Virus record (IMG/VR): IMGVR_UViG_3300023218_000062
Direction: 5' to 3' (one strand)
Origin: a virus
Lineage: Duplodnaviria; Caudoviricetes
Length of the DNA: 64,000 nucleotides
Shown: piece by piece, positions 1-64,000 of the stretch
How positions within the stretch are numbered: position 1 is the stretch's first letter
Layout: each line of letters opens with the position of its first letter
Notes under the pieces: generated by a model
Told to the model about the DNA's origin: nothing
The model's database searches: none
The model's input: only the letters and a program-made list of their open reading frames with translations
Program-made: the position numbers and the translations under genes

Positions 1-232
1 TGGTGCGGTGTATGGAGAGGGCAAGCGTAAAATACTCCTTATTAATAAGAACACACCAGATAGAATTTTAATTAAAAATCTTGAACAGGATATAATTTCG
101 TTAAAGGATATTATTGATAAAGGTATTGAACCATCAGAACAAGTTCAATTGGCAGCAGTTAAAACTAATGGACGTGCTATTAAATGGATTGAAAATCCAT
201 CCGAACAAGTTCAATTATTATCAATTGAATAA
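1..232 (+). CDS. Partial (open at window edge) protein with 'NPSEQVQLAAVK'-type short repeats
   Basis: Frame is open back to base 2. Two copies of [EN]PSEQVQL; the same repeat type occurs in 28572..29792 (NPSEELQLVAVK). Confidence 0.6.
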   Translation, partial: GAVYGEGKRKILLINKNTPDRILIKNLEQDIISLKDIIDKGIEPSEQVQLAAVKTNGRAIKWIENPSEQVQLLSIE

Positions 233-261
233 TTATTTTAAGAGTGGTACTTATTATATTT

Positions 262-289
262 AAAAACCGCCTTTCATGGGCGGTTTTTT
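262..289 (+). terminator. Intrinsic terminator
   Basis: AAAAACCGCC-TTTCATG-GGCGG followed by a T-run, after the stop at 232. Confidence 0.75.
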
Positions 290-666
290 GCTATAGTTTA
301 TATTGTTTAACGAATTATTTGTTATATACTGTCACATTTTTTAAAATTAGATAATTTAGGAATTGACTTGACATCGATTCTCATTCTGTAGTATATTGAC
401 GGGTAGAAATCAGGAATAAAAGGAATTAAAAGATGATTATGGTATAAGTAATTTACTTATTACGTCTCCCGAGATGTTTAAAATTGAGGATGGATATATA
501 GTGATTGCTATTACAGATGCTTTGAGAGAAAATTATTTATTTTTTACAAGAATTTGATTCCAATAATAATGTAATTGATTTTAATGGACTCGAATATTAT
601 AGTGATGGACAGCTTAAGAGATTTAACGAATTAGAAATTCCATGGTTTGAAAAGGGTGGGTTAAAA

Positions 667-1962
667 ATGAATTCTACAGAATATTTCGAAATACTTCGTG
701 AACTAGATACTCGGCATGGTGTTTTTTATCATTTGTGGGATATGGGAAATCCTGTATTTACAGATTCAATTCCTAGCGCAGGTGTTGGATTAAATGGCGA
801 TGGTGAATGCCTAGAGTTTCTTCTTAACAAAGAATTTTGGGATAGCCAAAATTTTGAACAAAAGATTTTCATACTATGCCATGAATGCATGCACGTTGCA
901 CTTAACCATGGCTATAGACTATTTAAAAATGCGAAAAACCAAAGAGACTTTATCAAAATGAATCTGGCTACTGATGTGGTTATCAATCATACATTAGTAA
1001 ACAAATTTAACATGGATAGAAGTATTATTGACCCTGAAAACAAATATTGTTGGTTGGATACTGTATTTTTGGAAGAAGATAATATCGAACCGGACAAGAG
1101 TTCTGACTACTATTACAATAGAATGACAAATAAAAAAGCGGATGAGGCTTCTGCTTCAACTGTAGATGATCATAGTTGTATGGGAAATAGCGACTCTGAC
1201 TCAGAAGACGGGGAAAATCATTTTTCTAATATGGAAGATATACTTAAAGAGTTAAATGAACGTTTAGGCGATGAAGAAAAAGAATTTTTGAAAGACGCTA
1301 TTAAAGAGAATGAAGCTTTGGATAGTAAGAAAGGAGAAGGGAGATCTAAAGAAGCTGGAAGTTCTCCCGGTAATATTTTCCATCAAGTAGATACTAGAAA
1401 AGTAAAAAAGAAAAGAAAATGGGAAAGTGTTATAAAAAAATGGGCTAACCAGTTTCTAGTTGAAAAGGACAAGGATGATCTACAGTGGGCTAGAACCAGC
1501 CGTAGAATGCAATTGATATCCCCTGACTTATTCCTTCCAAGTGAAATGGAAGTAGAAGAAATAGAAACCGAAAAAAAGAGAATAGAGGTGTGGTTTTTTC
1601 AGGATACATCTCGGTCTTGTTCGGGTTATCGTCAAAGATTTTTTGATGCGGCCAAATCTTTGCCAGAAGATAAGTTTGACGTTAAGATGCATTGTTTTGA
1701 TACTAGGGTATATGAGACTACTACAGAATCAGGTAAATTATATGGGTTTGGTGGCACCACCTTTGATTGTATAGAAAAGTATATATCGAAACATACGAAA
1801 GATGGTGAATATCCGAAGGCAGTATTTGTGATTACAGATGGATATGGTAATACTGTGCTACCCAAAGTACCTCAAAATTGGTACTGGTTTATAACTCCGG
1901 GTGGAAGTACCTCATACGTACACGAGAAGTCTCATAGCTTTGATCTAGTCAAATTCGAATAA
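667..1962 (+). CDS. DUF2201-type metallopeptidase + VWA-like domain protein
   Basis: HECMH (HExxH) zinc motif in the N-terminal half, acidic linker, MIDAS-like FQDTSRS (DxSxS) and VITDGY in the C-terminal half. Confidence 0.8.
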   Translation: MNSTEYFEILRELDTRHGVFYHLWDMGNPVFTDSIPSAGVGLNGDGECLEFLLNKEFWDSQNFEQKIFILCHECMHVALNHGYRLFKNAKNQRDFIKMNLATDVVINHTLVNKFNMDRSIIDPENKYCWLDTVFLEEDNIEPDKSSDYYYNRMTNKKADEASASTVDDHSCMGNSDSDSEDGENHFSNMEDILKELNERLGDEEKEFLKDAIKENEALDSKKGEGRSKEAGSSPGNIFHQVDTRKVKKKRKWESVIKKWANQFLVEKDKDDLQWARTSRRMQLISPDLFLPSEMEVEEIETEKKRIEVWFFQDTSRSCSGYRQRFFDAAKSLPEDKFDVKMHCFDTRVYETTTESGKLYGFGGTTFDCIEKYISKHTKDGEYPKAVFVITDGYGNTVLPKVPQNWYWFITPGGSTSYVHEKSHSFDLVKFE

Positions 1963-2305
1963 AAGTCAGTCTTCTACGTAATCATGGGGATTAAATTTTC
2001 CAGTAGTCAAAATATTATCTATTGCACTCGAAACCTTATCGATGGTCATAGGAGAACATCTTATATTAAAATGTTCTCCTTGTGCTGTTGCTATTTGATT
2101 TTTTACATACACTTACATATGACATTTTTATTTCTCCTTGTGATTATCAATTGTTGAATGCTTTATTTGGTTGTGGTTTAACATTCATTTCTTCGGATCA
2201 TTTAAACTTGATCCGGGACGGCGTACCATACCCATCCCAATGAATATGCCAACCTTACTCCCTCCAACGCCTAGGATATCTAAGTAAAACCTTTAACTAT
2301 TTGTT

Positions 2306-2710
2306 TCATTTTTGGTTATTAATCCATAAATCAAAACTTCCAAAATTTCCATCAGAATCAGAAAGAATTTTTATTTCTTCTCCCTTGTTACGATGACTAA
2401 CCATAGTTTTAAAAGCATCATCATCGGAAACAACAAAATTGTATTTTGTAATTGATATATCACATATATCACCGCTGGGAGTAAACTCTATTTCTATGTC
2501 AAAATTGTTAGAGTGAAATTCTAGTTGTACTCCGCCATCTACAGTGGGCACCACTGACATAGAACTTAGAAATTCCGCGAGGGACTCTACGGATTCTTCG
2601 GTTACTGATGCACTACCGTAAAACTCTGGACTCCTATTGAGATCCAAAAGATACGAAAGTATATCTTTATACTGATTTGTATCTATTGTTAGCTTTCCAT
2701 TTGCGTACAT
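2306..2710 (-). CDS. Hypothetical protein
   Basis: 134-aa ORF directly downstream of and co-oriented with the RNA ligase. Confidence 0.6.
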   Translation of the reverse strand: MYANGKLTIDTNQYKDILSYLLDLNRSPEFYGSASVTEESVESLAEFLSSMSVVPTVDGGVQLEFHSNNFDIEIEFTPSGDICDISITKYNFVVSDDDAFKTMVSHRNKGEEIKILSDSDGNFGSFDLWINNQK

Positions 2711-2747
2711 AATATGTTAATCCTTTATTTTTAAGGGCGCAGATGTA

Positions 2748-3920
2748 CTACACCTCTATGTCCTCAACTACATCTAAAGTTGTTTCATATTCTTCCAAAT
2801 ACTTTTTAGCATTTTTCATGATAAAATTCTTGTAATCTATTTCCTTACCAGAATATAATCCCATAGCAATATTGAATTGATCCCGCTCCAGTTTTTGTTG
2901 TCCTTTTATAGCATAATCTTTACGCGCTAAGCTCTTGTGAGCTTCGTAAAAGCTATTAGATGCTTTCAAGAGCCGATTCATCATATGGGATACAAAAATC
3001 TCCATGTTTTCAATCTCACGGAGAGCTTGTTCGTCATCTTCGAACATTTGACGTAAATCATCAGACGCTTCTTCTAATACAACTGCCATCAATCTCTTAG
3101 GACTGGTTACAGAATCTTTGGCATGATGCAACGAAACATATTCATTAGTTTTTATCTTAACCATGGTTCCATCTTTTAAACGAATGACATATCCTTCAAT
3201 ACCTTTCATATCGGGAATTGAATTTACAAAATTTTCTACGGTAGAAAAATTTAACACTTCATCTAAATGATTTTTTACTAAAAAGGGGCTCAACCCATAT
3301 TCTTTCATCTCATCAAAAGTCATAAAAGAAAAATCTTCTCTGGATCTAACACCTAGAACAACTAAAGAACAATTTGTATATGGTAAAACTATACGATTTT
3401 TTGCAGAACAATATTCCATGTTCACAGTATAATTTTTGTTTTCCAGGATATTAATATGTTCATGTAAAGTTTTTCCAGTATCGGGATTTTTCATTTCACT
3501 GGCCAAACGATATGCTTCTTCGGCCATCATTGAAGTCAATGAGGTTTTAGATTTATATCTAACATTCATTCCATAATCTAGATAAGAAGATATCAAAGAA
3601 CCATCTTCCTTAGTAGCAATGTAATCAACGTTATCATTTGAAAAATCTAGATCCATGGTAAATGGGTTTTCGCCAAGATTGAAAAATTTGGGAAAAGGAA
3701 GTGAAACCAATTCGGGTTCCTTACCCAAAAGGAACATATGCCCTCGACATTCTAACGCATTTTCTCGTAAAAAATCGGTATATGAACCCAAACGATAAGA
3801 GAACACACGATAGGTTTTCCCGTCATGTGGGCATAATTGATCAACGTGGTAGAACGGAGATTCCTCGTCAGAAGACAATTCCATCAAGTTGTTATATAAG
3901 TTTTGTGTGATATTATTCAT
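2748..3920 (-). CDS. rnlA: T4 Rnl1-family RNA ligase
   Basis: Nucleotidyltransferase motif I ATKEDGSLI (KxDG), N-terminal LECRGHMF and SLPFPKFFNLGENP, motif IV EGYVI and motif V VKIKTNEYVSLH. Sigma70 promoter TTGATT-N17-TATAGT upstream on the minus strand. Confidence 0.92.
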   Translation of the reverse strand: MNNITQNLYNNLMELSSDEESPFYHVDQLCPHDGKTYRVFSYRLGSYTDFLRENALECRGHMFLLGKEPELVSLPFPKFFNLGENPFTMDLDFSNDNVDYIATKEDGSLISSYLDYGMNVRYKSKTSLTSMMAEEAYRLASEMKNPDTGKTLHEHINILENKNYTVNMEYCSAKNRIVLPYTNCSLVVLGVRSREDFSFMTFDEMKEYGLSPFLVKNHLDEVLNFSTVENFVNSIPDMKGIEGYVIRLKDGTMVKIKTNEYVSLHHAKDSVTSPKRLMAVVLEEASDDLRQMFEDDEQALREIENMEIFVSHMMNRLLKASNSFYEAHKSLARKDYAIKGQQKLERDQFNIAMGLYSGKEIDYKNFIMKNAKKYLEEYETTLDVVEDIEV

Positions 3921-3973
3921 AGAATGTAAACTATATCATGATTTTAGAAGATAATCAAGCATTTTTTTATATT

Positions 3974-4635
3974 TTATGATTCTCGTACAAATTGAATTAT
4001 TGACCTGTTCGACCCGTTTTCAGTTTCTAGAATTTTATATAAAGTCAATTCGGGAAACTTTCTTGCGAACTCTAGTGCATGTTCTTTCTCATGCCATTTA
4101 CTACAGTCAAAAAAATCCTTACCAGAAGAATAGCCTCCTGAAGGGTTAACTCTTACAAAATTGTCGTCTCCACCTAGAACCCATATAGGGTTTTTATTGA
4201 TTACTTTGAGCTTCATCTAGATCTTCACTCTCATCATCCAGTCGAATACCTTCTAACTCTTCAAGTTCTTCGATGATACTTCCGATATAAAATAATATTC
4301 TTTTTTGTTCCTTTATTTCATTTTTTAATGCTTCGTTTTCTTGTTCTAGGCATTCATAATCATTTTTTAGATCATTATATTTTTGCTCAAGTTCGTTGTA
4401 ATCCATAATAGGTCTCCGATATTGTGGTAATTATAGTCTAGCTTAGCTTAGCTCTAATCTCAAGCATACGTCGTTTTAATATTTTATTTTGTTCTTTTAA
4501 TGTTTTATTTTCATTTTCCAAATTCAATATTCTATCAGTACTAGCAGTACTAGAGGTGAAGTTATTGATGCTGCCTGTTGATTTCCCTAAAATTCGTGAT
4601 AACTTTTCATCTATACAGCTTTCATACTTATTCAT
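3974..4635 (-). CDS. Three small tandem hypothetical ORFs (3974-4216, 4194-4406, 4438-4635)
   Basis: Closely packed, co-oriented ORFs; two are coiled-coil-like. Confidence 0.5.
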
Positions 4636-5332
4636 AATAGAATAATAATCGTAGTCATTGATGATAGTTTTTTTCGTATGGTCGGGTCATCTATGTCATC
4701 TCTCCAAAGTAAATGATTTTTTTATTTTTTAATATAGTTGTTCTTTAATTGCTATTAGGGCATCTTTTAGTAATTTATTTTTTCTCTCTCGATCATTACT
4801 TTCATTTTCATCATTTTCATCATTCATGCTCCTGTGGGGGTATTCTTTAATCGTCTCTTCTTTTGAATCATAATACACCTCTGTCATTTTGATACCTCTC
4901 GTTTAATACATTTCAGTGCCCTGATCTTTTTATCTCTCTCAGATTGTAATAACCCTATTTTATTTTCTAAAGAATTTATTATAGTGTGCTGTAACTGTAT
5001 AATATTCTTATTTGATGCAAACTCTTTTTCGTGTGTATATCGATCTATGTTTTTAAAAAATTGTAGTAATGGCAAAATTAATTTATTTTTAACATTTGTA
5101 TCACATAAAAAATGAGTTTTATCAGGAGACTCAAATAATGAATTTATTTTATAGTTATTAATATACGGTTTAATAATATTAATATATTCTGGAGAATTCA
5201 ATCTATTATTTAAAGAATAAAATGGGGTATTAAGTGTGTCAATAACTGTCTCCATAGAAGGGGGGTCATCCATAGAATACTGTGATACATTAAGAAACGG
5301 ACTTTTTACTTCTTCTCTCCAAAGTTTCAAGG

Positions 5333-5412
5333 GTGGGTGTGGCGGAACTGGTAGACGCGCGTGACTCCAAAACAGACACGTATTATGGGTTCGAGTCCCA
5401 TCATTCACCCCA
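5333..5412 (+). tRNA. Atypical tRNA (CCA triplet, Trp-like) with an enlarged anticodon loop
   Basis: Acceptor GTGGGTG/CATTCAC, D-arm GCGG-AACTGGTAGA-CGC, T-arm ATGGG-TTCGAGT-CCCAT, 3' CCA. Anticodon arm is CGTG-(13 nt ACTCCAAAACAGA)-CACG. Confidence 0.65.
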
Positions 5413-6238
5413 TAAAACAAGACTGGTCCTCTCCTTTATAGTACTCTATTGGCGGCGCTTTTACACTGAAATCTGGTTCTTCTTCTATTTGTTGATTTTC
5501 TGCACATTCTTTAAACATATGAATATACTCTAATGCAGCGTTTAGCATATCTTCTGTCAAAGGTTCATCATTAGAAGTACTTTCACGAACAGTAGTGGCC
5601 ATAGCCATCCAGTAATGTGCATAGAGTTCATGCATTTTCTTTTGATCTTCAATTTTCATTAGTGTATCCTCTCATCCATTTTACGATACCTACAATCCAT
5701 TTCCTACCATAATCAATATGCCCATATACATTACTCTCATACCATTCAATTATATCTAGGGTAGGTTTTTTATTTTTAGGTTTTCTCTTTTTTATGCAAC
5801 TCGCCTGTAGGAATACAGGACATTTAGGTTGGGGACAAGAATAGTGTATTATTTTATATATTCTTAGTCACACTGCCCATAAACAGCTACCGCTTCATCT
5901 GGCGCTTTCTTAGGATGCTCAGGATATCTTGATTCGATTATAGGCACCTCGTCTTCTGTATATTTTCTATTTTTATTAATCATATTTACCTCTTAATGGC
6001 ATACATGATGCGTAGACCCACCTTCACAAACAAGGAAGGTCACAAACACCACCGTGATTGCAATAGGAAGTAATAGAAAGAAAATCGCTGTAAGGCATCC
6101 TAATCCGCTCATTGCACTTCCAACAATCCCATCAAAAAAACTACCAATCTCTTTGATATTTTTGAAATTATCAGACATTTTTGAATCTTCTCTATGTTGA
6201 GTATGGGTATAATATCATATTTTAAAATAAATTACAAG

Positions 6239-6315
6239 TGGTACGGGAGGTGGGATTCGAACCCACACTTTACGGATTTTAAGTCCGTTCCCTCTGCCTA
6301 TTGGGGTACTCCCGC
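6239..6315 (-). tRNA. tRNA-Leu(UAA), short variable loop
   Basis: Reverse complement GCGGGAG...ACGGA-CT-TAA-AA-TCCGT...GTGGG-TTCGAAT-CCCAC...ACCA; all arms pair. Confidence 0.93.
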
Positions 6316-6320
6316 AAAAG

Positions 6321-6893
6321 TTATTGATCTTTATCCATATTTTTGAGGTCTGGATATTTTTCTTCAAGTTCATTTCGCATTCTTACACCAAGATCATTGA
6401 TAAAGTGATCTTGTTCTTCTTTATATAATTCTCTCATTCTATCATTAGTTTCTTCTTGAAACAAGATAATTTCATCAATAGTGTTTAAAGCATTTACATG
6501 AAGTGATTTCTCAAATATGATTCTATCATATAATTTATCCATTATTGTACTAGAGTATTCATATTTTCTGAATAGTGAAATGAGTTGAAAAAATAAGAAA
6601 CCAGATAGCCCCACAAGAAAAATTTGCATAAGATCACTGGTAGAATTAATTGCAAGAAACATAAGATATCCACCACCTGCGAGATAAAATATTTCTTTCA
6701 TTCTATAGATAATCTTATGTTTGAAAATAAAATCAAATTGATTCTTATGTAAAACAGTTTGAGCAGTAACCTGTGACCATAAACTTGTTTTAACTTCGGT
6801 CAGCGTCTTAACATTAGCAACGGCTTCTCTTTTCTCATTATTGTCAAGATTTTTTCTAATTATTTCTATTAGATTCTGAACCTTATTGTCCAT
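6321..6893 (-). CDS. Hypothetical membrane protein with coiled coil
   Basis: 190 aa with two hydrophobic segments (YLAGGGYLMFLAI, IFLVGLSGFLFFQLI); AAGGTG RBS upstream. Confidence 0.65.
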   Translation of the reverse strand: MDNKVQNLIEIIRKNLDNNEKREAVANVKTLTEVKTSLWSQVTAQTVLHKNQFDFIFKHKIIYRMKEIFYLAGGGYLMFLAINSTSDLMQIFLVGLSGFLFFQLISLFRKYEYSSTIMDKLYDRIIFEKSLHVNALNTIDEIILFQEETNDRMRELYKEEQDHFINDLGVRMRNELEEKYPDLKNMDKDQ

Positions 6894-7540
6894 ATATCAC
6901 CTTTTATTAAAATATATTATATAAACTATACCATAATACGCCAAAAATTGCAACTGTAGTCAAAATTAAACAAAATTCGGGTATGTATTTTTTCATTAGG
7001 GTATCCTTTGGCTGTAGGCTCTAATTATAATTTATCATCTACAGTTAGAGCCTACAACCTAATTAAAGATACTACGGCGAGATTTCATTTCCCATATAAT
7101 CCAGAATGTATACATGAGGAGAATTCGCCATTTTTACTTCTTGTTTGTAAAAATCTAACATTTGAACAGATTCAAACATCTTGGCTTCATTAATAATTCG
7201 ATCATCCGAAATAATTCTACATGGATCAAAAGAAAAATGCGTTCCATATGAATGAAACGTGTACTTTTTAGTAGTGTTTTGTCTCTTGCGTACAATTCTT
7301 TTCATATTTAAAATCCTTTTATTTTACGATTTATATATTTAGGGTTTATATTACTCTTAAATATTGATTAAGTGTACAAGCATGGGGTGAGGCTGTCAAT
7401 TCCCTAACGTATGCGTTAGGGGTTTTCATATTCTATCCATGCAAACCCATCTTGCTTGATACATATTACGATATCATTAAACAAATTTAAAATTAGGATT
7501 CCTTTTTCATAATCTCTAAAAATAACTTCACTAGCTGGTA

Positions 7541-7816
7541 TTACAAGAAAAAATTTTCAACCTCGTTTAATGCTTTATCTTTCATAAACGCTGGTGTAAG
7601 AGTTTTGATCATTTCCTTCAATGCTTTATCTGCATCGGGTCTTGGGAGAATTATGCCATATCCTGTTCCGATACATTCGGAGCATTCCCACACATTGTAA
7701 AACATATCTTTGGGGTCTATGTCATCAATGTAGCCTGCACCATTACATTTGGCGCATTCTTTTGTTTTTAATTTATCCAGCGCTTTACTGTACTGGCATT
7801 GTTCTCTGCTAACCAT
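7541..7816 (-). CDS. Small protein with DnaJ-like CxxCxGxG motifs
   Basis: CAKCNGAG and CSECIGTG; promoter TTGCAT-N17-TACACT upstream on the minus strand (~7913-7949). Confidence 0.55.
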   Translation of the reverse strand: MVSREQCQYSKALDKLKTKECAKCNGAGYIDDIDPKDMFYNVWECSECIGTGYGIILPRPDADKALKEMIKTLTPAFMKDKALNEVENFFL

Positions 7817-7955
7817 GTATTTTCCGTTTCTAAAATGATAATCACTCGCATTTGTTAAAAACTAAAATTTAATTTACGAATACGACTAATTCGCATTAAC
7901 TCAATCGTACATTTCACCCTATAGTGTAACAGGAAAAAAAATTTATGCAAGGGGG

Positions 7956-7998
7956 TTGACATTGATTTGAATATATGATAAAGGTCCTAGGATAGGGA
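7956..7998 (+). promoter_or_regulatory. Copy of the conserved TTGACA-N17-TAAAGG-N8-TAGG(G/A)(A/T) element
   Basis: TTGACA 7956-7961, TAAAGG 7979-7984, TAGGGA 7993-7998. It is back-to-back with the leftward promoter of 7541..7816. Confidence 0.75.
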
Positions 7999-8139
7999 TT
8001 AAAAACTTTTACATTTCATTAACCTTTATGCTACACTATGTGTCCCGGCTAACCAAGGAAACATACCCTAAGTGGTATGAAATCCCGTAGGGCATAGAGT
8101 TGTTTCAAAAAAATTCGGAAGCATATTTTTAATAATTCA

Positions 8140-8168
8140 TTGACATAACGAATTTCGTAGATTATACT
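8140..8168 (+). promoter_or_regulatory. Sigma70-type promoter
   Basis: TTGACA-N17-TATACT, followed by AGGAG RBS and ATG at 8201. Confidence 0.85.
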
Positions 8169-8200
8169 ATTTATCATAAACCGTAAAATAGGAGCTAAGC

Positions 8201-8947
8201 ATGAAATTTGTCGTATATGAATCTGAGTCTGGTTGTAAGTTTCGTTGCACTGAAGCACAACAGGAGACATTGAGAAAGCTGGAAACCATTGTTAAAGGTG
8301 GTATTGGCACCGTTCATGGTTACACAATGAAATCGGGCCGTGTAAAGCCTGAAACGGCTGATATTCAGTTTCTTACTGCATTCTCTACTGAACGTCTTTA
8401 TAGGCGTCGGATTGCGGCATTGGAATCTATCAGCTATGACGATATTGCTGATAATCTTCCAGACAATCCGAAGCTGACGAAACTGACAGAAGATGAGCGC
8501 AGGGAATTGTTCAACACTCGCCGTCAAAAGGAAATTGCCAGTTATCAGAAGTCTCTTGATGGTGACCGTAGTGACGCACATCGACAAGCACATGATCGTT
8601 GCTACTGCAACATCGGTCAAGGTGTGAAGGTTCATTATCGCACCGAAAAGGATGATGATGGCATTCGCCAGCCGATTATGATTAACGGTTTGCCTGTTGT
8701 AGAATCTATCATGCTGACGATTCTCGAAATCAGGCGTAAGGTAATCGAACCGGGCGAGTACAAGACGGTCAATTCTGGCGCTCCAGTGCTTATTTCTAAT
8801 GCGATCAAGTCTACTATGAATCTTCGGTCAGTTGGTCTCAAAACCCTTTCACTGAAAGAAGATAACTTCGACAGGCTTGTACTGGACAAGACGGAGTTCC
8901 TGCCTGAACAGGTTGAAAGTATCCCGGCAGACTTGTTCATTCGGTAA
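8201..8947 (+). CDS. Hypothetical protein (early region)
   Basis: 248 aa with own promoter and RBS, visibly GC-richer codon usage; no motif recognised. Confidence 0.85.
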   Translation: MKFVVYESESGCKFRCTEAQQETLRKLETIVKGGIGTVHGYTMKSGRVKPETADIQFLTAFSTERLYRRRIAALESISYDDIADNLPDNPKLTKLTEDERRELFNTRRQKEIASYQKSLDGDRSDAHRQAHDRCYCNIGQGVKVHYRTEKDDDGIRQPIMINGLPVVESIMLTILEIRRKVIEPGEYKTVNSGAPVLISNAIKSTMNLRSVGLKTLSLKEDNFDRLVLDKTEFLPEQVESIPADLFIR

Positions 8948-8993
8948 AAGTCTGCCGGGATACTCTAAGAGTCAGTCGTTAATCGGCTGACTC
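8918..8993 (+). terminator. Double hairpin at the 3' end of 8201..8947
   Basis: Perfect 17-bp inverted repeat AGTATCCCGGCAGACTT (8918-8934) / AAGTCTGCCGGGATACT (8948-8964), then GAGTCAGTCG-TTAAT-CGGCTGACTC. Confidence 0.6.
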
Positions 8994-9595
8994 ATTTCTG
9001 AACACTTAGACTGACGGCACTCCAAAAACTTTGTATAGGACGTTGTAAATCTTATCAATGCATTGGTAAATAGCTTTCTTTAATTATAGAACATGAGGAT
9101 TAACAAATGAATGAGCGAAATACATACTCTTTGATGCATGGGCTGGAAAAACTATGATACTAGAACTCTTAAACGTACTCTCGGCAATTGCAGTAATCTT
9201 TGTTACAGGGATGATTGCAGGTGCTAAACTCATACTCAAAGTAAGGGAGAAATAAATAAAATTGAATCAATGTCAATACGGTATTTTGGTTGAAAGTGAT
9301 TATGGTGGAGTAGGTATGGTTGTTGGAATCACGAATAATGCAAGAGGCGTAGAGCTTTCTGTATGCAAGAAAAAATTCATACAATTCCAATAGTTCAATG
9401 GTCTTGTGGAGAAACTTCCAGTATTCATCGCGAAAAAATAAAGAAACTCTAATATTCTCTCGAAAAAAGGGATAAGATAATTCTTATCCCTACCGTAGAG
9501 CCTTTATCATGTATTTTAAATAATGTCAAGAGTTTTTTTAATTGGTTTGTTGAGTATCCTATGGTAATATGTCAAGAGTTTTAATAAAGAAATCA

Positions 9596-9766
9596 ATGAT
9601 GAAAAAGATTTTTGTACTAGTGTGTGTTCTACTTATTGCCGGATGCGTTGAAGATTCCGGTCCAGAAGCATACGATGCCGTTGTGTGTAGCTGTATAAAA
9701 CAAGGCAAAGTCATGTACGTACATAAAACGTTTAGTTTTGTTACCGTTGAATGTGTGGACCCATAA
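9596..9766 (+). CDS. Small predicted lipoprotein
   Basis: MMKKIFVLVCVLLIAG-C: basic N-terminus, hydrophobic core and lipobox LIAGC. Confidence 0.55.
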   Translation: MMKKIFVLVCVLLIAGCVEDSGPEAYDAVVCSCIKQGKVMYVHKTFSFVTVECVDP

Positions 9767-9808
9767 AAAACAGTTGACAATTGTTTTCTCATATGCGATA
9801 CTACCACT

Positions 9809-11191
9809 ATGAATGATACTATCCTAATAGGAAAAGGCGACGAATCCCAAGTACATTTGCTTGGCAAGTATGCTAATCGTCATGGTCTAGTTGCTGGCGC
9901 TACAGGTACTGGCAAGACGGTAACCCTGATGATGTTGGCCGAAGGTTTTTCCCGTATGGGAGTACCGGTATTCATGGCTGACGTTAAGGGTGATATGGCA
10001 GGTTTGGCAATGCAAGGTGAGGATAATCAAAAGATTCGTGGCCGTGCTGAAAAAATTGGTCTTGATGCTTTTGACTTTTCAAGTAATCCGGTATCCTTTT
10101 GGGATTTATGGGATAAGATTGGTAATCCTATCCGAACAAGCGTAGAAAGCATCGGTGCGACATTGATGGCAAGAATGCTTGATGTTAGTGATGCTCAAGA
10201 GGGTGTACTTGATGTTGTATATCATTATGCAAGAGAACGTGGTATGCCCTTTGAGACTCTCACAGATTTTCGTAAACTGTTGAGTCATATGGCGCAGAAT
10301 CGTGAGTCTATCAGTACCGAATATGGACTAATAAGCGCCAATAGTATCGGAGTCATCCAGCGTCGATTACTCACACTGGAAAATGATGGCATTGATAATT
10401 TCTTTGGTACTCCTGCATTAGAGTTGTCTGATTTCATGCGTGAACAAAATGGCAAGGGTGTTATCAATATTCTTTCTGCTGAAAGTCTTATACTTCGGCC
10501 TAGAATGTATTCCACCTTTTTGCTTTGGTTATTGTCAGAGTTATTCGATAAGATGCCAGAAATTGGTGATGTTGACAAGCCTAGGTTGGTATTCTTTTTT
10601 GATGAAGCTCACTTGTTGTTCGATGATTGCTCGGGTGCATTGCTTCGCAGAGTTGAACAGGTAGTAAGATTGATCCGTTCCAAGGGTGTAGGCGTATACT
10701 TTTGTTCGCAGAACCCTGACGATATACCTGAGACTGTCTTAGGACAGCTTGGCAACCGTGTTCAACATGCACTAAGGGCATTCACTCCAAGAGATCAAAA
10801 AGCCGTTAGAGCGGCTGCTGAGACGTTTGTGGATAATCCTAATATCAATGTTAGTGATATTATTACTCGTTTGGGTGTAGGTGAAGCATTAACATCGATG
10901 TTGGATGACAAGGGTATTCCGCAACCAGTCCAGCGTACAATTATTTCACCGCCACAATGCCGTATCGGTTCTATCACTGATGACGAAAGGATGACTATCG
11001 TTAATAATGATTCATTACAGGAAAAATATGCAAAGTCTGAACCTGAACCGGAGCCAATAATTGAACGTGATACAAATGATTATGTGGAACCCGAACCCGA
11101 ACCCGACCCCGAACCCGAACCTGAACCTGAAAGTTTCGGTACAAGGTTCAAGAGAGAATTTTTGAATATACTCTTGTTTCGCAGAACATAA
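9809..11191 (+). CDS. yjgR: DUF853/YjgR HerA-FtsK-family ATPase
   Basis: ANRHGLVAGATGTGKTVTL (Walker A), VPVFMADVKGD, FFFDEAHLLF (Walker B), LIRSKGVGVYF, QLGNRVQHALRAFTPRDQKAV; C-terminal (PE)n tail. Promoter TTGACA-N17-GATACT at 9774-9802. Confidence 0.92.
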   Translation: MNDTILIGKGDESQVHLLGKYANRHGLVAGATGTGKTVTLMMLAEGFSRMGVPVFMADVKGDMAGLAMQGEDNQKIRGRAEKIGLDAFDFSSNPVSFWDLWDKIGNPIRTSVESIGATLMARMLDVSDAQEGVLDVVYHYARERGMPFETLTDFRKLLSHMAQNRESISTEYGLISANSIGVIQRRLLTLENDGIDNFFGTPALELSDFMREQNGKGVINILSAESLILRPRMYSTFLLWLLSELFDKMPEIGDVDKPRLVFFFDEAHLLFDDCSGALLRRVEQVVRLIRSKGVGVYFCSQNPDDIPETVLGQLGNRVQHALRAFTPRDQKAVRAAAETFVDNPNINVSDIITRLGVGEALTSMLDDKGIPQPVQRTIISPPQCRIGSITDDERMTIVNNDSLQEKYAKSEPEPEPIIERDTNDYVEPEPEPDPEPEPEPESFGTRFKREFLNILLFRRT

Positions 11192-11564
11192 TAGCGCACA
11201 ATATCATTTATGGACAAACATACAGAACAATTATTGGATGAACTCGATTCTGCTGTATTTTCTAGTGATACGTTCCTTGATAAGGAATCATTAGAAAGGT
11301 TGCAGTATTATGTAAATCGCTGGCAGCGGGAAAGTCAAAACATTCAAACTTTCTTAGAACAATGGGATGAGGAGGAATAACACAATGATAGATACACTTG
11401 AATTCTTGGCACTGACAATTGAACAGGAAGCAATTAATGCAACACCGTCTATCGCTAATGAAGATTATGATTCTCGTATTGAGAGAATAGAAAGACGTAA
11501 GGAACAAATGATTAGAAATATTGTCTAAAAAAGTCTTGACAATCCTTGATAAATAGTTTAGACT

Positions 11565-11810
11565 GTAGTTGTGATGATAAATCACGTTTGCAAATACCGA
11601 TGACAAAAACGGTGGACAAGAGTACATCGTGGGGCAACCCTACAGTATCGGCCATGCTGATCCGGTGATGGTGACAAAGATATTGTGAGTCGGACGCCAA
11701 GCGACCGGCCCAAAAAAATTCTCGTTAATAGACTACAAGACTGGTCCTCGCATGACCGTCCCGATGAGTAAGAGCAAAGGTCGTTAATTGATTTGCCACC
11801 AGTCTTGTTT
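11565..11810 (+). ncRNA. Candidate structured ncRNA A
   Basis: No plausible ORF; promoter TTGACA(11536)-N17-TAGACT. Stems: GTGAT/ATCAC, CGGTG/CATCG, GGG-GCAA-CCC, GTCG/CGAC, and a 10-bp CAAGACTGGT/ACCAGTCTTG followed by a T-run. Confidence 0.6.
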
Positions 11811-12076
11811 TTTAAACATATAAAGAAGAAAAAATGGGCGGTATATCAGCACCTATAAAAAGCTGGGGATGGACAGCCCCTTAAATGATATATTAACCCT
11901 TTTTTCTTTTCACCTATAGGAGAAAAGGTCCGGTTATTCGGGACTTTTATTTTTCCTACTCTAGAGCCTTTACCATAGATTGAACCTATTGTCAAGAAAA
12001 TTAATTATAAAATTTTTCTTGATTTCTAAATAGAAGTTCGGTAGAATGCACTAAATCGAATAAGAATGGAAATCAA

Positions 12077-12244
12077 ATGAACACGTACAAGAAGATTTCT
12101 CTTTATGGTCCGGGTGGTCGTAACTGTACTTGCTGTGGTCCTGCCCCTAAGCATCGGAAGAAGCATGATCGTATGATTAAGCGTCGTGAGCAGCAGAACG
12201 CTAAGAAGAAGATTGAACGAGAAGTGATGGATGTAAATCTCTAA
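12077..12244 (+). CDS. 55-aa basic, Cys-containing peptide (below the ORF-track cutoff)
   Basis: MNTYKKISLYGPGGRNCTCCGPAPKHRKKHDRMIKRREQQNAKKKIEREVMDVNL; promoter TTGATT-N17-TAGAAT upstream. Confidence 0.7.
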   Translation: MNTYKKISLYGPGGRNCTCCGPAPKHRKKHDRMIKRREQQNAKKKIEREVMDVNL

Positions 12245-12289
12245 AAACCGCTTGACATATATGTTTTTTCAGATATAATACTAAGTATA

Positions 12290-12530
12290 AATAAAGTAGT
12301 TCCTGAGCGTCAGAGGGAAAACGGTGTATGAGATCATCGTGGGGAAAACCCTATAGGCCAAATTTGGAAGACTTAAAATAAAACTCATGAAGAACAAATT
12401 AGACGCAGAATTAGAAACTCTGCAACGATACAGGGTCCGGAGGTAATGCCGGTTAGAATGATAGGATAGCGCCTATCACGTTGCCCCGCTAGGTAATTGT
12501 CAATCCCTAGCCTAGTTTGTTCAATTTTAA
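12290..12530 (+). ncRNA. Candidate structured ncRNA B (shares a core with A), directly upstream of tRNA-Lys
   Basis: Promoter TTGACA(12252)...TATAAT(12274). Core AAAACGGTG..CATCGTGGGGAAAACCCTATAGGCCA (12318-12360). Three-way junction GCAACG/CGTTGC enclosing CCGG/CCGG and GATAGG/CCTATC; further stem GCTAGG/CCTAGC. Confidence 0.6.
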
Positions 12531-12535
12531 TCTCT

Positions 12536-12612
12536 GGGTCTGTGGCGCAATTGGTTAGCGCAGTGGACTTTTAATCCATTGGTTGTGAGTTCGAGTCTCA
12601 CCAGACCCACCA
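12536..12612 (+). tRNA. tRNA-Lys(UUU)
   Basis: GGGTCTG acceptor / CAGACCC, anticodon arm GTGGA-CT-TTT-AA-TCCAT, T-arm GTGAG-TTCGAGT-CTCAC, encoded CCA. Confidence 0.96.
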
Positions 12613-12759
12613 ATTTTAATACATAGAAAGTTCATTGGAGGAAAAAATGGACAACCGAGAAGGGGGTGATGAACTTCATGTATATAATGTAAAAGCGGTG
12701 GATGCAATTAAACCGAATTAACGCTTGACAAATGGAATGAGATATGTATAATAGGTTGC

Positions 12760-13420
12760 AAGTGGTCGTTTCAGAGTGAAGGTTCGACACCCTAACCGAA
12801 TAGTTAATCGGCACCTGTTTAACGATTACTTCATGTTTCCAGCCCGATCTAAATATCGGATATGAAACATAAAGAGGCCCAAAGCTGAAAAGGCAACACA
12901 CCTAGAGTGTGCGGTAGAGCCTAAGCTACCTCCGAGGCGGGAATTTTTTAATATTTGGTTGGTTCATCAAGAACACCTTATAATTCGTTACACCGACCAA
13001 AGTTTTTGACTGTAAGTAGTGATGAAATCTTATAGTCTTATCTTCAACAAGCCGTAATTCAATCGGGCTTTGTACTTGAGATTGAACGAGATATTGCTGG
13101 CTGTAGGGTAATATCATCACGTATCTACAGGGCGAGGCTGCCGTCTTAGCAGTCAACATATAGTCTCAGTCTCGCAGAGACTTTATAAAACACAGTGAGC
13201 GCGAGATTAACTGGAAAACGATAACTGGCAGGTTGGGAGAGCGACCCAATGCCCTTGGCGACAAGGCAGCGTAGTGTGACCGGTTTTTGTAGATAACGTG
13301 CAAACCTTGTTCTAGACGAGTTAGGCTAGGAGACGAGAAACTCCGAAAAATCAAATTCAGGGCACATAGCAAGGGCGCTTGTAGCAGTCTGTGAAGCGCG
13401 GCCCGCGTGGAGACTGCTAT
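12760..13420 (+). ncRNA. Candidate large ornate ncRNA (~660 nt; GOLLD/ROOL-like size and context, family not determined)
   Basis: Own promoter TTGACA(12725)...TATAAT(12747), no credible sense ORF, more than 12 stems including GNRA-capped CCTTG-GCGA-CAAGG, a possible pseudoknot, and a closing TAGCAGTCT/AGACTGCTA; lies next to a tRNA. Confidence 0.72.
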
Positions 13421-13461
13421 TTCAATTTCAATGATACTGTATTTTAAGAGGGTGGTGGAAT

Positions 13462-14056
13462 ATGAAATCAATTGAAGAATGGAGCGCAACACGTTGGATT
13501 TTTACCGCAATGGCATCTATCATCTGCCGGATTGATCGGTGAAAAGGTGGTGGAGAGAGAAGTATTTGAAAATAGTTTTCAATATAATGAAGCACGAAAG
13601 ACCGCCATCGCTACATATGAAGCACAGTTGACTGAAATTAATTCCCAACTTCGAAACAACAATCTTTCAGAACGTGAAAGAAGCAATCTACGCTACTCAT
13701 AGTGTATGGCGCAGTAATCATGGAATGGTTGAAGGTGATTGTCCGTCTATTGGATATGGCATTCTGTATGATACTTCTTTGACCAATCCACAGCGAGCTA
13801 CGGCTCAAGCGGCTGACAAACGATACCTTCTGAATCTCTAGCCACAATTGAACAAGCTGAACCTAATGGTATCTTCGCCAGTAAGAATACGGCAGCTACG
13901 TGGGTATTCTGTGTGGGTAGCGCGGGATCGTTAAATCCAGTATACGTTGAAACCAAGGTTACTGCATATCCGTATTATCCAGTTAATGTTGATTATGAGA
14001 CCAACAGGGTTACTCAAGCTGGTGAATCGAATGTTAATGTGACGGTTAACCGCTAG
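13462..14056 (+). pseudogene. Disrupted/fused remnants of probably two adjacent phage genes
   Basis: RBS + ATG at 13462, then protein-like segments in alternating frames: LSSAGLIGEKVVEREVFENSFQY..., THSVWRSNHGMVEGDCPSIGYG..., and SLATIEQAEPNGIFASKNTAATWVFC...VNR*. Confidence 0.55.
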
Positions 14057-14086
14057 ATCAATTGAACGGTAGTCAATATAATAATG

Positions 14087-14116
14087 AAACAGGGGGCTAG
14101 CCCCCTGTTTCTTTTT
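14087..14116 (+). terminator. Intrinsic terminator
   Basis: AAACAGGGGG-CTAG-CCCCCTGTTT followed by CTTTTT. Confidence 0.8.
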
Positions 14117-14170
14117 CGACATAATGTAAGTTTTTCTTGACATTTACGAAAATGATGGTATATTGAAACC

Positions 14171-14974
14171 ATGATGACACTAATCAAAAACCGAGAAATG
14201 TACGATACTTTCGTTAAATTCCTTCCAGAGTTGGAGCGTGACGAAGTATATTTTCTTTCATTGTCAGCACGTAATAAGTATCTGACCGAAGATGAACGTG
14301 AAGCCTATTCTCTCAGCAGAACTGAAATGTTTTCCCGCCATATTGCACATGATAAGGAAGGCATCGAATACGCTATCAAGAAGATGGAAGCCGAACTAGA
14401 AGTAAAGACTACTCGTAGTGGTCATCGTATTCCAGAGAAAGCATTGGTAGTATACTTTAATATTCATCCTTCTTCAATGACCAGAGCGTATACTTCATTC
14501 AAAGATCAAATGAACGCACATTACGATGAAATCGTTAAATCATTGATGAAGGGCTCGAATCCACATTACCATCCATTCTTAGGAATGCGTACTAAGTTGA
14601 TGAATCATATACAAAAATCCTCTTCAAGAAAGGAATGGGTGGATATAGATATTGATATTGATGCACTTGATGAAGAAACCGCATTGCGATATTCTGCATC
14701 GATAGCTAATCCTTTATTCATGCATTCTATCAATAATGTAAGAATCAAGACTCAGGGTGGTGTTCATCTTTTAGTGAAACGGAGCGATCTTAACACGAAA
14801 CCGATGAATATTCCATTGCATAAACTGATAGGAAACATTCATAAAGAACTCAAAGGGCTTGGCGGGGAATGTAAATTTAACAACAACGCCATGGTACCAT
14901 TACCGGGAACTAATCAAGCTGGTAAATTGGTAGTTATTCATGATACAACTCTTGACAATTTAGTTTTAATTTGA
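14171..14974 (+). CDS. Hypothetical protein, possibly AEP/PrimPol-like
   Basis: Own promoter (TTGACA 14137). WVDIDID (DxD) followed by KTQGGVHLLV (GxH) matches the spacing of AEP motifs I/II. Confidence 0.4.
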   Translation: MMTLIKNREMYDTFVKFLPELERDEVYFLSLSARNKYLTEDEREAYSLSRTEMFSRHIAHDKEGIEYAIKKMEAELEVKTTRSGHRIPEKALVVYFNIHPSSMTRAYTSFKDQMNAHYDEIVKSLMKGSNPHYHPFLGMRTKLMNHIQKSSSRKEWVDIDIDIDALDEETALRYSASIANPLFMHSINNVRIKTQGGVHLLVKRSDLNTKPMNIPLHKLIGNIHKELKGLGGECKFNNNAMVPLPGTNQAGKLVVIHDTTLDNLVLI

Positions 14975-15011
14975 TATGATTTGGTTTTACAATATACAAA
15001 CAGGAAAGTAA

Positions 15012-15493
15012 ATGAGTGCTGGAACACACTATTCACTAGCATTTGATTTAAATAAAATGCAAGCGCTATGTAAAGAAGCAGCGTATAAATTAAATACATA
15101 TCAAAAAGAAAATAAGTGTGATATTGTTTTCATTTATTCTGGAATGTCCGGGATAGCTACAGCAACAGCATTAGCTCATTATTTATATTGCGATTATGAT
15201 ATTGTTGCGCATATGATCTATGTACGTAAAGAAAATGATAACAATCATAACGACTCAATAGTTGAATGGAGCGAGAATAGCCAAAGATATAATAAAGCTG
15301 CTATTTTTTTATTGATGACCTTATTGAAAGTGGAAATACATTTAATCGTACACGAAATTATGCAAGCAGGGCACAATTTATAAAAGCGAAAAAACTTACT
15401 AATAAACATATTGGAACAATTCTTATTGAATTTGATTTAATGTTTAAAATTCCTCAAAAACATGTAATACTTGATAATTATAACCGAGGATAG
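15012..15493 (+). CDS. Type I phosphoribosyltransferase-fold protein (frameshift at T7 run 15304-15310)
   Basis: Shifting frame in the T-run gives IDDLIESGNTF, a PRPP-binding-loop motif. Upstream are SGMSGIATA and YVRKE; the frame ends at TAG 15491-15493. Confidence 0.6.
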
Positions 15494-15497
15494 ATAG

Positions 15498-15916
15498 ATG
15501 TTTGACGAAAGAACTTTTTATGGTAATATTGTTACAGTGCATGTTAGAATTAACAATATCGTGAATGTTAAACATAACATATATGATTATGAGCACGAAA
15601 TCTCGTTAAATGATGCTATCAAAGAGGGTAAAATTTGCAGTGAGGATAATACAAAACAATATTATTTTTCCTCACCTATAATAGAATGGCTGAAAACTTT
15701 TAAATAACGGAAAAGCTTATGAAAGAATATGGATATACACTGTATACAAATACAGGTGAAAAAATTAGAGGAACAGTGTCATGCAAAAACGAACAAATTG
15801 CAAATGGTACTGTAAAGAGTATCAAGAATGCTCGCCAAGATGTTGAATTTGCTACCATTGATAGTCTTGATGTACCTTGTGATTATGATTGGGATGAAGA
15901 TTGTAAGGCATGGTAG
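15498..15916 (+). CDS. Two small hypothetical ORFs (15498-15707, 15719-15916)
   Basis: Co-oriented and closely spaced, with an RBS-like GAGG upstream. Confidence 0.5.
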
Positions 15917-15994
15917 TCAAGAATATTTTAATAACTACTTGACAAAACTCAAATTTAAAGGTATAGTTAAAAAATCACATAATACAACATAGGA

Positions 15995-16708
15995 GTGATG
16001 AAAATGCAAACACAAACACTAGAAACACTAAAAAATCATGGTTTAACTATCAACGAAAATGAACTGGATTCCGAGGATTTGGTTTCTCAGTTGGGTAGTA
16101 TGGATGTAGGTGATCTGTGGACTATTGTAGAAGAACTTAGCGGTGATGAAGCCATCAGAATTGATGATAATGAACAAGTGCAAAGTTTGGCACTAAGTTA
16201 TGCTCTAGTTGATGCCTTTGAAAATGATCTTGATCAAATCAGTCAGGCTGAAATTGATGCTGCGATACAGAAGGCTACAGAATCTACTAATAAGCTAACA
16301 GATAATATGCCCGAAAAAGAAGATGAAGCTGAAACTGAACCCAACGAAACCCAAGTTGGGGTCAAGACTAATCGAAAGACTCTTGTCAAAAGTTTGGTAG
16401 AAGAAAACCCTGATGCATTAGCGGATGAAATTGTGGACATGGCAGCGGAAGCTGATCCTGATATGAATACAACAACCGCCAAACAGTATTACTATAACGC
16501 CCGAAAGGAACTAGGATTGAAAGCTGTTGGAAAATGTGGTCGTAAGCCGTCCGATACTATGGACCGCATTAAGGCCATACTGGATGGCAACCTTGATGTT
16601 CCCAAATCTGAAATGGTTGAAAAAATTGTATCAGAAATTGGCGTCAAGGAAGGTACAGCATCTACGTATTATTCCAAGGCTAAAAAGCAGTTGAAACAAA
16701 ACGCATAA
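15995..16708 (+). CDS. Acidic N-terminus + tandem HTH-like protein (paralog of 23119..23853)
   Basis: Promoter TTGACA(15939)-N17-TATAGT and AGGAG RBS. Repeated motif [AT]A..YY.[NK]A[RK]K.L shared with 23119..23853. Confidence 0.8.
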   Translation: MMKMQTQTLETLKNHGLTINENELDSEDLVSQLGSMDVGDLWTIVEELSGDEAIRIDDNEQVQSLALSYALVDAFENDLDQISQAEIDAAIQKATESTNKLTDNMPEKEDEAETEPNETQVGVKTNRKTLVKSLVEENPDALADEIVDMAAEADPDMNTTTAKQYYYNARKELGLKAVGKCGRKPSDTMDRIKAILDGNLDVPKSEMVEKIVSEIGVKEGTASTYYSKAKKQLKQNA

Positions 16709-16726
16709 AACCAAAAGGATAATTAA

Positions 16727-16921
16727 ATGAGAAAGAATTTTCCGGAACGTAAAAAAGCTCGTCGCCGTCAGGCTCTTGAACAAGTAAATGCACGCATCAA
16801 GCGTGGCGGAAAGGCTGCTAACCCTGATGAACGTGAAAGTAAGGGCATCACGGGGAACAAGGAAGCGCAACGTCTTGAACAGGCTAAGTATGAAAAAGCT
16901 CTACTAGAAAAAAGAGTTTAA
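16727..16921 (+). CDS. Small basic hypothetical protein
   Basis: AAAGGA RBS; K/R-rich 64 aa. Confidence 0.65.
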   Translation: MRKNFPERKKARRRQALEQVNARIKRGGKAANPDERESKGITGNKEAQRLEQAKYEKALLEKRV

Positions 16922-18783
16922 TGGAATCATACTTAATAGCATTATGGAAGGAACTTGACCCATTGCGCAATATTTGACTTTCAAGCTCTGGTTGGGTATA
17001 ATTATCCTAATGGGAGCAATTTCTGCCTACCGTTGAAGATAGCGTTCTTGTAGGTAGTGCATGGAATATTATATGTATTGCGGGGAATATGTCTTATGAA
17101 GAACAGAATAACACATTGAAATTAATTAAGGGGTTTTCGATCAAGGATGGTGCGGATTATATCCTCCAACATATCATTCCAATGATCGAAAAGAAAATGA
17201 AAAGATAATGACAACATGATATAGATTATCATGTTGATAAGCCTAAAACTGATTATATACATGTTTTTGATGAGTATCGTGGTACGGGTCTTGCTGAACA
17301 ATTGCATTATCGTGCTGCAAAATGGATGCAATGTTTTATTGATGATGATTTGGTAAGAACTAAAAAACTCAACGGGCACACTTTTAATTATCTTGATGTG
17401 TCCAAGAACTTACGGCTTGACAGCGTAGCTTAATGACATTAAACTGCTGGAACTCTTTTAAGGAATCTCTCATGAACGAAATGCGAAAGATTGAAGTGTC
17501 CAAGGGAAAATACATTCTTTACAATGATACTTTTTTTGTTAAATCATGCGGCAAACATATTGTATGGACTTCTGCAAGACAGAATGCATATATGTTCGAT
17601 TCAAACATTCAAGTAGAAGATTGCCTTGAAAAAATAAACAAATTTCTTCGTAATAGCACTTGACAGACATGAATTTTTCTGTATAATGGTTCACATGGTC
17701 ATCGGGACCAGACATTAACCCTTCAATCAGGAGAACATAAAGTGAGTAATCGTACTCGGGAATACACTCTGGAAGTCTATCGCAACAAGCGCTATCGTAC
17801 CGTTCATGCTTCTCGCAAGATTTCACAATGTCTCAAGCGAGTGTGGAGCATGTATGACCGTTGCCGTATTCGCCTGAATGGTGAACAGGTGGTTCATCAG
17901 TTTCCTGCCTGTCAGTAAACATCAACTCAAAATTGTGGGGAAGGAACTTCCTTCCCCACACTAATCAATTAAAGGTTGTAAGTATATGAATCTCCACGAA
18001 AAAATCACACATATAAATAAATTGGCAGAAGATTTTGGGCTGACAGTCAAATTCGATTCGGAATTCAAGAAACTGTTCATCTATAATCCTACTCCGGGTC
18101 GCCAGCGTATCAAGGCTATCACAGATTTGTCGTTGGAATCTGTTAAAGAATCTCTCTTTTGGGTTGCATCATCATCCAAGGCATGATATACTAATGTTTT
18201 CATTCCATAAAGGTTCTAACACAATGCAGACAAGTTTTGATGTTTACCAAAACGGAAAACTGATTCACGTTCTACAATTTAACTACGATGTGAGTCCACA
18301 AAAAATCAAACAGGATATGGGAGAACGCGATGGATTTCAAGGACCATTGTTAGTCGTAAAAAAGCCAATGCTTAAAGTGAAATAACACTTGTCAAGCTAC
18401 TTTGAAACTTCTCAGTATGGAGAATGTTCTTAATTTCAAAACATAGGAATATACCGCATGATTACTAAGCAACAGAATGAAATGATTAGAGAGTTACGTG
18501 ACAGTGGATGCGCGGTCATTATTTTTCCGCTAGAAGACCTGAAGGGTGTTGACCCTGAATTAATTGAAGAAGCGCTAATAGTTGAAGGTAACATTATTAT
18601 TGAGAAATTGTCTCAAGAATGATAGGTAACTACTTGTCTAAAAAGGAAAAATGGACTCTCGCAATTCTTTATATGATAGTAATTATAGAGTTTACAGTTG
18701 TCATATACATGGCATCCAATCAATAATAATTTAAATAGTGGTTGCATTATTTGAATTTTTCTATATAATAGATTTCACATTCA

Positions 18784-19308
18784 TTGATAGGAGAGTATTT
18801 GATGCATACCATTTATGAAGCACGGCAAGAAGTTGAAAAGTGTCTTGAACGTGCAAAGGAACTCTTTGGTTTCAACGCGGATGTTGACATTTCTTTTGAC
18901 AAACGTGGTCGTATTGCTGGAATGGCACATAACTCGCCTAATGGATATGCTTTGAAATTCAATCATCAATTGCTCGAAAACGAACATTGGGGAGAATTGA
19001 TTGATGAAACGATTCCCCATGAGGTAGCGCATATTGTATGCTACTTTAATCCTACTCTTGGTAAGAATCATGACCAAGGCTGGCGTAGAGTATGCAGAAT
19101 GTTGGGTGGTCGTGGTGATCGTACTCATAATATGCCGCTCAAACGTGCTCGGGTGACTCGTAAGGCACTCTATGAGATCAATGGCAAGACTGTTCATGTT
19201 GGTCTTACTGTGCATCGTAGAATCCAACAGGGAAGGGCTTACAATATGCGTAGTGCTGGCAGAATACATCCTACTGACTTCACTGGACAGATTATAAAAA
19301 TGAAATAA
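18784..19308 (+). CDS. sprT: SprT-like zinc metalloprotease
   Basis: RGRIAGMA, TIPHEVAHIV (HExxH), NHDQGWRRVCRMLG. Shared early leader CACATTCATTGATAGGAG upstream. Confidence 0.88.
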   Translation: MIGEYLMHTIYEARQEVEKCLERAKELFGFNADVDISFDKRGRIAGMAHNSPNGYALKFNHQLLENEHWGELIDETIPHEVAHIVCYFNPTLGKNHDQGWRRVCRMLGGRGDRTHNMPLKRARVTRKALYEINGKTVHVGLTVHRRIQQGRAYNMRSAGRIHPTDFTGQIIKMK

Positions 19309-19311
19309 GAC

Positions 19312-19356
19312 TTGACAAAACCCTCGATAGTTGATACTATTATAACTATCGAGGGT
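19312..19356 (+). promoter_or_regulatory. Sigma70 promoter overlapped by a 13-bp perfect inverted repeat (operator/terminator-like)
   Basis: TTGACA(19312)-N17-TACTAT(19335); ACCCTCGATAGTT (19320-19332) / AACTATCGAGGGT (19344-19356). Confidence 0.7.
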
Positions 19357-19524
19357 GTTTTAAGAGTGACTTTAACACTGGCCTTTCATTTTAGCTTTCG
19401 CTCACATTTTAGATTGTTGCCGGTCACACTTTCCTCGGGGGATATTGGATGAATTGATGAATGGTGCGGGTCAATAACCCAATCCTGAAATCACGAAGAT
19501 CAAGTTAGAGTCACTCTTAAAACA
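19356..19524 (+). ncRNA. Candidate ~170-nt RNA closed by a 21-bp stem
   Basis: TGTTTTAAGAGTGACTTTAAC (19356-19376) pairs with GTTAGAGTCACTCTTAAAACA (19504-19524) with one G-U pair; starts just after a promoter and contains no ORF. Confidence 0.5.
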
Positions 19525-20061
19525 TTTTTAAACATCGGAGCTATGTAATGTCTAAACGACTCGAAGCATTAAGCGAAAAGGTTCGAAAAGGTATTCCCAT
19601 CAACTTTGCAGAAGGCATCGAAGTTATTGAATATCAGGAGCGGTTGCAGGCAGACCGAGAGCGAAAACGTAACAAGACTGTAATAGGCAGACTAATAAAC
19701 TGGATTCAACATAGATACGGGATATAAAAATGAGAACTCTAGAACAAATCGAACAGGAATATCGGAGAGTTAGTGATATTCTTTCATGGGAACCTGTTAC
19801 GGAAGAAGGTTTGTTAGAACTTCCCTTTCCAGACGTCGTATGAATAACAGATTTGTGCGAGGTCGCCTTACTCGGGATCGTTCCGGTACTGTTAGTGTCA
19901 ACATCGATCATACCATGTTGGCATGTAATTTAAATGATGCAATCAGAGCACTACACACCGAAGCAGGTGAAGTGTATTTGAACAATGTTTGACAAATCTG
20001 ACAAAATGAGGTTGAAGATGAATTTGAATGGGATGATTTTATTGAAAGTATTCGTATTAGT

Positions 20062-21145
20062 TTGATAGATAAATTCTCTTCTTTTCGTGTAACTGATAAG
20101 TGGTTGGATCGTGAATCACATGCAATTCTTGAAAACGATTTCGGAACCGTAACGGTTAATGAATATTGCGGCATGGCTGCTATTAGTTTTGTTCCTGTTG
20201 ATTATTCTACCGTTGCACCATATCGGTATGAAACACTTCGTCAAGAAAATTTGTGCTTCGGTTGGATGCGTCAAATTGAACATACATGGAGAAAAATTAT
20301 TGGTCAACATGGAACTTCATTTAATTTACATGGATTTATGTCGAATGGTGTGGGAGTATTTGTAAGAGAATAATTTAACAAATACCCCTTGACAAATCTG
20401 AAATCTATTGTATAATTGTTTCATCATTTTTATAAAGGAACCATAATGTCACCTGATGCAGAATATGTTTTTCATCATATTGACTAATTCAATCGTATGT
20501 GGCATACTATTAAAAATCTATCTAATGGAGATATTAAATGTTTACACTTCAAGATTGCTTCAATGCTGCATGGCACCATTTTATCGAAAATCAAAATCCT
20601 CCATCGGTCTCGTTAGGGGTATGGAGCGATGGTAAATACAAACCAGTGTATAATAATGGCACAAATAAATGTGCAATCGGTCTATTGACTGATGATCTTA
20701 AATATTGGGATGGTAGCATTCAAGAGTTATTTACGGAACAGAAAAAGGAATTCAAGGATCTCATACAACAGTTTAATGTTAATTCAGTCATAGAGGGTAT
20801 TGAAGCATGGCAGGAAGCGCAAAATAGGCTCCATGATGATCTTATTAACTACACAACTGGTGAATGGGCTTGTTCATTTCAAGAGCGTAAAGATAGCTAT
20901 ATTCAGTTTGCGCAGGAATTTGCTTTGAAAATCCCGAATGAACATTAACCATGAACATTAATGAAGTTTACGAAAATTTGTGCATTAGGGATTCCAGAAA
21001 TCCGATGTATGATGCATTGAAGGGTCCATATGATACCATGCCTGACCCTAGAATCAATTGTGCGTGCGACAATTGTTTCTATGGTAGAGACAGATTAGCT
21101 CTTGAAATTATTCGATTGCGTATGAAATTGAATTTATATCATTAG
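20062..21145 (+). CDS. Small early hypothetical ORFs (20062-20373 probably a truncated start, 20538-20948, 20951-21145)
   Basis: Co-oriented with sigma70 promoters (e.g. TTGACA ~20389...TATAAT) and GGAG RBS; 20951 ORF has CACDNC. Confidence 0.55.
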
Positions 21146-21420
21146 CGGTCAACAAACTTTTCGATACCTGATATAAATATATCATCATACATGAGGACTT
21201 TCTGGAAACTGGTGTGATACTGGCATTATATTATTAGTTAAGCGCCCTTATACCCCCTCAAACCCCCTAACGTATCGTTAGGGGTTTAATGTATCTCATT
21301 CTTAACAGTATCCCGTTTAATGTACAGAATGAGATATATTATTATATTTTCAAATTTTTATTGCATTGTTTGGCTAGCCATGATACAATATACTCACATT
21401 CACTAATCAGAGAAACTTAA

Positions 21421-21699
21421 ATGTCTGCCGAAGTTGTCAACGGACGTTTCATGGTTTGTGTTGATTGCGCTATGTTCATCGCTAATGATGATCTTAGCAG
21501 ACTTGATTACCATTTTCTTCCTGATGAAGCGGAACAGCGTGAAATCGCTATCCGTAATAGTGTTCAACATCAAATCAATCAGGGAAATCATATTGTTATG
21601 AGAAATTCTGATGATGATATTGAATTTTCCAAAAGTCCTTGTGATTGTTGTGCCGATCATTTACATGGATATCGTCACCATGCGGTTTTACTTAAATGA
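21421..21699 (+). CDS. Small Cys-motif hypothetical protein
   Basis: CVDC and CDCC motifs; shared leader CACATTCACTAATCAGAG upstream. Confidence 0.7.
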   Translation: MSAEVVNGRFMVCVDCAMFIANDDLSRLDYHFLPDEAEQREIAIRNSVQHQINQGNHIVMRNSDDDIEFSKSPCDCCADHLHGYRHHAVLLK

Positions 21700-21713
21700 G
21701 AACCATTCTCATT
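21695..21713. promoter_or_regulatory. Fur-box-like palindrome (repeated by the tandem array)
   Basis: AATGAGAA-CCA-TTCTCATT; 11/14 match to the 7-1-7 TGATAAT-N-ATTATCA Fur consensus. Confidence 0.5.
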
Positions 21714-21783
21714 TGACAATAAGAACCATTCTCATTTGACAATAAGAACCATTCTCATTTGACAATAAGAACCATTCTCATTT
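21699..21783. repeat. Tandem repeat, 23-bp unit AGAACCATTCTCATTTGACAATA x3.7
   Basis: Identical units at 21699, 21722, 21745 and a partial unit at 21768; no spacers. Confidence 0.97.
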
Positions 21784-21984
21784 AACCTTATCTCGATTCA
21801 ACCCTAGATAGTAACATGTAACATCCTGTAAATGCAAGACTTTTTTCATCCTATCCTAGGGCCTTTATCATATCCTGATACCGTTGTCAAGTAATTTTTA
21901 AAAAATTAATTTTTAAATTTCTATTGACAACGCTTTATATCTAAGCGATAATATTTGCACATTCACTGATAAAGGTAACTCGTT

Positions 21985-22293
21985 ATGCGAAAGATTGAAC
22001 AACAAATGATTGAAGCCATTCAAAACAAGCGCAATTGGAAGTCTGGCAATACTTCGGTCGAATACTTACCAGAAATTGAAACAGTTACGCGGGCACGTAT
22101 TGAAATGGCAAAAGTTTATCTTTTCGGTAACTGTATTGCTACCTATTCTTATTATAATAATACGGCTTATATCGTTGCCAGTACGCTTGTAAAATGGCCT
22201 ACTGTTACAACCTTTTCTCGCCTTCGTGCTCTTGGGTTTGATCCTAAATCGGAACTCAAGAGAATTGCAAATAACATACAGGATGCAGCATGA
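21985..22293 (+). CDS. Hypothetical early protein
   Basis: Promoter TTGACA(~21924)-N17-GATAAT, shared leader, AAAGG RBS. Confidence 0.8.
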   Translation: MRKIEQQMIEAIQNKRNWKSGNTSVEYLPEIETVTRARIEMAKVYLFGNCIATYSYYNNTAYIVASTLVKWPTVTTFSRLRALGFDPKSELKRIANNIQDAA

Positions 22294-22448
22294 AAAACAA
22301 TTATCGCAAACTAACCAAGAAACAATGGTATGACCTTGGCGGCTTTGCCACTCCATCATTGTTTCGTCGTGACCGTGGCAAGGGATGGGAATACTATCAG
22401 GATACAGACCACCCTGCTAGTGATTATAACTATAGTGAATAAAGAATC

Positions 22449-22471
22449 GGGGCTTCGGCCCCTTTTCTTTT
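22449..22471 (+). terminator. Intrinsic terminator with cUUCGg tetraloop
   Basis: GGGGC-TTCG-GCCCC followed by TTTTCTTTT. Confidence 0.9.
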
Positions 22472-22606
22472 ATCCTACTCTAGAGCCTTTATCATACAAT
22501 CAAAACAATTGCAACCCATAAATGAAATAATTTATTTTAAATAAGTATTGACTCTTCTGAAAATATCAGTATAATTGTTTACATCATTTCAATAAGGGAA
22601 ATAGTT

Positions 22607-22910
22607 ATGGAAAATGTAAATTTTGCTGGTTTTGAGTCCACCGTTGAATTTGCCACGTATTCGAATGGGCGCACCGCTATTCAGCTTTGTGATGCAAACG
22701 ATGGCCAGCCAATTGCTACGGCAACAGTCAACCTTCCCGATGAACCGATGGCTGAGGATGAGGCTGATATCAAGAACTATAGCGAAAACTCTGGCATATT
22801 AGATGCTTTAATAGACGCTGGGGGTGATTGCCCGCCCGCATCGTGAAATCCCTAGGGGCTTCGTCACCATACCAGTCTGCACCCTTCTGGTCAATCCAAC
22901 TCAATCCTAG
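22607..22910 (+). CDS. Hypothetical early protein (probable +1 indel in G5 run 22820-22824)
   Basis: Removing one G gives ...LIDAGVIARPHREIPRGFVTIPVCTLLVNPTQS*, ending just before the terminator at 22929. Confidence 0.6.
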
Positions 22911-22928
22911 TCAGTGAATGGTCTAGGT

Positions 22929-22954
22929 GGGCACGGTTTTCCGTGCCCTTTTTT
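22929..22954 (+). terminator. Intrinsic terminator
   Basis: GGGCACGG-TTTT-CCGTGCCC followed by T6. Confidence 0.9.
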
Positions 22955-23118
22955 AATCCTACTCTAAAGCCTTTATCATATCCTATCCCATGGGGCAACA
23001 ACGTTCGACGGAACTATGTCACAAAAAATTTTACCAATAATTACTAAACCCCTTGCAATCTCTCGAAAAATAATTATAATAGATTCTAACATTCACTAAA
23101 CAAAGGATAGTAGATATT

Positions 23119-23853
23119 ATGCCAAGTCAAGAAATCGTTGAAATTTTCCGGAATCATGGCGTGAACATCACTGCCAACGACAAGAGTACGAAACTGGTCA
23201 GGGTGCTCAAAGAAGAAAACCCTGCATCACTATGGCCCATACTTGAAGAGTTTACTAACAACAAGCCAATCGGCCTTGATGGCTGCAATGAAAGGATGCA
23301 TCATTACACGCTGCAATATGCACTGGTAAGGGCGTTTGAGCAGGACCGTACCAGTATCACTCAAGAAGATATTGACGCTGCCCGTCAAGACGCTGCAAAA
23401 CTCGCTGAATCTCTTTCTACAGGTTCATCTACTCGCGCTGATACAGTAGTCGAAAACGATGATATTGATGATACAGAAAATACCACCAAGGTCGCCAAAA
23501 CTCGAAAACGTGATGCTAGCTTGTATCCATTGATTCTTTCACTTGTCGAAAGCAACATGAAGGCAACACCTAACGAAATTCTCGATATGGTGAAAAAATC
23601 AAAGCCCGACGTTAACGAGTCCACTGCTAAAGTGTACTACAGCAAGGCACGCAATGAACTCAACCTCCCGAAGATCGGTAGGCGTGGCCGTAAGAATTCA
23701 GGTATCTATGACAAGATCAAGGCATTGATTGAAACTAACCCGGCCGCTTATCGTGCTGAAATGATCGAACGCATCGTTAATGAACTTGGAGCCAAGACAG
23801 GCACCGCTCAAGCCTACTACAGCAAGGCAATGAGAGAATTGAGCCTAACCTAG
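23119..23853 (+). CDS. Tandem HTH-like protein (paralog of 15995..16708)
   Basis: TAKVYYSKARNELNL and TAQAYYSKAMREL; own promoter, leader and terminator (23870-23902). Confidence 0.85.
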   Translation: MPSQEIVEIFRNHGVNITANDKSTKLVRVLKEENPASLWPILEEFTNNKPIGLDGCNERMHHYTLQYALVRAFEQDRTSITQEDIDAARQDAAKLAESLSTGSSTRADTVVENDDIDDTENTTKVAKTRKRDASLYPLILSLVESNMKATPNEILDMVKKSKPDVNESTAKVYYSKARNELNLPKIGRRGRKNSGIYDKIKALIETNPAAYRAEMIERIVNELGAKTGTAQAYYSKAMRELSLT

Positions 23854-23929
23854 CTTAAGATCAAAAACTATTCAGGGGGCATCCTATGCCCCCCTGAATT
23901 TTATCCTATTCTAATGCCTTTAACTCATC

Positions 23930-24055
23930 AATATAATCAACATCTATCAATCAATCAGAATTCATGCACAAATCGGATTTACAATTATTTTCAGAAATCG
24001 GTTGACGATCCTGAAAATATCTGTATAATCCTTAATTACATTCACTGATAGGAGA
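23930..24055. repeat. 126-bp promoter/leader direct repeat, copy 1 (copy 2 24456-24581; 74-bp partial copy 24966-25039)
   Basis: Identical sequence AATATAATCAACATC...TTGACGATCCTGAAAATATCTGTATAAT...ACATTCACTGATAGGAGA. Confidence 0.95.
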
Positions 24056-24061
24056 TTACTT

Positions 24062-24337
24062 ATGTATGACCAAGATAACTTGATCGAGATTGGAAACGAA
24101 GCCGTCAAGGCAATCGAAGCGAGCATCGAAGATATGTATCGTGCCATGGAAGACATTAACACGCATTTACTCGGAATGTATGATGCGTTACCTGATTCAA
24201 CCATCAACCATAACGTGAAGGCACTGGACGGCCTTATACCAGCACTGGACGGCCTTATTATTAAAAACGTAAGACCCGGAGTTCTGGAACTTGAACACGA
24301 AATTCATAAACTCAAGCTCAAATTAAGCAAATTGTGA
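24062..24337 (+). CDS. Hypothetical early protein
   Basis: Driven by repeat copy 1 with AGGAG RBS; terminator GCCCCGCT-GTCA-AGCGGGGC-T7 at 24373-24399. Confidence 0.8.
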   Translation: MYDQDNLIEIGNEAVKAIEASIEDMYRAMEDINTHLLGMYDALPDSTINHNVKALDGLIPALDGLIIKNVRPGVLELEHEIHKLKLKLSKL

Positions 24338-24588
24338 ATGAATGAATAGGGTTCCGGCCCTTAGCTCACTTTGCCCCGCTGTCAAGCGGGGCTTTTTTTA
24401 TCCTATTCTAATGCCTTTAACTCATCGTCATCCATTTGTCAATACCCTAAGCAAAAATATAATCAACATCTATCAATCAATCAGAATTCATGCACAAATC
24501 GGATTTACAATTATTTTCAGAAATCGGTTGACGATCCTGAAAATATCTGTATAATCCTTAATTACATTCACTGATAGGAGAAAACAAG

Positions 24589-24843
24589 ATGCAGGAACGA
24601 TTCGACAAGATCATGGAAGCCGGAAACAACGGTCGGTTTTTTTCTGTTCGCTTCATCAAGCGGTCCAATGGTGCGGAACGTTTCATGAACTGCCGTCTTG
24701 GAGTCACGAAACACCTCAAGGGCGGTAACAAGGCATACGATGATAAGGCTCACAATCTTGTCACCGTTTACGATCTTCAAGCCGAAGGGTATCGCTGCAT
24801 TCCATTGGAAAGCATCTTTGAACTTAACGGTGAACCTATCTGA
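24589..24843 (+). CDS. Small beta-rich phage protein (SH3/WYL-like barrel possible)
   Basis: FFSVRFIKRSNGAERFMNCRLGV...VYDLQAEGYRCIPLESI; driven by repeat copy 2. Confidence 0.75.
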   Translation: MQERFDKIMEAGNNGRFFSVRFIKRSNGAERFMNCRLGVTKHLKGGNKAYDDKAHNLVTVYDLQAEGYRCIPLESIFELNGEPI

Positions 24844-24864
24844 TAGGTTCAATCGTATCATCAG

Positions 24865-24895
24865 GAGGATGCGAATCATTCGCATCCTCTTTTTT
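24865..24895 (+). terminator. Intrinsic terminator, duplicated at 25958-25989
   Basis: GAGGATGCGAAT-C-ATTCGCATCCTC followed by a T-run; identical in both places. Confidence 0.9.
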
Positions 24896-25050
24896 ATCCT
24901 AGGGCCTTTAACTCATCATCAACCATTTGTCAAGAACTTTCGACGGAACTGCATTACATAAAAAAATTTACAATTATTTTCAGAAATCGGTTGACGATCC
25001 TGAAAATATCTGTATAATCCTTAATTACATTCACTGATAAGGGTAACACG

Positions 25051-25938
25051 ATGAACGGAAATCAAAAGATTCACAAGATTGTAGCGCAAGCTTTTATAGA
25101 CCAAATCGAAGCAGGCATGGCGGATGGTAAATGGACTGCTCCATGGGCGAAGTTTGCCACAGACTTTCCGACCAATGCAGTGACAAAAAAGACATACCGT
25201 GGTTTCAATATCTTCTCATTGTGGAGCGCTGGATTCTCATCTCCGTATTGGGCTACCTTTAAGCAATGGAAGTCGATTGATGCCACGGTCAAGAAAGGAT
25301 CAAAAGGTTCATTGGTTGTTTTCTGGAAAATCATCGATTCCAAGACTCGATTCGACGCTAACGGCAATCCTGAAAAGGTTCCCTTCCTGCGATTCTCGAA
25401 CGTATTCAATGCCGATCAAGTTGACGGCTGGACCGCTCCGACACTGGAAGATCGTCCTACCCTTTCAACAAATGAAATTCACGCTGAATGCGACGCAATG
25501 ATCGCAGCAACAGGCGCTGAAATCCAGCATGGCGGCAATATGGCCTGTTACATTCCAAGCCATGACCGCATCCTGCTTCCTGAATTCAACGCCTTCCATG
25601 ATGCGGATTCATACTATCAGACCGCATTCCATGAACTGGCGCATTGGACGGGTCATGCTTCACGACTGGACCGCAATCTTTCAACCCGGTTCGGAAGCAA
25701 TGCATATGCTTTGGAAGAACTGCTAGCAGAACTTACAGCAGCCATTGTGGGCGTTCGTATGGGCATTGATGTCACTACCCGCATGGACCATGCAAAGTAT
25801 GTGAAGAGCTGGCTCACAGCGCTTCGTGAACAGCCTGAATGCCTGATGCATATCGCCAGCAAGGCAAGCAAGGTAGCGGATTACCTGATCGAAGGCGAAG
25901 CAGGTGAAACCGAACAGTATCAAGCGCAAGCCGCTTGA
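25051..25938 (+). CDS. ardC: ArdC-family antirestriction protein (ssDNA-binding DUF1738 + zincin-like domain)
   Basis: YRGFNIFSLW, WATFKQWK, VKKGSKGS, VFNADQVDG, ACYIPSHDRI.LP, FHELAHWTGH..RLDR, YALEELLAEL. Confidence 0.93.
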   Translation: MNGNQKIHKIVAQAFIDQIEAGMADGKWTAPWAKFATDFPTNAVTKKTYRGFNIFSLWSAGFSSPYWATFKQWKSIDATVKKGSKGSLVVFWKIIDSKTRFDANGNPEKVPFLRFSNVFNADQVDGWTAPTLEDRPTLSTNEIHAECDAMIAATGAEIQHGGNMACYIPSHDRILLPEFNAFHDADSYYQTAFHELAHWTGHASRLDRNLSTRFGSNAYALEELLAELTAAIVGVRMGIDVTTRMDHAKYVKSWLTALREQPECLMHIASKASKVADYLIEGEAGETEQYQAQAA

Positions 25939-27888
25939 TTAATCATTAGGTACCATTGAGGATGCGAATCATTCGCATCCTCTTTTTTTATCCTACTTTA
26001 GACCCTTTAACTCATCATCAACCATTTGTCAAGAATTTTCAATTACAACTTTATTCTATATCCGCTTGACTAAACGCTATGGTGCATGGTACTATATACT
26101 CGCATTCACTGAAACATTAGAAATCAAATACAATTCCGATATCATTCAGAGCGAAACCGATTTGGTAGACTCTCTTATCAGCGATACCACGTTCGCTTCA
26201 AAACTGCAACGCAAACCAAACTAGCATATCATATTCATTACAATGACCAATGCGACAAAGTGGTTCGATCTGCTATGTTATGGCGCTATAGATCACTTGG
26301 AAAGTAATTGACAATCCGAAAAGTGTCTGTATAATATAGACTACAGCCTAAGCAAACTAAACAGGTATGAAGATGAATGATTCATTGCAACATCAACAAA
26401 TGGAATGGAATGATCTTGAAGAGAGAGTTACTCATCATGATACCATGAAAGAACTCTCACCGTTAGAGTATCAATGGTTGAAAGATTATCGAATGCACTT
26501 CAATAAGATGTGATGTATAACTATACAGTGGAGATATATACAGTACCATAAACACCATATAGAAAAACTGAAAACAAGTTTGGGATTTTTTTTCTTCTGT
26601 ATATTCATACAGTTGACAGGGGCGTACGGGCCGTGCTAAGCAATTGAGCAAATATTGACCACTTTTTTATATAGAAAGTGTCTCGAAAATTTTGATTAGT
26701 CCTACAGGAGAATATTAGACCCTTTTTTATTTTTTATTATTATTTTTTATCATTTGGTAGGATTTTTCACGATTTATAATAATTTGTGATCGTTTTTCAT
26801 AAGTTGTGGCTGTTTTTCATGAATATTGATAGACACAATTTTATTGTATAAACACAATACAATGTTTTGGCATTGATTCTGCTACACAGAATACAAGTTT
26901 CGGTTTTGTATATATGAAAGGGGGGGGTCTTTTATATAAGGGTTTACATATTATCGAAATTTTTTTCTCAGAGTTTTTATCTGGTATGACTTATACTATA
27001 AAAATATTGAAAGATGTTAAAAATCAGTCTATAAATTTGTATAATTATTATATGAAAGTTTTATTTGATGTGATAAACCAGCCGAGGATATTAGTGGTTT
27101 AGATAATAAGTTATCTGCTAAATCTTCTAACAGTGATTCTAAGAAAGCTTCTGATAATGATCCTAAGAAGGAGTCTTCCAATTTGATAGATCGTATTAGT
27201 ACTACACTTAAAAACAATACGTTTTCAGTTAATTTATATGATATGGTAGATTGGTCTGAGCTAGAGGATGGAAGAAACTGAGATGCAATAGAGGGACTAT
27301 CATCAAGAGGGGTCGGAAAATCTGAGAACAGCGAATATGCTTGAAGCTTATATAGAAGGATTGCGTTTAAATAATGCCCTACGAAAAAAGGTATAACATC
27401 TGAGCACATATCTGCAGCAACTACATATTTAAAAGAGCATTTCAATAGTCTGTGGAATTAAGTTTCACCAGACACATTTTTCGTTATACCACTTTGCTAC
27501 TACTGTAGCTACTATAATTTTTGAATTATTTTTTACTTTACAGATAAAGAAACATGGTCCATTATTCGCTACAACGAATTTACCGTAACGTGTAAAGTTT
27601 CTATTCACACAGAACGGTGATTGTTCCCATTTGTCACAAATTCTTCCTTCTTTAACTTTTCTGAAATGATTGAATTCCACATATATTTGGAAGATGCTTT
27701 ACTACTAAGCGTTCCAAGAATCTATTGTATGCGTGATGTGTAACACGAATATTTTTTATTTTAGCGTTTAGCACACAGTTTTTAAGAGAGGTAGTGTTTA
27801 TTATATTTTTCTTTATTTTAAAAATTATTAGTTATATAATTTACGATTAGTATTACAGCAATTGTTGAAGGGGATTGTCAAGCTTCTT

Positions 27889-27929
27889 AAATGATAATGA
27901 TTGTAATTTGGTACTTATTGTGATATACT
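27889..27929 (+). promoter_or_regulatory. Fur-box-like site overlapping a sigma70-like promoter
   Basis: AAATGATAATGATTGTAATTT (27889-27909) overlaps TTGTAA-N17-TATACT. Confidence 0.4.
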
Positions 27930-28571
27930 CATTTGAGATTTGCTGGAAGAAATTGATGGATAAGATAGACAATAGTTACCTATAATTGGAGATGGTTTTT
28001 CGGATAATGATTTTGATAGAATATGTAAAGAGTTATATTTATTTTTAGATGAAGAAAGTCGTGCTATATCGGATGGTATCGGAACTGATATTGAAAAATT
28101 TAATGCATTTTTGTCACAACTTCATCATTCTTATGGTCGTTTTTTAAGGGATGAATTTCATTTATGGAATTCGGACAATCCGATTGTATTGTGGAGCAGG
28201 GAAAAATACGGAATTGATCATGGTGATGATATTTCCAGTATTATTGCTGGGATAGTATTTAATAAAGATCATAAATTCAGAGATTTGGTAATTGATACAT
28301 TAGTTAAGTGATTTCATAAGCATTGGAGGATGTATGGAAACTAAAGACTTGAAGACTATAAGCGCTCTTCAGAAGGCGATTCAATTAGCTCGTATTGCTA
28401 GTGATTGGAATCTTGGTGAAGTTGAGATAGACGAGGAGATGGTTAGTATTCATGAACTAATTGAAGAATTTGAAATGGTTATTAAAGAACTTGATTGAAA
28501 AGCATAGTAGGTAGTAAAACCAGAATGGTTATTGGGATAAATAATATTGACAGAGTTTTCCCGTAAGATAT

Positions 28572-29792
28572 ATGAATATATTAAAGATATTAAAAGAGAT
28601 TGATGGTTTCACTTATAATGAACTATTTAATATTTTAAATGAGAATTACAAGATTGCGTTAGACAAGTTTTCATCTGAAGCAAATACTGATACTATCAAG
28701 GATTATTTTTCCAAGTTTAAGGAACTAGGGAAGAAAAATTTGATTAACAAGGACATATCTTATTGGATTCCCAAGGGTTGGGAAAAATTTAAAGCGGCGG
28801 TAGATGATGCAGAAGGATATGGTAAGTCTAGGACTGAGCATAAGCGTAGTAGAAATGCAGGTAAATCTATTACTATACATGAAGATAATAGATGGCTGAT
28901 TGTTATTCCGTTAGATAAAGATGCAAGTTGTTTTCATGGTCGAAATACTGATTGGTGTACTGCCAAACCCACTGAACCGCATTTTATCAAATATTTTAAT
29001 GAAAACAATATAATACTAATTTATTTTATAGAAAAATTTTCTAATGAAAAATACGCAATTTCATTTAATGAAGATAATAATCAGGTAGAATTGTTTGATA
29101 AGAATGACAATAGCATTAGTAGAGAAGATTTTAAATCAGGCACTGGACGGGATCCTTTAGATATTGTTAATTTGGTTGAGGAAGAGTATTTAGAAAAAAT
29201 AAAATCTTGGAAACAAAATCAGAAACAAGAGCAAAAAGAGGTTAAAGCGGATATTATTAAATACCGGGATGGTAATTATTTTAAAAAGGATGCCCCCAAG
29301 AATAAAATTGAACACTATTTGAGAAATTCTCGTGATGTTGATAACTTGGCGGCTTATATACGAACTTTTGGTTCAGATAATCCAGAAGAATATATATTGA
29401 TGATAGATTCAGGACTATCTACACAAATACTTGGTGATAAGGCACCTGAAAAGGTAAAAAAGGCGGCTATTAATTTATCTCCCCTGAATATTATGCATTT
29501 GGATAATCCATCTGAAGAGCTTCAATTGGTTGCCGTAAAAAGTTTATCAGGTATTCGTTCTGTTTTTAGTGATCACAAAAAAGAAATTTCTGATAAAGTG
29601 GCGTTGGCTGCCATAGATAGATTGCAAGGATCATATAATGGAATATATCTTAGAGATATATTTACTCCTTATCGAAATTATTCTGAGGATGTTCAGATTG
29701 CAGCGGCGAAGAAATATCCGGAAGAAGCATTAAAGTATATCAGGAATCCAACAGATAAAGTTAAACGGATGTTACAACATAAAACACAATAA
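28572..29792 (+). CDS. Jumbo-phage protein with PcfJ-like domain and C-terminal NPS-repeats; putative head-packaged
   Basis: N-terminus MNILKILKE; VIPL..DASCFHGRNTDWCTA; C-terminal NPSEELQLVAVK and NYSEDVQIAAAK repeats. Confidence 0.65.
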   Translation: MNILKILKEIDGFTYNELFNILNENYKIALDKFSSEANTDTIKDYFSKFKELGKKNLINKDISYWIPKGWEKFKAAVDDAEGYGKSRTEHKRSRNAGKSITIHEDNRWLIVIPLDKDASCFHGRNTDWCTAKPTEPHFIKYFNENNIILIYFIEKFSNEKYAISFNEDNNQVELFDKNDNSISREDFKSGTGRDPLDIVNLVEEEYLEKIKSWKQNQKQEQKEVKADIIKYRDGNYFKKDAPKNKIEHYLRNSRDVDNLAAYIRTFGSDNPEEYILMIDSGLSTQILGDKAPEKVKKAAINLSPLNIMHLDNPSEELQLVAVKSLSGIRSVFSDHKKEISDKVALAAIDRLQGSYNGIYLRDIFTPYRNYSEDVQIAAAKKYPEEALKYIRNPTDKVKRMLQHKTQ

Positions 29793-29940
29793 AAATATTA
29801 TCGCCACATGCATATTTTAAACCAAATAAACATTATTAATACGGAAAAGGTTGATAGCTAACAAATGTCCTGATTTATGGTATTGTGACGACTATAGCTT
29901 TTTTGATGGCCTATAAATAAGTTTAACATTTATATTAACG

Positions 29941-30400
29941 ATGAGAATTGGTATTGTATTAGAAAGAGTTAATGCTGAATTAGAGATATTAACTGAAATG
30001 CCTGAAAAGGATTTGCATGTTGTTATAAATGCTCTTGAAAAAGAATTCAAGAAATATGGATTGCGTTTACATTTAACAAAACATTTCATTAATTATGCAT
30101 TATATTCATACGCTCAAGAGCGTAAAACGATATCTGCTGCAGATTTATATAGGACCATAATGGAATTTTTGAATAAGCATAGCACACGGTTTAATGAATT
30201 TAAAAAAAGCAGGAAAAATTTCAAGATTGCTATAACCAACAAGAAAACTAATTTTGACGATAAACTTAGTTATTAATTATAATAAGCTGCCCATAGATTC
30301 AACTGTTCCATATGATATAGCGTTACAATCTATTATACAGAAAGATGATTATCGTGCAGATAATAATCCGGTAGATTTTTGGTCTAAGGTAAACATTTAA
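29941..30400 (+). CDS. Hypothetical protein (frameshift near 30260)
   Basis: MRIGIVLE start; another frame continues LVINYNKLPIDSTVPYDIALQSII...VNI*. Confidence 0.5.
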
Positions 30401-30564
30401 CCCGAAACAATTGATGAAGTTATTAATTTTGTTTTATTGATTAACAAATAATTTGAAATATTGCGGATTTATTTTATATTATTATAGGATGGTGAAGGTT
30501 TTTTCTAAATACTATTATTAATAATTTCCTTCTATAAAAGGGAGATCTTTTTAAAGGACGTTTT

Positions 30565-31170
30565 ATGAAGATATTAAAGATTTTAGAAGACGTAAAATAT
30601 CGTGGAGAGCACACTGCTCCTGATAGAAATAGCGGCGACCCATTACATAATGTAACCCAAAGCGTATATCCAGAAAACATTTATTCATCTAACGCGGCTC
30701 GATATTACGGTGATGGTAGAAGTGATGATTCTTATGTTATTGGGATAATTCAAGGTTATAGAAATACGCCTAATAAAAAAATAAAAATATATCGATCTGT
30801 TCCTAGGCAGATTAATGAACATCGAGTTAGTGAGCTAAAGAAGCTATATAATTATTATAATAAGTTTGGTTTTTTTCCTGTCGGGAATAAAATTGTTCAT
30901 TCATATGAAGACAAATATGATCATTTGGGATGGGATGAAAAGCAAGAAAGCGTGTATGACGCAATAGTATCAGATATTAAGGAATTGTCTTCTAAAAATA
31001 AGATCAAAATTAATTCTGGGGATTGGGTAACAATTAACAAACAATATGCATTGGAACATGGACATAGAGCGTTAAACAATAATTTTCGTATTATAGAAAA
31101 AACTGTTAAGGCAAAAGATTTATATACTAACGGAGACAGTATTCATGAATGGGGATATGATCCGTCATGA
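30565..31170 (+). CDS. Putative ADP-ribosyltransferase-like protein
   Basis: MKILKILED start; IKIYRSVP...INSGDWVTINKQYALEHG...DLYTNGDSIHEWGY resembles ART-fold motifs seen in phage polyvalent proteins. Confidence 0.45.
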   Translation: MKILKILEDVKYRGEHTAPDRNSGDPLHNVTQSVYPENIYSSNAARYYGDGRSDDSYVIGIIQGYRNTPNKKIKIYRSVPRQINEHRVSELKKLYNYYNKFGFFPVGNKIVHSYEDKYDHLGWDEKQESVYDAIVSDIKELSSKNKIKINSGDWVTINKQYALEHGHRALNNNFRIIEKTVKAKDLYTNGDSIHEWGYDPS

Positions 31171-32081
31171 ATATACAGAATATTTTGTTAGAAGGTATTT
31201 CTCCAATAGTATTTCATTATACAAATCTGAAAAATTTATATAATATATTGAATAGTAACAAATTAGAACTATCGCCCGGTGGTTTACAAAAAAAATGTAG
31301 AAGTTCAGAAAGGTAAGGGTGGATATTTTTTATCTACTTCCAGAACTAGAACTGGAGGGTTCCATGTTACAAAACTCACTGGTGCGTTAATAAAGTTAGA
31401 TGGTAAAAAGCTATCGAATAATCTCGCTGGTAAAGCCATGGACTATTATCCTGATCATATACGCCAATATGATCCTAGAGGTTTTGAGCAAGAAGATCGT
31501 ATATTTTCTCATAAACCTGTAATAGAAAACATTCAAAAATATATATTAAGGATTGACATTCTTATTTCCGATAATGTTGGGAGTGATATGTTTAAAAAGT
31601 ATATCAATCAATTAGCATACATGGCGTATTCATTTGGAAAGAAGAATAACATTGATGTAAACATTTATGATAATAAAAAGAGTTTTATTAGTGGGTCAAA
31701 TAATACGTTATCTTTTGAAGATATAAAGAAATTAAATACTAAAGACAAGACTGCCACGGAAGATCATAGGCGAAGTATTAGTAAAAATGCGTTAGATGAA
31801 TTACGATTCATATATAAAGCACTCGCTTTTAATGATTTTAATAAGTTGTCATCTAAAGAACAAGATACTATGACAAAATTTTTAAGATATTTTGAAGCTG
31901 AAAAAATAATCCGTCTGGTTTAATTAGCACGCTTCATAACGTCACAAATACACCAAAAGCTAGAAACATATTACATAAAATATATGAAAAAATGAGAGAA
32001 TATGGTATAAAAGATATTAATCCTCAAAAAATTACTAAAGCTATTTATATAAAATGGAAACATATATTAGGTCCAATTTAA
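31167..32081 (+). CDS. Putative ART-fold protein (two indels: ~31277 and A6 run 31901-31906)
   Basis: ATG overlaps the previous stop; MNIQNILLEG..FHYT..L.NIL, YFLSTSRTR, FEQEDRI (H/S/E-like ART signature). Confidence 0.45.
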
Positions 32082-32454
32082 TATTTTATTGACTTTTTTA
32101 GGATAACAATTATACTTATCTTTCAATTTAACGGGGTATAACATTTATGGATAGCAAACAATTCAATAGAATAAGGTCTAATGCATTATCTGAAGCTTCT
32201 TGGGAACATAGAAATCTAGTTCTAAAAATAAAATTACAAAAGAACTAGAAGAAGCTGGATATATTATTAATTCATTAATTGATAATTATGCATTACGACA
32301 GGATGGTGTTTTATTCCCTTATTCGGAACAACCAATTGAAATTCAGTCTGCAATAGGTTTTGTAACTGAAGTTACTGGCGAAAACAAATATGTATAATAT
32401 AAAAATATTATCATTTTCGTATTAATTTGAATTGAACTTCTGTTTCGTCATCAT

Positions 32455-32736
32455 TTAATATAAGGGTAAATTTTGTAGATTTCGTTTAATTAATCTATTA
32501 TACACATTTGCTCTATTTTTACTAAAATCTTTTGGGTCAGTATTTGGATCGGAGATATAAAAGTCTATTTTCTCTGCAGAAAAATGTATTTCACCAATAT
32601 ATTTGTGATTATTATCAATAAACGTTTTGAGTACATCTATAACGGTACTTAAACGCCAACTTCTTAGAGCAGAACAGGCATTTAAGATTACTAGACTCTG
32701 AATATAAACCTGAAAGAAGCCGTATAGTGGATACAC
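32455..32736 (-). CDS. Fragment paralogous to 36538..37032
   Basis: LSTVIDVLKTFI..IHFSAEK..RANVYNRLIKRNL vs VLSTVIDILRFFI..IIFGVQK..REKVYRRLLNRNL. Confidence 0.55.
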   Translation of the reverse strand: MYPLYGFFQVYIQSLVILNACSALRSWRLSTVIDVLKTFIDNNHKYIGEIHFSAEKIDFYISDPNTDPKDFSKNRANVYNRLIKRNLQNLPLY

Positions 32737-32851
32737 CTAGGGATTTTGCTAAAGCCATTAGTGATAATTTTTGAATCTGCCGTAAATCAAAAGCCCCCTA
32801 AATGGCTCACACATAAATCAAAAGTCATCTAAATGACTCATACATGAATCA

Positions 32852-33436
32852 TCAATGATGGTCAGCTTTATTAATAGGTTGAGCATTTAAAAATTCTACA
32901 ACATCATCTAATGATCGAGGGGAATGATCTGTAGGCATATCATTACTATCTACACCAACATCCATTGATCGTCCTATTTGTGGCAATGATCCATGTGAAT
33001 GTCCATACAAATGTATGGCACCATGATGATGTTTATTCCAAACTCTATGAGCATAATGGCACATGTATATTGGTGTTTTATTATAATTACATTCTATTAC
33101 ATCACAGAATAATTTAATTTTCTTAGTTCTCTTACAAAAATTTTGAACCGCATCAGATGCCATTTGTCTATCATGGTTCCCATATATAAAGTATTGAGTT
33201 CCTTTGAGTTTTTTAAGGATTTCTATGATTTTATTTTGATTGAGGAATGCGAAATCTCCTAGATTGAAAACAATATCATCGTGTCCAACCTTTGAGTTCC
33301 AATTTTCAATGAGGGTTTCATTCATTTCTTCAACAGAAGAAAATGGTCTATTACTATATTGGATAACATTTTTATGTCCAATATGCATATCTGATGTTAC
33401 CCAATATTTTATATTGTTTTGCAATTTTATTTTCAT
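32852..33436 (-). CDS. Calcineurin-like metallophosphoesterase
   Basis: SDMHIGH, NLGDF, GNHD, CHYA, LYGHSHG. Confidence 0.92.
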   Translation of the reverse strand: MKIKLQNNIKYWVTSDMHIGHKNVIQYSNRPFSSVEEMNETLIENWNSKVGHDDIVFNLGDFAFLNQNKIIEILKKLKGTQYFIYGNHDRQMASDAVQNFCKRTKKIKLFCDVIECNYNKTPIYMCHYAHRVWNKHHHGAIHLYGHSHGSLPQIGRSMDVGVDSNDMPTDHSPRSLDDVVEFLNAQPINKADHH

Positions 33437-33568
33437 AATATCTATATTATACTATGTTAGAATTTAAAAATCAAGCAGTTAAATCTTTAAATGTATTGTT
33501 AATGAGGGAAAACTCTACTACATCTAATCCCCTCAAATTATTTTCTTTTACGCTCCAATTTCTCGGAA

Positions 33569-33796
33569 GTGATTTTAAATTTTTATATATCAATCTTCAA
33601 TCATATTATTAAAAATAAATTATGGGAGGATCCATATTTTCCTAGAATATATAAGCAGCGTAACGTGAAAGACTCTTCTGGTCATGGTGCCAAGCGTGCT
33701 CAAATGGAAAAGCTGGAAGCGGTATCCGTATTATCTGATGAAGAATTGAAAGCCTTATTTCAATTTCCTATAAATATATTATATACATTAAGGTAA
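33569..33796 (+). pseudogene. Truncated paralog of the kinase-like gene 40156..40878
   Basis: KNKLWEDPYFPRIY...QMEKLE aligns with KYKLWENPHFPRVY...EIEKLT. Confidence 0.6.
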
Positions 33797-34080
33797 TAGT
33801 AGATAATTTTATATATGTCTACGCAAATGAAATCGCCAAGCGACCGCAGAAGATAACATTAGTAAGTCCAAACCAATTAGAGATAACCGTATGAGAAAAC
33901 ACTGGCTCTCTTCCAAGCATTAAAAGTTCCATCGACGAACTTAAAAAGTTCAATTTAAATTCTTCAACGACCCCTATAAATATAAAAGTTTTACCGGGGC
34001 ATATTGAAAAGGAGCCAGTAATATTACAAGGTGGTAATTTCTCAAATATAAGTATTGCTTCAGAGGATTCAGAAGTTTTA

Positions 34081-34710
34081 GTGTCAAGAGAAAGCATGCT
34101 AAATTTTTATGGCCAAGGGGAGTCAGATAAACCATTTTTCCATTTTACTAATCGTTGTATTGGCCCAACAATTCGTACAATATTTTCTCTTGATAATAGT
34201 GGCACTGTAATAAATTTTGATGGAAAAGCAGACAGTTTAATAGGTTTATTAATAGATGGCTCATCTGATGCATTTATTTTATCAGAAAATGGAATCAAAA
34301 AAGCCGGATTTCATAATTTCCCCTTTAAAGCTATTGAATGTAATGAAGCATCTACACTAATAACAGATAACAAATTTGAATTAGACAATTTAAATTCTGG
34401 AGATGGGGACGAATTCACCACGGTGGCAACTGATGTAGGTGTGGGTCTAGATATTAACGCCTCAAGAGTAGTGATTCCCTTTGCAACAATTAGTAATTTT
34501 GCGGGCAACGGAATACGATTAAATAATGGTGTAGATGCATTTATTCGAGCCAATGTTGGAGAATCTGGTAAAAGTAATGCAGATGAATTATTGATAAATA
34601 ATGCATGTATTTTTAGAACTTCTTTTATAAACATAGACGGTGTTGGAACAATCACAGATTCCCTCACACAATTTATTGGGGCACCACCTGCAAATATTAC
34701 TATCAGTTAA
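34081..34710 (+). CDS. Possible beta-helix/tail-appendage-like protein; frame extends upstream to ~33945
   Basis: G/N/I-rich beta-type sequence; the upstream in-frame segment is open but lacks a clean start. Confidence 0.35.
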   Translation: MSRESMLNFYGQGESDKPFFHFTNRCIGPTIRTIFSLDNSGTVINFDGKADSLIGLLIDGSSDAFILSENGIKKAGFHNFPFKAIECNEASTLITDNKFELDNLNSGDGDEFTTVATDVGVGLDINASRVVIPFATISNFAGNGIRLNNGVDAFIRANVGESGKSNADELLINNACIFRTSFINIDGVGTITDSLTQFIGAPPANITIS

Positions 34711-34784
34711 TTAAAGAATATAATCTATATATAAATCTTTTTCTGCATGATATAAATATAGGTACATAAAATAAAATCATTATT

Positions 34785-36527
34785 ATGCATTTACGAGCAA
34801 TTTTACATTTAATATCAGATGATACATGGTGGGCAGAAAGCCAAAATGGAATATTTGAAATACAAATAGCTACTGAAAAAGAACCCCCAGTAGAAGTACC
34901 ACTGCTCATAGAAATAGAAAAAGAAACTAATACATTAATAGGATATAAAAGAGATTATTCTATTGCAAGTGAATCTAACGAAACTAATCGTATGCAAATG
35001 TTTCTTGCAAAAATTATTGTTGGCGAAGATAATGAAATAACAGAGGCAGATGTTGATATTATAGAAAAGGAAGCCAAATTTACACAAGATATTTTACGAG
35101 ATTCGTTTCCAAATTTGAATATTACAGTAATTGGGGGAGTACGTAAAGTCCCTGAAGGAACTAGAATTTCAATATTCGGAGATGTATGGGGATTTTTAGA
35201 TGCACCAGAGGGAACAACACATAGACATGCACGTGGAGGAGTTACCTCATCTGTATCTGGCCGTGCATTAATTGGAGGCACTAAAGCAGTTTCGTTTTTA
35301 AATGGGTCAATTGGAACTGTAATTCATGAAAGTGGGCACATGATAGGTATGGGCCATTCCGGCAAGGGGCAAAGAGTATATGGTGAAACTAAAGCATGGA
35401 TGGGAAATTCACCAAATAGATTATATTTTAATGCCCCACATTTATGGAAAGTAGGAGCAATCCCAAATGAATTAGTTACTACGGCCGCAGGATCCGATAA
35501 TATATCAATGAATCTCGTAGATGCAGATGCTCCATTATTATCTGTTCGAGAAGGTGAACAAAAATTAATTGAACTATCATATAATTCTGCTGCCCCTAGT
35601 AGAAAATTAGCTGTATCATTTCAAAATGAACAAATTTATATCCATAGCCCATGGAATACTGCAACCGATAATTGGATTCAAACCAGACAAATTGATAATT
35701 TAAGAAAAGGACAAACATGGGAAGATTCTGAATATGATACAAGAATAACGTTTCATGATCTGACTGATTTCTCAGCAGCAGTAACATGTAGCAAGCTCTC
35801 CGAAAATATATCTCCTCCTACCCCTATCATAAATACAACACCAGAAGGAATAAATTTTAATTCCCAAAGCGGATGGTACGGAAATAATGCATGGTCTGTC
35901 CAAGGTCTTTCAATATTTTATTTACAAGACCGTAATAAAATATTGGTAGAATGGTTAGGATGGCTTCCCAGCAAACAATCAAATGGTAGAATAATAGACT
36001 CCGAGCAAATGTGGGCGTTTGGAGTATGGGATATAACAAATAATTTTGCACAAGGTACATTAACCGCTGGCATTCCTAACCCCTTTACTGGTATAATAGA
36101 TGTCCGAGAGGTAGGAAGCGGAAGTATATACTTCCCCGAAGACGGAAAATGTTTATTTCAAGCAACACACGAACGACTAGGTAGGTTTACAATGCCCGCA
36201 GAAAGAATTGCCAAAGCATCTGATCATCCACTTACAGGAAGATGGGGATTGGGGAATAAAGAAGGATTTATCGCTGGCGTCGCAGATCACGGGAAAGTAG
36301 TTGGATATCATTTACATTATGGAAATAGATCTCAAAAATGGAATATGATAATAGGAGATGATTTGGATGATTTAGAAATTAAATCTATTTCAGGCGGATA
36401 TCCCGGAATAAAAGCAGATGCAGTTAATACAACAATTGGGGCTGCTTCCATTTCGTTAGATTCTAAGAAGATGTCTCTGAATATCGATAATTCTACTATT
36501 GTCAAAAATATGCATAAATTAGCTTAA
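34785..36527 (+). CDS. Metzincin-type metallopeptidase (M11/gametolysin-like) with C-terminal beta domain
   Basis: VIHESGHMIGMGHSG = HExxHxxGxxH, with downstream WMG as a possible Met-turn. Confidence 0.75.
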   Translation: MHLRAILHLISDDTWWAESQNGIFEIQIATEKEPPVEVPLLIEIEKETNTLIGYKRDYSIASESNETNRMQMFLAKIIVGEDNEITEADVDIIEKEAKFTQDILRDSFPNLNITVIGGVRKVPEGTRISIFGDVWGFLDAPEGTTHRHARGGVTSSVSGRALIGGTKAVSFLNGSIGTVIHESGHMIGMGHSGKGQRVYGETKAWMGNSPNRLYFNAPHLWKVGAIPNELVTTAAGSDNISMNLVDADAPLLSVREGEQKLIELSYNSAAPSRKLAVSFQNEQIYIHSPWNTATDNWIQTRQIDNLRKGQTWEDSEYDTRITFHDLTDFSAAVTCSKLSENISPPTPIINTTPEGINFNSQSGWYGNNAWSVQGLSIFYLQDRNKILVEWLGWLPSKQSNGRIIDSEQMWAFGVWDITNNFAQGTLTAGIPNPFTGIIDVREVGSGSIYFPEDGKCLFQATHERLGRFTMPAERIAKASDHPLTGRWGLGNKEGFIAGVADHGKVVGYHLHYGNRSQKWNMIIGDDLDDLEIKSISGGYPGIKADAVNTTIGAASISLDSKKMSLNIDNSTIVKNMHKLA

Positions 36528-36537
36528 AATATAAGCG

Positions 36538-37032
36538 TCATATCCTTTTAAAATTCTTATTGATAAGCGCAAATACTAGTAATTTATCATTACCAGATTC
36601 GTTTACATACCAATCCCCCGGCAATTGTCCTAAATTTCTATTTAATAATCGTCTATATACTTTTTCTCGTGCATAGTTATATGATGGTATGGGCTTTTGC
36701 ACTCCAAAAATAATTTCTTCTATTACGTTAACATGTTTATATATAAAAAAACGTAATATGTCTATTACGGTAGATAATACTTTATATTGTGAGCCCATAT
36801 TGGTTAATTGATCATCGCCATCCATAAAAAAATTTATTTCATATGTATAATCATCTTCTTCTTCACCCCGGATTATATTAACCTCATAATTCCTTCCATC
36901 AATTATAAATAATGCTTTATAAATTTCTGGTACGCCATTTTTATTTTTACTTTGTTTAATCCATCTCCAGTTTACCGGAGAAGAGTCAAACGATTCTAAT
37001 ATACTAATTATATCCATGTTCCTTTCTGTCAA
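36538..37032 (-). CDS. Hypothetical jumbo-phage family protein
   Basis: MDIISILES start; paralog at 32455..32736. Confidence 0.7.
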   Translation of the reverse strand: MTERNMDIISILESFDSSPVNWRWIKQSKNKNGVPEIYKALFIIDGRNYEVNIIRGEEEDDYTYEINFFMDGDDQLTNMGSQYKVLSTVIDILRFFIYKHVNVIEEIIFGVQKPIPSYNYAREKVYRRLLNRNLGQLPGDWYVNESGNDKLLVFALINKNFKRI

Positions 37033-37115
37033 TATTCGAACTTTGCCGTATAAAATTTTTATTCATAATATAATTGCATATAATTCTATCATATATTTAT
37101 ATAGTTAACATAAAT

Positions 37116-37766
37116 TTATAACCGTCGTTTATCCTGTTGCTCACTTTTCCACGCGTTTGCCGCATGATGATTTATTGGAGCGGACAAGAATTTATTAATA
37201 TAAGATTGATTTTTTGAAATACTATTCTGTAAATCGTTACTAGAATCGTTGTTAATGACAACAAAATTTCTAAATATTTTCCGTATCTGTGAAATATTGG
37301 ATTTAACCTCTTCATGCATCTTTTCAGACTCTCTAGGGTCAACTCTTCTACGCCTAGATTCACTACGATCTAATGCAATTTCCAATGAAGTTTTAACATA
37401 TATAGCTAATGTGTCATAACCCAAATCTTTTAACTTTTCATTAATTTTTCGCATTCTATTCAACTTTCTTCCAGTAGAATCAATCAATAAACCCATTCTA
37501 CCATCAACATGCATGTTCATTTTTCTTTGCGCAACCTGAGCACTATACTTTCGCAAATATTCATCATATCCCCTCCCCACAATTCCAATATTGGCAGTTA
37601 AGTGCTCATAAATATCATCTAAATTAACTGTCCGTAATCCGGTCCCCCTGAAAAGTTTTGATGCCACATATGTTTTTCCACTGCCGGGCCCACCAACCAT
37701 AAAAACTGCTTTAAAAATATGTTGATCATATAACCCTTCATTTATAATATCATTAATATCCATCAT
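37116..37766 (-). CDS. P-loop kinase (zeta-toxin/AAA_33-like)
   Basis: AVFMVGGPGSGKT, VNLDD, LLIDSTG, YVKTSLEIALDR...RRRV; N-terminus MDINDIINEG. Confidence 0.8.
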   Translation of the reverse strand: MMDINDIINEGLYDQHIFKAVFMVGGPGSGKTYVASKLFRGTGLRTVNLDDIYEHLTANIGIVGRGYDEYLRKYSAQVAQRKMNMHVDGRMGLLIDSTGRKLNRMRKINEKLKDLGYDTLAIYVKTSLEIALDRSESRRRRVDPRESEKMHEEVKSNISQIRKIFRNFVVINNDSSNDLQNSISKNQSYINKFLSAPINHHAANAWKSEQQDKRRL

Positions 37767-38575
37767 ATAGCCTCTATAGTTTTTTTAATGTGATAATAAA
37801 TATCATCTCCCAATATCATACAAGTGTCATTCGTCCAAAGTTCTTTAAATTTTATATCTGGTAAAGAAGTTCTTATATCAATAGTAGAGACCGTGGTGGG
37901 ATCAAAAAAATCATTTAAAAACATTATTACAGATTCTCTAGTAATTTTATCATCACCACCGGAATACTTAGATATTGCACTATGTAATTCCCTCAACGCC
38001 CCCGTCAAATTTATAGATACTTGTGCTTGCGTTAAATTACTATATTTTTCAATATAACGAGGTATTTTGTTATTAATAAAATCCTCCCAGCTTTTCGGTG
38101 TGTCAAATAGCCCTCTAATAGCAACATCAAATGAATAGAGACTACGCACATAAGTATTATCCATCTTTTTTCTGTATGCATACCAAAAATCTGTGTCTGA
38201 TACGATTGCTTTAAATTTATTTGGCAATACAACACTTGAAATTGCACCATACATTATAGCAGTTTTTCTATCAGCAGTACATATTAGCGCGCGATTTCTC
38301 TTAGGTAATCCCCTCCAACTATCAATATTGCTAATAATTTCCGTATATCCAAAACCAGTTTTTTCACTCCCCCCTCTAGTACCAACGGAGGGATCAACTA
38401 ATATCGGATGCATATTTTGAGAATAAGTTGCCGAGCCCCTATATAATACAGGATAATCAAATTGTTTGAAATAATTAGAATAGGTAGTCTTGGCTAGTTG
38501 TATAACCTCATCCATTTCTAACATACGTGTTCTATTAGATGAAGTTTCCAATAGTACTATGTCATGTAATTTCAT
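37763..38575 (-). CDS. Putative ART-fold protein (paralog of 38572..39372)
   Basis: LYRGS...W..LPKR.RALICTADRKTAIMYG..DFW; MKLHDIVLLE start. Confidence 0.5.
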   Translation of the reverse strand: MKLHDIVLLETSSNRTRMLEMDEVIQLAKTTYSNYFKQFDYPVLYRGSATYSQNMHPILVDPSVGTRGGSEKTGFGYTEIISNIDSWRGLPKRNRALICTADRKTAIMYGAISSVVLPNKFKAIVSDTDFWYAYRKKMDNTYVRSLYSFDVAIRGLFDTPKSWEDFINNKIPRYIEKYSNLTQAQVSINLTGALRELHSAISKYSGGDDKITRESVIMFLNDFFDPTTVSTIDIRTSLPDIKFKELWTNDTCMILGDDIYYHIKKTIEAI

Positions 38576-39372
38576 GATAATACCGCTTTCTGTAAATCAG
38601 TATATTCCACATTCTCATTTATAAGAATACATGTATTATCTGTCCAAACTTCATTTTTCAAATAAAGTTTAGATATCTCTGAATGAGAATTTATTATAGA
38701 AAACTTGTTTTTATCAGGATGAAGAATATTATTCATGATAATATCATATGCATTCATATTCATATTTGTTTTAAGTTCGTGTTTAATATATTCGTATAAC
38801 TTATTAGAACCTACAGGAACCGCTTTGACTGTTTCATATGTAATACTTTCTAACACCTCCCGTAATCCCTGATATGTTTTAATTTTGCTTAAAGGAAAGA
38901 ATTTATTCACCATGTTTCTAAGACTCATGTTAAAGTCATATAAGCCAGATATGTTTTTATCAGACAGCCCATGTTTAAAACCATCCCATAAATCTGGTGT
39001 AGGTACGACACCCATCCTAAATGAATCAGGTGGTATTACAGCATATACTGTCCCATATGCGGAGGCGAAATGTTTAGACATAGAACATATCAAAGATTCA
39101 GAACGTTTCGGATATGCAGACCATAAAGGATCATTACTCATTAACAACGTATATTCATTACTCGTATGCGCCGAAATTCTTCCCCTCGCCTTAGGATTAG
39201 CTATACTAGCTACCGCACGTCCAATAGAAGAACTACCCCTAAAAATATGATAATTATCCTGTGTATCAAAATATTGAGAATAACCATTCTTCAGTATCTC
39301 AACAAGTTTATTCTGATCATGTATTAAAGTCTTATATGATGACTCACTTTCATAAAGTTGATAAAGTAACAT
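38572..39372 (-). CDS. Putative ART-fold protein (paralog of 37763..38575)
   Basis: IFRGS...W..YPKRSESLICSMSKHFASAYG..DLW; MLLYQLYE start. Confidence 0.5.
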   Translation of the reverse strand: MLLYQLYESESSYKTLIHDQNKLVEILKNGYSQYFDTQDNYHIFRGSSSIGRAVASIANPKARGRISAHTSNEYTLLMSNDPLWSAYPKRSESLICSMSKHFASAYGTVYAVIPPDSFRMGVVPTPDLWDGFKHGLSDKNISGLYDFNMSLRNMVNKFFPLSKIKTYQGLREVLESITYETVKAVPVGSNKLYEYIKHELKTNMNMNAYDIIMNNILHPDKNKFSIINSHSEISKLYLKNEVWTDNTCILINENVEYTDLQKAVLS

Positions 39373-39436
39373 ATATTATTTCATTATATATTCATATATT
39401 TATTTTGAAATGCTTTTGATCTTAAAAAAATAAGTA

Positions 39437-39546
39437 TGTGCAGACTCTGAGACAGAGTATAAAAGAAATGTTAATGCAGCAAAGAATATGAATACTATCG
39501 TCACGCAAGAGGAATCCCCCCGTGCGTTAAAACGGCGAAGAGGGTC
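39437..39546 (+). mobile_element. Degenerate IS200/IS605 tnpB 3'-end remnant
   Basis: Encodes ..KRNVNAAKNM (RDxNAAxN motif), followed by GGAATCCCCCCGT..ACGGCGAAGAGGGTC resembling a right-end hairpin. Confidence 0.45.
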
Positions 39547-39835
39547 TTTTTTAATTTAAGCTAGGATACCATTTCTTGGCTAAAGATTCGGATTCAAAAG
39601 AATCTATGTGTTTTTTATTTTTAATTTTTCCATTGATTTCAGTATTTTTATATACCCAATACTCCCCGACAGCCTTTTTAGGCTCCAATGTGTAATATTC
39701 TTTCTTCTCTTCTGTGGTCGGTTTACTCTCTTCGTCAAGTATACCAGACCATTTTTTTAAAAACATAAAATCATTTTCAGATAAATTTTTCATAATATGA
39801 TCACTCTCCTTTATCTCCTTTATCTATCTTACGCC

Positions 39836-40010
39836 TTGACTCTCTCCCCTCCCTAAAGTGAGGGGAATTCCTCCCGCGAGACAGTAGTGCCCTACCGCGA
39901 GAATGTTCTTAGCTGCATTAACATCTCTGTCATGCACTGCGCGCCACAGTCTGTACATGTCTATTCTCTTATTCCAAGTCCTGCCCTACCTTTCGGACTA
40001 TTGTGCTTAA
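39836..40010 (-). mobile_element. IS200/IS605 tnpB 3'-end remnant with right end
   Basis: Reverse strand reads PKGRAGLGIRE*TCTDCG..HDRDVNAAKNILAVGHYCLAGGIPSL*, then GGGAGGGGAGAGAGTCAA. Confidence 0.8.
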
Positions 40011-40155
40011 TTGATCCACAACTCGAATTGGTTTAAAACACTCAATATGTTACTATATATAGTATATAGCAAAAAAAGAAATTAGAACGTACTATTATTA
40101 ATATGACCATCATCGAATTAACCATAAATAGTCTATATTATAATTTCGAATAATT

Positions 40156-40878
40156 ATGAAAATTGGGCAATTATTAGAAATAATATCAGCCTCTAGACAA
40201 GAGCGTACTGTGTCTGGAAATTTTAGAAATTCTGAAGAATGGGGTGCCGGTGATGACAAAAAGGAAAAAGAACGAGGTCGAGATATTGGAAGTTTTTCCA
40301 TAGTTAAACCTGGATCTGATCCTCATACTATAAAAAAATCTTCTAAGTCACCGGATCATCAAATAAGCGATGGTTACTGGCGTTATATAGAGTATGTGAT
40401 AAAATATAAATTATGGGAAAATCCGCATTTTCCTCGTGTATATAATATAAAAAAAATACAGGACGCTCAGGGCGATATAATGATGAGAGGGGAGATAGAA
40501 AAATTAACACCCTTAACAAATCTTAGAATAGATGAAATACAACAATTATATCAATATATATATGGAGTAGAAAATGTTCCTTATGAAATAAAGAAAAGTA
40601 GGGGGCTAGAACAATCTGAAGTAAAAAATTTATATCTCAAACGTTTAGCTACTGACATATTTCATTCTATAAAAGGGTTAGGTAATCAAAGGATTAAGCT
40701 AGATTCTTTCGAAGAGGCAATAAGAATACTCAAAATGATAAAGGAAAAAGAATTTACATCCAATTCTAAAAATAAGATTAGGCCATTTGGCTTTATATAT
40801 GATATTAAAGCTGAAAATATAATGGTTAGAAGAACGCCATATGGGCCACAACTTGTATTCAGTGATCCGTTTGTATAA
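40156..40878 (+). CDS. Protein-kinase-like fold protein
   Basis: IGSFSIVK (Gly-loop-like), FPRVY, IEKL, YDIKAENIMVR (catalytic loop DxKxxN), LVFSDP; MKIGQLLE start. Confidence 0.65.
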   Translation: MKIGQLLEIISASRQERTVSGNFRNSEEWGAGDDKKEKERGRDIGSFSIVKPGSDPHTIKKSSKSPDHQISDGYWRYIEYVIKYKLWENPHFPRVYNIKKIQDAQGDIMMRGEIEKLTPLTNLRIDEIQQLYQYIYGVENVPYEIKKSRGLEQSEVKNLYLKRLATDIFHSIKGLGNQRIKLDSFEEAIRILKMIKEKEFTSNSKNKIRPFGFIYDIKAENIMVRRTPYGPQLVFSDPFV

Positions 40879-41377
40879 GTGATATTATCATAACAGAAGA
40901 TTTTGTATAAATATTCGTGAAAAAATACACAAAATGGTATGAAAAACTTAAATTTAAATGAATTAGCCGTTTATATAGCTGAAGCTGAAGCTGGTAAAGA
41001 AGAAATTAGTATTGCTCAAATTAAAGAAATAATTAACATACTTGGCAATAGATGGAAACTTATGGATGAAAAAGAAGCATTAAAAGAGTTTGAATTAATT
41101 AAAAGCAATGTACGATAATCTTTCATTAGATATATATTGCTTTCATAATGGAAATTATGTCAAACAAGTATATAACAAAATCACAAATACTCTAGCTGAG
41201 CTTATAGTATATAATGGTGATTGTGAATATATATGGCTCGCAAAATTCCCAATAAAACAAAAAGATTTATCCGATTATCAAAGTAATGATAAGACTGTGA
41301 TGTATGAAGAAAGTCTTTTTAGAATGAACGAAATTTTAAGTGAAATGCGAATTAATTTACCTATTTAATTCATAGCG

Positions 41378-42418
41378 TTATTCGTTTGCATGTTCTATAA
41401 TATTTTTAAAATTTTTTGTTATTTCTTCCCATGTTAGAAAGGAAATTGAATTAAAACACTTCTTTCGATTCATAGCTATACATTTTAGAACTGCAGCGGT
41501 TAAATTATCATCAATATGCCCGTTTATACCGGGCATTATAATATCCTTTGGTCCCATAACTCTATACCCTGCAACTGGAGTTCCACAAGCCATAGCTTCT
41601 AACATAACAATACCAAATGTATCAGTCTTAGATGGAAACACAAAAATATCCGCATTTTGATATTCTTGTTCTAACTCGTTACCCCTTTTACATCCCATAA
41701 AATTTATTGATTGGTCACTAGCATATTTCTTTTTCAATTTTTTAAGTGCTGGTCCATCACCTACAACGATCTTTTCAAGTTTAGGAACGAAAAATTTCTG
41801 ATCAATATCTAAAAAATCCTCTATATTCTTTTCTTCAGATACCCTTCCTACATACAGAAGTCTTATTTTATTATTATCTCTTATCTTATTTGAAAACTTA
41901 AAAGAAGAGGTATCAACCCCTCTACCCCATGCCCTTATAGTATGGTTTATATCATGGTTGCGTAGCTTCTTTCCCATGGAGTTTGTGGTCACCAATACAC
42001 AATTAGCATTATAGTGTATTTTTCTAAGATATTTGTATACTAATTCTTCTGATATAAATGGAAATTTTTGATTTATATATTCTGGAAAGTTTGTATGATA
42101 TGATGTTGTGTAAGAAACATTATTATTTTTACAAACCCTAGAAGCTTGAAATCCTATAGGCCCTTCAGTTGCTATATGTATATAAACAGGATCAATATTT
42201 TTGATAATTTCAAATATTTTTTGTTTTGGCGGAAACGCCAAACGTATTTGGCGGTAAAATGGTAGGGGTGCAGTAAATTGGAAATCATTTGGTGATATTA
42301 TTGTGACAGTATAATCCATACATTCTAGATGCTTTTTAGTTTGCTTTAATGTAGTGACCACGCCGTTGACTTGTGGCTCATACGCATCAGTAAATATTAA
42401 TAATTTTTTCCTACTCAT
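41378..42418 (-). CDS. agt: GT4 (GT-B) glycosyltransferase, Agt/diacylglycerol glycosyltransferase-like
   Basis: IFTDAYEPQVNGVVTTL, IHIATEGPIG, YTTSYHTNFPEY, WGRGVD, LYVGRVSEEKNI, VVGDGP, DIFVFPSKTDTFGIVMLEAMACGTPV, VMGPKD. Confidence 0.8.
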   Translation of the reverse strand: MSRKKLLIFTDAYEPQVNGVVTTLKQTKKHLECMDYTVTIISPNDFQFTAPLPFYRQIRLAFPPKQKIFEIIKNIDPVYIHIATEGPIGFQASRVCKNNNVSYTTSYHTNFPEYINQKFPFISEELVYKYLRKIHYNANCVLVTTNSMGKKLRNHDINHTIRAWGRGVDTSSFKFSNKIRDNNKIRLLYVGRVSEEKNIEDFLDIDQKFFVPKLEKIVVGDGPALKKLKKKYASDQSINFMGCKRGNELEQEYQNADIFVFPSKTDTFGIVMLEAMACGTPVAGYRVMGPKDIIMPGINGHIDDNLTAAVLKCIAMNRKKCFNSISFLTWEEITKNFKNIIEHANE

Positions 42419-42768
42419 AATCTATGTATTTTTATATAACATATATTAAATTTTTGTTATATTCATAATATTTGACTACTCCCCCCACTAAAGTGTTTTG
42501 ATCAAAAATTGTCAATATATTCATCGTCCTCGGGTTTAAGATTTTTGATTGTTTCTATTACATCTTCTGGTAACTCATATTGCCATGCAATAGTTGCAAC
42601 CTTGTCAAATTCAGCTGGTGTAGAAATATTTGATTTCACCCAATTGATCAGCCATTCTTTTTGGGAACGAGTCATCCCCCCTCCGAGATTAAAGGATAAC
42701 GCCATATTTCTAAATAAGGTAAAATTCGCCATGATATTAAGTTTAAAGTTTAAACGGCATACTTTTAT

Positions 42769-43350
42769 TTATATAATTTCTAAGATGTTCTTCCATCCAT
42801 CGGCTTCTATTATGTGTTTTTCAGGTTCTTCTTCTTGTATGAATGATGTATATATTTTTATTGGATGTATGCCAAATTCATAACATTTATTCAAAAAACT
42901 ATGTCTATCATCTATAAGGTAATCCAATTTTATCAAATATTTTTCTTTTGTCACGATATAACCAAAGTTTCCTTTTCCAAACAGCCTAGCCAAATTATTA
43001 AATTTTGATCTACCCCCGTTTCCTTTATTATGCGTTACAAAAACTATATTGTAAGTTTTCATTAGCGTTTTAATAGACTCTACCGCATTTTCGACCGGCG
43101 GTATAGTATCATATACACCTTCCTGTCTCCAAAAATCCATAGGATGTACATTAGAGTTTTTCATTGGCGGAAAATGACTAGAAAGATTGTACCTAACTTT
43201 GTTTCCGGCATCGATATAATCCTGAATATTATAGGGCAAATCATTGTTTTCTGACATATTTTTAAGCCAATGCCACCAATTTATATCAGACCTTAACGTA
43301 GTTAAATCTACGTCAACTCCTATGGTTTTTCTGTCACTTAAAATATTCAT
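42769..43350 (-). CDS. HAD-family 5'(3')-deoxyribonucleotidase-like
   Basis: IGVDVDLT (DxDxT), VFVTH, K.LIKLDYLIDDR. Confidence 0.8.
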   Translation of the reverse strand: MNILSDRKTIGVDVDLTTLRSDINWWHWLKNMSENNDLPYNIQDYIDAGNKVRYNLSSHFPPMKNSNVHPMDFWRQEGVYDTIPPVENAVESIKTLMKTYNIVFVTHNKGNGGRSKFNNLARLFGKGNFGYIVTKEKYLIKLDYLIDDRHSFLNKCYEFGIHPIKIYTSFIQEEEPEKHIIEADGWKNILEII

Positions 43351-43900
43351 CTATTACCCCTTTTACGGCTATATAATGATCTTCGATTGTAGTGTCATTA
43401 TCTCTATCAACCCTTCTTGTTATTTCTGGAAAGGCGGTAATCCAATCTCGACTGTCGTTATCAAAACTACAATTCTTTCTACCCCATTGTAATATAAGTA
43501 AAGATGTTGGTCCGAATGCCTCATATAATGGTTTTATCTCTTCTATAAACCCACCATCCGGTAAAATAAACTTATCATGATTGGAGAGCCTTGTTATATC
43601 TGTTCTTACACATTCACCAAAATAAGTTTTACCGTGGACAGGTTTGACCCATTCTTCACCTATCTTTATAAGATAATTTCGCTGAGATAATCCGCCTAGT
43701 TTATCCCATGGCAAATTTTTATCCACTGCATATCTTTCATCCCATTCTTCCTTGGGTATTTTTGATATTACTAATGCTATATTGATAAGGGTAAATTTAA
43801 AGGACATCATCGTATATCCATTTCGGTTAATGAACTCTTCCGCAATAGTATCCTTTCCACTTTGAGGGGGGCAATTAAGTACTACTATTTTTCTATTCAT
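43334..43900 (-). CDS. Deoxynucleoside monophosphate kinase-like
   Basis: VLNCPPQSGKDT, RNYLIKIGE, ILPDGGF.EE, SFDNDSR. Confidence 0.75.
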   Translation of the reverse strand: MNRKIVVLNCPPQSGKDTIAEEFINRNGYTMMSFKFTLINIALVISKIPKEEWDERYAVDKNLPWDKLGGLSQRNYLIKIGEEWVKPVHGKTYFGECVRTDITRLSNHDKFILPDGGFIEEIKPLYEAFGPTSLLILQWGRKNCSFDNDSRDWITAFPEITRRVDRDNDTTIEDHYIAVKGVIDEYFK

Positions 43901-44027
43901 ACATCATCTTAAAACGTGCCGTATATCTTACAACCTAGATAGCTCTATGTCAAAGTATTTCAAGTACTTCATTAAATCACACTTTTTTGGCTTATATAAA
44001 TAAAATCGCGTATACATTGGAGAAAAA

Positions 44028-44741
44028 ATGAGTATAATACGACGTTCACTGGGGCTCTGTAAAAAAATAAATGCATCAACGTGTATAGAACAGGCAAGAA
44101 CGCTTAATACAAACCCATGGGAAGCTTACGCCACTGTAACAATATTTGATAGAAAAAAAACCACAGGTTTATTTAAGGATGGAGTATTAATAAATCAAAT
44201 AGATTTTAAGAAATTTACATCTAAATTAAATCATTTGAAGCAAATTAAGGATTTAGGGGGTGTGCCTCGTTATTATAGGGATCTTATCAGAAAACCGGGG
44301 TTACCGGAAGGATTTCAAGCTAGGGTAATTTTAATAAATGACAGGAATTATATTGATAATATTAATATACACAATAATGTTTTGTATACTATTAATAAAA
44401 AGATTATCACCATACCCTGTCCATATATAGATGAAAATAATGCAATAATTCTAGATTTTTTCACTGTATTTAATTCATTAAAGCTTAATAAGGATGATAT
44501 AAAATGCTATAATGCAAGAATAAAATTCGAAGATGAGAAAGAAGATGAAATAGAGATGGCAGTGGGAAGAAAAAAACAAAAAGATGGAAGCACTGGGGCT
44601 CGTATTATTAAAATGTCAGGAAAATATTCTTCTGAGTTCGGTGGCATACAAAATAAAATTAAGGCCGAGAATTCTAATAGTTCTTCACATATAACTCACG
44701 GTCTTAATAGTTCTTCACATATAGTTAACATTCTATTATAA
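44028..44741 (+). CDS. Hypothetical protein; 19-bp duplication (44675-44693 / 44705-44723) at the 3' end
   Basis: 237-aa ORF with GGAG RBS; TAATAGTTCTTCACATATA repeated with a 30-bp period. Confidence 0.6.
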   Translation: MSIIRRSLGLCKKINASTCIEQARTLNTNPWEAYATVTIFDRKKTTGLFKDGVLINQIDFKKFTSKLNHLKQIKDLGGVPRYYRDLIRKPGLPEGFQARVILINDRNYIDNINIHNNVLYTINKKIITIPCPYIDENNAIILDFFTVFNSLKLNKDDIKCYNARIKFEDEKEDEIEMAVGRKKQKDGSTGARIIKMSGKYSSEFGGIQNKIKAENSNSSSHITHGLNSSSHIVNILL

Positions 44742-44771
44742 TATAGTTATTATAAAGAATATGGAAAACTT

Positions 44772-45401
44772 ATGACTTGTATAGTAGCATATAAAGATTT
44801 ATATGGGAAGATTTATATGGGTGGAGACGATATTGCCGCGTATCCTGATTCAGAGAGTTATGCAAAAAGATCATACGCACATTCAAAGATTTTTACTAAA
44901 ACGTTAAAAAATGATGTCTCAATTAAACACCCTGATTCTAATCCTAGACCCTTATTAATTGGATACACTACATCATTTAGAATGGGACAAATTCTAGAAT
45001 ATCATTTTGATGTCCCTAAATTAAATCCAGAGACAATAAGCAATAATATGGAATATATGGTTAAATCATTTGTTCCAGCCTTATATGAGTTATTTGACGA
45101 TAATTTATATATAAGAAAATCTGATGCTTCTGAAATTTCAGGCGGAGAGTTCATTGTGGCGTTCGAAAATAATATTTTTACTATATCATATGATTTCTCT
45201 GTCATGGAATTTAAGGGGCCCTTTGCATGTGTTGGTTGTGGTCAGTCATACGCTCTTGGTGCATTATATGTTGCATCTGAACATATGTCAACTAAGTCTA
45301 TTAACGTTTCAAATGGAGAGAATATAGTTAGGGCTGCTGTAAAAGCTGCCGCAAAATTTAGTGGATTTGTGGGGGATAATATTACTATACTATCTACCTA
45401 A
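44772..45401 (+). CDS. HslV-like Ntn-hydrolase (threonine protease)
   Basis: M-T-CIVAY..IYMGGD, IGYTTSFRMGQIL, CVGCGQSYALGAL, AAKFSGFVG. Confidence 0.75.
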   Translation: MTCIVAYKDLYGKIYMGGDDIAAYPDSESYAKRSYAHSKIFTKTLKNDVSIKHPDSNPRPLLIGYTTSFRMGQILEYHFDVPKLNPETISNNMEYMVKSFVPALYELFDDNLYIRKSDASEISGGEFIVAFENNIFTISYDFSVMEFKGPFACVGCGQSYALGALYVASEHMSTKSINVSNGENIVRAAVKAAAKFSGFVGDNITILST

Positions 45402-45487
45402 ACAAAGTTGACATATTATATTTAAGCATATAAGATACTCCGAATAGATCAATAGGTGATCTATAATTAAATTATACAATTAAATTA

Positions 45488-45847
45488 ATGAAGTTAAACC
45501 ATATGAGAAAATTTAATACTAATCAGATATGTGATATACGTCACACCGTAAACATTGAAAATACTAGCCCCACAGCGGTCGCCAAGAAATATAAATCCTC
45601 ACCATCCACCGTTCGTAGAGTAGCATCTGGAGATAGTTATTCAGATATTCCTATGCCAAAGGCGATTCCGGGGTATTCCAATTATATTGCATATCCTAAT
45701 AACAAAATTTGGTCTATTAACCGAAATAAGTTTTTAACGCCTACAGTTAAAAAAGAAGACTACAAGACCAAGTATTTCAATCTTCGCTCTGGTAACGGAG
45801 TTAGACGATCAATACGCTCAAATGAGGTCTCTTCACAATTGTTTTAA
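45488..45847 (+). CDS. HTH + NUMOD4-like small protein
   Basis: AVAKKYKSSPSTVRRV (HTH-like) then KAIPGYSNY...KIWS (NUMOD4-like); no nuclease domain seen. Confidence 0.45.
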   Translation: MKLNHMRKFNTNQICDIRHTVNIENTSPTAVAKKYKSSPSTVRRVASGDSYSDIPMPKAIPGYSNYIAYPNNKIWSINRNKFLTPTVKKEDYKTKYFNLRSGNGVRRSIRSNEVSSQLF

Positions 45848-45866
45848 TGCGTGAAAAGAGGGAAAT

Positions 45867-45891
45867 AAAAAGGGGGCAATGCCCCCTTTTT
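45867..45891. terminator. Bidirectional terminator between convergent genes
   Basis: AAAAAGGGGGC-AAT-GCCCCCTTTTT. Confidence 0.85.
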
Positions 45892-45911
45892 ATTCTCATT
45901 GTATTTTTAAA

Positions 45912-46895
45912 TTATATATTTTTTCTTTTTGACTCCAGACTTTCCGCGATAGTTACAACTGAATGAAAAGATTCTGTATTTTTTTCAGACAGCTTCTTAG
46001 TAGATTTCAAGTGTTTATGAGCCTTTTTTATAAGATCATTAGCAACTTTTAAATTACCCTTTTTCTTATTGGTTTCAGCTTCCTTAATTAACGCTTTCGC
46101 TTCTTTTAAGAATTTTGCTGCCTTATTATATCCCTTCTCGATATCAGATGTGTCAATGTTGTGATCTTCGTTTATCACAGAAAATTGACTCTCAAAAAGT
46201 TGTTCCTTTTCTTCTTTTATATCTTTAAGTATAGTGTTGAACTGCTTTTTGGTTGCATTGATATTATCATTAACCTTGGCTTCAATTAATAGACTGTAAA
46301 CATTAATATTTTTCATAGTATTTTTTGCTCTTTTGTGTGTTTATTTATCGAAGTTAAATTCTTTATCTTCTTTATCAGATTTGGGATCTGAGTCTCTAGC
46401 ATCTGAAAATACACTATAGTCAAAATCTGGGTCTTCATCATCTTCCTCATAGTCGCTATCGGTACTCAAATCAAAGTCAAGATCATCTAAATCGGGAAGT
46501 TCTTCATTACCTTCTTCATCTTCACCACTTTTAAAATCCATACCACGATTTTGAAGTATCTGCTTGAGTTTGTGCGTTATATCAGTTCTTTTTTCTCCCG
46601 CAAAGATATCATCTTCTTCACTATCATAATCCGCGCCGCTGTCAGAGTCTTCAGGGTCTTCACTATCATAATTCATTCCAAAATCATTGTCTCCATCGAA
46701 GGACATTTCACCATTCTCCGATGATTCTATGCCCTCGATATCATCTTGCCCATTAACATAGGCCCCTTTCATACTCTTACCATGACGGGCAGGGCCAAAT
46801 TCTTTTTCAAAATCTAGTCCAGTATTCTCTGTATCTTCTTCATTATCCGTCATTCTGATATCAAATTCATTTATGATATTATAAAGTTCGCTCAT
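45912..46895 (-). CDS. Two hypothetical proteins (45912-46316 basic/coiled; 46341-46895 highly acidic)
   Basis: N-termini MKNINVYSLLIE and MSELYNIINE; the second is D/E-rich. Confidence 0.7.
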
Positions 46896-47005
46896 TTTTA
46901 ACTTACCTTTGCAGTTTATTTATACTTTATTTATAAGATACATGTATAATTGTTGACAATGTGAGCTTAAGCCAGTAATATTCCACTATTAATAGAGGAA
47001 TAAAA

Positions 47006-48082
47006 ATGAGAATAGAGGAAGATATGAAACTAGATTTTTCAGATGTTTTAATACGTCCTAAAAGAAGCAATTTGGCATCTAGAAAAGATGTTACGTTACA
47101 GAGAGATATAGTATGTAAATATTCTGGTAAAACTCTTTCGGGTGTGCCCATAATGAATTCTAATATGGGAACATCAGGTACTTTCAAGGTAAGCTCGGAA
47201 TTAACTAAGCAGAAGTGTTTTTCTACCGCTCATAAATTCTATAATTTGGAAAGCTGGGAAAATAAATTGAGTGCTGAATATGATGCCGAGAATTCAAGTT
47301 TTTTTGATAAATTCTTTTTTCCTATGGGACTAAATGATGCAGATCTTAGCGATCTTGAACATTTAATACTAGAAAAGGATTACCCTTTACAGAATATAAT
47401 GATTGATGTTGCCAACGGTTATTCTGAAAAGTTTGTTAATTTTATTTCTAGAGTTAGAAATATGTTTCCGGATCTTATTATAGCAGCGGGAAACGTAGCA
47501 ACTCCTGATATGACAGAAGCCTTAATTTTATCAGGAGCAGATATAATAAAAGTAAACATAGGAGCAGGATCGTGCTGCACCACTCGTTTAAAGGCTGGTG
47601 TAGGATATCCTCAACTGAGTGCAGTAATAGAATGTGCAGACGCTGCACATGGGCTAGGAGGTCATATTATATCTGATGGGGGTTGTGTTGATGTTGCGGA
47701 TTTTTGCAAGGCGTTTGGAGCGGGGGCAGATATTGTAATGTCTGGATCTTTTTTCGCCGCAACAGATGAATCAGATTGTGATGAGTATATAGATCCTGAT
47801 ACAGGTAAAATATATAAAGTAAATTATGGAATGTCATCAAAAACTGCACAAGATAAATATGGTGACGGAATGAAAGACTATAGAAGTAGCGAAGGTCGTA
47901 CTGTAATTCTCCCCCCGTCTGGACCAACTAAAGACGTAATAAACGATATATTAGGTGGTATACGTAGCTGTTGCACATATGTAGGGGCAAATAAGATAAA
48001 GGAACTACCCAAACGCACAACTTTTATTAAAGTAAATAACACGCACAACACGATAAATGAATCAAATACAATAGGAAACTAA
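47006..48082 (+). CDS. guaC: GMP reductase
   Basis: MRIEEDMKLDFSDVLIRPKRS.LASR, IDVANGYSE, AGNV.T, IGAGSCCTTR..GVGYPQLSAVIECADAAHGLGGHIISDGGC, YGMSS, YRSSEG. Confidence 0.96.
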   Translation: MRIEEDMKLDFSDVLIRPKRSNLASRKDVTLQRDIVCKYSGKTLSGVPIMNSNMGTSGTFKVSSELTKQKCFSTAHKFYNLESWENKLSAEYDAENSSFFDKFFFPMGLNDADLSDLEHLILEKDYPLQNIMIDVANGYSEKFVNFISRVRNMFPDLIIAAGNVATPDMTEALILSGADIIKVNIGAGSCCTTRLKAGVGYPQLSAVIECADAAHGLGGHIISDGGCVDVADFCKAFGAGADIVMSGSFFAATDESDCDEYIDPDTGKIYKVNYGMSSKTAQDKYGDGMKDYRSSEGRTVILPPSGPTKDVINDILGGIRSCCTYVGANKIKELPKRTTFIKVNNTHNTINESNTIGN

Positions 48083-48096
48083 AGGAGATTTATATT

Positions 48097-48423
48097 ATGA
48101 AAGATGAAGTAGTATTATTAAAATTAAGTGCCAGTTTTGCAGAAATTATCTGTAAAGTTAGTGATAGTGTCGCAGAAAAACTTATAGAAAAATCACCTAT
48201 TGATGCCTTTACTGTTATTTCACCATTTTTGATTCAAATGCAAAGAGATGAAAATGGAGATTTGGCCACCGGTTTACATGCTTTAAGCCTGATGATGAAA
48301 GGAGATCCGAAAAATGTAAAATTAAGATTAAATGACAGAGATATATTATTTGCGGCAAGACCCACAGATGATATAGAAAAACAATATAGACAAATGGTTA
48401 GTGGGATACAATTAGTGAAATAA
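48097..48423 (+). CDS. Conserved T4-like-phage-type hypothetical (Sm/SH3-like)
   Basis: VVLLKL..EII, P.DDIEKQYRQMVSGIQL pattern; AAGGAG RBS. Confidence 0.55.
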   Translation: MKDEVVLLKLSASFAEIICKVSDSVAEKLIEKSPIDAFTVISPFLIQMQRDENGDLATGLHALSLMMKGDPKNVKLRLNDRDILFAARPTDDIEKQYRQMVSGIQLVK

Positions 48424-49005
48424 TCATGACATGTATATGTTTATAAATATTATAGTAAACTGAAGATGTGGGCAATCATGGATTTACAATTAATTATAAC
48501 AATATTATTAATAATATCGGCAATATATGTTGTTGGGGGTATTATATCTTGTAGTATCGTATTATATCAAACCAAGGATTTTGAAGAAGCACTACAAGCA
48601 GGGATAATGTGGCCAATAGGATTATATTGGGTAATTTTAACTATATTACGACATTAAGTTACAAACTCAATATCCGATTAATGCACGTCTTCTTGCAATA
48701 TAATACTCTTGTTCATAGATGTCATGCATAATGGCTTTTTCATCCCATTCTTTACTGTGTTTATCCCATACGATATAAGAACCATCTTCGCCATGGACAA
48801 GAAAGAAATTGACCCCGCCATAGTTTGCAGGGTTATTTTTATCACATGGAATCATCTCATTCATTTGTTTTTTCGCTATTGCGTCATAAATTTTCAGTTT
48901 TATTGCAGAAGCTACTTTTGATTCTTTTTCTGTGATCGTTTTAAATGTAATCATAGTAATATAAATACTTTTCAGATAAAAATTATTTATATATTCCATA
49001 TTAAC

Positions 49006-49635
49006 ATGAATCTATTTAAAGAATTTAACCTTATGGAGGCGGAGAAGGCCGCTAATAAGGAAATCAAATATTCTATAGACATTATAAACCAAATGTATAA
49101 TGAATGGAAAAAGATCAAACGGCGCGTGAATGCCGTAGACATAGTTGTCACCACGGCCAACAAGCTATCTGTAATATCTCCCGCTGCTATAGATAGAATA
49201 CATGAAGCTTCAAGGGTAAAATTAACCTCTTTATTGATGCGCTGTATGGAACTGGGCTATTGGAAACCTTTAATCGAAAAGGCTCCCATATACAAAAAAC
49301 TATATCCATTAATTGCAAAACTCCACTCATATGATGCTAGAACAGGGACGGGGGGAACCCTAAAAGAGGTTATTCTCACCCGTTTGAGTGCCGCTCAGAG
49401 TTATCAAAACAAATTAGCAGACGGGACCATAGTATTCGTAGCATATGAACCTAAAATCACACCATCATATCAGAAATATTTATTTGGATCTGAATCTGAT
49501 AGAATTGTTGCTACTTTCAAAATGCAGACTTTAGAACTTCCACAAGATTATGCTTCATTATTAGAAACTTTAAGAATAAATCATGAAAAATCTATTAAAA
49601 AATTTAAAAATTCAATCAATAAAGGAAAGAAATAA
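49006..49635 (+). CDS. Hypothetical protein
   Basis: 209 aa; N-terminus MNLFKEFNLME. Confidence 0.65.
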   Translation: MNLFKEFNLMEAEKAANKEIKYSIDIINQMYNEWKKIKRRVNAVDIVVTTANKLSVISPAAIDRIHEASRVKLTSLLMRCMELGYWKPLIEKAPIYKKLYPLIAKLHSYDARTGTGGTLKEVILTRLSAAQSYQNKLADGTIVFVAYEPKITPSYQKYLFGSESDRIVATFKMQTLELPQDYASLLETLRINHEKSIKKFKNSINKGKK

Positions 49636-49669
49636 ATATAATAAATAAAATAACAATAAAGGAACAATC

Positions 49670-50371
49670 ATGAGTCAACAATGGTTTGGCAGAGTATATA
49701 AAGAAGATAAAAGAGATTTAGATTTCAAAATTGATGAAATTTTAACAACTATAGACATGCCTGACATATCAGAAAAGTTTTGGTGGGCTGATGGATGGAC
49801 TGGAAATCAAGGTGCTACATCCCACTGCGTGTCTTATAGTTGGAGTCATTGGTTTGAAGATGGTCCCGTAATTCAAGATGCTATAATAGGTAGGCAAAAG
49901 CCTGTATATGATACTACTATATTATATAATACATTCAGAAAATATGACGGCATAGAGGGTAATTACGATGGTACAACTGTTAGAGCAGGTGCTAAAACCT
50001 TTCAAAAATTGGGTATTATTAATGAATATAGATGGGCTCAAACTATAGAAGATGTCATCAACACTCTACTATACTTGGGTCCCATGGTTGTAGGTACTAA
50101 ATGGACAGAAGGAATGAATAATCCGAGTTCTGCACAACATATAATTCGGCCTTCTGGACGAGCATCTGGTGGCCATGCATATTTACTCAATGGTATTAAC
50201 ATGGAGAAGGAATTATTCAGGATAAAAAATTCTTGGGGTTCCACTTGGGGATATCGTGGCGCGGCATACATACGTTTTTCGGATTTTGAAAAACTATTAA
50301 AAGATCGCGGTGAGGCGTGTGTAGCATTTGAAAATAAAATAAATTCAATCGACGACCTCTCTGAAATATGA
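49670..50371 (+). CDS. Papain-like (C1) cysteine peptidase
   Basis: NQGATSHCVSYS (Q...C), GGHAY (His), IKNSWG (Asn); terminator at 50371-50401. Confidence 0.88.
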   Translation: MSQQWFGRVYKEDKRDLDFKIDEILTTIDMPDISEKFWWADGWTGNQGATSHCVSYSWSHWFEDGPVIQDAIIGRQKPVYDTTILYNTFRKYDGIEGNYDGTTVRAGAKTFQKLGIINEYRWAQTIEDVINTLLYLGPMVVGTKWTEGMNNPSSAQHIIRPSGRASGGHAYLLNGINMEKELFRIKNSWGSTWGYRGAAYIRFSDFEKLLKDRGEACVAFENKINSIDDLSEI

Positions 50372-50421
50372 AAAAAGGGGGGCTAAGCCCCCCCCTTTTT
50401 TAAGTCATCGTATCATCTATC

Positions 50422-50552
50422 TTGACAATTTCGAGAGGATTCTTGTTTCACAGTCCTGTGCATTGCTCCATACAGGAGATTCAGTCTTGCTAATTCCGTG
50501 TGCCCCACGGTTAAAATGTTTTTAGCTGCATTCACATCTCTGACATGATACG
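50422..50552 (-). mobile_element. IS200/IS605 tnpB 3'-end remnant with right end
   Basis: Reverse strand YHVRDVNAAKNILTVGHTELA..., ending GAATCCTCTCGAAATTGTCAA. Confidence 0.7.
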
Positions 50553-50916
50553 CTGAATTCGTTCCACTTTCAATTTTTGTTTTTCAAAATTATCACTTTA
50601 TTTTTCTTTCTTTGCCTGAATAAATACGTATTTTATAAATAGTTGAAATGAATATATCCAACGAATATGAAAGTACAACAGCTTATGGAAATTGCAGAGA
50701 AATATATAAACGCATACCAATATTACAAACAGATGTACAATACTAATAAAAATATGACTAGAGATTTCATTATAACGACAGTTGCTAGGATGTTTTTAAT
50801 TCCAAATATCAAAGACTTTCACACTTATGTGTTGAAAAGGGATAAAAATGAAAAACATGGAATGCTTTATCCTAAATAATTAATGGGAGTTACACTAAAA
50901 AGACAGCGTGTGAGGT

Positions 50917-51498
50917 TTGGTTTCGATGATTAGAATATTACAAATAACAATTGTTAGTTTATTTCTATTTGCGCCGCGAGCGCTTGCAGAAACTACAATA
51001 GCCGGGGTTTTTATAGTGACCAATGGGCTAGGTTATGATTCTCCCGGATATGGTATACAAATAGGACATAATGATAGATATGGAAACTGGGGTTGGGATG
51101 TCGAAGGTATGGCAGTAAATCATGGGAAAATCGGATCGAATAAAGGTTTTCGCTTACAGACTATTGGAATGGGAAGAAGATTTTTTGGAAACTATTTTAT
51201 AGAAGCAGGCATTGAATGGGGTGGCTATAAATCTGAGTTTCCAGATCGGCCAGCATGGGTAAAGTATGGGCGAGCGCCGGGAGTTGGAATCGGGGCATTA
51301 CAAGATGGTGTTGAATGGAAAATCCGCTATTTTGCGAAAGACACTACACCAAACAACACATCTGTGGCGGCTGCTGCAGTTGATATTCCGTTTGGTGAAT
51401 GGTCTATTGGAGCCACTTTAGAGCGATGGAAATTTGATCAAAATGATGATCGTTTATCAGGTATGCAAGTAGCATTGACATATGGAAGAAAATTTTAA
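50917..51498 (+). CDS. Outer-membrane beta-barrel-like protein
   Basis: Signal-peptide-like ILQITIVSLFLFAPRALA-E, alternating aromatic/Gly beta strands, C-terminal ..VALTYGRKF ending in Phe. Confidence 0.6.
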   Translation: MVSMIRILQITIVSLFLFAPRALAETTIAGVFIVTNGLGYDSPGYGIQIGHNDRYGNWGWDVEGMAVNHGKIGSNKGFRLQTIGMGRRFFGNYFIEAGIEWGGYKSEFPDRPAWVKYGRAPGVGIGALQDGVEWKIRYFAKDTTPNNTSVAAAAVDIPFGEWSIGATLERWKFDQNDDRLSGMQVALTYGRKF

Positions 51499-52262
51499 TT
51501 ATAATATGCCATACTAATAATGCCATTTTCATCTTCATATAGATAAGAACAAAATTCTACCCAACAACCACAATTCAAATACCTGACATTATTAATAATT
51601 TTATCTTCTGCATTGTGAATATGGCCACATATAACACCATTTGCATCATGCTCTTTCGCACATTCTACAACTAATTTTTCGTAATTATTAATATATTGTA
51701 TGGAACGTTTAACACTATGTTTTATCCATTGTGCCAAACTCCATTCTTTCATTTTAAAAAATCTTCTTAATTTATTTTGGAAATTATTTGCCCATATAAT
51801 CAATTTATAACTATAATTCCCTAAAGCATATATAAATGGATACATTCTAATAAGACCATCAAATTCATCACCATGCAGAATAAAAAATTCATCACCATTT
51901 TTTGTCGTATATGTGTCATTGTACTTTATGGTTATTCCATTAAAATTAACACCATCAGGTGATTCTTCTAAAAACTCTTCAGAAAGGAAATGATCATGAT
52001 TCCCTCTTATGTATGTAATTTTCACACCTTTATCTGCCATTCTAAATAATTTTTTTATTATCTTTCTATGTCTAGACCAAAATACTTTGTGGCTAAAATT
52101 TGTCATATCAATAATATCCCCTACAAGAAATAGCTGTTGGATTATATATTTCCCATTCTTGTCTTCTAAGGACTTTAAGAAATCATATAGTTTATTATAT
52201 TGGCAGTTAGGGTTTCCTAGATGTACATCGGATATCCAAATAGTAACGGGTTTTATTTTCAC
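51495..52262 (-). CDS. plcP: PlcP/LpxH-like metallophosphoesterase (phospholipase C type)
   Basis: WISDVHLG, LFLVGDIID, KGVKITYIRGNHD, LHGDEFD, WSLAQWIKHSVK..I..YE, NGVICGHIH.AE, YLNCGCWVE. Confidence 0.78.
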   Translation of the reverse strand: MKIKPVTIWISDVHLGNPNCQYNKLYDFLKSLEDKNGKYIIQQLFLVGDIIDMTNFSHKVFWSRHRKIIKKLFRMADKGVKITYIRGNHDHFLSEEFLEESPDGVNFNGITIKYNDTYTTKNGDEFFILHGDEFDGLIRMYPFIYALGNYSYKLIIWANNFQNKLRRFFKMKEWSLAQWIKHSVKRSIQYINNYEKLVVECAKEHDANGVICGHIHNAEDKIINNVRYLNCGCWVEFCSYLYEDENGIISMAYYN

Positions 52263-52290
52263 ATAAGCTCCTTTTCAGAAAATGTTAAAT

Positions 52291-52366
52291 TGGTGCCAAT
52301 AGAGGGATTTGAACCCCCGACCTTTTCCATACCAAGAAATTGCTCTTCCGGCTGAGCTATATTGGC
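52291..52366 (-). tRNA. tRNA-Thr(GGU)
   Basis: GCCAATA/TATTGGC, ATTTC-TT-GGT-AT-GGAAA, GGGGG-TTCAAAT-CCCTC, ACCA. Confidence 0.9.
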
Positions 52367-53158
52367 TTATTTATACTATTTATCATCCGGGCCCAATTGC
52401 GCAGGCGGTAATCTTCATACTTTGGCTCAAGCCGATGTATCACTACACTATACATATAAACTTCTGGATTGTCAATCCACTTTTGGCCTTCTTTACAGCT
52501 TGAATTCCATTCATGAGCAAATCTCCATATCTCAAGAGATTTCTTTTTAAAATCATCGGGCATTTTACTATCAATTTTTTGTGGAATAGATTCATTAAAT
52601 ATCCCAGTGTTAATGGCTTCTTTCTTGCCAATAGTTTTTAATTTTTTGGTATTTATTGCCACACATTCAAAAGCATATCGAGCATAAGCCTTTTTCATTT
52701 TTGAGGCTTCAATCCATTTTGGATCTCTAGCTTTATAAAAATCTGTGTAATATTGTATTGTCTTTGTGTTATCATTTTGAACTATTCTATATTTTTCAGG
52801 AACCCAATAGCTTACATCTTTTTCCAGCGAGGGTTTCTTTTTCTTTCCTACAGGTTCTAATATAATTCTAGGTGTGTTCCCAAATCTATATCGGATAAAT
52901 TTAAAGAATCTATATGGGACTTCTACCGTAAGTTTATTATTTGAATCCATTAATATGCTTGTATTCTACTTTTACTATTCTCTGTGGAGGATACCATACA
53001 GCACTGCTAGGTTCTTGTTTTTCAAAAACCCCTGTATTTTTTATTTCATTTAATCTAGTTTCTAAAGTATATCTACCTTGAATAATTTGTTCTTCAATTA
53101 TTGGCATCTTTTTTCCATTAATATAAATCTTGTATTCAATATATTCTCTATTTTCCAT
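52357..53158 (-). CDS. Two hypothetical ORFs (52357-52950, 52937-53158)
   Basis: Overlapping stop/start arrangement between tRNA-Ser and tRNA-Thr; the first has an ASCH-like 'C..W..NP.V' ending. Confidence 0.6.
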
Positions 53159-53179
53159 ATATAATTATCCTGTTAAATT

Positions 53180-53274
53180 TGGTGGAAGGAGAGGGATTCG
53201 AACCCTCGGAACATGGGGCTACCATATTCAAGACATTAGCAGTGTCCCGCCTTCGTCCACTCGGCCACCCTTCC
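53180..53274 (-). tRNA. tRNA-Ser(GCU), long variable arm
   Basis: GGAAGGG/TCCTTCC, GGACA-CT-GCT-AA-TGTCT, long V-arm, GAGGG-TTCGAAT-CCCTC, ACCA. Confidence 0.93.
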
Positions 53275-53352
53275 AATTTAATAATATTATAATAGTTTCA
53301 GTGTTTATTGTCAATTGGTAAATACTATTTATATTATAATATTTTTGCATAA

Positions 53353-53673
53353 ATGTATATAACTTCAAAAGAATTCAAACATTTATTAAATAATCTTAGA
53401 GCCAATGCAAAAAAGCGTGGAATATCATTTGACTTGACTACTGCCGATATTGATTATATTGGAATTCCTCTGACATGCCCAGTATTAGGAATTCCTTTAA
53501 CATTTAATAAAGGCTCTCCAAAAGACAATTCCATATCATTCGACCGTATTGATTCAAAAAAAGGTTATACTAGAGATAATATAATTATTGTATCTCATAG
53601 AGTTAATAAACTAAAATCTGATTCAACTTTTGAAGAAATGAAAAAAATATTTGAATTTTATAATGACCTATAA
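53353..53673 (+). CDS. His-Me-finger/HNH-like phage protein
   Basis: AKKRGISFDL, CPVLGIPL, SFDRIDSKKGYTRDN, VNKLKSD. Confidence 0.65.
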   Translation: MYITSKEFKHLLNNLRANAKKRGISFDLTTADIDYIGIPLTCPVLGIPLTFNKGSPKDNSISFDRIDSKKGYTRDNIIIVSHRVNKLKSDSTFEEMKKIFEFYNDL

Positions 53674-53722
53674 AAAATCCCCTCAGAAGAGGGGATTTTT
53701 ATCGGTCTCGCAGAGCTAAGAA

Positions 53723-54016
53723 TTAACTAGCCCCACACGTCCCCTCACCACATGCGCCTTCTTTGTCTTCTGATTCTTCACCACACGAACCTTCACCGCA
53801 CGCGCCTTCAGAATCTTCACTATCGCTTTCTTCACCACAAGAGCCTTCCCCGCAAGAGCCTTCTTTGTCATCTGCTATAGCATTTAATGGCATGCCAGTA
53901 TTCTCTGCCATGAATAGGTTAGCCTCATTTTCTAAATTTATTTCCGTGGCCGATGCTACTCCTGCCATAGTGGTTAGTCCTGCTATCGTTGCGATTGTTA
54001 GTTTGTTAGACTTCAT
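53723..54016 (-). CDS. HvfA/oxazolin-like RiPP precursor: signal peptide + EGxCG repeats
   Basis: AAAGGAG RBS then MKSNKLTIATIAGLTTMAGVASA-; six EG[SAT]CG repeats in three pairs (EGSCGEGSCG, EGACGEGSCG, EGACGEGTCG). Confidence 0.75.
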   Translation of the reverse strand: MKSNKLTIATIAGLTTMAGVASATEINLENEANLFMAENTGMPLNAIADDKEGSCGEGSCGEESDSEDSEGACGEGSCGEESEDKEGACGEGTCGAS

Positions 54017-54137
54017 ATTACTTCTCCTTTGTGTTGTATATATTATTGTACCTCTCGTTCTATTATTTATCACGTTAAAGCTTAGAGGTCTTATATCCAT
54101 TGAAGTTTATCATTTTTCACACATAATTATGCGTATT

Positions 54138-54614
54138 TTAGTGGGCTAAGGCGCATGATTTTATAATATGGTGAATTTCCATATCCTTTTTTTCAAGAGG
54201 AGGGGGGTTACCATCAAATATAGAGCCTATTGAATCATAACTGTAAATGCGTTCAGGTATAACTATTCCCACTGAAGTTGTTGCGTTATTTAACGCGGAT
54301 TCTTCTTCTTCAAAGCACTTAACAGGATAAACCGTACCGTTACGTGTAAGAAGATTTAGCTTCCTAGCTAAATCCTGCAAATCTCTTTGGCTGCCACCGT
54401 TCAACAATATTATTGTTTTATCATTTTTGCTCCATTCATAGAATATTTTAGACGCAATATTACTATACATCATATATTGAACGCTCATTTTTTGAATAAC
54501 ATGAGCAGCTTGTAATCCTTGTTGCAGAGAAGACAGGTACATATTACCAAAGAAATATCCTCTATACTTTTGGTCATTTTCTGATTTCTCAGTACTTAAA
54601 CTTTCTTTGGACAT
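54138..54614 (-). CDS. Peptidyl-tRNA hydrolase 2 (PTH2)-like protein
   Basis: LSSLQQGLQAAHV, W..NDKTIILL, F.EE..ALNNATTSVGI. Confidence 0.55.
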   Translation of the reverse strand: MSKESLSTEKSENDQKYRGYFFGNMYLSSLQQGLQAAHVIQKMSVQYMMYSNIASKIFYEWSKNDKTIILLNGGSQRDLQDLARKLNLLTRNGTVYPVKCFEEEESALNNATTSVGIVIPERIYSYDSIGSIFDGNPPPLEKKDMEIHHIIKSCALAH

Positions 54615-54876
54615 TTTTACCCACCCAATTTATGAATGTAGCTAGTTTATCATGGGATTTTAATTTTGTCAAGTCATTATATTCTTTAGCTAAATCCTTA
54701 TTCGATAAAAATTTATGAATTGCTCCATGGCAATCATGACAAATAAAAATTTTGTTATTCTTCATTTCATCAATAGTAAACATCTTTTTACACCATTTTT
54801 TATTATGCATTTCTTTTGGTATTAAATGGTGTTGAGTGAGTTCTAAGTTACGCTCACATAATTCACAATTTTTCAT
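54589..54876 (-). CDS. Small HNH-type endonuclease-like protein
   Basis: CELCER..LTQHHLIPK, ICHDCHGAIH. Confidence 0.75.
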   Translation of the reverse strand: MKNCELCERNLELTQHHLIPKEMHNKKWCKKMFTIDEMKNNKIFICHDCHGAIHKFLSNKDLAKEYNDLTKLKSHDKLATFINWVGKNVQRKFKY

Positions 54877-54953
54877 TAATGATAATTATCCTTTTTCTTT
54901 TTAGCTGATATACTTCCTATTGAAAAACGGGGGAAGGCCCCCGCTCAGTATTT

Positions 54954-57029
54954 TTATACAATATATTCGCTACTAATTTCCGTTATATTCATCGGTGTAA
55001 TATCACCTTCGAACAGTCCAAATACGATATCTGCATGATTTGGATCATCTACTACGGTAGCATTACGACCTATTGCATGCATCATGAAAAGATCGTATAA
55101 GCTTACTTTATTATTGATAGAAAGCATTGCTTCAGCCACATCGCGTACCGATGCTGCATTACTATTAACATTGTTAGGCAATCTGCCAAATGCATCTGCG
55201 TGTGACATGTCTGTCCATATAATTTCTCTTGTTGTAAGATCAAAAATTACAGGCATAGCACTTGTGCTGTCAAAGTTCATGTCTAGCTTACATTCAACTG
55301 TCTTGGGATCGTAAATTTCGTTGCTCTCCGGAGCAGATCTAGCCATCCAACCGATGAAGCAAGTGTCATGCTCTGCGAAGGTTTTCCCACGGAATACCAT
55401 CACATTCATCGCAACATATCTTGCACCAGCATTAAGAGCCTTTTCAATATCGATATCGATAAATTCACTAGCGCCGTGTGGCGCTCTAGTTATATCACCT
55501 GAATGATATAATCCAGACCTCGGTACTCTGATATTGCAATAGAAAATCTTATCCATGACATGGAAGTTTTCGTTAAATAGTGTAGCACTCAAATCAATAT
55601 CTAGTCCAACCCAATACAAGAATAAACGTACAGTGTTTGTTTCTTCATCTCCAAAAGGAAAACGAGTTCCTCTCGCCGCCGAAAATGTACCATCACTTGC
55701 ACTTCTCTGTTGAAAAGGGATAGGGCATCTTTGTAATGCTGGATCAATATACACCTTACCCAAATCTTCCAGATTAGAAAACCTGTTGGTTAGTATCTTA
55801 GATATTCCAGTTACGAGACTATTAACGACTTTTTCCGGAAGAGCACTCTGTCCACTGATCAATTTCGCCTTTTGAATATTTCCTTTGGGAAACACTACTC
55901 TCTTCTCGGTACTGTTATTTCTAGTTGCAAAATGACCTTTCAACTGTAGAAGAACTTTGGTTGACACATTATCAGCCACAGATATAAACTTGTTTGCAAC
56001 AATTATCTGATTTCGTTCGGTACCTGCCATTCTTAACAAATGATCCAATCTACGCGCAAAGTCGCCGGGACGAGTCACTAATAGCTTAGTAGCCTTAACT
56101 GGATGGCCAGCCCCCAAATGACGCTCAACTTTAGTGTTAAAGGTTTCAACACTTTCATTTTCACGTAATGGTTTGATGGCATCATATACTTTCTTGGAGT
56201 AGTCTCCAACATGCAAAGAGTGTGCCAACTTAACCCACTTTCCGCTATGTCGTACAAGATCTTCTCTGTTAATGACAGATTCTAATCCTTTAACAAGGAT
56301 TCGTCTTTCTGGTCTTTTGAAATTCCTGAATTTAGTGTTGTCTGCTAATGAAACATCACCACCGGACATGTGTGTGGCAATACGCAACACATCGTTGGGG
56401 TTCTTAACCAGTTCATTGATTGGAATTCCATTTTCTACCATGTATGCACCAATAATGCACAGATTTTCCTTGAACGGAATTGTTTCCGGAAATACGAGAT
56501 TTCCGTAATGTTGCAAGAACCATTCAATGATTTCCTTATCTATACTAGATACAGAATCGTTTGATGCCAATATCTTTGTAAATATTGATGCAAACTCGTC
56601 TTCTGTCGCAATTCCCAAAGTTCTAAACTTCACATTCTCAAATGCGAATTCTCTAGGAAGTTTTTCATAATCAGGCTTCCAGTAACCGTAACTCCAATAA
56701 TGCACGATAGCGTTCAAAAACAATTCCAAATCACTGGCTTCGATAACCTGACGAGGAAAATTCGGATACATTGGTTTATGAACTACATTATCGCCTTTCA
56801 ACTCTTTCAATGTTTTAACTAATACTGCTGAAAGGTCTCCTAGCATACGATCTGGAAGCTCTGAGATCACTTTTAAGAGATCTTCATCCATTATATAACC
56901 TAGGTCCATGATATTGGCTTGAAGGGTCATGGCCTTTGCTGTAATCTGTCCCGTTGGACTCTCACTGCGCAGGTGCGCAGGTATAACTACTTTTTCTAGC
57001 TTCTTGATAGCTATTTCTGTCTTATTCAT
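54954..57029 (-). CDS. Large protein with C-terminal TerD-type domain and long helical N-terminal region
   Basis: PMYPNFP.QV, PGDFARRLDHLLR, RLFLYW..DIDLSA, HSGDITRAPHGASEFIDIDI; AAGGAG RBS. Confidence 0.75.
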   Translation of the reverse strand: MNKTEIAIKKLEKVVIPAHLRSESPTGQITAKAMTLQANIMDLGYIMDEDLLKVISELPDRMLGDLSAVLVKTLKELKGDNVVHKPMYPNFPRQVIEASDLELFLNAIVHYWSYGYWKPDYEKLPREFAFENVKFRTLGIATEDEFASIFTKILASNDSVSSIDKEIIEWFLQHYGNLVFPETIPFKENLCIIGAYMVENGIPINELVKNPNDVLRIATHMSGGDVSLADNTKFRNFKRPERRILVKGLESVINREDLVRHSGKWVKLAHSLHVGDYSKKVYDAIKPLRENESVETFNTKVERHLGAGHPVKATKLLVTRPGDFARRLDHLLRMAGTERNQIIVANKFISVADNVSTKVLLQLKGHFATRNNSTEKRVVFPKGNIQKAKLISGQSALPEKVVNSLVTGISKILTNRFSNLEDLGKVYIDPALQRCPIPFQQRSASDGTFSAARGTRFPFGDEETNTVRLFLYWVGLDIDLSATLFNENFHVMDKIFYCNIRVPRSGLYHSGDITRAPHGASEFIDIDIEKALNAGARYVAMNVMVFRGKTFAEHDTCFIGWMARSAPESNEIYDPKTVECKLDMNFDSTSAMPVIFDLTTREIIWTDMSHADAFGRLPNNVNSNAASVRDVAEAMLSINNKVSLYDLFMMHAIGRNATVVDDPNHADIVFGLFEGDITPMNITEISSEYIV

Positions 57030-57118
57030 CTTCGTTCTCCTTGAAGTAAAGTGGAAGAACCATTTTCTTCCGTAGCCTCAAAGCACCAGCAGCCCATCCG
57101 GTCTTTTAGAGTCAAATT

Positions 57119-57190
57119 GTCGGTAAGTTAAAGAGCTAAGTCTAGTTTTCGAAAGTAAAATTATTAGAAGGATGCTCTTTTATAGCCGAC
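57119..57190 (-). ncRNA. Structured leader/small RNA upstream of the TerD-domain gene (Y-RNA-like stem)
   Basis: Promoter TTGACA(57228-57223)-N17-TAGGAT(57205-57200). Transcript GUCGG-CUAUA-AAAGAGC...GCUCUUU-AACUUA-CCGAC forms a two-part stem. Confidence 0.55.
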
Positions 57191-57865
57191 CAGATGTGTA
57201 TCCTAGCACCATCGTTGACCGTTGTCAACTCTTTTTAGAGTTTTTGTTCCATTATTATTTTATTTTCATCATATAAGTCGTACCATATATCATCGTGTAG
57301 TACTACACATAACTCATCTGGTTGATACATAAAAGTAACATTTCATGCATCTTGTATATCTGTGAATTTACGAATTAAATCTGCACATTCAGATTCTTCG
57401 AATAAATGTGTACTTTCATCATCTTGCATAGTGGGTTTGACATTTTCATTTTTTTTTGATTATCGGAAGCATTCAAACCCGTTATATATAAAGGAACCAT
57501 GGTAAGAATCAATATTATTAATATATATTTTATATTCATTTTTAAATATTACATTTATTTTATATTTATAGACGCCTAAAAGTGATATGTAAAACCTATC
57601 CCACTCCATATAAATTTATAGTTTGAGTTTATTCTAGACTCTATACGTGCTCTCATGTTAAAATTCATGAATATAGTATATATGCCTTACAACATACTCC
57701 CCTTCTATTTCAACGGCATGTGCTTTTATTGTTTCTTTAAGTGTGGCTGTTTCCATGTTAAATCCTAAACTTTTATATTGTTTATAACCCCGATGTTTTC
57801 AAAGACCATTAATAAATCCGATTACGTAAATTTTCTACTCTCCACTGTATTGTATTCTGTTTTTT

Positions 57866-58657
57866 CTATGTCCATAGCGAATCCCGTATTTCTATTAATG
57901 TTCCTAACATTCTATCATCTTCTTCGCGCCACACAGTTTCTAGTCTAGAAGTTTTGTCACACCATTCTTTGAATCTGATGTAATCTTCTGAATTATTTTC
58001 TTCCCATTCCGTAGAGAAAGCCGAGCTTAGCTTAGGTAGTACGACTGGGCATTCAGGCACTATCCTATTTGGTCTGATCTTCGTGTACCAAAGATATAAC
58101 TTCAATATTTTTTTGGCGTTCTCAGCCTGATAAGGGCTTTCATCTCCTAAGCTTATTTCCCATTTGAGATAGTCTAATCCGAATTCTTTATGTCTGTTCG
58201 GTTTAAACCGTAAAAAATACGGCAAAAACCTTTTCCATCCCATTAATTCTTTCTGTTTCTCCTTTTCCCCGAATACGCAATTCATATAAGCACATTCTTT
58301 CTCCACATAATCTACAAGTAGGGAAAAGCAAGCGTGAAACATTAACTCTGGCTTATCATGATAAGAACGAGATAGATCGGTTCTAACAATATCAGGCTTG
58401 GTGATAGAATATTTTATGGCATACAGTGCATCTATTATTTTCCATCTAATGTAGTTTATTATATGTATGTGGAATCCATCTTTAACCAAGAAATACCTGA
58501 TTGGCGCATTCTTTTTAAAACTTTTTTCAAAATTATTCCACCCTTCGAAGGTGTCAGACACAGGTGGGTTATATTTCATCCATTTTTTAAAATTATCAAA
58601 CATTTTTAGTTTCCTATATGTAAAATCTAGTATAACATATATATAAAGCACTGTCAA
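57866..58657 (-). CDS. Hypothetical Trp-rich protein
   Basis: 263-aa ORF; probable start at MFDNFKKW. Confidence 0.7.
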   Translation of the reverse strand: MTVLYIYVILDFTYRKLKMFDNFKKWMKYNPPVSDTFEGWNNFEKSFKKNAPIRYFLVKDGFHIHIINYIRWKIIDALYAIKYSITKPDIVRTDLSRSYHDKPELMFHACFSLLVDYVEKECAYMNCVFGEKEKQKELMGWKRFLPYFLRFKPNRHKEFGLDYLKWEISLGDESPYQAENAKKILKLYLWYTKIRPNRIVPECPVVLPKLSSAFSTEWEENNSEDYIRFKEWCDKTSRLETVWREEDDRMLGTLIEIRDSLWT

Positions 58658-58677
58658 AATCGTTGTTTTTAATAATT

Positions 58678-58753
58678 TGGTCGGAGTGACAGGATTTGGG
58701 CCTCCACACGGCCTCCCCCGACCGTGGACTCTGCCAAACTGATCTACAGTCCG
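58678..58753 (-). pseudogene. Degenerate tRNA-Pro-like sequence
   Basis: CGGACTG...AGTTTGGC...CAAATCCTGTCACTCCGACCA retains Pro-type ends, but the anticodon and T stems do not pair. Confidence 0.65.
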
Positions 58754-59491
58754 TTAACGATGTTCCGGGTTTTCAGCTTTTTTATTTCTTCCCTCAAACT
58801 CTTCTAAATTATTTCCTTTGTTAGGTATTCCGCCTTTTAACATTCTGGCAAAGTGTATAAGATTCCATGCCATAAATTGAGAAGTCTTTTTAGTGTATTC
58901 ATTATCCAATCCTGCACCATCATCGCCATACGATTTACCCGGTCCAATTTCGCCTATCCATCCGGTATCCACCTGTGGTGGAATTGTATATCCAATATGG
59001 TTCAAAGAATATAATATACTTTTGGCGCAGTTTTTTACACCATCTTCGTTTCCTGTTATAACACATCCAGCAACTTTACCATAATAAATATATTGTCCCT
59101 TATCGTTTGTTTGACCACTCATAGAATATAATCTTTCCATGACTCTTCCCCATATGGAGCTAGGCTCTCCTAACCAGATAGGTGAACCTATGACTAATAT
59201 ATCTGCTTTATTCACTTTTTCCTCAAAAAAATTGGGCCAATCATCTTTCTTAGCTCCATGTTTTGTCATATCTGGAAAAGTTCCCGGAGCAAGGTCATAA
59301 TCTACGGCTCTAACTTTTTCAACCTCAATACCCTCGGATTTATATATTTTCTCTTGTTCGTTGAAAAGTCTTTCAGTATGTGATCTTTTATTGTCCGATT
59401 TTAATGAGCAGTTTATGAATAATACCTTCATCTTTTCTTTTGATTTGGCTTCAGTTAAATTCTTTATGCCTGTTACATTAGACAAATCCAT
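58754..59491 (-). CDS. Flavodoxin-like NAD(P)H-dependent FMN reductase family protein
   Basis: FINCSLK..SHT, ADILVIGSPIWLGEPSS, ERL, KVAGCVITGNEDG; N-terminal extension ending ..NLTE. Confidence 0.85.
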   Translation of the reverse strand: MDLSNVTGIKNLTEAKSKEKMKVLFINCSLKSDNKRSHTERLFNEQEKIYKSEGIEVEKVRAVDYDLAPGTFPDMTKHGAKKDDWPNFFEEKVNKADILVIGSPIWLGEPSSIWGRVMERLYSMSGQTNDKGQYIYYGKVAGCVITGNEDGVKNCAKSILYSLNHIGYTIPPQVDTGWIGEIGPGKSYGDDGAGLDNEYTKKTSQFMAWNLIHFARMLKGGIPNKGNNLEEFEGRNKKAENPEHR

Positions 59492-60426
59492 TACGGTGCA
59501 TCCTTATTTTAATTTATTTATTTTAATATTCGTCACATGTTAAGTTTTCAACAATCTAATCAAGATATTTTCGGTTTTGTAGTTGTTTTTCATGATCCGT
59601 TATATTAAACATAATTAGTTCCCTAAGCCCGTTTTGCTCTATCTAATGCCTTTTTACATTTATTACAGGTATAATCGATATCAGCTTTATTATCACAAAA
59701 GTCACACAGCGTAATGTTATTGTTATTAGCTCTGTTGAATCTATGTGCGGCCTTATATAGACGTTTAGCCGTTACCTCTGTAAAGGGAACTGGAGTACGT
59801 CCTCATACTATATGGTTGACTACTTCATCTGAAGGAGTTTCTTTCATTGCTTTTCCTACTCGTTCATAATTTAAATACCTCTTTAATAAGTCTCCTGAAA
59901 TCGTGTTACAAATGCAAGAGATTAATCTTGCTGACTCCACTGGTCGAAAGTGCGAAAACCCCAGTTTCATTGTCTTTACATACCCTCGATTTCCCTGACA
60001 CACTTCATCTTCGGTTGGAGAATTTGAAAAAGCTAAATATCTATTCTTTGCAATAACTTAAGTAGACTATTATTTATAGAATATATCTCATTTTGCACAT
60101 ATTTAAGTTTTGCAGAAACATTAGAGTCATTATGTATTTCATTAATTTTGGTCTCTTTTTGTTCTTCCTCATCCATGTCAGGAATTAGTATATCATTCAG
60201 GGCGTCATATAATTTATCTCTAATATCAGCTAGGTGTTCCACTTGCTCCATCAGATGTGTGATGTTCGCCGTGATAGAACCTACGTCTTTATCTTCTGGA
60301 GTGGTTCCATCGAATGCTTCCTCTGGTGTTGGATTTAGTTTGCGGTTTCTTTTTGCTCATATAAAAAGATCTTTTTTAAAGTGTATGGGGATAATATATT
60401 AATCGTGGGGGGAATGTCAGGGGGGA

Positions 60427-60502
60427 TGGGGGCGATAGTAGGACTTAAACCTACGACCTCTTCCGTATGAAGGAATTGCTCTATCAACTGAGCTATATCG
60501 CC
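60427..60502 (-). tRNA. tRNA with CAU anticodon on a Thr-like body; probably degenerate
   Basis: GGCGATA/TATCGCC; anticodon arm ATTCC-TT-CAT-AC-GGAAG (one mismatch); non-canonical D-loop (TTGATA), T-loop TTTAAGT and discriminator C. Confidence 0.6.
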
Positions 60503-60513
60503 ATTTTTAAGGT

Positions 60514-60591
60514 TGGTGCGCATCCCAAGATTTGAACTTGGAACCTTTCGATTATCACAGTCGAATGCCCTATCAATTGAGCTAGTCGCGC
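60514..60591 (-). tRNA. tRNA-Ile-like with 9-nt anticodon loop (CTGTGATAA); possibly degenerate
   Basis: TTCGA/TCGAA stem, CCAAG-TTCAAAT-CTTGG, ACCA; one acceptor mismatch. Confidence 0.6.
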
Positions 60592-60630
60592 AGGTTTCGT
60601 ATATTTGTTTATTTATCAAAAAACAAAGAC

Positions 60631-60685
60631 CCCCCTGACTTCAACTTTGCCAAAGTTGCGCTCTACCTACTGAGCTTATAGCCGC
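60631..60685 (-). pseudogene. Truncated tRNA-Ala(GGC)
   Basis: GCGGCTA..GCTCAGTAGGTAGAGC, CAACT-TT-GGC-AA-AGTTG, then breaks off in the T-arm with no 3' acceptor strand. Confidence 0.7.
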
Positions 60686-60967
60686 ATATATTAAATAGAC
60701 ATTCTATCGCTTTGTTCTTCGTTTAAAATATCATAAACGGATAAAGATGAACCCGCATTTTTAAGATTCTGTTCCATTACACTAATAAAATCAGGTATAT
60801 CATCATTAGGTATATAATGGACAAGTTTTCTGACTCTATCCTCTGCTTCTATACTTTTTTTTGTTCTAGTATCATTCAAATGCATAATTGTAAATCCTGT
60901 GGATCCATTGCTTTTTGTTTTTTCCTATATCATATTTATGTAATTATGTGATGAAGTATAAAAAAAT

Positions 60968-61042
60968 TGGAAGGAATGTAGGGAATCGAACCCTATTCAA
61001 CAGGATCAAAGTCTATTGGCTCACCATATGCTCTTCATTCTT
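60968..61042 (-). tRNA. tRNA-Gln(UUG), several mismatches
   Basis: CT-TTG-AT loop, TAGGG-TTCGATT-CCCTA, 3' CCA; acceptor has an A-C mismatch and the D-stem is weak. Confidence 0.65.
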
Positions 61043-61389
61043 ACAATTTGATATTGAGTAATATCAAAGTTCTCCGTTCACTATCAATTTAAACATAAAT
61101 TCACTTACATTTACATGGATATTTAATTTTGGCTGCATTAAAGAAAAATCTAAAAGTTCACAAAATTCTTTAATAGATCGTTCAGCGTATTCTGAGAATG
61201 TACCTTCAGTCCCGTCCATTTTTATATAAGTATCTTCTATCTCATGTAACTTTCCTAGACGTTCAATAGCTCTTTTTTTAAATTGTAAAATGCTTGATTG
61301 TGATGTTAATATTATACTATTCATTGTATATCCTATTTTTGGGGATATTATAGCATAAGATCAATCTATTTGCAACATATTTCGGCACA

Positions 61390-62070
61390 TTATTTTACCC
61401 ACCAGTTAATCGAATTATACACTTCTGTTTGGGTTTTATGGTTTTTATGATATTGTTTGTATAATGTATTTCCTGAAGTTTTAATTGGTGTAAGATAATT
61501 TTCTTGATGCGCTACCACTATTCTTTTTTTATTTTGCTCTGCCGCCTGACTTGAAACTAATATATCATCCATATAATAATATTTAAACTTATTCACATCT
61601 ATTATTATGTTATTGGTGTTCCAGCAACTAACGCCGTTGCCTATTACTTCCACTTCCCTGTCTCTAATATTTTCGTCTTTAAAATGATAATATTTTTTAT
61701 AATCCTTGAAATAATTTTTTATTTTCTTGTGTTTTTCAAATTTTCTTCCATGATATGATATTATCACATCATCATTGTATTCATTTAGTTTTTGTATACT
61801 ATATTTTATATAATCTGAGGGGTATAATATATCATCATCTATACAAAAATAATATTCGTCTGGATTAGTTGCCCAAAAAACTTTACCGCTTGATTTAAGG
61901 TCGACCCCTTGGTGTATAGATATTTTTTCTTCCTTGAATTTTTCTGGTATGGTTTCAAAATTATTTAGATATAATCTAATATACGATACTTGATCATATA
62001 TTGATTCTATTACTTTTATGGCGCTATCTGTTCTTTCAGGCATAGTTGCCATGTTGGCAGATATTTTCAT
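61390..62070 (-). CDS. GT-A-fold glycosyltransferase
   Basis: ANMATMPER, YLNNF, YYFCIDDDILYPSDY, GNGV, MDDIL. Confidence 0.8.
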   Translation of the reverse strand: MKISANMATMPERTDSAIKVIESIYDQVSYIRLYLNNFETIPEKFKEEKISIHQGVDLKSSGKVFWATNPDEYYFCIDDDILYPSDYIKYSIQKLNEYNDDVIISYHGRKFEKHKKIKNYFKDYKKYYHFKDENIRDREVEVIGNGVSCWNTNNIIIDVNKFKYYYMDDILVSSQAAEQNKKRIVVAHQENYLTPIKTSGNTLYKQYHKNHKTQTEVYNSINWWVK

Positions 62071-62693
62071 TTATTGTAAACCTCCTTATTATGACCAATT
62101 CCTATACCGGGCCGTCCGGGATACCCCTTGATGCCTATAACACCACCATTCTGAGGGTAAATTTTTTTCTTACCTGTAAATCGTTGCCAAAGTTTATAAT
62201 CTAACGATTTGGTTTGATTCAAGACCTTTTTAAAATCTTCTATAGCTTTTCCTTTCATGGCGGTTGAACACAAACTAGCATGTTTTTTATTATTCATGCA
62301 TTTCTCGGTAGTGGTATCATTAAGATGTCTATATACGCTGGGGGCTTCACCCACAAGATCATTAATTTGTAGCCATTTATAGCATTGTGCTAACCACCAT
62401 GGAGCATATTCGTCGTCATCTTCTACTATGACAAGATGTGTTCCATCTATATGCTTTAATCCTTCTTTCATATTTCTAGCTTGAGTATTTTTACCGGGGC
62501 TCCATAACGGTTTGGGTCTTATATGTAAGATTTCCCAATCTTTTATGTTAGGAGTTTTCATCGCTTCAGGGCCATCATCTATGATAATCCATTTTACAGG
62601 ACCAGTATATTCTTGAGCTTTCATATACTCTACACATTTAGAAAATGCTTCGGGTCTTGCACCTGTGGGGGTTATAATATTTAATATCTTCAT
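62067..62693 (-). CDS. GT2-like glycosyltransferase
   Basis: IITPTGARP, WIIIDDG, VIVEDDDEY. Confidence 0.75.
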   Translation of the reverse strand: MKILNIITPTGARPEAFSKCVEYMKAQEYTGPVKWIIIDDGPEAMKTPNIKDWEILHIRPKPLWSPGKNTQARNMKEGLKHIDGTHLVIVEDDDEYAPWWLAQCYKWLQINDLVGEAPSVYRHLNDTTTEKCMNNKKHASLCSTAMKGKAIEDFKKVLNQTKSLDYKLWQRFTGKKKIYPQNGGVIGIKGYPGRPGIGIGHNKEVYNK

Positions 62694-62702
62694 TATTTGA
62701 TC

Positions 62703-63335
62703 TCAGTCACTTTTATTATTTGAAAATAGCTTAAATTCTGCGAAACTTGTTTCTTTGGGATCAGATCCCTTTTCGAATGGAAACGGATTTTTCCAACTGT
62801 ATATCAAATTAAATTCTTTTTCATTTTCTGAAATCCAATCAGTATATTTACGGTGGCGGACATGTACGGGTTTCCTTGAGTTGCCATCATAATTAGATGA
62901 ATATATTAATACCAACCACTCTGATGTACTAAAGAGGTTTCTCATATATCGATGAAATGTCTCGTCTTCTACTAAATGAAATATTACATCTAAAGACAAT
63001 ACTAATGGAGATTTTAGTGTTTTAATAATTGGATCGGAGCAATGGAAAAACTTCCAATTCTTTTTATGTTCGAACATTTTACTACAGTGCGATACGGCCT
63101 CTTTAGAAACATCAATTCCTATGTATTTTTTAAAATTAAATTTGCTACACTGATTTCCATCACCCGACCCAAATTCGATTGCCTCTGATATTTTATATTT
63201 AGATGATAGTTCATTTATTATCCTTGCCTTGTATTCTGCAAGTCTTCCGTATGAACCAGCACCAGAATTTCCACCAGCGCTATACCTACTTTCCCAATAT
63301 GATGAACTCGTGAAATTTTTAGTCTTATTATTCAT
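62703..63335 (-). CDS. Class I SAM-dependent methyltransferase
   Basis: YWESRYSAGGNSGAGSYG, IEFGSGDGNQ, YIGIDVS, LSLDVIFHL. Confidence 0.85.
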   Translation of the reverse strand: MNNKTKNFTSSSYWESRYSAGGNSGAGSYGRLAEYKARIINELSSKYKISEAIEFGSGDGNQCSKFNFKKYIGIDVSKEAVSHCSKMFEHKKNWKFFHCSDPIIKTLKSPLVLSLDVIFHLVEDETFHRYMRNLFSTSEWLVLIYSSNYDGNSRKPVHVRHRKYTDWISENEKEFNLIYSWKNPFPFEKGSDPKETSFAEFKLFSNNKSD

Positions 63336-64000
63336 TTTATTTCTTTGAATTCTCTTGGCTTTATATCAACTTTTTGTATTTTTTCGTAATATCCATTTGT
63401 TTGTCTATTACTAATTTCTTTGGCATATTTAATTCTCATTGGTGAGGAAGGATTGGTTTCTCTCTTCTGAGTTAGTGAATTTTGGTGAACTCTTCTATAA
63501 AACAAAGGGGTATTTATTTGGGCTATTTTAAATAGTTTCTCACTTCTAAAACAGAAATCACTGTCTGCACCACACCTCCATTCTTCATAGCCACCTAATA
63601 TATCATGGACTTCTTTTTTATGACAACCTACACCATCTGCAACTTTAGGTTTAATAACACCATGATCGGGGCATGTTCCGTTTTTATAATTATAGAACTT
63701 TAATTTACATATATCATAACCTTGTTTCATTTTGCCGTCTATAATTGATATCATGTTCTTTTTCATATGATCATCACTATCAAAAAATAATAATAAATTA
63801 TATTTGGCTATGGGTATTAAAGAGTTTTTTACTATATACGGTCCATGATTACGATCAAAATAAAATATTCTTAATTTTTCATATTTGTGTTTTATACTTT
63901 CAATACTTTTTAAGGTAATTTGGCATGCATCAATACCTAATAGAATTTCATAATTATTGTTCTTTAAGAAATATGTTTGTGTTACAATAGAATTCAAACA
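63332..64000 (-). CDS. GT2-family glycosyltransferase (N-terminus outside the window)
   Basis: NHGPYIVKN, LLFFDSDD, LGGYEEWRCGADSDF, YRRVHQNSLT. Confidence 0.8.
   Translation of the reverse strand, partial: CLNSIVTQTYFLKNNNYEILLGIDACQITLKSIESIKHKYEKLRIFYFDRNHGPYIVKNSLIPIAKYNLLLFFDSDDHMKKNMISIIDGKMKQGYDICKLKFYNYKNGTCPDHGVIKPKVADGVGCHKKEVHDILGGYEEWRCGADSDFCFRSEKLFKIAQINTPLFYRRVHQNSLTQKRETNPSSPMRIKYAKEISNRQTNGYYEKIQKVDIKPREFKEIK

Follow-up and report, generated by a model that had tools for sequence, protein, structure and literature searches.

Promoter-like boxes at the early-cassette junctions

The window, by which we mean the whole 64-kb stretch of viral DNA analysed here, carries T4-type markers (RnlA and Kyano_Gp96), and sequence comparison revealed no homology to cultured T4-like phages. 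Its cassette genes have no known function among the proteins scanned. The sequence-only reading had described ten copies of a promoter-like element between such genes, and TAAAGG was found at all ten places, once on the + strand and nine times on the - strand. All copies are confined to two GC-raised islands, at 8-14 kb and 22-26 kb. Along the gene strand, a junction runs from a gene through a GC-rich hairpin, a T-run and 10-15 nt to the reverse complement of TAAAGG-nCA(Y), followed by 14-15 bp, the reverse complement of TTGACA, an AT-rich linker of 22-60 bp, a canonical early promoter (class I, TTGACA-N14-TG-TATAAT), a shared leader, and the next gene. The backward-facing element is called the class II box, or simply the box. 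Class I is distinct from class II in its 16-bp spacer and in its lack of a canonical TGn. For example, the class I promoter at 24991..25018 (+) reads TTGACG-N14-TG-TATAAT, with a 16-bp spacer and the shared leader CATTCACTGATA; further class I promoters lie at 21924, 22548, 23053, 24002, and 24528.

Copy 1 (7956..7998, +, TTGACA-17-TGA-TAAAGG...TAGGGA, TAAAGG at 7979) sits where gene blocks of the - and + strands diverge, with no terminator after it. The others are all on the - strand. The TAGGGAT tail of copy 2 (9487..9529, TAAAGG at 9506) is part of an own-strand hairpin with a T-run (9468-9491), so that any transcript started at this copy would be about 35 nt long. A truncated remnant without TAAAGG, TTGACA-N8-TAGGAT, lies at 9556..9575 (-). 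Copy 3 (11953..11995, TAAAGG at 11972) has TGG-TAAAGG and faces a bidirectional hairpin at 11929-11942. Copy 4 (21848..21890, TAAAGG at 21867) lies 33 bp from the class I promoter 21924-21952 in a back-to-back arrangement, and the same 33 bp separate copy 5 (22472..22514, TAAAGG at 22491, -35 box TTGCAA) from the class I promoter 22548-22575; copy 5 faces a terminator at 22449-22462. Terminators are likewise faced by copy 6 (22956..22998, TAAAGG at 22975, -35 box TTGCCC; terminator 22929-22948), copy 8 (24400..24442, TAAAGG at 24419; terminator 24373-24392), copy 9 (24896..24933, TAAAGG at 24910, single TAGGAT unit; terminator 24863-24891), and copy 10 (25990..26032, TAAAGG at 26009; terminator 25958-25982). 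The last of these terminators comes after an ArdC-like gene. Copy 7 (23903..23922, TAAAGG at 23922) is degenerate and faces a hairpin at 23875-23893. As had been noted, it has no -35 box, because about 26 bp that are present in its near-twin at 24419 have been deleted; its ortholog in the near-identical phage L138 retains TTGACA.

Much of the earlier description held. The exact 17-bp spacing from TAAAGG to TTG(A/C)(C/A)(A/C) was recovered in the nine copies for which it had been reported, and the “N3 variant” at 24910 carries one TAGRR unit, not two. Copies had also been said to follow a terminator and to face away from the next promoter, and a terminator scan on the gene strand placed six directly after T-run hairpins. 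The next promoter from which the window boxes point away is TTGACA-N16-TATAAT. Where a three-part motif had been proposed, the -35 and TAAAGG parts stand, and TAGGAT is not a general part; the tail occurs in the window lineage alone and is absent from L140 and L149. In the window lineage, the box also adjoins a short palindrome, YYCTAGRR, which is absent from the same two relatives, and a TAGRR-TAGGA repeat.

To judge the frequency of spaced sites, expected counts were taken from 200 order-2 Markov simulations of the window. The window has 11 TTG-N20-TAAAGG sites, where the simulated mean was 0.74 and the maximum 4, and 7 TTGACA-N17-TAAAGG sites, where 0.005 were expected; this excess excludes a chance origin. 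Two of the 11 sites (8293+ and 49272-) are chance matches within genes.

Conservation and rearrangement across three phage lineages

Relatives were located through a conserved 244-aa protein, and the box is present, in 27 distinct copies, in three lineages: the window with the near-identical L138, L140-146, and L149. The 244-aa protein is 63% identical to the window's in L140-146 and 59% identical in L149, and the box is kept in both, whereas the sequence downstream of the box differs between the window and these two lineages. Loss of the spacing in related phages had been named beforehand as an outcome that would count against the element; the spacing is kept, at 17 bp in 23 copies and 18 bp in 3. 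In the three copies with the longer spacer (L140 at 2571, 3674, and 6524), TGn stays attached to TAAAGG. Among distinct copies, TAAAGG and G-14 are invariant, TG occupies -15/-14 in 23 of 26, and the -35 box is TTGACA in 19 of 26, the variants being TTGACT, TTGACG, TTGCAA, TTGCAT, TTGCCC, TTGCGC, and TTGGCA; TTG is thus better conserved than ACA. When the -10 hexamer was left free in the search, TAAAGG was the sole hexamer returned. A-10, A-9, G-8, and G-7 are always present, followed by a GC-rich discriminator. Across the 26 distinct copies, information is high at TTGAC, G-14, and TAAAGG, and low in the spacer. The conserved unit can be written as A-rich/cTTGACA, 17 or 18 bp, (T)RTGn-TAAAGG, and a GC-rich triplet; judged by its sequence, it is a putative sigma70 -35 box with an extended -10 box that lacks the T at -7.

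The surroundings of the box are also shared. In 22 of the 27 copies, it faces an A-run and a hairpin that lie 15-21 nt from it and belong to the intrinsic terminator of the gene upstream; these hairpins (-12 to -20 kcal/mol) are the sense-strand terminators. Every copy and a class I promoter stand back to back. In L140, the box is found at every long terminator-promoter junction, and its orientation tracks the gene strand where the strand flips. Three or four copies are at divergence points and have no terminator to face, and most copies have no terminator for an antisense RNA. Many terminator-promoter junctions at 12-21 kb of the window have no box.

Rearrangements between near-identical phages break inside the junction. 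Comparison of the window with L138 (95-99.9% identity) shows one cassette relocated, two replaced, and one new, with alignment segments that end within the box. Between L140 and L141, 18 of 34 mismatches fall in 9059-9160, beginning at the TAAAGG edge, and L146 has an inversion between two modules of opposite orientation. The near-identical hairpin and box, 40-90 bp long, is shown here to be the site of cassette insertion, deletion, conversion, and inversion among relatives. With a repeated promoter and terminator unit, and with breaks between relatives at these units, the stretch from terminator through box and linker to early promoter makes up a single, composite cassette junction of the promoter-early stem-loop (PeSL) type. 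An integron attC site, an imperfect inverted repeat at the 3' end of a promoterless cassette that is served by an integrase, was rejected, as there is no dyad symmetry across the lineages, each cassette has its own promoter, and the proteins scanned include no integrase.

Possible roles of the box

The box had been read as a divergent promoter, a polymerase parking site, or an operator for a phage regulator. The pattern of conservation favours a site for sigma70 RNA polymerase over a regulator's operator, because TTG is held more tightly than ACA, TGn moves with the -10 across spacers of 17 and 18 bp, T-12 and A-11 are kept, and the upstream flank is A-rich. The -35 box is at or near TTGACA, the spacer is within 17 +/- 1 bp, TG is at -15/-14, and A-11 is present; T-7 is not, being G in 27 of 27. 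Since every copy has G at -7, we call the box sigma70-like and not a canonical promoter. With an A-rich upstream flank, a consensus -35, a 17/18-bp spacer, TG, T-12, and A-11, it has every determinant for what is predicted to be tight binding of the host sigma70 holoenzyme.

We consider it about as probable as not (roughly 0.5) that the box acts as an antisense sigma70 promoter, coupled to the terminator and weakened in its -10, which would insulate or damp strong cassettes and supply homology for their shuffling. On this reading, early-cassette junctions would contain a conserved bidirectional sigma70 promoter module whose antisense half is the box. The box is always directed against the gene whose terminator adjoins it. 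The box may recruit RNA polymerase, including enzymes that terminated 15-20 bp from it moments before, and antisense transcription, at a low level or under certain conditions, would start there and run back through the terminator. T-7 and A-11 are the flipped bases in promoter opening, and TGn with a consensus -35 box can compensate for a poor -10 box. The missing T-7 and the GC-rich discriminator would weaken the open complex, so that firing would hinge either on local negative supercoiling generated by the divergent class I promoter or on polymerases that stay bound once they have terminated. A very strong upstream cassette may in this way be damped, and cassettes kept transcriptionally separate from their neighbours. 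However, G-7 and G-8 should strongly impair open-complex formation by sigma70, and the complete invariance of TAAAGG is unexplained by a merely weak promoter, for which many hexamers would serve. Because most copies lack an antisense terminator, no discrete antisense product is predicted. The terminator-less copies at divergence points, the persisting copy without a -35 box, and the boxless junctions at 12-21 kb also count against an antisense promoter. We can suggest only tentatively that TGnTAAAGG is a dedicated, sequence-specific class of antisense promoter beyond many early terminators, self-limiting and insulating, through which each mobile cassette would bring its own negative feedback and shut-off to any place it moves to. 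Such promoters may fire only via freshly terminated polymerases, divergent-promoter supercoiling, or an AsiA-like switch that spares extended -10 promoters.

The same anatomy would serve a non-productive parking or decoy site, a reading we think rather unlikely. Holoenzyme bound through the -35, TGn, T-12, and A-11 would leave melting unfinished without T-7, and it might keep polymerases that read through or slide away from the adjacent class I promoter, or store enzyme locally, without making RNA. Invariant G-8 and G-7 with a GC-rich discriminator suit a site selected against opening, and the back-to-back arrangement with a class I promoter holds even at terminator-less divergence points. Yet any base other than T at -7 would cripple the site and TAAAGG is nonetheless invariant, an elongating polymerase normally displaces a promoter-bound one, and, by a distance estimate, a bound enzyme that extends to about +20 would halt the oncoming polymerase before it has transcribed the hairpin, with no help to termination. 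That invariance of AAAGG suggests a reader besides sigma region 2 alone, as would be expected if the box served a phage-modified polymerase in a temporal switch, or if a phage factor read AAAGG directly. T4 AsiA inhibits -35-dependent promoters and not extended -10 promoters, and class I and class II differ exactly in TGn register and spacer length; an AsiA-like block of the -35 would silence class I, spare class II, and raise antisense transcription after the early phase, which would help to shut off the early cassettes. We regard such a switch as quite improbable, as strict conservation of TTGACA shows the -35 box to be in use, and none of about 20 small early ORFs has a Pfam match to AsiA, MotA, or sigma, which is weak evidence given that 64 kb of genome was covered.

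An operator or recombination site for a phage DNA-binding protein, with the promoter resemblance secondary, would also account for an invariant TAAAGG and for crossovers that map to the box. One candidate is the 244-aa protein (23119-23853), whose C-terminal half is modelled as a tandem pair of three-helix bundles with a weak resemblance to two-part helix-turn-helix domains (SETMAR, PAX6). It occurs in all three box-carrying lineages; this co-occurrence follows from the search itself, which used the protein to find the relatives, and the protein's fold matches are weak (best E-value 0.095). The palindrome and TAGRR-TAGGA repeat beside the window boxes would suit an operator, but the palindrome and the TAGGAT tail are absent from L140 and L149, and 17/18-bp flexibility with TGn fixed to TAAAGG, together with TTG above ACA, is promoter logic. 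No integrase or recombinase was seen among the proteins scanned, and we judge this explanation improbable. We give very little weight to the box being a functionless fossil half of an ancestral bidirectional promoter, kept uniform by recombination at junctions. Entire junction modules, hairpins and linkers included, are common to the lineages and exchanged by conversion, one copy has lost its -35 box, and there is one truncated remnant. However, homogenisation alone would keep spacers uniform, whereas spacers and flanks vary widely among copies while the hexamers, G-14, and spacing are fixed in three lineages.

Significance and comparison with known systems

Antisense promoters beside bacterial terminators are usually regarded as unconserved noise. 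Across these diverged phages, the antisense box is conserved better than anything else in a mobile cassette junction, and its -10 breaks the sigma70 rule identically each time. If active, it would be a natural, portable case of terminator-coupled antisense control or of polymerase recapture after termination, mechanisms so far shown mainly in vitro and in synthetic constructs, and it could serve synthetic biology as a compact insulator part. It also offers a defined sequence for probing sigma70 with a perfect -35 and TGn but G at -7, and adds a component to the PeSL model of accessory-gene shuffling in T4-like phages.

Among known promoter types, extended -10 (TGn) promoters share with the box the TG at -15/-14, a hexamer starting with TA, and 17-18 bp to the -35, but a T at -7 defines their -10 box and their -35 boxes are typically weak, whereas the phage box has G in every copy and a consensus -35. 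In T4 middle promoters there is no -35, and a MotA box (TGCTT) with its centre at -30 lies 11-13 bp from a -10 of the form TAnnnT. The box was rejected as a MotA-dependent promoter on account of its consensus TTGACA; a TGCTTGA string is found in the L140 subtype only, at the wrong distance for a MotA box. T4 late promoters (TATAAATA at -10, no -35) were also rejected, as the box is TGnTAAAGG with a conserved -35. The oop RNA of lambda starts at a promoter (Po) just past a gene's 3' end, reads back, and lowers expression of that gene. The box is likewise a phage promoter, putative here, that points back from beyond a 3' end; oop comes from one locus that has an ordinary -10 and a terminator to itself, whereas the box recurs at many junctions with no dedicated antisense terminator.

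The box had not been recognised as a described architecture. Its layout is not entirely new, being the antisense half of a PeSL-like junction, and matches the terminator plus antisense promoter arrangement of Harden et al. (2020; PMC6978322). In that work, polymerase remains on DNA after intrinsic termination (an “alternative transcription cycle”) and often restarts antisense at nearby promoter-like sequences, and terminator/antisense-promoter modules, with synthetic ones cited, suppress the upstream gene; such modules are also proposed to recapture terminated polymerase. As in those modules, the box is an opposite-strand promoter-like sequence a few bases beyond an intrinsic terminator (22 of 27 copies). 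Bacterial antisense promoters are described there as poorly conserved, unlike the putative phage promoter, whose non-consensus -10 is the same in every copy and which is repeated at many junctions of three lineages.

T4-type phages carry a close counterpart, the PeSL regulatory cassettes (Arbiol et al. 2010, PMC2839356; Comeau et al. 2014, PMC4122927). PeSLs and the junctions described here are both repeated intergenic units in which a near-consensus sigma70 early promoter is combined with AT-rich flanking sequence and a GC-rich terminator hairpin. Both lie beside genes of unknown function within the variable early region of a T4-like phage, and both mark the points where differences between close relatives break. 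As far as term searches of both papers show, a PeSL consists of a sense promoter and a stem-loop, and the word “antisense” is absent from both texts. The phage junctions add, between the terminator and the sense promoter, a backward-facing TGnTAAAGG box that is invariant in that sequence and more strictly conserved.

Copies of the box in the window and its relatives

The box, a backward-facing sigma70-like element (TTGACA, 17 or 18 bp, TGn-TAAAGG), is a real, conserved and promoter-shaped feature; we infer its function. The sequence-only reading had counted ten copies, nine of them with a 17-bp spacing. All ten were confirmed at their coordinates, and in nine a TTG-type hexamer lies exactly 17 bp 5' of TAAAGG. 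In the window, 11 TTG-N20-TAAAGG sites were observed against 0.74 expected, and seven TTGACA-N17-TAAAGG sites against 0.005 expected. Some copies are altered. For example, the copy at 23922 (named, as are the others, by its TAAAGG coordinate) has no -35 box, with about 26 bp deleted relative to its twin at 24419, and the copy at 24910 carries a single TAGRR unit in place of two. There is also a truncated remnant at 9556-9575, which reads TTGACA-N8-TAGGAT. In copy 2 (9468-9506), the TAGGGAT tail is a hairpin stem, after which the box strand reads TTTTTT; the promoter-to-terminator distance would be about 35 nt, and the gene strand has no T-run there.

The window has a GC content of 32% and encodes RNA ligase 1, a DUF2201 protein, a HerA-like ATPase and an ArdC-like protein, with scattered tRNAs. 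Its T4-type markers are an RnlA match and a Kyano_Gp96 match, and no close cultured relative was found. Small genes of unassigned function are numerous on the + strand between 7.9 and 26 kb; most are preceded by a near-consensus sigma70 promoter of their own, and many have a hairpin and T-run terminator. All ten copies of the box fall within two islands of raised GC, 8000-14000 and 22000-26000 (0.40-0.44 versus about 0.32). Elsewhere, ARAGORN called a tRNA-Phe with the odd anticodon AAA at 5333-5412, for which the Rfam score was just 41.8 bits. Immediately 3' of the gene at 21421-21699 come about four tandem copies of a 23-bp unit (GAACCATTCTCATTTGACAATAA; 21694-21783). This repeat gave the only cultured-phage match within 21-27 kb of the window, with 76% identity to the terminal-repeat (DTR) region of the T5-like Salmonella phages Kenya-K36 and K42.

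Relatives were obtained solely through a protein search with the 244-aa product of 23119-23853, followed by retrieval of their contigs, and the three lineages covered were all reached via this one protein. Exact-pattern scans of public viral and metagenome contigs gave only single chance-like matches and no multi-copy contig. Against cultured phages, Megablast and blastn found no homology to the module and tblastn found no match to the 244-aa protein; a related-locus search with three window proteins also found nothing. Identity among the protein's homologues runs from 98% down to 44%. The contig L138 shares 95-99.9% DNA identity with the window and has six copies of the box. The L140-L146 contigs (63% protein identity, 45% GC) have twelve distinct copies, L149 (59% protein identity) has one, and L147 (48% protein identity), with 3.8 kb in which the genes are tightly packed, has none. 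Among the early cassettes of L140 sits a gene with a Ribosomal_L12 Pfam match (10808-11152).

Across 26 distinct copies, information peaks at TTGAC, G-14 and TAAAGG and is low in the spacer. A search that put no constraint on the hexamer still recovered TAAAGG in every true copy. The spacer measures 18 bp in three L140 copies, and TGn adjoins TAAAGG in all three. The earlier reading had named loss of the spacing in related phages as a result that would count against it. The spacing is kept there, and this check thus favours the finding. Of the three-part motif originally described, the upstream part recurs in L140 (A-rich/cTTGACA, 14-15 bp, TGn, TAAAGG, the same as in the window), while the TAGGAT tail does not, as L140 has GCTGAAT 3' of the box in place of N8-TAGGAT.

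Layout of the junction

The box lies between early gene cassettes, in a junction of terminator, box, linker and the canonical early promoter of the next gene (class I). In L140 its strand is always opposite to that of the genes, + where they lie on - and - where they lie on +. An A-run and a GC-rich hairpin (-12 to -20 kcal/mol) are found 15-21 nt beyond the box in 22 of 27 copies and, in the direction of the genes, make up the upstream gene's intrinsic terminator. The other copies lie where gene blocks diverge (7979 in the window; 6524 and 17170 in L140) or face weak hairpins. That the box points away from the next gene's promoter was borne out, as every copy is paired back to back with such a class I promoter, their -35 boxes being 22-60 bp apart. 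The class I promoter (TTGACA-N14-TG-TATAAT) does not have a canonical extended -10 box, because its spacer is 16 bp and TG touches the hexamer. Since hairpins, linker (e.g., the GAACTTTCGACGGAAC... stretch) and class I spacer (CTGAAAATATC) are common to the lineages, the whole junction is one homologous composite module.

A 9-mer of the box core (TGATAAAGG, 21867-21875) recurs on the opposite strand in the leader and ribosome-binding region of gene 21985 (21968-21976). The two copies form an inverted repeat flanking the class I promoter. This is probably coincidence, because the L140 lineage does not have it.

Recombination at the junction

Between the window and L138, one cassette has been relocated and two have been swapped for a different one, and alignment segments start or stop inside the box, as where L138 8608-8733 corresponds to window 21741-21867 and L138 8708-8895 to window 24394-24581. 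L140 and L141 are 99.8% identical, and 18 of their 34 mismatches fall within 9059-9160, from the edge of TAAAGG across the spacer, the -35 box, the linker and the next promoter. L146 consists of inverted L140 4968-5522 (L146:1-554) joined to L140 9003 onward. This is an inversion whose two ends lie in terminator-plus-box modules of opposite orientation. It spans about 4 kb in otherwise near-identical phages and includes the point at which the gene blocks diverge. One terminator hairpin (GAGGATGCGAAT...) has almost the same sequence in the window as in the L140 lineage (45% GC), which suggests that cassettes move between phage lineages; in one L140 copy the stem ends in GGGG...CCCC.

Possible roles of the box

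Four features make the pattern of conservation read as a site for the sigma70 holoenzyme: TTG is kept more strictly than ACA; the spacer measures 17 or 18 bp, and TGn stays joined to the hexamer; the hexamer has T-12 and A-11; and the flank upstream is rich in A. Only A-10, A-9, G-8, G-7 and the GC-rich discriminator depart from the sigma70 rule. By what is established about -10 recognition, open complexes should therefore form poorly or be short-lived. Alternative -10 registers (15, 16 or 18 bp) were rejected as A-11 is lost. A small antisense ORF or Shine-Dalgarno site on the box strand was discarded because start codons vary between copies, and a separate small RNA that would end at the hairpin because an antisense-side T-run is present in only 2-4 copies. 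A conserved non-coding RNA 3' of the divergence-point copies was rejected because similarity there ends about 13 nt past the box, and no tRNA or Rfam RNA was found at box sites. An anti-Shine-Dalgarno role, in which the sense-strand complement of the 9-mer would pair with its identical copy in the leader of gene 21985, was set aside because L140 leaders use ACGGAGA and have no such complementarity.

We favour, at a probability of about one half, a terminator-coupled and deliberately weakened antisense promoter. Lying beyond the terminator, it would damp the strongly expressed cassette upstream and insulate each cassette. Its conserved sequence also acts as the crossover site. Plain "weak promoter" models leave the complete invariance of TAAAGG unexplained. 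A site that parks polymerase and never fires seems unlikely. We give still less weight to the idea that a phage protein uses the box as an operator or recombination site. A candidate regulator is the 244-aa protein, which is conserved and has no assigned family. Its structure, modelled from 13 homologues (mean pLDDT 78), combines a helical N-terminal domain and a disordered linker with a C-terminal pair of three-helix bundles, each of which ends in a YYSKA motif. Foldseek gave weak matches only, the best being SETMAR (E-value 0.095) and PAX6, whose matching parts are two-part helix-turn-helix DNA-binding domains; this faint resemblance offers a lead and does not count as evidence. Somewhat more doubtful again is a class of promoters able to escape an AsiA-like switch, or recognised by a phage factor, and the lowest credence goes to a functionless fossil kept uniform by recombination.

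The proposed antisense promoter has a counterpart in the work of Harden et al. 2020 (PMC6978322), who showed that intrinsic termination leaves polymerase bound to the DNA and that it often initiates again, antisense, at nearby promoter-like sequences; they also note that terminator/antisense-promoter modules suppress the upstream gene. The layout of the phage junction is the same, with the box starting about 15-20 bp past the T-run. The junction also resembles the promoter-early stem-loop (PeSL) cassettes of T4-type phages, in which breakpoints between close relatives likewise fall at the modules (PMC2839356, PMC4122927). The earlier reading did not recognise the architecture as a described one; it is not wholly new, the junction being of this known type. 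By term searches, the PeSLs of those two papers are made up of a sense promoter and a stem-loop alone, and "antisense" appears in neither text. What is new here is the invariant antisense box added to a known PeSL-type cassette junction.

Follow-up and report, generated by a model that had tools for sequence, protein, structure and literature searches.

A modular family of structured RNAs, apparently new to Rfam, next to the tRNA-Lys gene of large salt-lake phages

Introduction

In a stretch of 64 kb of DNA from a large uncultured phage, which we call the window, there is an interval, 11530-14170, that has nearly no credible open reading frames and a G+C content of about 0.40-0.42, compared with 0.29-0.36 across most of the window. 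What is encoded there, if not protein? A sequence-only reading of part of this interval had proposed two paralogous structured RNAs, copy A and copy B, which share a core of about 45 nt, each following a sigma70 promoter, and had put them forward as a candidate new class of phage non-coding RNA. The window also encodes a T4 Rnl1-type RNA ligase (2748-3920), a HerA-like ATPase, members of several PHROG families and eight tRNAs; its DNA recurs on contigs of up to 270 kb, and the runs that contain it are metagenomes only. Here we ask whether the two copies belong to a real RNA family, how large the conserved unit is, how the unit is combined with its neighbours, and what such an RNA might do beside a tRNA gene. 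The features of the locus are collected in Table 1.

Table 1. Features of the RNA locus, in coordinates of the window.
Feature	Coordinates	Strand	Details
Copy A promoter, sigma-70-type	11536-11564	+	TTGACA-17-TAGACT
GTAGTT, 5' hairpin and hypervariable linker	11565-11608	+	GTAGTT 11565-11570; hairpin 11571-11575/11581-11585; linker 11586-11608
H1 and H2, core of the A-domain	11609-11640	+	alignment fold; H1 ACGGTG/CATCGT, 11609-11614/11625-11630, 10-nt loop; H2 GGG/CCC, 11631-11633/11638-11640, loop GCAA
H3 enclosing H4	11643-11685	+	H3 11643-11649/11679-11685; H4 11651-11655/11668-11672
H5	11689-11709	+	GUCGG/CCGGC plus inner CGC/GCG
A-rich single-stranded tail	11710-11728	+	alignment A4
Long stem and U run, likely terminator of copy A	11736-11813	+	stem 11736-11745/11798-11807, predicted fold
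55-aa very basic CxCC protein (phrog_25404)	12077-12244	+	context; in every RNA lineage between the RNA and tRNA-Lys
Copy B promoter, consensus sigma-70-type	12252-12279	+	TTGACA-16-TATAAT, 12/12 matches
Copy B	12296-12392	+	GTAGTT (12296-12301), 5' hairpin (12303-12306/12310-12313 within 12303-12313), H1 (12321-12326/12335-12340), H2 (12341-12343/12349-12351), 19-nt filler, tail; model R1 alignment
3' module of copy B	12392-12521	+	11-bp closing helix 12392-12402/12511-12521 around three arms (four-way junction)
tRNA-Lys(UUU)	12536-12612	+	14 nt 3' of copy B, no promoter between
RNA C	12759-13432	+	own consensus promoter 12725-12752; M module 12829-12949; 3' domain 13297-13420

Results

All the elements of the shared core were found where the sequence-only reading had placed them. 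In the 64-kb window there are two occurrences of the pattern CATCGTGGGG-N3-5-CCCTAYAG, against none in 100 shuffles, and past H2 both copies read TA(C/T)AG. The statement that the stems are conserved and the loops divergent also holds, 26 stem and junction bases of H1 and H2 being identical between the copies. The GNRA-type loop ascribed to both, however, stands for copy A only (GCAA); in copy B the H2 loop has five nucleotides (GAAAA) and is therefore no strict GNRA tetraloop. Moreover, the similarity between A and B extends to a 3' tail of the form UUAAAA.AA..CUC.U (A 11710-11728, B 12372-12392), which the earlier reading had not reported. MAFFT alone misaligns the two copies, and the z-scores of single-sequence folds are unremarkable (-1.0 and -1.6). 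A covariance model built from copy A and its homologs with B left out (model R1) recovers copy B at 28 bits, with E ~1e-5 over 200 kb, which puts the proposed paralogy on a statistical footing; the one other match of the model in the window, at E 1.4, is not significant.

The proposed check against Rfam gave no match for A or B at the gathering score or at E<=10, in agreement with the view that they fall into no known family. With Rfam 15 at these thresholds, the window, L011, L013 and L015 (loci introduced below) returned tRNAs and noise only, and the full-length L013 and L015 RNAs found no match either. The tRNA models (RF00005, ARAGORN) returned nothing on A or B and only the genuine tRNA-Lys of Table 1.

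Homologs were collected by a core-pattern scan of JGI metagenomes and by anchoring on relatives of the 55-aa CxCC protein, which were used because this protein is encoded directly downstream of the RNA. The JGI scan gave two true homologs, L011 and L013, near-identical to each other, and a chance match within a coding region (L012). The protein anchors led to L015 (an ENA assembly), to the L033-L040 and L043/L044 group (Logan contigs), which stands under four run-accession series and so probably stems from several studies, and to L041, a sibling strain; the JGI sample of L041 also contains L030, an identical copy of the window region. In all, the A-domain, as we call the conserved unit of copy A, is present in five further metagenomic phage lineages (L011/L013, L015, the L033 group, L043/L044 and L041), and it adjoins a tRNA-Lys gene in large salt-lake phages. 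Homologs with covarying stems, which the sequence-only reading had proposed to look for in IMG/VR, do exist, but none of them came from the IMG/VR pattern scans: scans there for the core, the apical loop and the 3' domain of RNA C gave nothing or chance matches (L001 and L028, in coding DNA). The proteins neighbouring the RNA have no close relatives in IMG/VR, and spurious reading frames that overlap the RNA are absent from the protein collection. Pattern scans of GTDB genomes yielded nothing or one chance match (L029). Among cultured phages, blastn of 11400-14200 matched only the tRNA and a downstream gene, and megablast of 8000-20000 had no match. The absence from IMG/VR, GTDB and cultured-phage searches suggests that the family is rare.

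To obtain the structure we aligned window A, L033, L013 and L015 and then folded the alignment. The predicted fold has 33 pairs, of which 98.5% of cells are paired and 9 show compensatory changes on both sides (8 loci, 6 distinct sequences); since there are about three deep lineages and six sequences, and since the structure was drawn from the same sequences, these statistics are indicative and not of R-scape grade. When the partners were slid by 1-3 columns as a control, only 25-52% of cells paired, with 0-1 two-sided pairs. The changes are spread over the helices. Four of the seven H3 pairs and two H4 pairs change on both sides, with every H3 and H4 cell paired; H5 has one compensatory pair and 93.8% of its cells paired; the outer H1 pair goes from A-U to G-C in L041 and L015, and an H2 pair from G-C to C-G in L015. 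Natural variation in two runs, X2 and X3, lends independent support: the H1 double change (11609 A>G with 11630 T>C) stands together on one contig, the strain being L041, and on that contig the unpaired linker at 11586-11604 is full of substitutions and indels.

As judged from these alignments, copy A (about 11609-11728) is a real folded domain of about 130 bases and five helices. The shared core of about 45 nt is real too, but it is part of this larger conserved unit. Likewise, the idea that each copy carries a 3' module of its own has to be revised for copy A, where H3-H5 are integral to the conserved domain and it is 11736-11813 that is strain-specific, a stretch which L041 shares and in whose place the L033 group has a different sequence. 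Outside the helices, the apical loop of H4 is a conserved 12-mer, GCUGAUCCGGUG (family form GCUGAUCYGGUG), that carries the self-complementary GAUC and CCGG (CUGG in L015). CUCGUU in the tail is invariant across all homologs, the next base being A, but G in the L033 group, and the tail varies between CCAAAAAAA in window A and UUAAAAC in L013/L015. The linker 5' of the domain differs in the sibling strain by 6 substitutions and 3 indels; its sequence is different in L033 and L041 and missing in L013. A closing helix between 5' AACG and 3' CGUU of the A-domain was considered and rejected, as it is unconserved in L015.

The A-domain model scores 132-158 bits on copy A and seven homologous loci. 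Copy A has all the features by which we delimit the family, namely the helices H1-H5 and their compensatory changes, the apical loop and the CUCGUU tail; in copy B these are reduced to H1, H2 and a tail variant with CUCAU. The covarying homologs and the lack of an Rfam match together point to a real structured phage RNA family, new to Rfam, and thus support the proposal of a candidate new class, expression aside.

The three best sigma-70-type promoter matches in 10500-14000 lie at 11536-11564, 12252-12279 and 12725-12752 and lead into copy A, copy B and RNA C, respectively, in accordance with the claim that both copies follow such promoters. The layout of the copy A promoter is conserved in L041, L033, L013 and L015. 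Both copies had also been said to begin with GTAGTT and a hairpin, and both elements are there as placed; the GTAGTT of copy A, however, lies immediately 3' of the -10 hexamer, hence probably at or before the transcription start, and is probably not part of the RNA. In copy B it would fall at about +10 to +15. Besides copy A, L013 and the tRNA-Thr gene of the window (52367-52475, minus strand) have GTAGT after the -10 hexamer; the tRNA-Thr gene has a consensus promoter of its own, with TTGACA at 52475, that leads directly to GTAGTG and then to a leader of about 75 nt with hairpins.

Could the A-domain be the leader of the gene that follows it? The evidence is against a cis-acting leader: terminator-like stems lie 3' of the RNA in the window, L013 and L033, and the small ORF downstream has its own promoter (12019-12047); stems and a separate ORF promoter speak against a leader in L013 and L015 likewise. 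Since the next gene has its own promoter and terminator-like stems intervene, we infer a stable trans-acting RNA. Copy A is, then, a stand-alone transcription unit consisting of a promoter, a domain of about 130 nt and a strain-specific terminator stem. Further 3', at 11833-11900, there is another hairpin, GGUAUAUCA ... UGAUAUAUU around a GGGG/CCCC stem, recognisable in the L033 group despite different flanks. A second terminator-like site follows at 11929-11952, so that the copy A transcript may reach about 11950. In the sibling strain, 11977-12076 is replaced by diverged sequence of the same length, which takes the place of the small-ORF promoter and of part of an inverted promoter-like element.

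As to expression, 19% of the sampled 31-mers of copy A occur in four salt-lake metatranscriptome runs from two studies, in which contaminating DNA is possible. These words would fit the conserved domain of a relative, which is only a hint; of the RNA runs searched for the whole stretch, none contains all of it.

How does copy A relate to the rest of the locus? The homologs L013 and L015 suggest an answer. In L013, positions 161-279 match the A-domain (window 11608-11727, 80% identity) and, 8 nt after it, 288-395 match the 3' end of RNA C (13297-13413, 75% identity). In L015 a single promoter precedes an RNA of about 650 nt that comprises a 5' hairpin, the A-domain, the M module, about 130 nt more and the 3' domain; here 733-850 is about 93% identical to the M module at 12829-12949 (by eye, alignment A3). 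The A-domain is therefore, in L013 and L015, the 5' end of one contiguous RNA of 330-650 nt. Because the A-domain and the parts of C are contiguous there, the family must be regarded as divided, in the window, among separate transcription units, A and C being set apart by the small ORF, copy B and tRNA-Lys. In the L033 group the A-domain stands alone on the contigs read, which are of 2.8-7.8 kb, with a different tail and its own terminator, and the contig that extends past tRNA-Lys continues there into coding sequence, with no C-type RNA. RNA C itself has no Rfam match; of the 27 pairs predicted for its 3' domain, 8 are compensatory. The RNA C of the sibling strain is without 12778-13048, the M module included, and carries a further deletion of 12 nt at 13367. 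These arrangements indicate that the family is built from exchangeable modules and that A belongs with RNA C. Trans pairing of the A tail with TTAACGA (12819) or TAACG (13293) in RNA C was considered and dropped; the pairing is unconserved in the sibling strain and so remains speculation.

Downstream of RNA C, at 13472-14056, we observed 67-68% DNA identity with one hypothetical gene of ~127-kb Vibrio phages (Quinn, Luma and others). In the window this stretch holds three short ORFs in different frames (13472-13702, 13674-13841 and 13913-14056) and has the appearance of a gene that is frameshifted or in decay, or else is read in an unusual way.

Copy B runs into tRNA-Lys, as had been noted, at a distance of 14 nt. 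It has 19 nt in place of the 66 model positions that make up H3-H5, and its stems are identical to those of A, not covarying, so that it adds no structural evidence. Its 3' module is 96% identical in L041, with all changes wobble-compatible, and has no Rfam match. A paralogous relation of this module to the 3' domain of C was rejected, since model R2 gave no significant match and only a GCAGA..AGAAAC hairpin is alike. The B transcript of L041 retains GTAGTTCC, a related tail and the 3' module, and a shorter unrelated stretch replaces the hairpin, H1 and H2 (from 12304 to 12371-12379), the flanks being 87-96% identical. In the L033 group copy B is absent and the small ORF leads straight into tRNA-Lys.

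Our analysis suggests that copy B is a genuine but degenerate paralog in which H1, H2 and the tail survive but H3-H5 are gone, and that its core is probably dispensable. Is it then functional at all? That the core of B is a non-functional remnant, or a recombination patch in a tRNA leader, with selection acting on copy A only, is a serious contender to which we give somewhat less than even credence. The replacement of the core in L041 between well-conserved flanks, the absence of B from the L033 group and the loss of H3-H5 are all as one would expect of a remnant. On the other hand, the 26 positions of H1 and H2 that are identical to A beside diverged loops are hard to account for without selection or another donor, and this pattern of identical stem and junction bases suggests either selection or descent from some donor that was not copy A of the same strain.

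The protein between the RNA and tRNA-Lys deserves separate consideration. The order RNA, small ORF, tRNA-Lys(UUU) is constant in all RNA-bearing lineages. An Atlas search with the small protein returned viral hypothetical proteins only. The CxCC protein and tRNA-Lys(UUU) form a conserved pair (window, L013, L014, L015, L035, L042, L044), even in L014, which is without the RNA, and remoter relatives of the protein are encoded within tRNA clusters of phages, such as that of L009, which has 16 tRNAs. The RNA was sought by blastn, nhmmer or covariance model at the small-ORF loci L002-L010, L014 and L016-L027 and found at none of them. In L032, the stretch 1-362 precedes a further homolog of the small ORF; these roughly 360 nt are rich in G+C, contain no called gene and have no relation to the A-domain, and they could encode a structured RNA of another kind in the same niche.

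The constant gene order would be explained if the RNA were the partner of the CxCC protein, the two making up a small ribonucleoprotein with tRNA-Lys as its target or partner. The very basic character of the protein and the location of its relatives in phage tRNA clusters fit such a role, but the protein occurs without the RNA in L014 and L002-L010, and RNA and protein are under separate promoters, so that we regard a partnership of this kind as rather unlikely.

Discussion

Taken together, we consider it quite probable that the A-domain unit, its relatives and the degenerate copy B form one modular family whose role would be an architectural one in trans. Our best guess, purely by analogy, is that the RNA acts in trans and has an architectural role of the GOLLD/ROOL kind. 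The A-domain would then be no cis-regulator but would serve in trans for architecture or assembly, after the fashion of GOLLD and ROOL. Its GNRA loop and its apical loop could make tertiary or intermolecular contacts, possibly with a C-type RNA. Copy B, its 130-nt four-way-junction module and tRNA-Lys would make up one precursor, and RNase P, cutting at the 5' end of the tRNA, would free a leader RNA of about 240 nt.

A bolder picture can be drawn from the same arrangement, namely that the A-domain and RNA C are a naturally fragmented large ornate RNA that is reassembled in trans, with a minimal A fragment tethered to the tRNA-Lys precursor and the whole locus serving as one module for lysine decoding. 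A and C, one molecule in the relatives, would here be made from separate promoters and would be reassembled, perhaps to form a multimeric particle of the GOLLD or ROOL sort, and the RNA, the CxCC protein and tRNA-Lys(UUU) would together protect or exploit lysine decoding during infection. We consider this picture distinctly improbable.

Proximity to a lysine tRNA also raises the question of whether the RNA is a counter-defence element tied to that tRNA, for instance a decoy or shield against anticodon nucleases that works through the A-rich tail. There is a precedent, since the PARIS nuclease is neutralised by a phage tRNA-Lys (PMC11464382). The constant neighbour of the RNA is a phage tRNA-Lys(UUU), to which copy B is fused, the tail sequence UUAAAA or AAAAAAA is complementary to the anticodon loop UUUUAA, and the window encodes a T4 Rnl1-type RNA ligase. 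Complementarity over 6 nt is, however, statistically meaningless, A-rich linkers are common in folded RNAs, and the tail is unlike between window A (CCAAAAAAA) and L013/L015 (UUAAAAC); as it stands we would call a decoy or shield highly unlikely. Hardly any weight can be given to the idea that the core cleaves itself or otherwise serves in processing, so as to trim primary transcripts and release, for instance, the tRNA-Lys precursor: its junction and loop nucleotides are highly conserved and copy B sits within a tRNA precursor, but the Rfam ribozyme models (hammerhead, twister, pistol, hatchet, HDV-like) have no match at E<=10 in 11300-13100 or L015, the core is not needed for tRNA-Lys in the sibling strain or the L033 group, which make this tRNA while lacking it, and nothing lies downstream of copy A to be released.

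Returning to the modular family with an architectural role, we note that nature offers it in several combinations: the A-domain alone, the A-domain with the 3' domain, the A-domain with the M module and the 3' domain, and a C-type RNA without A. One phage has the family split into separate transcription units and a minimal copy fused to a tRNA. These combinations amount to a ready-made series of deletions and complementations for the study of folding, assembly and function. Moreover, the constant company of tRNA-Lys(UUU) and a tiny basic protein leads to a testable hypothesis, that of an interplay with tRNA-targeting defence.

How does the family compare with known RNAs of phages? The small stable RNAs of phage T4 known as 'species 1 and 2' are encoded in a tRNA cluster, co-transcribed with the tRNAs and released by tRNA-processing enzymes. 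Compared by description, copy B, fused to tRNA-Lys, would behave alike; copy A differs in that it is not co-transcribed with a tRNA. GOLLD and ROOL are large RNAs that self-assemble into cages, multimeric nanocages made of RNA only, and to our knowledge nobody knows their role. According to the cited work, both are found in phages close to tRNA islands; in GOLLD the 3' region is conserved and the 5' region varies, and ROOL is a phage or prophage RNA of about 600 nt, ornate and without a known protein partner (10.1101/2024.12.08.627333). Like GOLLD (RF01998), the new family is phage-borne, large, multi-helical and adjacent to a tRNA, which here is tRNA-Lys in all lineages, and the C 3' domain is kept among lineages as the 5' modules vary, a resemblance that implies no membership. 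It differs in that the GOLLD covariance model is unmatched even at E<=10 in the window, L011, L013 and L015, in its length of about 330-650 nt as against more than 800 for GOLLD, and in that the RNA of the window, known here from sequence alone, is split into separate promoter-driven units. With ROOL (RF03087) it shares the niche near tRNA islands, the size class and the ornate character; the ROOL model, however, is likewise unmatched (window, L011, L013, L015), and no common motifs were detected. The new family thus resembles GOLLD and ROOL in niche and organisation and falls outside both by the tests that define their members; it would be an independent, unrelated RNA family in the genomic niche that GOLLD and ROOL occupy.

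Follow-up and report, generated by a model that had tools for sequence, protein, structure and literature searches.

The stretch of roughly 660 nt that follows the tRNA-Lys gene of an uncultured large phage of about 270 kb is best read as a composite, in which two conserved motifs, c1 and c3, lie in two tandem small-RNA cassettes together with filler sequence. We give a probability of about two-thirds to this reading, in which the cassettes would be part of a modular array of RNAs whose role, as a guess, would be protein binding or decoy activity. Cassette C-I would extend over about 12760-13008 and carry c1, cassette C-II would extend over about 13042-13421 and carry c3, and the filler between the two motifs would be fast-evolving. 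An earlier note on this DNA had proposed one ~660-nt RNA of the GOLLD or ROOL kind; this headline fails, whereas the proposal of novel structured RNAs beside a tRNA gene holds. All positions refer to the window, i.e., the whole 64,000-nt stretch of DNA that was analysed, and the main features are the following.

12725-12752, plus strand: sigma-70-type promoter TTGACA/16-nt spacer/TATAAT, with a predicted start near 12759-12760
12762-12829, plus strand: motif c1, a three-way junction of about 68 nt (nhmmer homologs in L009 and L087; alignment A6)
12778-13048: segment of 271 nt absent from a co-occurring sister strain, which has AA in its place
12830-12953, plus strand: rest of the putative unit C-I, with hairpins ATGTTTC/GAAACAT, CACAC/GTGTG and GGTAG/CTACC; no known homolog
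12954-13008, plus strand: terminator-like element with a 10-bp stem TTTGGTTGGT/ACCGACCAAA and a 28-nt loop, followed by G-TTTTT-G
13004-13034, plus strand: weak promoter-like element TTGACT-N19-TATAGT
13049-13295, plus strand: 5′ part of the putative unit C-II; no homolog outside the two strains
13296-13421, plus strand: motif c3, roughly 125 nt (covariance model R1; alignment A5)
13463-14056, plus strand: lipoprotein pseudogene, truncated and frameshifted; intact copy in L006
14086-14111: strong bidirectional intrinsic terminator with an 11-bp stem (terminator scan)

The promoter scan returned a perfect sigma-70 promoter, matching the consensus at 12 of 12 positions, just downstream of tRNA-Lys(UUU) (12536-12612, identified by ARAGORN and Rfam), and the dedicated promoter claimed previously was thereby borne out. 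The first canonical terminator downstream of this promoter is the one at 14086-14111. We likewise agree with the claim that there is no credible sense ORF: the longest plus-strand ORF within 12753-13432 has at most 47 aa, and all six frames scored between -0.27 and -0.75 bits per codon with the window's own codon usage, compared to +0.15 to +0.24 for neighbouring real genes. The minus strand is unusually open, with 3 stops from 13501 to 12632; coding on that strand was rejected because of its negative codon usage, the lack of a tblastn match in phages and a translation that is not protein-like, and also because the indels in the c3 alignment are not all multiples of three. A repeat or mobile-element origin was rejected as well, since the corresponding search yielded no second copy of the region's RNA within the window.

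The overall fold of the region is only slightly better than that of shuffled sequences. The whole region had an MFE z-score of -2.06, the segments 12760-13010 and 13040-13432 scored -2.27 and -1.67, respectively, and the number of local 7-mer inverted repeats (6, versus 2.7 ± 2.1 in shuffles) was matched by 35 of 300 shuffles; the description "highly structured" thus does not go beyond chance. The GC content is raised in the 3′ half alone (0.47 versus about 0.36-0.40 in the flanks), so that the region is GC-richer than its surroundings, as the earlier note had it, in that half and not in the rest. All of the stems that had been listed are present in the sequence at the coordinates given for them, as are the T-loop-like motif GGTTCGACACC near the 5′ end, at 12781, and both halves of the suggested pseudoknot, CTGTAG/CTACAG, where the sequence is the same in both strains. 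Of the listed elements, only the 5′ domain with the T-loop-like motif and the terminal stem 13382/13411 received comparative support.

The comparison draws on two independent assemblies (JGI and Logan) that are 100% identical over 11400-14300, on a second strain with roughly 4-8% nucleotide divergence in runs of the same study, and on 85 related loci with a total of about 580 kb that were reached via homologs of a downstream 267-aa protein. The labels L004-L091 denote related metagenomic phage loci, L006 being the sister-strain contig. A sliding nhmmer search of the about 580 kb matched 12764-12883 in L009 and L087 and 13288-13419 in L010, L011, L084, L087, L088 and L090, and gave no match to 12884-13287. 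Homologs were therefore found only for the ~70 nt at the start and the ~125 nt at the end of the supposed single RNA, and c1 and c3 are separated by roughly 470 nt that have none in the related loci. Exact and degenerate c1 and c3 patterns had no match in the viral, genome or metagenome contig sets (the pattern for the metagenome-contig scan was confirmed to match the window itself), the region's RNA had none among GenBank phages and PLSDB plasmids, and neighbour-protein scans of IMG/VR retrieved no relatives. At the sensitivities tried, neither c1 nor c3 nor a third motif, a1, matched Rfam 15, GenBank phages, IMG/VR or the GTDB representatives.

The strongest evidence for a conserved RNA structure comes from c3, which consists of the following elements.

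13306-13311 with 13315-13320, plus strand: hairpin H1
13329-13332 with 13341-13344, plus strand: hairpin H2
13345-13363, plus strand: conserved single strand, followed by a variable linker
13382-13389 with 13412-13419, plus strand: C-stem of the terminal hairpin
13390-13392, plus strand: bulge of the terminal hairpin
13393-13394 with 13410-13411, plus strand: tandem G.A pairs of the terminal hairpin
13396-13408, plus strand: inner hairpin of the terminal hairpin

Covariance model R1 detected 7 distinct c3 copies from at least 5 studies, with E-values from 8e-19 to 1.5e-31. In alignment A5, 95.4% of the cells pair, 9 pairs show compensatory changes and 20 cells are changed on both sides, counts for which the alignment was fitted to the model and which therefore favour structure; an independent MAFFT/RNAalifold run recovered the same helices. 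The covariation score was 0.472, compared to 0.185 ± 0.03 in shuffles, none of 500 of which scored as high, and to at most 0.067 for slid partners. Compensatory changes thus exceed the controls, as is generally expected of a conserved structured RNA, and the abundant G.U pairs fix the plus strand. The sister strain has six substitutions in c3, all of which are compensatory, wobble-compatible or unpaired in the consensus (compensatory at 13309 with 13317, plus 13318; wobble-compatible at 13343 and 13399), and it lacks 12 nt of the linker, a part in which indels occur in other phages too; in total, indels of 1, 6, 10 and 12 nt occur in the c3 alignments. The covariation of c3 is enough to define a new structured RNA family, which has no match in Rfam 15.

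The terminal hairpin appears to be kink-turn-like, judging from the pattern in alignment A5. The K-turn sequence pattern is found in 6 of the 7 aligned copies, with L087 deviating, and the flanking C-stem covaries; an alternative in which the bulge U pairs with the A of GA is just as compatible with the sequence. We also considered c3 as a base-pairing small RNA, as a 12-nt complement to its conserved single strand occurs at 15427-15438. This candidate was rejected because such a complement is about what chance gives and the related loci examined contain no equivalent site.

The evidence for c1 is of a different kind. Its elements are listed below.

12762-12770 with 12821-12829, plus strand: helix P1, which varies between copies
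Within c1, plus strand: helix P1a with a bulged A (MFE fold)
12780-12793, plus strand: T-loop-like hairpin (MFE fold)
12796-12811, plus strand: hairpin P3 (MFE fold)

In alignment A6, the core at 12772-12819 is invariant in 48 of 48 columns among three phages in which a neighbouring orthologous protein is only 52-54% identical, and such invariance is remarkable at a protein identity of only about one half. The same MFE fold was obtained from all three copies. Because only three sequences are available, the covariation evidence for c1 is weak: the two compensatory pairs both lie in P1, 87 of 500 shuffles were as good, and the 13 core pairs never vary. The T-loop-like hairpin carries UUCGACA on a T-like stem of only 3 bp, and its putative assignment is one of pattern recognition from the sequence. 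Neither tRNA nor tmRNA (RF00005/RF00023) was detected at 12760-12830 even at E ≤ 10, and ARAGORN made no tRNA-like call on c1, its sole call in the region being tRNA-Lys.

The invariant core of c1 could equally be a site at the DNA level, and one explanation extends this to the whole region, which would then be mostly decaying DNA at a recombination hotspot, with the conserved blocks acting as cassette ends or protein-binding sites. The slot is indeed hypervariable, a truncated and frameshifted pseudogene adjoins it, the middle evolves as if unconstrained, and the c1 core is invariant and does not covary. We nevertheless regard this explanation as quite unlikely, because many of the G.U pairs that accompany the 9 compensatory pairs of c3 would be A.C mismatches on the other strand, the closing stem of c1 contains a compensatory change, and both motifs are found at fixed distances behind consensus promoters.

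The sequence between c1 and c3 behaves differently from both motifs. In the place of 12830-12953 of C-I, L009 has different hairpins. The element at 12954-13008 is the probable 3′ end of unit C-I, and the one at 13004-13034 may be the decayed promoter of unit C-II; both were read directly from the sequence, as the terminator scan skips the former because its loop exceeds 8 nt and the promoter scan skips the latter because of its 19-nt spacing. The design of the former, a closing stem and U-run around an inserted domain, is also conserved in module a2 of the upstream RNA A. Because the filler holds this terminator-like stem with its U-run and a seemingly decayed promoter, two tandem cassettes are the best reading of the region.

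For 13049-13295, the two strains differ by 8 SNPs, 7 of which fall on MFE-predicted pairs, and 6 of these 7 break the pair while 1 keeps it. The broken pairs include a long-range helix that closes the fold and GGCTGC/GCAGTC, one of the stems that had been listed, which is disrupted by 13140 G>A. With no homolog in about 580 kb and with 6 of 7 SNPs breaking pairs, the middle (12884-13294) does not behave as a conserved structured RNA. The search for homologs and covariation that the earlier note had suggested hence gave a divided result, with c3 covarying, weak covariation evidence for c1, and the middle lacking homologs and having its helices broken by SNPs. A hairpin at 13231-13253, UUGGG-AGAGCGA-CCCAA, resembles the first hairpin of Cyano-2 RNA (13.4 bits, E 0.73), which is probably due to chance.

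The sister strain also lacks 271 nt of the region. The joint 12777->13049 was seen in runs X2 (depth 6.8) and X3 (depth 37.2), and because the shorter side of the joint has only 30 letters, the deletion call is sound and not strong. It removes most of c1 and all of the rest of unit C-I, ends just past the promoter-like remnant, fuses the promoter to unit C-II and leaves c3 intact.

The related loci contain c1 and c3 in combination with two further modules that belong to RNA A in the window.

11606-11728: core a1 of RNA A, a multi-helix structure of about 120 nt, also present in L004, L007, L010, L011 and L087
11730-11818: module a2, also present in L009 (3272-3356) and L084 (1820-1879)

For a1, a single RNAalifold run on 6 sequences gave 13 compensatory pairs, and among the features of the structure are a hairpin with a GNRA cap and a stem that covaries below a 12-nt loop of unchanging sequence, GCUGAUCCGGUG; a1 had no match in Rfam. 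Module a2 consists of a conserved ~55-nt domain in a covarying stem followed by a U-run, i.e., a terminator into which a structured domain is inserted. The 89% relative L004 lacks a2, and in L009 and L084 it adjoins different modules. The order and combination of the modules vary. In L009, a perfect promoter (3361-3388) directly precedes c1, and the next promoter follows about 200 nt later. In L087, c1 is followed by a stem with a U-run, a perfect 12/12 promoter (17793-17820) and then a separate c3 RNA. In L011, the a1 core and c3 lie in this order, 5 nt apart, behind a single promoter, and in L084 c3 is followed by a2. From these patterns, the clade appears to carry short structured RNA modules as promoter-to-terminator cassettes in variable order and combination, and c1, c3, a1 and a2 would form a shuffled set whose members are each flanked in the relatives by their own promoter and terminator. 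A further RNA-like block, …GACCGACAGCC…CACUAAGCACGGAAACUGGCCAGCAUC…, which is absent from the window, was found upstream of c3 in L084 (1575-1665) and behind a separate promoter in L088 (14405-14545), and looks like another module of the same array.

These arrangements bear on the proposal of one large ornate RNA of ~660 nt, of the GOLLD or ROOL kind or a new class of that kind, which would fold as a unit, perhaps multimerise and, like GOLLD, combine a conserved 3′ domain with a variable 5′ domain. A single primary transcript of at least 660 nt is possible, since the scan found no promoter between c1 and c3 in the window and one strong promoter lies upstream; a tRNA gene adjoins in the phage, and c1 and c3 are adjacent in L087 too. 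That same locus, however, parts c1 from c3 by its perfect promoter, and c3 is joined to other modules in L011 and L084. Relatives thus split and recombine the two ends of the supposed RNA, the sister strain retains c3 intact without the 271 nt, the long-range MFE helices are broken by strain SNPs, and the z-score is only about -2. Membership of a known family was not found either. In Rfam 15, cmscan at the gathering score reported tRNAs only and neither GOLLD (RF01998) nor ROOL (RF03087), and a search at E ≤ 10, which took in GOLLD, ROOL, introns, riboswitches, ribozymes, Y RNA and tmRNA, gave nothing relevant on 2.9 kb or on the 701-nt stretch alone. Because no covariance model matched at any threshold tried, the region does not qualify as a GOLLD or ROOL member. 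Many GOLLD members exceed 800 nt, whereas here about 660 nt separate the promoter from the end of c3 and the conserved parts add up to less than 200 nt. One large RNA is accordingly an improbable account of the region, and what survives of the fallback to a "new class" are new short motifs, namely c3 with its covariation, a1, and c1 with its invariant core.

Under the preferred reading of two tandem cassettes, C-I and C-II are perhaps co-transcribed in this strain. Co-transcription is suggested because the internal promoter looks decayed, and transcription might run on through the dead lipoprotein gene to the terminator at 14111. RNA ends, processing and expression are predicted here from promoter and terminator patterns.

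The lipoprotein gene is intact in the sister-strain contig L006, where it encodes a lipobox-bearing protein of 188 aa that is homologous to gp163 of Vibrio phage Quinn. In the window, its start and signal peptide are replaced and a frameshift occurs near 13827. We rejected assembly errors as the cause, which are unlikely because the breaks are identical in the JGI and Logan assemblies. This gene is central to the view that c1 and/or c3 are cis-regulatory leaders, i.e., riboswitch-like elements or protein-binding attenuators of a downstream gene. The sister strain appears to have the promoter, a shortened c3 leader and the intact lipoprotein gene in series, no canonical terminator directly follows c3 in the window, and the stem with a U-run right after c1 in L087 has an aptamer-plus-terminator layout. 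However, what comes after c3 in L011, L087 and L088 is not a gene but additional hairpins or terminator-like stems and another promoter, the downstream genes differ between loci, and no Rfam riboswitch matched. In the window, moreover, c3 has lost none of its conserved features although the gene behind it is dead. We therefore think that a leader function is unlikely.

The RNA block is accessory, as close relatives exist without it. In L004 and L005 (89% protein identity), tRNA-Lys joins straight to window position 14102 and the whole block is absent, and the same slot holds other cargo in L006, L007 and L091. A 24-codon ORF (12648-12722, plus strand) with a strong Shine-Dalgarno sequence (GGAGG, 6 nt, ATG) lies between tRNA-Lys and the promoter and belongs to the block that is absent from L004. 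Nearby genes encode Rnl1, a HerA-like ATPase, an ArdC-like protein and an SprT-like protein, in addition to tRNA-Lys, and a second ligase family, PF09414, is found in the corresponding region of relatives. Inside the RNA array, a conserved and very basic 55-aa protein (12077-12244, plus strand; phrog_25404) with the motif GPGGRNCTCCGPAP is encoded, which is also present in L011 (571-738) and L087 and could be an RNA-binding partner. The array stands as such; the ~1.9-kb island in which the earlier note had placed it is not purely non-coding, because it holds this conserved ORF and the pseudogene.

The downstream 267-aa protein (14171-14974, plus strand) belongs to a large metagenomic phage family with 126 hits and no Pfam match. 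Invariant residues in alignment A1 are D160, D162 and D164 (DxDxD), G197 and H199 (in a GGYH stretch of the consensus), and P243, P245, G246 and Q249 (in a PxPGTxQ stretch). These motifs recall candidate active sites of primase-polymerases or nucleotidyltransferases, and one JGI record calls a homolog "RNA-binding protein YhbY".

Regarding function, the hypervariable cargo slot would lie in an early region transcribed by the host RNA polymerase, and the modules would act as stand-alone early small RNAs through their three-dimensional shape. T-loops and K-turns typically serve as docking sites for proteins and RNAs, and our best guess is that the RNAs serve as protein-binding scaffolds or decoys. 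The aim might be host takeover or counter-defence, possibly against tRNA- or RNA-targeting host factors, which is suggested because tRNA-Lys, two RNA ligases and anti-restriction genes adjoin. A bolder version, which we consider possible though rather doubtful, is that c1, c3, a1 and a2 constitute an interchangeable and so far undescribed phage RNA toolkit of short, independently transcribed RNAs defined by their shape, such as a T-loop junction, a K-turn hairpin and the multi-helix a1 core, with which large phages of this clade bind or mislead RNA-handling or defence proteins of the host early in infection. The RNAs would then act together or with the small basic, zinc-ribbon-like protein encoded among them, and the shuffled order between phages would be a permutation of a multi-part system. 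If it is true that the motifs bind host factors, they would represent a new kind of RNA-based tool for takeover or counter-defence.

GOLLD- and ROOL-type structured RNAs beside phage tRNA genes are a standing puzzle, and the region analysed here differs from them in its organisation. In GOLLD, the 3′ part, which contains pseudoknots, is conserved whereas the 5′ part varies, and both GOLLD and ROOL assemble into RNA-only homo-oligomeric nanocages (14-mer or 8-mer). Like these RNAs, the region is phage-encoded, lies near a tRNA gene and is devoid of coding potential; unlike in these RNAs, the conserved parts measure about 68 and 125 nt and are found separately in relatives, and the sequence between them lacks both conservation and support for a structure. 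A long, stem-rich stretch without ORFs and with its own promoter can thus consist of small functional RNAs interspersed with decaying filler.

The tRNA gene cluster of phage T4 encodes small stable RNAs, "species 1 and 2" (RNAs C and D), which are dispensable and of unknown function. By description and not by sequence, the modules are similar to these, as short non-tRNA RNAs that are encoded next to the tRNA genes of a phage, in its early or middle region, but they have their own sigma-70 promoters and are shuffled between phages. K-turns occur in box C/D sRNAs, in SAM-I, T-box and lysine riboswitches, and in Kt-7 of rRNA. The terminal hairpin of c3 would share with these a Watson-Crick stem, a 3-nt bulge, tandem G.A/A.G pairs and a non-canonical stem, whereas c3 has no C/D boxes and matches no riboswitch family. 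Bacterial Y RNAs (YrlA) are mimics of the tRNA elbow and T-loop. Similar to these, c1 has a T-loop-like hairpin in a compact multi-helix junction that is closed by a long stem and adjoins tRNA and RNA-repair genes; in contrast to these, c1 has no Rfam match to Y RNA or tRNA, and no Ro/TROVE protein was found among the window proteins scanned.

Further counterparts are orphan structured RNA motifs, which are conserved, covarying, intergenic and often phage-associated and have no known function (Weinberg et al. 2017, PMC5737381). The motifs described here are the same kind of object and seem to represent new families of structured RNA within a modular RNA array of the early genes: c3 passes the covariation test, a1 gave a similar picture in a single RNAalifold run, and c1 is no more than a candidate. 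They differ from the published motifs in that c1, c3 and a1 match no Rfam 15 family and in that they are found in promoter-to-terminator cassettes whose order differs between phages. Short and very strongly conserved RNA domains are gained, lost and reordered between these related large phages much like accessory protein genes. Although orphan RNA motifs as such are common, it is unusual to find cassette-like shuffling and a core as invariant as that of c1.

Follow-up and report, generated by a model that had tools for sequence, protein, structure and literature searches.

Phage copies of pstS, phoH and phoA are a classic case of viral reprogramming of host metabolism, and, to our knowledge, the phage phosphate-stress genes described so far all concern uptake or signalling. 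In bacteria, phosphorus-stress lipid renovation involves two enzymes, PlcP and Agt, and the order plcP-then-agt is a known operon arrangement (PMC4796936). Bacterial PlcP, the LpxH2 family, is represented by Sinorhizobium meliloti SMc00171, Phaeobacter MED193_17359, Pseudomonas aeruginosa PA3219 and the plcP upstream of agt in SAR11 HTCC7211; the reference enzymes of the Agt/GTcp clade are Agrobacterium tumefaciens Atu2297 and 'Ca. Pelagibacter' HTCC7211 PB7211_960 (GTcp). LpxH (UDP-2,3-diacylglucosamine hydrolase) is a sister family of PlcP with the same fold, and one virome study has placed 'lpxH' under LPS biosynthesis (PMC9611531).

The stretch analysed here (IMGVR_UViG_3300023218_000062; 64,000 nucleotides, hereafter the window) is phage DNA, carrying RnlA, an HNH endonuclease and eight tRNA genes, with T4 gp15 and lysozyme present in its relatives. 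Orthologues of the two enzymes of bacterial phosphorus-stress lipid renovation are probably both encoded by this phage, and through them membrane phosphorus may be freed during infection. The preliminary description had regarded the pair as new among phage auxiliary pathways, and this is borne out within the literature searched, where no paper describing phage plcP-agt, or treating these as auxiliary genes, was found. The features on which the argument draws are as follows.

41378..42418, minus strand: agt-like gene (346 aa, ATG start, full length), Agt/GTcp-clade GT4, predicted diacylglycerol glycosyltransferase
42502..42732, minus strand: 76-aa ORF directly upstream of agt, matching no Pfam family
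42769..43350, minus strand: putative HAD/NT5C-like nucleotidase or phosphatase in the minus-strand block of agt (phrog_420, function unknown, E 1e-31)
43334..43900, minus strand: deoxynucleoside monophosphate kinase, opening the minus-strand block that ends in agt (phrog_139, E 3e-31)
47006..48082, plus strand: GMP reductase, GuaC (NF003470, 451 bits vs a cut-off of 397)
51495..52262, minus strand: plcP-like gene (255 aa, GTG start, full length), predicted phospholipase C, PlcP/LpxH2-type Mn-metallophosphoesterase
52291..52366, minus strand: tRNA-Thr(GGU), immediately 5' of plcP and co-oriented with it (ARAGORN and Rfam)

Both enzyme genes are thus full length and on the minus strand about 9 kb apart, as first described, and the two family assignments made at that stage held in HMM scores, discriminating residues, phylogeny, comparison with SAR11 Agt residues, and gene order in bacteria and in related phages. 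The plcP product matches Pfam Metallophos (E 1e-11) and contains the PlcP motif set previously noticed, with all five metallophosphoesterase blocks intact (D-GD-GNH(D/E)-H-GHxH) and D12, H14, G48-D49, G87-N88-H89-D90, H130 and G213-H214-x-H216 unchanged across the aligned bacterial and phage homologues. It shares with bacterial PlcP its length class and an LpxH-like fold with a helical lid (AF2 model, pLDDT 83.7), and is 35-40% identical to agt-linked bacterial PlcPs (E about 1e-51 to 1e-57), the comparison being made to operon-defined orthologues of the characterised proteins (e.g., Pelagibacteraceae loci L064 and L067). Unlike them, it is phage-encoded, and the distinct phage clade to which it belongs is marked by two short insertions and by GCWVEF instead of GDWVES.

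Given the shared fold, the phosphoesterase could be read as LpxH and the GT4 as an LPS glycosyltransferase, the phage thereby modifying lipid A or LPS; homologues are indeed named 'UDP-2,3-diacylglucosamine pyrophosphatase LpxH' in their source, the proteins of pelagiphage Mosig and cyanophage S-SRM01 are annotated likewise, and the nearest solved folds, comprising the top 25 PDB matches to the model, are all LpxH, albeit at 17-20% identity. Such a role is nevertheless extremely improbable. Against an HMM built solely from agt-linked bacterial PlcPs (n=30), the window protein scores 263 bits vs 38 bits for an LpxH HMM, the corresponding values for true LpxH being 43 and 381 bits, and it falls below the curated NCBIfam LpxH cut-offs (NF003743, 49.9 vs 134 bits; TIGR01854, 36.8 vs 190 bits). 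In five beta- or gammaproteobacterial genomes, PlcP paralogues score 33-48 bits with the curated LpxH model, whereas the separate, real LpxH of these same genomes scores 228-320 bits; the 49.9 bits of the window protein are in line with the paralogues. Block 3 reads GNHD in the window, in 43/43 bacterial PlcPs and in 43/43 phage homologues, but GNRD, which is specific to LpxH (PMC3087551), in 5/5 true LpxH proteins, and further columns of the window protein are likewise of PlcP type. Likewise, a maximum-likelihood tree (careful IQ-TREE run, 64 rows), the phylogenetic check proposed at the outset, separated LpxH from every PlcP-like protein at 100/100 and placed the window protein on the PlcP side, inside a 100/99 phage clade, this placement extending to the side of the split and not to a branching point among the PlcPs; among cellular proteins its nearest relatives come mostly from Alphaproteobacteria, and P. 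aeruginosa LpxH2 failed to complement E. coli lpxH (PMC3087551). LpxH identity is consequently contradicted at the sequence level by cut-off, GNHD and tree, and the ORF is assigned to the PlcP/LpxH2-type metallophosphoesterases.

The glycosyltransferase is, by its residues and phylogeny, a GT4 of the Agt/GTcp clade. It has the GT-B architecture, with Pfam domains Glyco_transf_4 (residues 17-171) and Glycos_transf_1 (179-302) at E 1e-17 to 1e-24, and the expected Agt-type motif set was confirmed: the donor motifs GRVSEEKN and FPSKTDTFG, which correspond to the UDP-sugar motifs GRVAxEKN and FPSxTDTFG of the clade (PMC8231724, PMC4796936), are accompanied by the Gly-rich motif TEGPIG. Thirteen of the 14 residues with mutagenesis support in SAR11 GTcp (residues from PMC8231724) are kept, and the SAR11 Agt used for comparison fits all 14 published residue numbers. 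Published G16, G82, G85, R190 and K195 correspond to G19, G86, G89, R192 and K197 of the window protein, and T257, F258, G259 and E264 to T267, F268, G269 and E274. The catalytic dyad His104-Asp256, in which GTcp has Asp where other GT4 enzymes have Glu (PMC8231724), is present as H108 and D266, in columns invariant across 14 aligned Agts. Among the four proposed diacylglycerol-binding residues, His104, Arg163 and Trp320 are conserved as H108, R166 and W330; Thr162 is replaced by Gly165, in a column that varies within the clade, plcP-linked Agts having T, S, P, G or N there. Full-length identity to GT4s directly 3' of bacterial plcP is 36-45% (44% to SAR11 Agt), slightly under the published range of 46-58% among clade members, which share <25% with other GT4s. 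The best solved GT4 structures align with the C-terminal donor domain only. Apart from the Gly at Thr162, the window protein is unlike GTcp in being phage-encoded and in lying after a dNMP kinase and an NT5C-like gene, not after plcP. Glc, GlcA and Gal are the candidate donor sugars.

Linkage of the two genes supplies a further line of evidence. Adjacency in bacteria, as initially described, was recovered in the present data, with a full-length homologue of the window GT4 found ≤500 bp downstream of plcP in 53/80 of the nearest bacterial PlcP loci. Other phages have the pair as well: it occurs in related and unrelated phage contigs, mostly as an adjacent cassette, and the genes overlap as one cassette in contigs L001-L004, L097 and L182, the sister phages of the window sharing the plcP-then-agt order of the bacterial operon. 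As the PlcP and Agt trees agree, both placing the window with L001-L003, the 9-kb gap is a derived state, produced by rearrangement of two genes inherited together, and the overlapping cassette of related phages is the ancestral one. The window genes are non-adjacent, as they are in the close relative L248, and, with 9 kb and genes of both orientations between them, would not be co-transcribed.

This separation in both genomes is what would be expected if the two genes were independent, PlcP acting alone as a membrane phospholipase and the GT4 glycosylating another acceptor (LPS, protein or another lipid); in that case PlcP may liberate phosphorus, aid host takeover or contribute to lysis, and the diacylglycerol would be left to enzymes of the host. 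The co-occurrence survey in IMG/VR, while locating the pair in other phage contigs, also showed that 63/66 phage-type PlcP genes have no Agt within 10 kb, and pelagiphage Mosig and cyanophage S-SRM01 lack Agt in the 5 kb covered on either side of plcP; evidently, a phage can benefit from PlcP even when it brings no Agt of its own. For the window itself, independence is nonetheless quite unlikely. Its GT4 retains the Agt-clade signature, the Asp-for-Glu dyad and three of four diacylglycerol-pocket residues, and groups with the plcP-overlapping Agts of sister phages, congruent with the PlcP tree, which argues that the pair was retained as functional after the split. Phage plcP as a whole falls into at least two separate lineages, namely a jumbo T4-like clade, to which the window belongs, and a pelagimyophage/Mosig-related clade in which the gene adjoins pstS.

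Taken as a functional pair, the two enzymes may act during infection as they do in phosphorus-stressed bacteria. PlcP would cleave host glycerophospholipids (e.g., PE and PG) into diacylglycerol and a phosphorylated head group, and Agt would use a UDP-sugar to glycosylate this diacylglycerol with glucose or glucuronate, the resulting phosphorus-free glycolipids keeping the membrane intact. As PlcP yields phosphorylated head groups rather than free phosphate, a further phosphatase step would be needed before the infected cell could draw on head-group phosphorus; the most plausible use of this phosphorus would be in making nucleotides and DNA for a very large phage genome. As a rough figure, a genome of ~270 kb needs ~5x10^5 phosphorus atoms per copy, a sizeable share of the phosphorus that a small cell has in its phospholipids. 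The genes earlier reported between the pair suggest a fitting phosphorus and nucleotide context: GuaC and the dNMP kinase stand, while the nucleotidase is a weak call, its NT5C match (23.6 bits) lying just below the Pfam cut-off of 24.8. Comparable surroundings occur elsewhere, with IMPDH/GuaC genes near plcP-agt in L002, L003 and L097, and PhoH, DHFR and an NT5C-like gene also near the cassette in L097; pstS adjoins plcP in pelagiphage Mosig and plcP-agt in L168.

These neighbourhoods bear on whether the lipid change itself, and not phosphorus supply, is the selected benefit. An altered membrane may block superinfection, stabilise the envelope of infected cells that live long, or change membrane-protein function, and bacterial lipid remodelling is known to alter surface properties relevant to phages (review PMC9804370; aminolipids and phage attachment, PMC9938194). 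Consistent with such a benefit, the anti-defence gene Acb1 lies directly upstream of plcP in L097, and neither an E. coli-type Pho box on the two genes nor pstS or phoH was found in the window. It is unlikely, however, to be the main one: the cassette stands beside pstS or PhoH in other phages and among nucleotide-metabolism genes in the window and its relatives, contexts more in keeping with an economy of phosphorus and nucleotides than with an altered membrane.

Phosphorus supply, then, may be the purpose of the pair, in apparent likeness to pstS, phoH and phoA of cyanophages and pelagiphages, which are also phage copies of host Pho-regulon functions; unlike these, plcP-agt would act on the membrane phosphorus of the cell itself and not on external phosphate uptake. 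It can tentatively be suggested, with rather less confidence than the reading of this one phage, that plcP with or without agt forms a class of phage auxiliary genes that is widespread but has gone unrecognised, by which infection turns phospholipid into glycolipid and membrane phosphorus into phage DNA. Were this so, marine glycolipid signals read as bacterial phosphorus stress would partly reflect viral infection, 'lpxH' auxiliary genes in viromes would be mis-assigned and phage annotations of the type 'LpxH / LPS biosynthesis' would need correcting, and the host membrane would join the phosphorus reservoirs tapped by viruses. The suggestion is testable with published assays and the cultured pelagiphage Mosig, which carries plcP.

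As to regulation, a search upstream of window plcP and agt with the E. coli-type Pho box consensus (≤3 mismatches), which may not be that of the host, returned no site; a phage gene need not carry a Pho box, and its absence says little. Two promoter-like sites, each a consensus match only, precede tRNA-Thr on the minus strand, one reading TTGACA-17-TATAGT at 52475-52447 and the other TATAAATA at 52368-52375. Lastly, the 76-aa ORF before agt occupies the same position in the close relative L248.

Judged from their sequences, both proteins of the putative lipid-remodelling pair are intact, belong to the PlcP and Agt families, respectively, and retain their catalytic residues, and the genes are co-inherited in a phage lineage, within a nucleotide-metabolism neighbourhood. 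Gene identity and pairing are supported by the sequence comparisons, whereas a role of the pair in infection is putative. The two minus-strand open reading frames (ORFs) reported in the preliminary description were recovered as claimed, and the region that they delimit is as follows:

41378-42418, minus strand: agt, glycosyltransferase family GT4 (Pfam), 346 aa
42769-43350, minus strand: NT5C-like protein, weak, sub-threshold Pfam match
43334-43900, minus strand: dNMP kinase
44772-45401, plus strand: HslV-like peptidase (phrog_1040)
47006-48082: GuaC, above curated threshold, 358 aa, without a Hint (intein) domain
49670-50371, plus strand: papain-like peptidase (phrog_16701, E 2e-58)
51495-52262, minus strand: plcP, calcineurin-like metallophosphoesterase (Pfam), 255 aa, GTG start

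GuaC and a dNMP kinase thus lie between the pair as had been stated, whereas the nucleotidase placed there is a weak NT5C-like match only. An RnlA-type RNA ligase, an HNH endonuclease, and many PHROG-only ORFs mark the window (G+C of about 33%) as phage DNA. Its nearest protein matches (26-42% identity) are mostly to phages of 115-485 kb, and a megablast search with a 12-kb region returned no isolated phage with DNA-level similarity. Eight tRNAs were predicted by Rfam and six by ARAGORN; the matches at 60517-60591 and 60971-61042 are absent from the ARAGORN list, and the tRNA-Phe at 5333-5412 carries, according to ARAGORN, the unusual anticodon AAA.

The phosphoesterase could be read either as PlcP or as its lipid A pathway sister LpxH, and the two families are separated by profile scores. 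Against two curated LpxH models the window protein reaches 49.9 bits (cut-off 134) and 36.8 bits (cut-off 190), and in five beta- and gammaproteobacterial genomes the LpxH model finds one true LpxH (228-320 bits) and one paralogue of 33-48 bits per genome, the latter being the protein that the window sequence resembles. With a PlcP HMM built exclusively from bacterial proteins encoded upstream of an agt homologue, the window protein scores 263 bits, vs 38 bits to an LpxH HMM, and true LpxH shows the reverse (43 and 381 bits, respectively). Most of the 80 closest cellular homologues (35-40% identity) come from Alphaproteobacteria, among them Pelagibacteraceae, Bradyrhizobium, Hyphomicrobium, Caulobacter, and Sphingomonas. 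All discriminating columns are PlcP-type (GNHD rather than GNRD, HGDxFDG, GHIH rather than GHTH, and NxGxWxE), and the His-to-Arg difference in block 3 is a published hallmark of LpxH relative to its paralogue LpxH2, which in the P. aeruginosa form failed to complement E. coli lpxH (PMC3087551). PA3219, the PlcP of P. aeruginosa, shares 46-47% identity with its characterised counterparts from Phaeobacter and Sinorhizobium and is encoded in an operon with agt1 (PMC8528852).

Phylogeny agrees with the assignment that had been proposed: in a maximum-likelihood tree of 64 proteins, in which the base of the PlcP radiation is not resolved, LpxH is split from all PlcP-like proteins at 100/100, and the window protein sits on the PlcP side within a phage clade supported at 100/99. 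As tblastn with the window PlcP missed the true LpxH in five loci (L085-L089) at E 1e-3, their LpxH ORFs were chosen by position for this tree. In structural comparison, the 25 best PDB fold matches to the AlphaFold model (pLDDT 83.7; a phosphoesterase sandwich into which helices are inserted at residues 131-204) are all LpxH at 17-20% identity, several with lipid X bound; no PlcP structure was retrieved by PDB sequence and fold searches. The modelled fold is consistent with an LpxH/LpxH2 superfamily protein that handles lipids. An LpxH, and hence LPS-related, reading of the window protein was rejected on its sub-cut-off LpxH scores, its GNHD motif, and its position in the tree.

The case for Agt rests on gene context and on active-site residues. 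The best sub-threshold NCBIfam matches of the GT4 are to lipid-acceptor GT4s, namely GlcN-PG synthase and monoglucosyl-diacylglycerol synthase; a Pfam 'GT4-conflict' match (26.9 bits, 36 residues) covers the shared donor motif only and was disregarded. Full-length homologues (36-45% identity, 215-272 bits) follow plcP on its own strand, at most 500 bp downstream, in 53 of 80 bacterial loci, with three further loci cut off by contig ends, which is the plcP-agt order described for SAR11 HTCC7211 and others. The HTCC7211 agt, when expressed in E. coli, yields both glucosyl- and glucuronosyl-diacylglycerol (PMC4796936). A study of the SAR11 enzyme defined the GTcp clade by its GRVAxEKN and FPSxTDTFG motifs, a His104-Asp256 dyad in which Glu cannot substitute for Asp, and a diacylglycerol pocket formed by His104, Thr162, Arg163, and Trp320 (PMC8231724). 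A Pelagibacteraceae Agt in our alignment has all 14 published GTcp residues at identical numbers and is thus co-linear with GTcp. Thirteen of these 14 residues are kept in the window protein, the exception being Thr162, replaced by Gly165 at a position that is not constant among the plcP-linked Agts of bacteria either; together with the homologues directly downstream of bacterial plcP, this upholds the claimed Agt identity.

In related phage contigs (L001, L002, L003/L004, L097, and L182, the last from IMG/VR), plcP comes first and agt second, the stop of the former overlapping the start of the latter. One of these, L097, is clearly T4-like, its cassette being surrounded by gp15, lysozyme, PhoH, DHFR, GuaC, NAD-ligase, and ClpP. 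The PlcP and Agt trees agree, each placing the window protein and a relative of 77-83% identity as sister to the L001-L003 proteins; the pair was therefore inherited together, and the 9 kb that separate the two genes in the window are a secondary feature. The closest PlcP (P0003) is encoded on a 270-kb contig, and the corresponding Agt (P0122) was recovered solely from a contig of 5.7 kb. In a close relative, L248, agt likewise has no plcP beside it. In L184 (IMG/VR) the genes stand 7 kb apart in reversed order, an independent split. In the window, agt is the last gene of a minus-strand block (dNMP kinase, NT5C-like gene, 76-aa ORF, agt), and a tRNA-Thr precedes plcP.

Several other genes border the cassettes of these relatives. 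An Acb1 anti-CBASS phosphodiesterase gene (L097:9507-10004) immediately precedes plcP, whose start it overlaps, and a 169-aa ORF occupies the same position in L182 (9489-9998). A DUF4326 gene precedes or follows the cassette in L001:2968-3267, L002:2143-2454, and L003:1489-1794; an ART-PolyVal gene additionally lies upstream in L001, L003 has a second Metallophos gene (4494-5282, 262 aa) 2 kb from the cassette, and in L002 the nearby GuaC/IMPDH (3207-5459, 750 aa) is divided into two IMPDH halves by a Hint (intein) domain.

Relatives in genome contigs and IMG/VR escaped single-protein pattern scans and were recovered only by alignment-based scans, which located phage-type PlcP on 66 IMG/VR contigs (L182-L247), many of 150-350 kb. 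Agt lies within 10 kb of phage-type PlcP in L182, L184, and L220 only, and about 63 of the 66 contigs are without it, so that phages seem to carry PlcP on its own more often. In a second IMG/VR set, whose PlcP is more bacterial-like and which may not be phage throughout, 24 of the 80 contigs have Agt next to PlcP. The cultured pelagiphage Mosig encodes a PlcP annotated as LpxH, divergently oriented from pstS and with no Agt within 5 kb on either side; it groups with IMG/VR contigs bearing plcP-agt, in a clade separate from that of the window. Within that clade plcP adjoins pstS in L168:2984-8831, where PEPCK, plcP, agt, and pstS follow in order, and in L095:3888-5723. Cyanophage S-SRM01 carries a divergent PlcP copy.

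By analogy with the characterised bacterial pathway, PlcP would convert PE, PG, or PC to diacylglycerol and a phospho-head group, and Agt would glycosylate the diacylglycerol from UDP-glucose or UDP-glucuronate. More speculatively, the phage may gain phosphorus for DNA synthesis; because PlcP frees phospho-head groups rather than phosphate, a further phosphatase would be needed, for which the HAD/NT5C-like gene near agt is, at a guess, a candidate. No E. coli-type Pho box was found upstream of window plcP or agt, and neither pstS nor phoH was found within the window. The sequencing runs retrieved were four DNA metagenome runs from a single study, with no RNA run among them. Promoter-like sites upstream of both genes are consensus matches only, a sigma-70 scan of the window did not exceed shuffled expectation, and the T4-type late motif TATAAATA, present upstream of both, is hardly more frequent in the window than expected (24 vs 15) and was not relied on.

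In the full-text literature searched, which takes in only a minority of subscription journals, neither PlcP nor Agt is described as phage-encoded, an absence that is not proof; the suggested novelty of the pair stands to that extent, although the pair is not restricted to the window phage. A pelagimyophage survey treated glycosyltransferases solely as LPS modifiers, and a virome paper placed 'lpxH' under LPS biosynthesis (PMC9611531). The window genes are members of known families and of a known class of phage phosphate-stress auxiliary genes, and their function is testable by published assays.

Elsewhere in the window, a second small metallophosphoesterase (Metallophos_2, 29 bits; 32852-33436, minus strand) is unrelated to PlcP, and a methyltransferase-like ORF between two GT2 glycosyltransferases (62067-63997, minus strand) suggests that the phage has another module, for glycans or modification, with no relation to agt. 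An anti-restriction-like protein (25051-25938, plus strand) combines an ArdC N-terminal domain with a zincin-like MPTase-PolyVal domain (E 1e-45 and 1e-28). G+C rises from about 0.32 to 0.40-0.44 at 8000-14000 and 22000-26000, where long ORFs are few, and 9809-11191 gives only a partial match to a terminase-like PHROG. A Zeta-toxin/AAA_33-type kinase-like protein (37116-37766, minus strand) adjoins two paralogous phrog_12810 genes (37763-39372).

What the first reader, a model, noticed from the sequence alone, without database searches (positions are those of the whole stretch)
53723..54016. Orphan HvfA/oxazolin-type metallophore RiPP precursor in a phage
Seen: a 97-aa secreted-type peptide with six EG[S/A/T]CG repeats in three pairs, strong RBS and terminator; no DUF692 (MNIO) or DUF2063 genes nearby in this window. 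Known: EGKCG-repeat precursors such as H. influenzae HvfA are Cys-modified by MNIO/partner enzymes into copper-binding oxazolone/thioamide products. Inference: the phage supplies only the precursor and hijacks host MNIO machinery, or uses the unmodified Cys-rich acidic peptide to buffer copper/metal stress in the infected cell. Lys is replaced by Ser/Ala/Thr in an acidic context, which may alter metal or enzyme specificity.
Basis: partly seen in the sequence, partly recalled or inferred. Interest (0 to 1): 0.76.

Follow-up and report, generated by a model that had tools for sequence, protein, structure and literature searches.

The report
Phage-borne copper-peptide precursor without maturase
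An uncultured giant salt-lake phage carries a well-conserved gene for a small secreted cysteine-repeat peptide of the HvfA/"captophorin" copper-binding family. The iron enzyme that normally modifies such peptides is not in this 64-kb window, so the phage probably relies on its host's enzyme, an arrangement not described for viruses in the papers searched.

Summary
**Observation confirmed.** Window 53723-54016 (-) encodes a 97-aa peptide. It has a Sec-type signal peptide, a short N-region and six EG[S/A/T]CG motifs in three pairs. An AAGGAG ribosome-binding site lies upstream and a hairpin terminator downstream.

**Family.** It passes NCBIfam's HvfA-family domain model (42.8 bits, cut-off 19.5). 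It matches the layout of Haemophilus HvfA but falls below the strict HvfA equivalog cut-off.

**Phage setting.**
- The window is phage DNA: T4-type RNA ligase, HNH nucleases, scattered tRNAs.
- The gene has phage-like codon composition.
- It sits in the same place in a second phage lineage (88% identical over aligned residues), with dN/dS of 0.14.

**Missing maturase.**
- No MNIO, HvfC or DoxX gene is in the 64 kb.
- All 30 bacterial relatives with readable downstream DNA have the MNIO gene directly after the precursor.
- About 200 kb of the phage genome could not be scanned.

**Rarity in viruses.** HvfA-like genes are almost absent from viral collections: 1 provirus among 2.9 million IMG/VR contigs.

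**Host.** Two cargo genes point weakly to halophilic Gammaproteobacteria (Wenzhouxiangellaceae), most of which carry an MNIO.

Ser, Ala or Thr in place of Lys is normal in this halophile clade. The modification is now assigned as 5-thiooxazole.

**Status.** Maturation by the host enzyme is inferred, not shown. Bacterial stand-alone precursors were already noted elsewhere in this scan.

The parts
53723..54016 (-). hvfA-like CDS, 97 aa plus stop; stand-alone precursor of the HvfA / Buf_EGKCG / captophorin family
   Evidence: Translation. NF050137 42.8 bits, above the 19.5 cut-off; NF050188 41.4 bits, below the 95 cut-off, but aligned over model positions 5-95 of 96. dN/dS 0.14 against the relative in L001.
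53948..54016 (-). Sec-type signal peptide, residues 1-23, predicted cleavage ASA|TE
   Evidence: Read from the sequence. Aligns with the signal peptides of bacterial family members. HvfA has a 24-residue signal peptide cleaved by signal peptidase I (PMC11252979).
53870..53947 (-). N-region, residues 24-49, holding the N-x-F-x-A-E motif; F35 is invariant in 19 aligned homologues
   Evidence: Alignment A1.
53834..53863 (-). Repeat pair 1, EGSCGEGSCG, residues 52-61
   Evidence: NF050137 best stretch covers residues 52-81.
53780..53809 (-). Repeat pair 2, EGACGEGSCG, residues 70-79
   Evidence: The relative in L001 has one extra pair inserted here, a 16-aa indel.
53732..53761 (-). Repeat pair 3, EGACGEGTCG, residues 86-95
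54024..54029 (-). Shine-Dalgarno AAGGAG, 7 nt upstream of the ATG
   Evidence: Sequence.
54045..54073 (-). Weak sigma70-like promoter candidate (GTGATA, 17 nt, TACAAT; 9 of 12). It overlaps GATAAATA, a 7-of-8 match to the T4 late-promoter box. Unverified.
   Evidence: This is only a consensus match, and the region has 11 such sites against 6.2 expected.
53669..53692 (-). Hairpin plus T-run terminator, bidirectional with the convergent gene 53353-53673

Best explanation
The gene is a phage-borne, stand-alone precursor of the HvfA / EGKCG 'captophorin' family. A halophilic gammaproteobacterial lineage donated it long ago, and the phage has kept it as an auxiliary (host-fitness) gene. Proposed mechanism, all steps inferred: (1) the peptide is made during infection; (2) the host's own MNIO-HvfC (PME1) complex in the cytoplasm converts its six Cys, in three EGxCGEGxCG pairs, to 5-thiooxazoles; (3) Sec exports it and signal peptidase I cuts after ASA; (4) in the periplasm it binds Cu(I), roughly one Cu per pair of modified Cys. 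This would top up copper buffering at a time when host gene expression may be curtailed by the infection, keeping the cell productive until lysis. Shown here: family membership, phage location, purifying selection, absence of the maturase genes from this 64 kb, and obligate linkage of precursor and maturase in the bacterial relatives. Inferred: modification in trans, export, copper binding, and the benefit to the phage.
For: Family: NF050137 42.8 bits against 19.5. The architecture matches HvfA, which is 95 aa with a 24-aa signal peptide and three xEGKCGEGKCG pairs (PMC11252979). Phage setting: T4 Rnl1 phrog_562 at 1e-99, HNH nucleases, phage-only families and 8 tRNAs. Native to the phage: GC3 is 0.34, or 0.24 in the relative, like neighbouring phage genes (0.15-0.34) and unlike bacterial hvfA (0.65-0.70). 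The synteny is the same in L001. The sequence is identical in contigs of 4 runs of one study. Selected: dN/dS 0.14 at dS 0.45, within the range of the neighbours (0.06-0.19); the indel is a whole repeat pair and stays in frame. Maturase dependence of the family: 30 of 30 bacterial loci with readable downstream DNA have the MNIO directly after hvfA, and most also have HvfC and DoxX. No maturase in the phage window, none in 50,697 GenBank phages by tblastn, and none in 7 phage or provirus records searched whole with PF05114. Substrate plausibility: FonBC tolerates Ala, Thr or Arg at motif position 3 (PMC13097082). HvfA lacking both signal peptide and N-region is still fully modified (PMC11252979). 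Host plausibility: hvfA and a second cargo gene (HerA-like, 64-68% identity) both have Wenzhouxiangella/Wenzhouxiangellaceae as their closest named bacterial relatives. 52 of 61 sampled genomes of that family have an MNIO. A cultured saltern jumbo phage, Salicola phage SCTP-2, has 30% GC over 41.6 kb.
Against: The host is not identified. No CRISPR-like or near-identical DNA match to 93 Wenzhouxiangellaceae genomes was found; only the hvfA repeats and tRNAs matched. That family has 59-70% GC against 33% for the phage. About 200 kb of the phage genome was not readable, so a phage-borne MNIO elsewhere is not excluded. Captophorin operons are described as stress-induced (PMC13097082), so the host enzyme may be absent in unstressed cells. 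The timing of expression is unknown. No enzyme has been tested on an EGSCG-type substrate. Nothing here measures modification or metal binding.
Confidence: 0.5

Rival explanations
1. The peptide works unmodified. It would be a secreted, very acidic Cys-rich periplasmic peptide (mature part 74 aa, 21 Asp+Glu, 6 Cys) that binds metals through thiolates or carboxylates, or acts as a redox or disulfide buffer, with no MNIO involved.
For: No maturase in the window. Composition. Stand-alone precursor genes are frequent in bacteria (PMC12452194; L006).
Against: Unmodified HvfA is isolated with its Cys oxidised to disulfides (about -8 Da for 8 Cys; PMC11252979), and that form is unlikely to bind Cu(I). 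The exact EGxCG spacing and Gly at motif position 5, which the MNIO requires (PMC13097082), are kept in both phage lineages. All 30 close bacterial relatives with readable downstream DNA are enzyme-linked.
Confidence: 0.25
2. The gene is not an orphan: the phage encodes its own MNIO and partner elsewhere in its roughly 270-kb genome.
For: Only 64 kb could be searched.
Against: tblastn found no MNIO in 50,697 GenBank phage records. PF05114 found none in 5 distant relatives, 1 provirus and SCTP-2. In bacterial relatives the genes are always adjacent. No first-stage note on this genome mentions MNIO or copper, which is only weak evidence.
Confidence: 0.07
3. It is an anti-host decoy. The peptide would saturate or mis-engage the host MNIO-HvfC complex, or withhold copper from periplasmic cuproenzymes, so as to weaken a host stress response or rewire respiration.
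For: It retains the substrate motifs and the conserved N-region Phe. Phages often encode mimics. Otherwise this is inference only.
Against: There is no sign of a dead-substrate design: all Cys and Gly are kept. No precedent was found in the papers searched.
Confidence: 0.08
4. It is a neutral hitch-hiker, a decaying remnant, or an assembly chimera with bacterial DNA.
For: It is a single small gene among mobile HNH cassettes. Related bacterial hvfA fragments co-occur in the same metagenomes (loose ends).
Against: dN/dS is 0.14 with an intact frame in two lineages. GC3 is phage-like. Single contigs of 3.4-40 kb span the stretch (records 1, 3, 6) in three of the four runs, without differences. 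The synteny is conserved.
Confidence: 0.04

Closest known systems
HvfA / oxazolin precursor of nontypeable Haemophilus influenzae (NTHI1441; hvf operon doxX-hvfA-hvfB-hvfC; PMC11252979)
   Same: Almost the same size (95 against 97 aa). Both have a 23-24-residue Sec signal peptide, a short N-region and three xEGxCGEGxCG pairs giving six target Cys. The phage peptide aligns over positions 5-95 of the 96-position equivalog model.
   Different: It scores below the equivalog cut-off (41 against 95 bits). Ser, Ala or Thr replaces Lys. The linkers are acidic. The two N-region Cys (C38/C43 disulfide) are missing. It is encoded by a phage with no hvfB, hvfC or doxX in the window.
EGSCG-type HvfA-family precursors of halophilic Gammaproteobacteria (Wenzhouxiangellaceae, Thioalkalivibrio), e.g. 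P0004 and P0008 in the rnf-nth-hvfA-MNIO-hvfC-doxX context
   Same: The same EGSCG, EGACG and EGTCG motifs, acidic linkers and N-P-F-x-A-E N-region. They are 45-56% identical overall and are the best non-phage hits.
   Different: The bacterial genes have 59-65% GC (GC3 0.65-0.70), mostly eight Cys, and are always followed directly by the MNIO. The phage gene has GC3 0.34, six Cys, and stands alone.
Stand-alone bufferin / Buf_EGKCG precursor genes in bacteria (PMC12452194)
   Same: A precursor gene not linked to an MNIO gene, in some cases a single-gene transcription unit.
   Different: In those cases the maturase can be elsewhere in the same genome. Here the precursor sits in a virus, so the maturase would have to come from a different genome, that of the host.
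FonA / fontiphorin and gonophorin, the 'captophorins' (PMC13097082)
   Same: An EGxCG 5-mer repeat substrate for PME1-dependent MNIOs that form 5-thiooxazoles. FonBC accepts Ala or Thr at motif position 3.
   Different: FonA belongs to the Lys-Cys group and is cluster-encoded. No phage member is mentioned in the text of the paper that I searched.
Phage auxiliary genes that replace host proteins during infection (e.g. cyanophage psbA) and prophage-encoded RiPPs with their own maturase (e.g. sublancin on SP-beta). Both are from my own knowledge, not checked here.
   Same: The logic is shared: a host-derived gene kept under selection in a phage to sustain a host function during infection.
   Different: Here the phage would supply only a substrate that needs a host enzyme. 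SP-beta carries the modifying enzyme as well.

Membership tests
HvfA family / Buf_EGKCG-oxazolin / captophorin 'repeat' precursors | Paired EGxCG motifs (KCGExKCG-twice domain, NCBIfam NF050137) | tested here: met
   42.8 bits against a cut-off of 19.5, E=2.9e-11, 3 stretches. Six motifs in three pairs.
HvfA family / Buf_EGKCG-oxazolin / captophorin 'repeat' precursors | N-terminal Sec signal peptide | tested here: met
   Judged by eye only: Lys2 and Lys5, a 16-aa hydrophobic core, ASA|TE. It aligns with the signal peptides of named family members. No SignalP run was possible.
HvfA family / Buf_EGKCG-oxazolin / captophorin 'repeat' precursors | Genetic linkage to MNIO (PF05114), PME1/HvfC (PF09836, PF22106) and often DoxX | tested here: not met
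   None in the 64-kb window. The rest of the genome was not readable. 30 of 30 bacterial relatives with readable downstream DNA are linked. Unlinked precursors are accepted members in bacteria (PMC12452194).
HvfA family / Buf_EGKCG-oxazolin / captophorin 'repeat' precursors | Cys converted to 5-thiooxazole by MNIO-PME1 (about -4 Da per Cys) | not testable with these tools
   Needs co-expression and mass spectrometry.
HvfA family / Buf_EGKCG-oxazolin / captophorin 'repeat' precursors | Cu(I) binding by the modified peptide | not testable with these tools
   Needs metal titration.
HvfA sensu stricto (NCBIfam equivalog NF050188) | Score at or above the equivalog cut-off of 95 bits | tested here: not met
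   41.4 bits, although collinear over model positions 5-95 of 96. It is a family member, not an HvfA orthologue.
Phage auxiliary (host-derived) gene | Lies in a phage genome, has cellular homologues, and is conserved under purifying selection among related phages | tested here: met
   Phage context. Bacterial homologues. dN/dS 0.14 and conserved synteny in a second lineage.

The most novel reading that the evidence does not exclude
A virus supplies only the substrate of a RiPP pathway. The phage-encoded captophorin precursor would be matured by the host's MNIO-HvfC and exported to reshape periplasmic copper handling in the infected cell. That would make it the first virus-encoded MNIO substrate and a case of RiPP biosynthesis split between a virus and its host.
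Probability: 0.45. Interest if true: 0.7.

Novelty: new variant of a known kind. Interest (0 to 1): 0.55.

Why it matters
[quoted passage not shown] None of the four MNIO/captophorin papers I searched for the word mentions phage.

- **For phage biology:** a conserved phage copy suggests that periplasmic copper buffering limits phage production in salt lakes, which would add metal homeostasis to the auxiliary functions phages carry.
- **For RiPP enzymology:** it offers a natural test of whether MNIO-PME1 enzymes accept foreign precursors in trans.
- **For ecology:** it gives a genetic clue to the host of an uncultured jumbo phage clade, because the host should carry an MNIO-HvfC pair.

Tried and rejected
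- **Complex prediction:** phage peptide residues 24-97 with Wenzhouxiangella HvfB and HvfC. No verdict (score 0.01, partner pLDDT 31). Not used as evidence either way.
- **The look-up of sequencing runs:** four DNA metagenome runs of one study, with no RNA holder listed. Nothing can be said about expression.
- **IMG/VR:** the exact 68-nt search found no copy of this phage. The P0001 pattern scan found none either. The neighbouring 158-aa gene has no close relative there.
- **tblastn of P0001 against GenBank phages:** no match. The low-complexity filter weakens this negative.
- **Reaching the rest of the genome:**
  - The protein tables list a 270,653-bp contig.
  - The look-up of encoding contigs showed only 3-59-kb contigs.
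  - The genome search does not hold those records, and no whole genome is held for the window.
- **Host search by DNA:** window 44001-64000 against 93 Wenzhouxiangellaceae genomes gave only hvfA-repeat and tRNA similarity. There were no spacer-like hits.
- **ArdC-like cargo gene as a host clue:** uninformative. The named hits are Alphaproteobacteria at 41-46% identity.
- **Alternative genetic code:** considered because of the low ORF density at 4-28 kb. Not pursued, since code 11 reads this region well.
- **Virion structural protein:** rejected. The product is 97 aa, has a signal peptide and matches no PHROG family.

Full report
**What is there.** The - strand of window 53723-54016 encodes a 97-aa peptide.
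- Residues 1-23 look like a Sec signal peptide: two Lys, a 16-residue hydrophobic core, then ASA|TE.
- Residues 24-49 form a short N-region.
- Residues 50-97 hold six EG[S/A/T]CG motifs in three pairs, at residues 52/57, 70/75 and 86/91, separated by acidic linkers.
- The predicted mature part has 21 Asp+Glu, 2 Lys+Arg and 6 Cys.
- AAGGAG lies 7 nt before the ATG.
- A hairpin plus T-run follows the stop codon and is shared with the convergent endonuclease gene.
- Gene callers also report a 125-aa form starting at 54100. The 97-aa start carries the RBS, matches the N-termini of homologues, and is the start called in the closest relative.

**Family.**
- NCBIfam's HvfA-family domain model NF050137 is passed clearly: 42.8 bits against 19.5, E=2.9e-11.
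- The strict HvfA equivalog NF050188 aligns end to end (positions 5-95 of 96) but scores 41 bits against a cut-off of 95.
- Pfam and PHROGs have no match.
- The layout mirrors H. influenzae HvfA: 95 aa, a 24-aa signal peptide, and three AEGKCGEGKCG motifs whose six Cys are modified by HvfB (MNIO) with HvfC (PMC11252979).
- That modification was first assigned as oxazolone/thioamide. It has since been reassigned to 5-thiooxazole, and the class has been named captophorins (bioRxiv 10.64898/2026.06.05.730506; PMC13097082).

**The Lys replacement is not special to the phage.** Among 223 homologues, the nearest non-phage ones come from halophilic Gammaproteobacteria (Wenzhouxiangellaceae, Thioalkalivibrio and related MAGs). 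They use the same EGSCG, EGACG and EGTCG motifs and acidic linkers. FonBC tolerates Ala, Thr or Arg at this motif position, but not Phe or Glu (PMC13097082).

**Phage setting.** The window has 30-44% GC in 2-kb windows, mostly about 33%, and scattered tRNA genes.
- It carries a T4-type RNA ligase 1 (phrog_562, 1e-99), HNH and endonuclease VII-like genes, and several phage-only families.
- The large neighbour at 54954-57029 has relatives only in jumbo and other large phages.
- Earlier notes of this scan describe the genome as an uncultured T4-like giant phage of salt lakes, with a terminase elsewhere. I did not test that.

The gene belongs to the phage.
- Its GC3 is 0.34, or 0.24 in the relative. 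Neighbouring phage genes have 0.15-0.34 and bacterial hvfA has 0.65-0.70.
- Single contigs span the stretch without differences in three of four runs of one study, and pieces without differences cover it in the fourth. Some of these runs may be the source of this DNA.
- A second phage lineage (L001, JGI 3300022725) has the same gene order: HNH, hydrolase-like gene, hvfA, convergent endonuclease.

**Selection.** Between the two lineages the peptide is 88% identical over aligned residues.
- dN is 0.063, dS is 0.45 and dN/dS is 0.14, within the range of the flanking genes (0.06-0.19).
- The only indel is one whole repeat pair, giving 6 against 8 Cys.
- This fits a functional protein-coding gene whose repeat number can vary, as it does across the family.

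**Maturase.** Of the 32 bacterial loci carrying close relatives, 30 have readable downstream DNA.
- In all 30 the MNIO gene starts directly after hvfA.
- It is usually followed by hvfC and doxX.
- The other two loci end at hvfA.

The phage window has none of these genes. tblastn gave a best E of 0.8, and profile HMMs built from 35, 28 and 20 sequences gave a best E of 0.4 across all six-frame ORFs. The following also lack an MNIO:
- 50,697 GenBank phages, by tblastn
- five distant phage relatives, searched whole with PF05114
- Salicola phage SCTP-2
- the one provirus with an HvfA-like ORF

The remaining roughly 200 kb of this phage could not be read. This is the main gap.

**Rarity.** Degenerate patterns from the family alignment matched 81 stretches in 2.9 million IMG/VR contigs.
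- Only one of them encodes a relative.
- That one is an EGKCG plus EF-hand-like chimera at the edge of a provirus, a type already described in bacteria (PMC12452194).
- The five distant relatives and SCTP-2 also lack the HvfA domain. The control genomes did not ring for that model, so the negative is soft.
- None of the four MNIO/captophorin papers I searched for the word mentions phage, and two wider searches found no paper linking them.

**Host.** No direct link was found. Two indirect clues agree.
- The nearest bacterial HvfA relatives are Wenzhouxiangellaceae.
- A second cargo gene, HerA-like at 9809-11191, is 64-68% identical to its best bacterial hits; the named ones among them are Wenzhouxiangella and Wenzhouxiangellaceae proteins.
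- 52 of 61 sampled genomes of that family carry an MNIO.
- The GC gap is large, 33% against 59-70%.
- The cultured saltern jumbo phage SCTP-2 is also 30% GC over 41.6 kb. Whether its host is comparably GC-rich I could not check.
- I rate this host assignment at roughly 40%.

**Most likely mechanism (0.5).** The phage makes only the precursor.
1. The host's MNIO-HvfC converts the six Cys to 5-thiooxazoles.
2. Sec exports the peptide.
3. The peptide buffers periplasmic Cu(I), about one Cu per modified pair by analogy with oxazolin (PMC11252979).

This would sustain the infected cell. Only the sequence-level facts above are shown. Modification, export, metal binding and benefit are all inferred.

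| Rival | Confidence |
|---|---|
| Unmodified acidic Cys-rich peptide | 0.25 |
| Anti-host decoy | 0.08 |
| Maturase elsewhere in the phage genome | 0.07 |
| Neutral remnant or assembly artefact | 0.04 |

**Verdict.** It is a real, conserved gene and a new member of a known peptide family. Its setting, a lytic-type giant phage with no maturase in reach, is undescribed in the papers searched. It is a variant of a known kind, moderately interesting, and directly testable.

Noticed in passing
window 50917-51498 (+): A 193-aa ORF with a signal-peptide-like N-terminus and a C-terminal ...YGRKF, as in outer-membrane beta-barrels. It has no Pfam or PHROG match. It could be a second envelope-directed phage protein, 2.2 kb from hvfA.
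   Followed up: partly
window 9809-11191 (+): A HerA-like (DUF853) ATPase with a very strong Pfam match (4e-181) and higher GC (0.425). Its best bacterial hits are 64-68% identical, and the named ones among them are Wenzhouxiangella. It is conserved at 71-88% in related phage contigs. It may be a host clue.
   Followed up: partly
window 54020-54643, run X4 record 12: A co-occurring strain keeps the 5' end of hvfA but replaces the 622-nt upstream segment (the hydrolase-like gene) with 848 other letters. In L001 the same neighbour is only 57% identical while hvfA is 88%. The locus is mosaic, with a boundary at the hvfA start.
   Followed up: no
L034 7923-8369 (IMG/VR provirus record): The only HvfA-like ORF found in 2.9 million viral contigs. 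It is 148 aa with a signal or transmembrane segment, two EGKCGEG[KQ]CG pairs and an EF-hand-like tail, and sits after lysis and SOS-peptidase-like genes. The record has no MNIO.
   Followed up: partly
L006 296-2116: A bacterial hvfA relative followed by an ECF sigma factor, a DUF3379 protein and DoxX, with no MNIO within the 2.9-kb contig. Earlier notes of this scan describe the same layout in Woeseiaceae.
   Followed up: no
window, 24 sites: The T4 late-promoter box TATAAATA occurs 24 times against 15 expected (3 of 100 shuffles reach 24). Several copies lie 20-35 nt upstream of ORF starts, e.g. 29912, 34751, 43995 and 46917.
   Followed up: no
window 53776-53869, loose ends in runs X1-X4: Short GC-rich contigs in the same metagenomes match only the repeat region and continue into other sequence. 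They are probably bacterial hvfA genes co-occurring with the phage.
   Followed up: no
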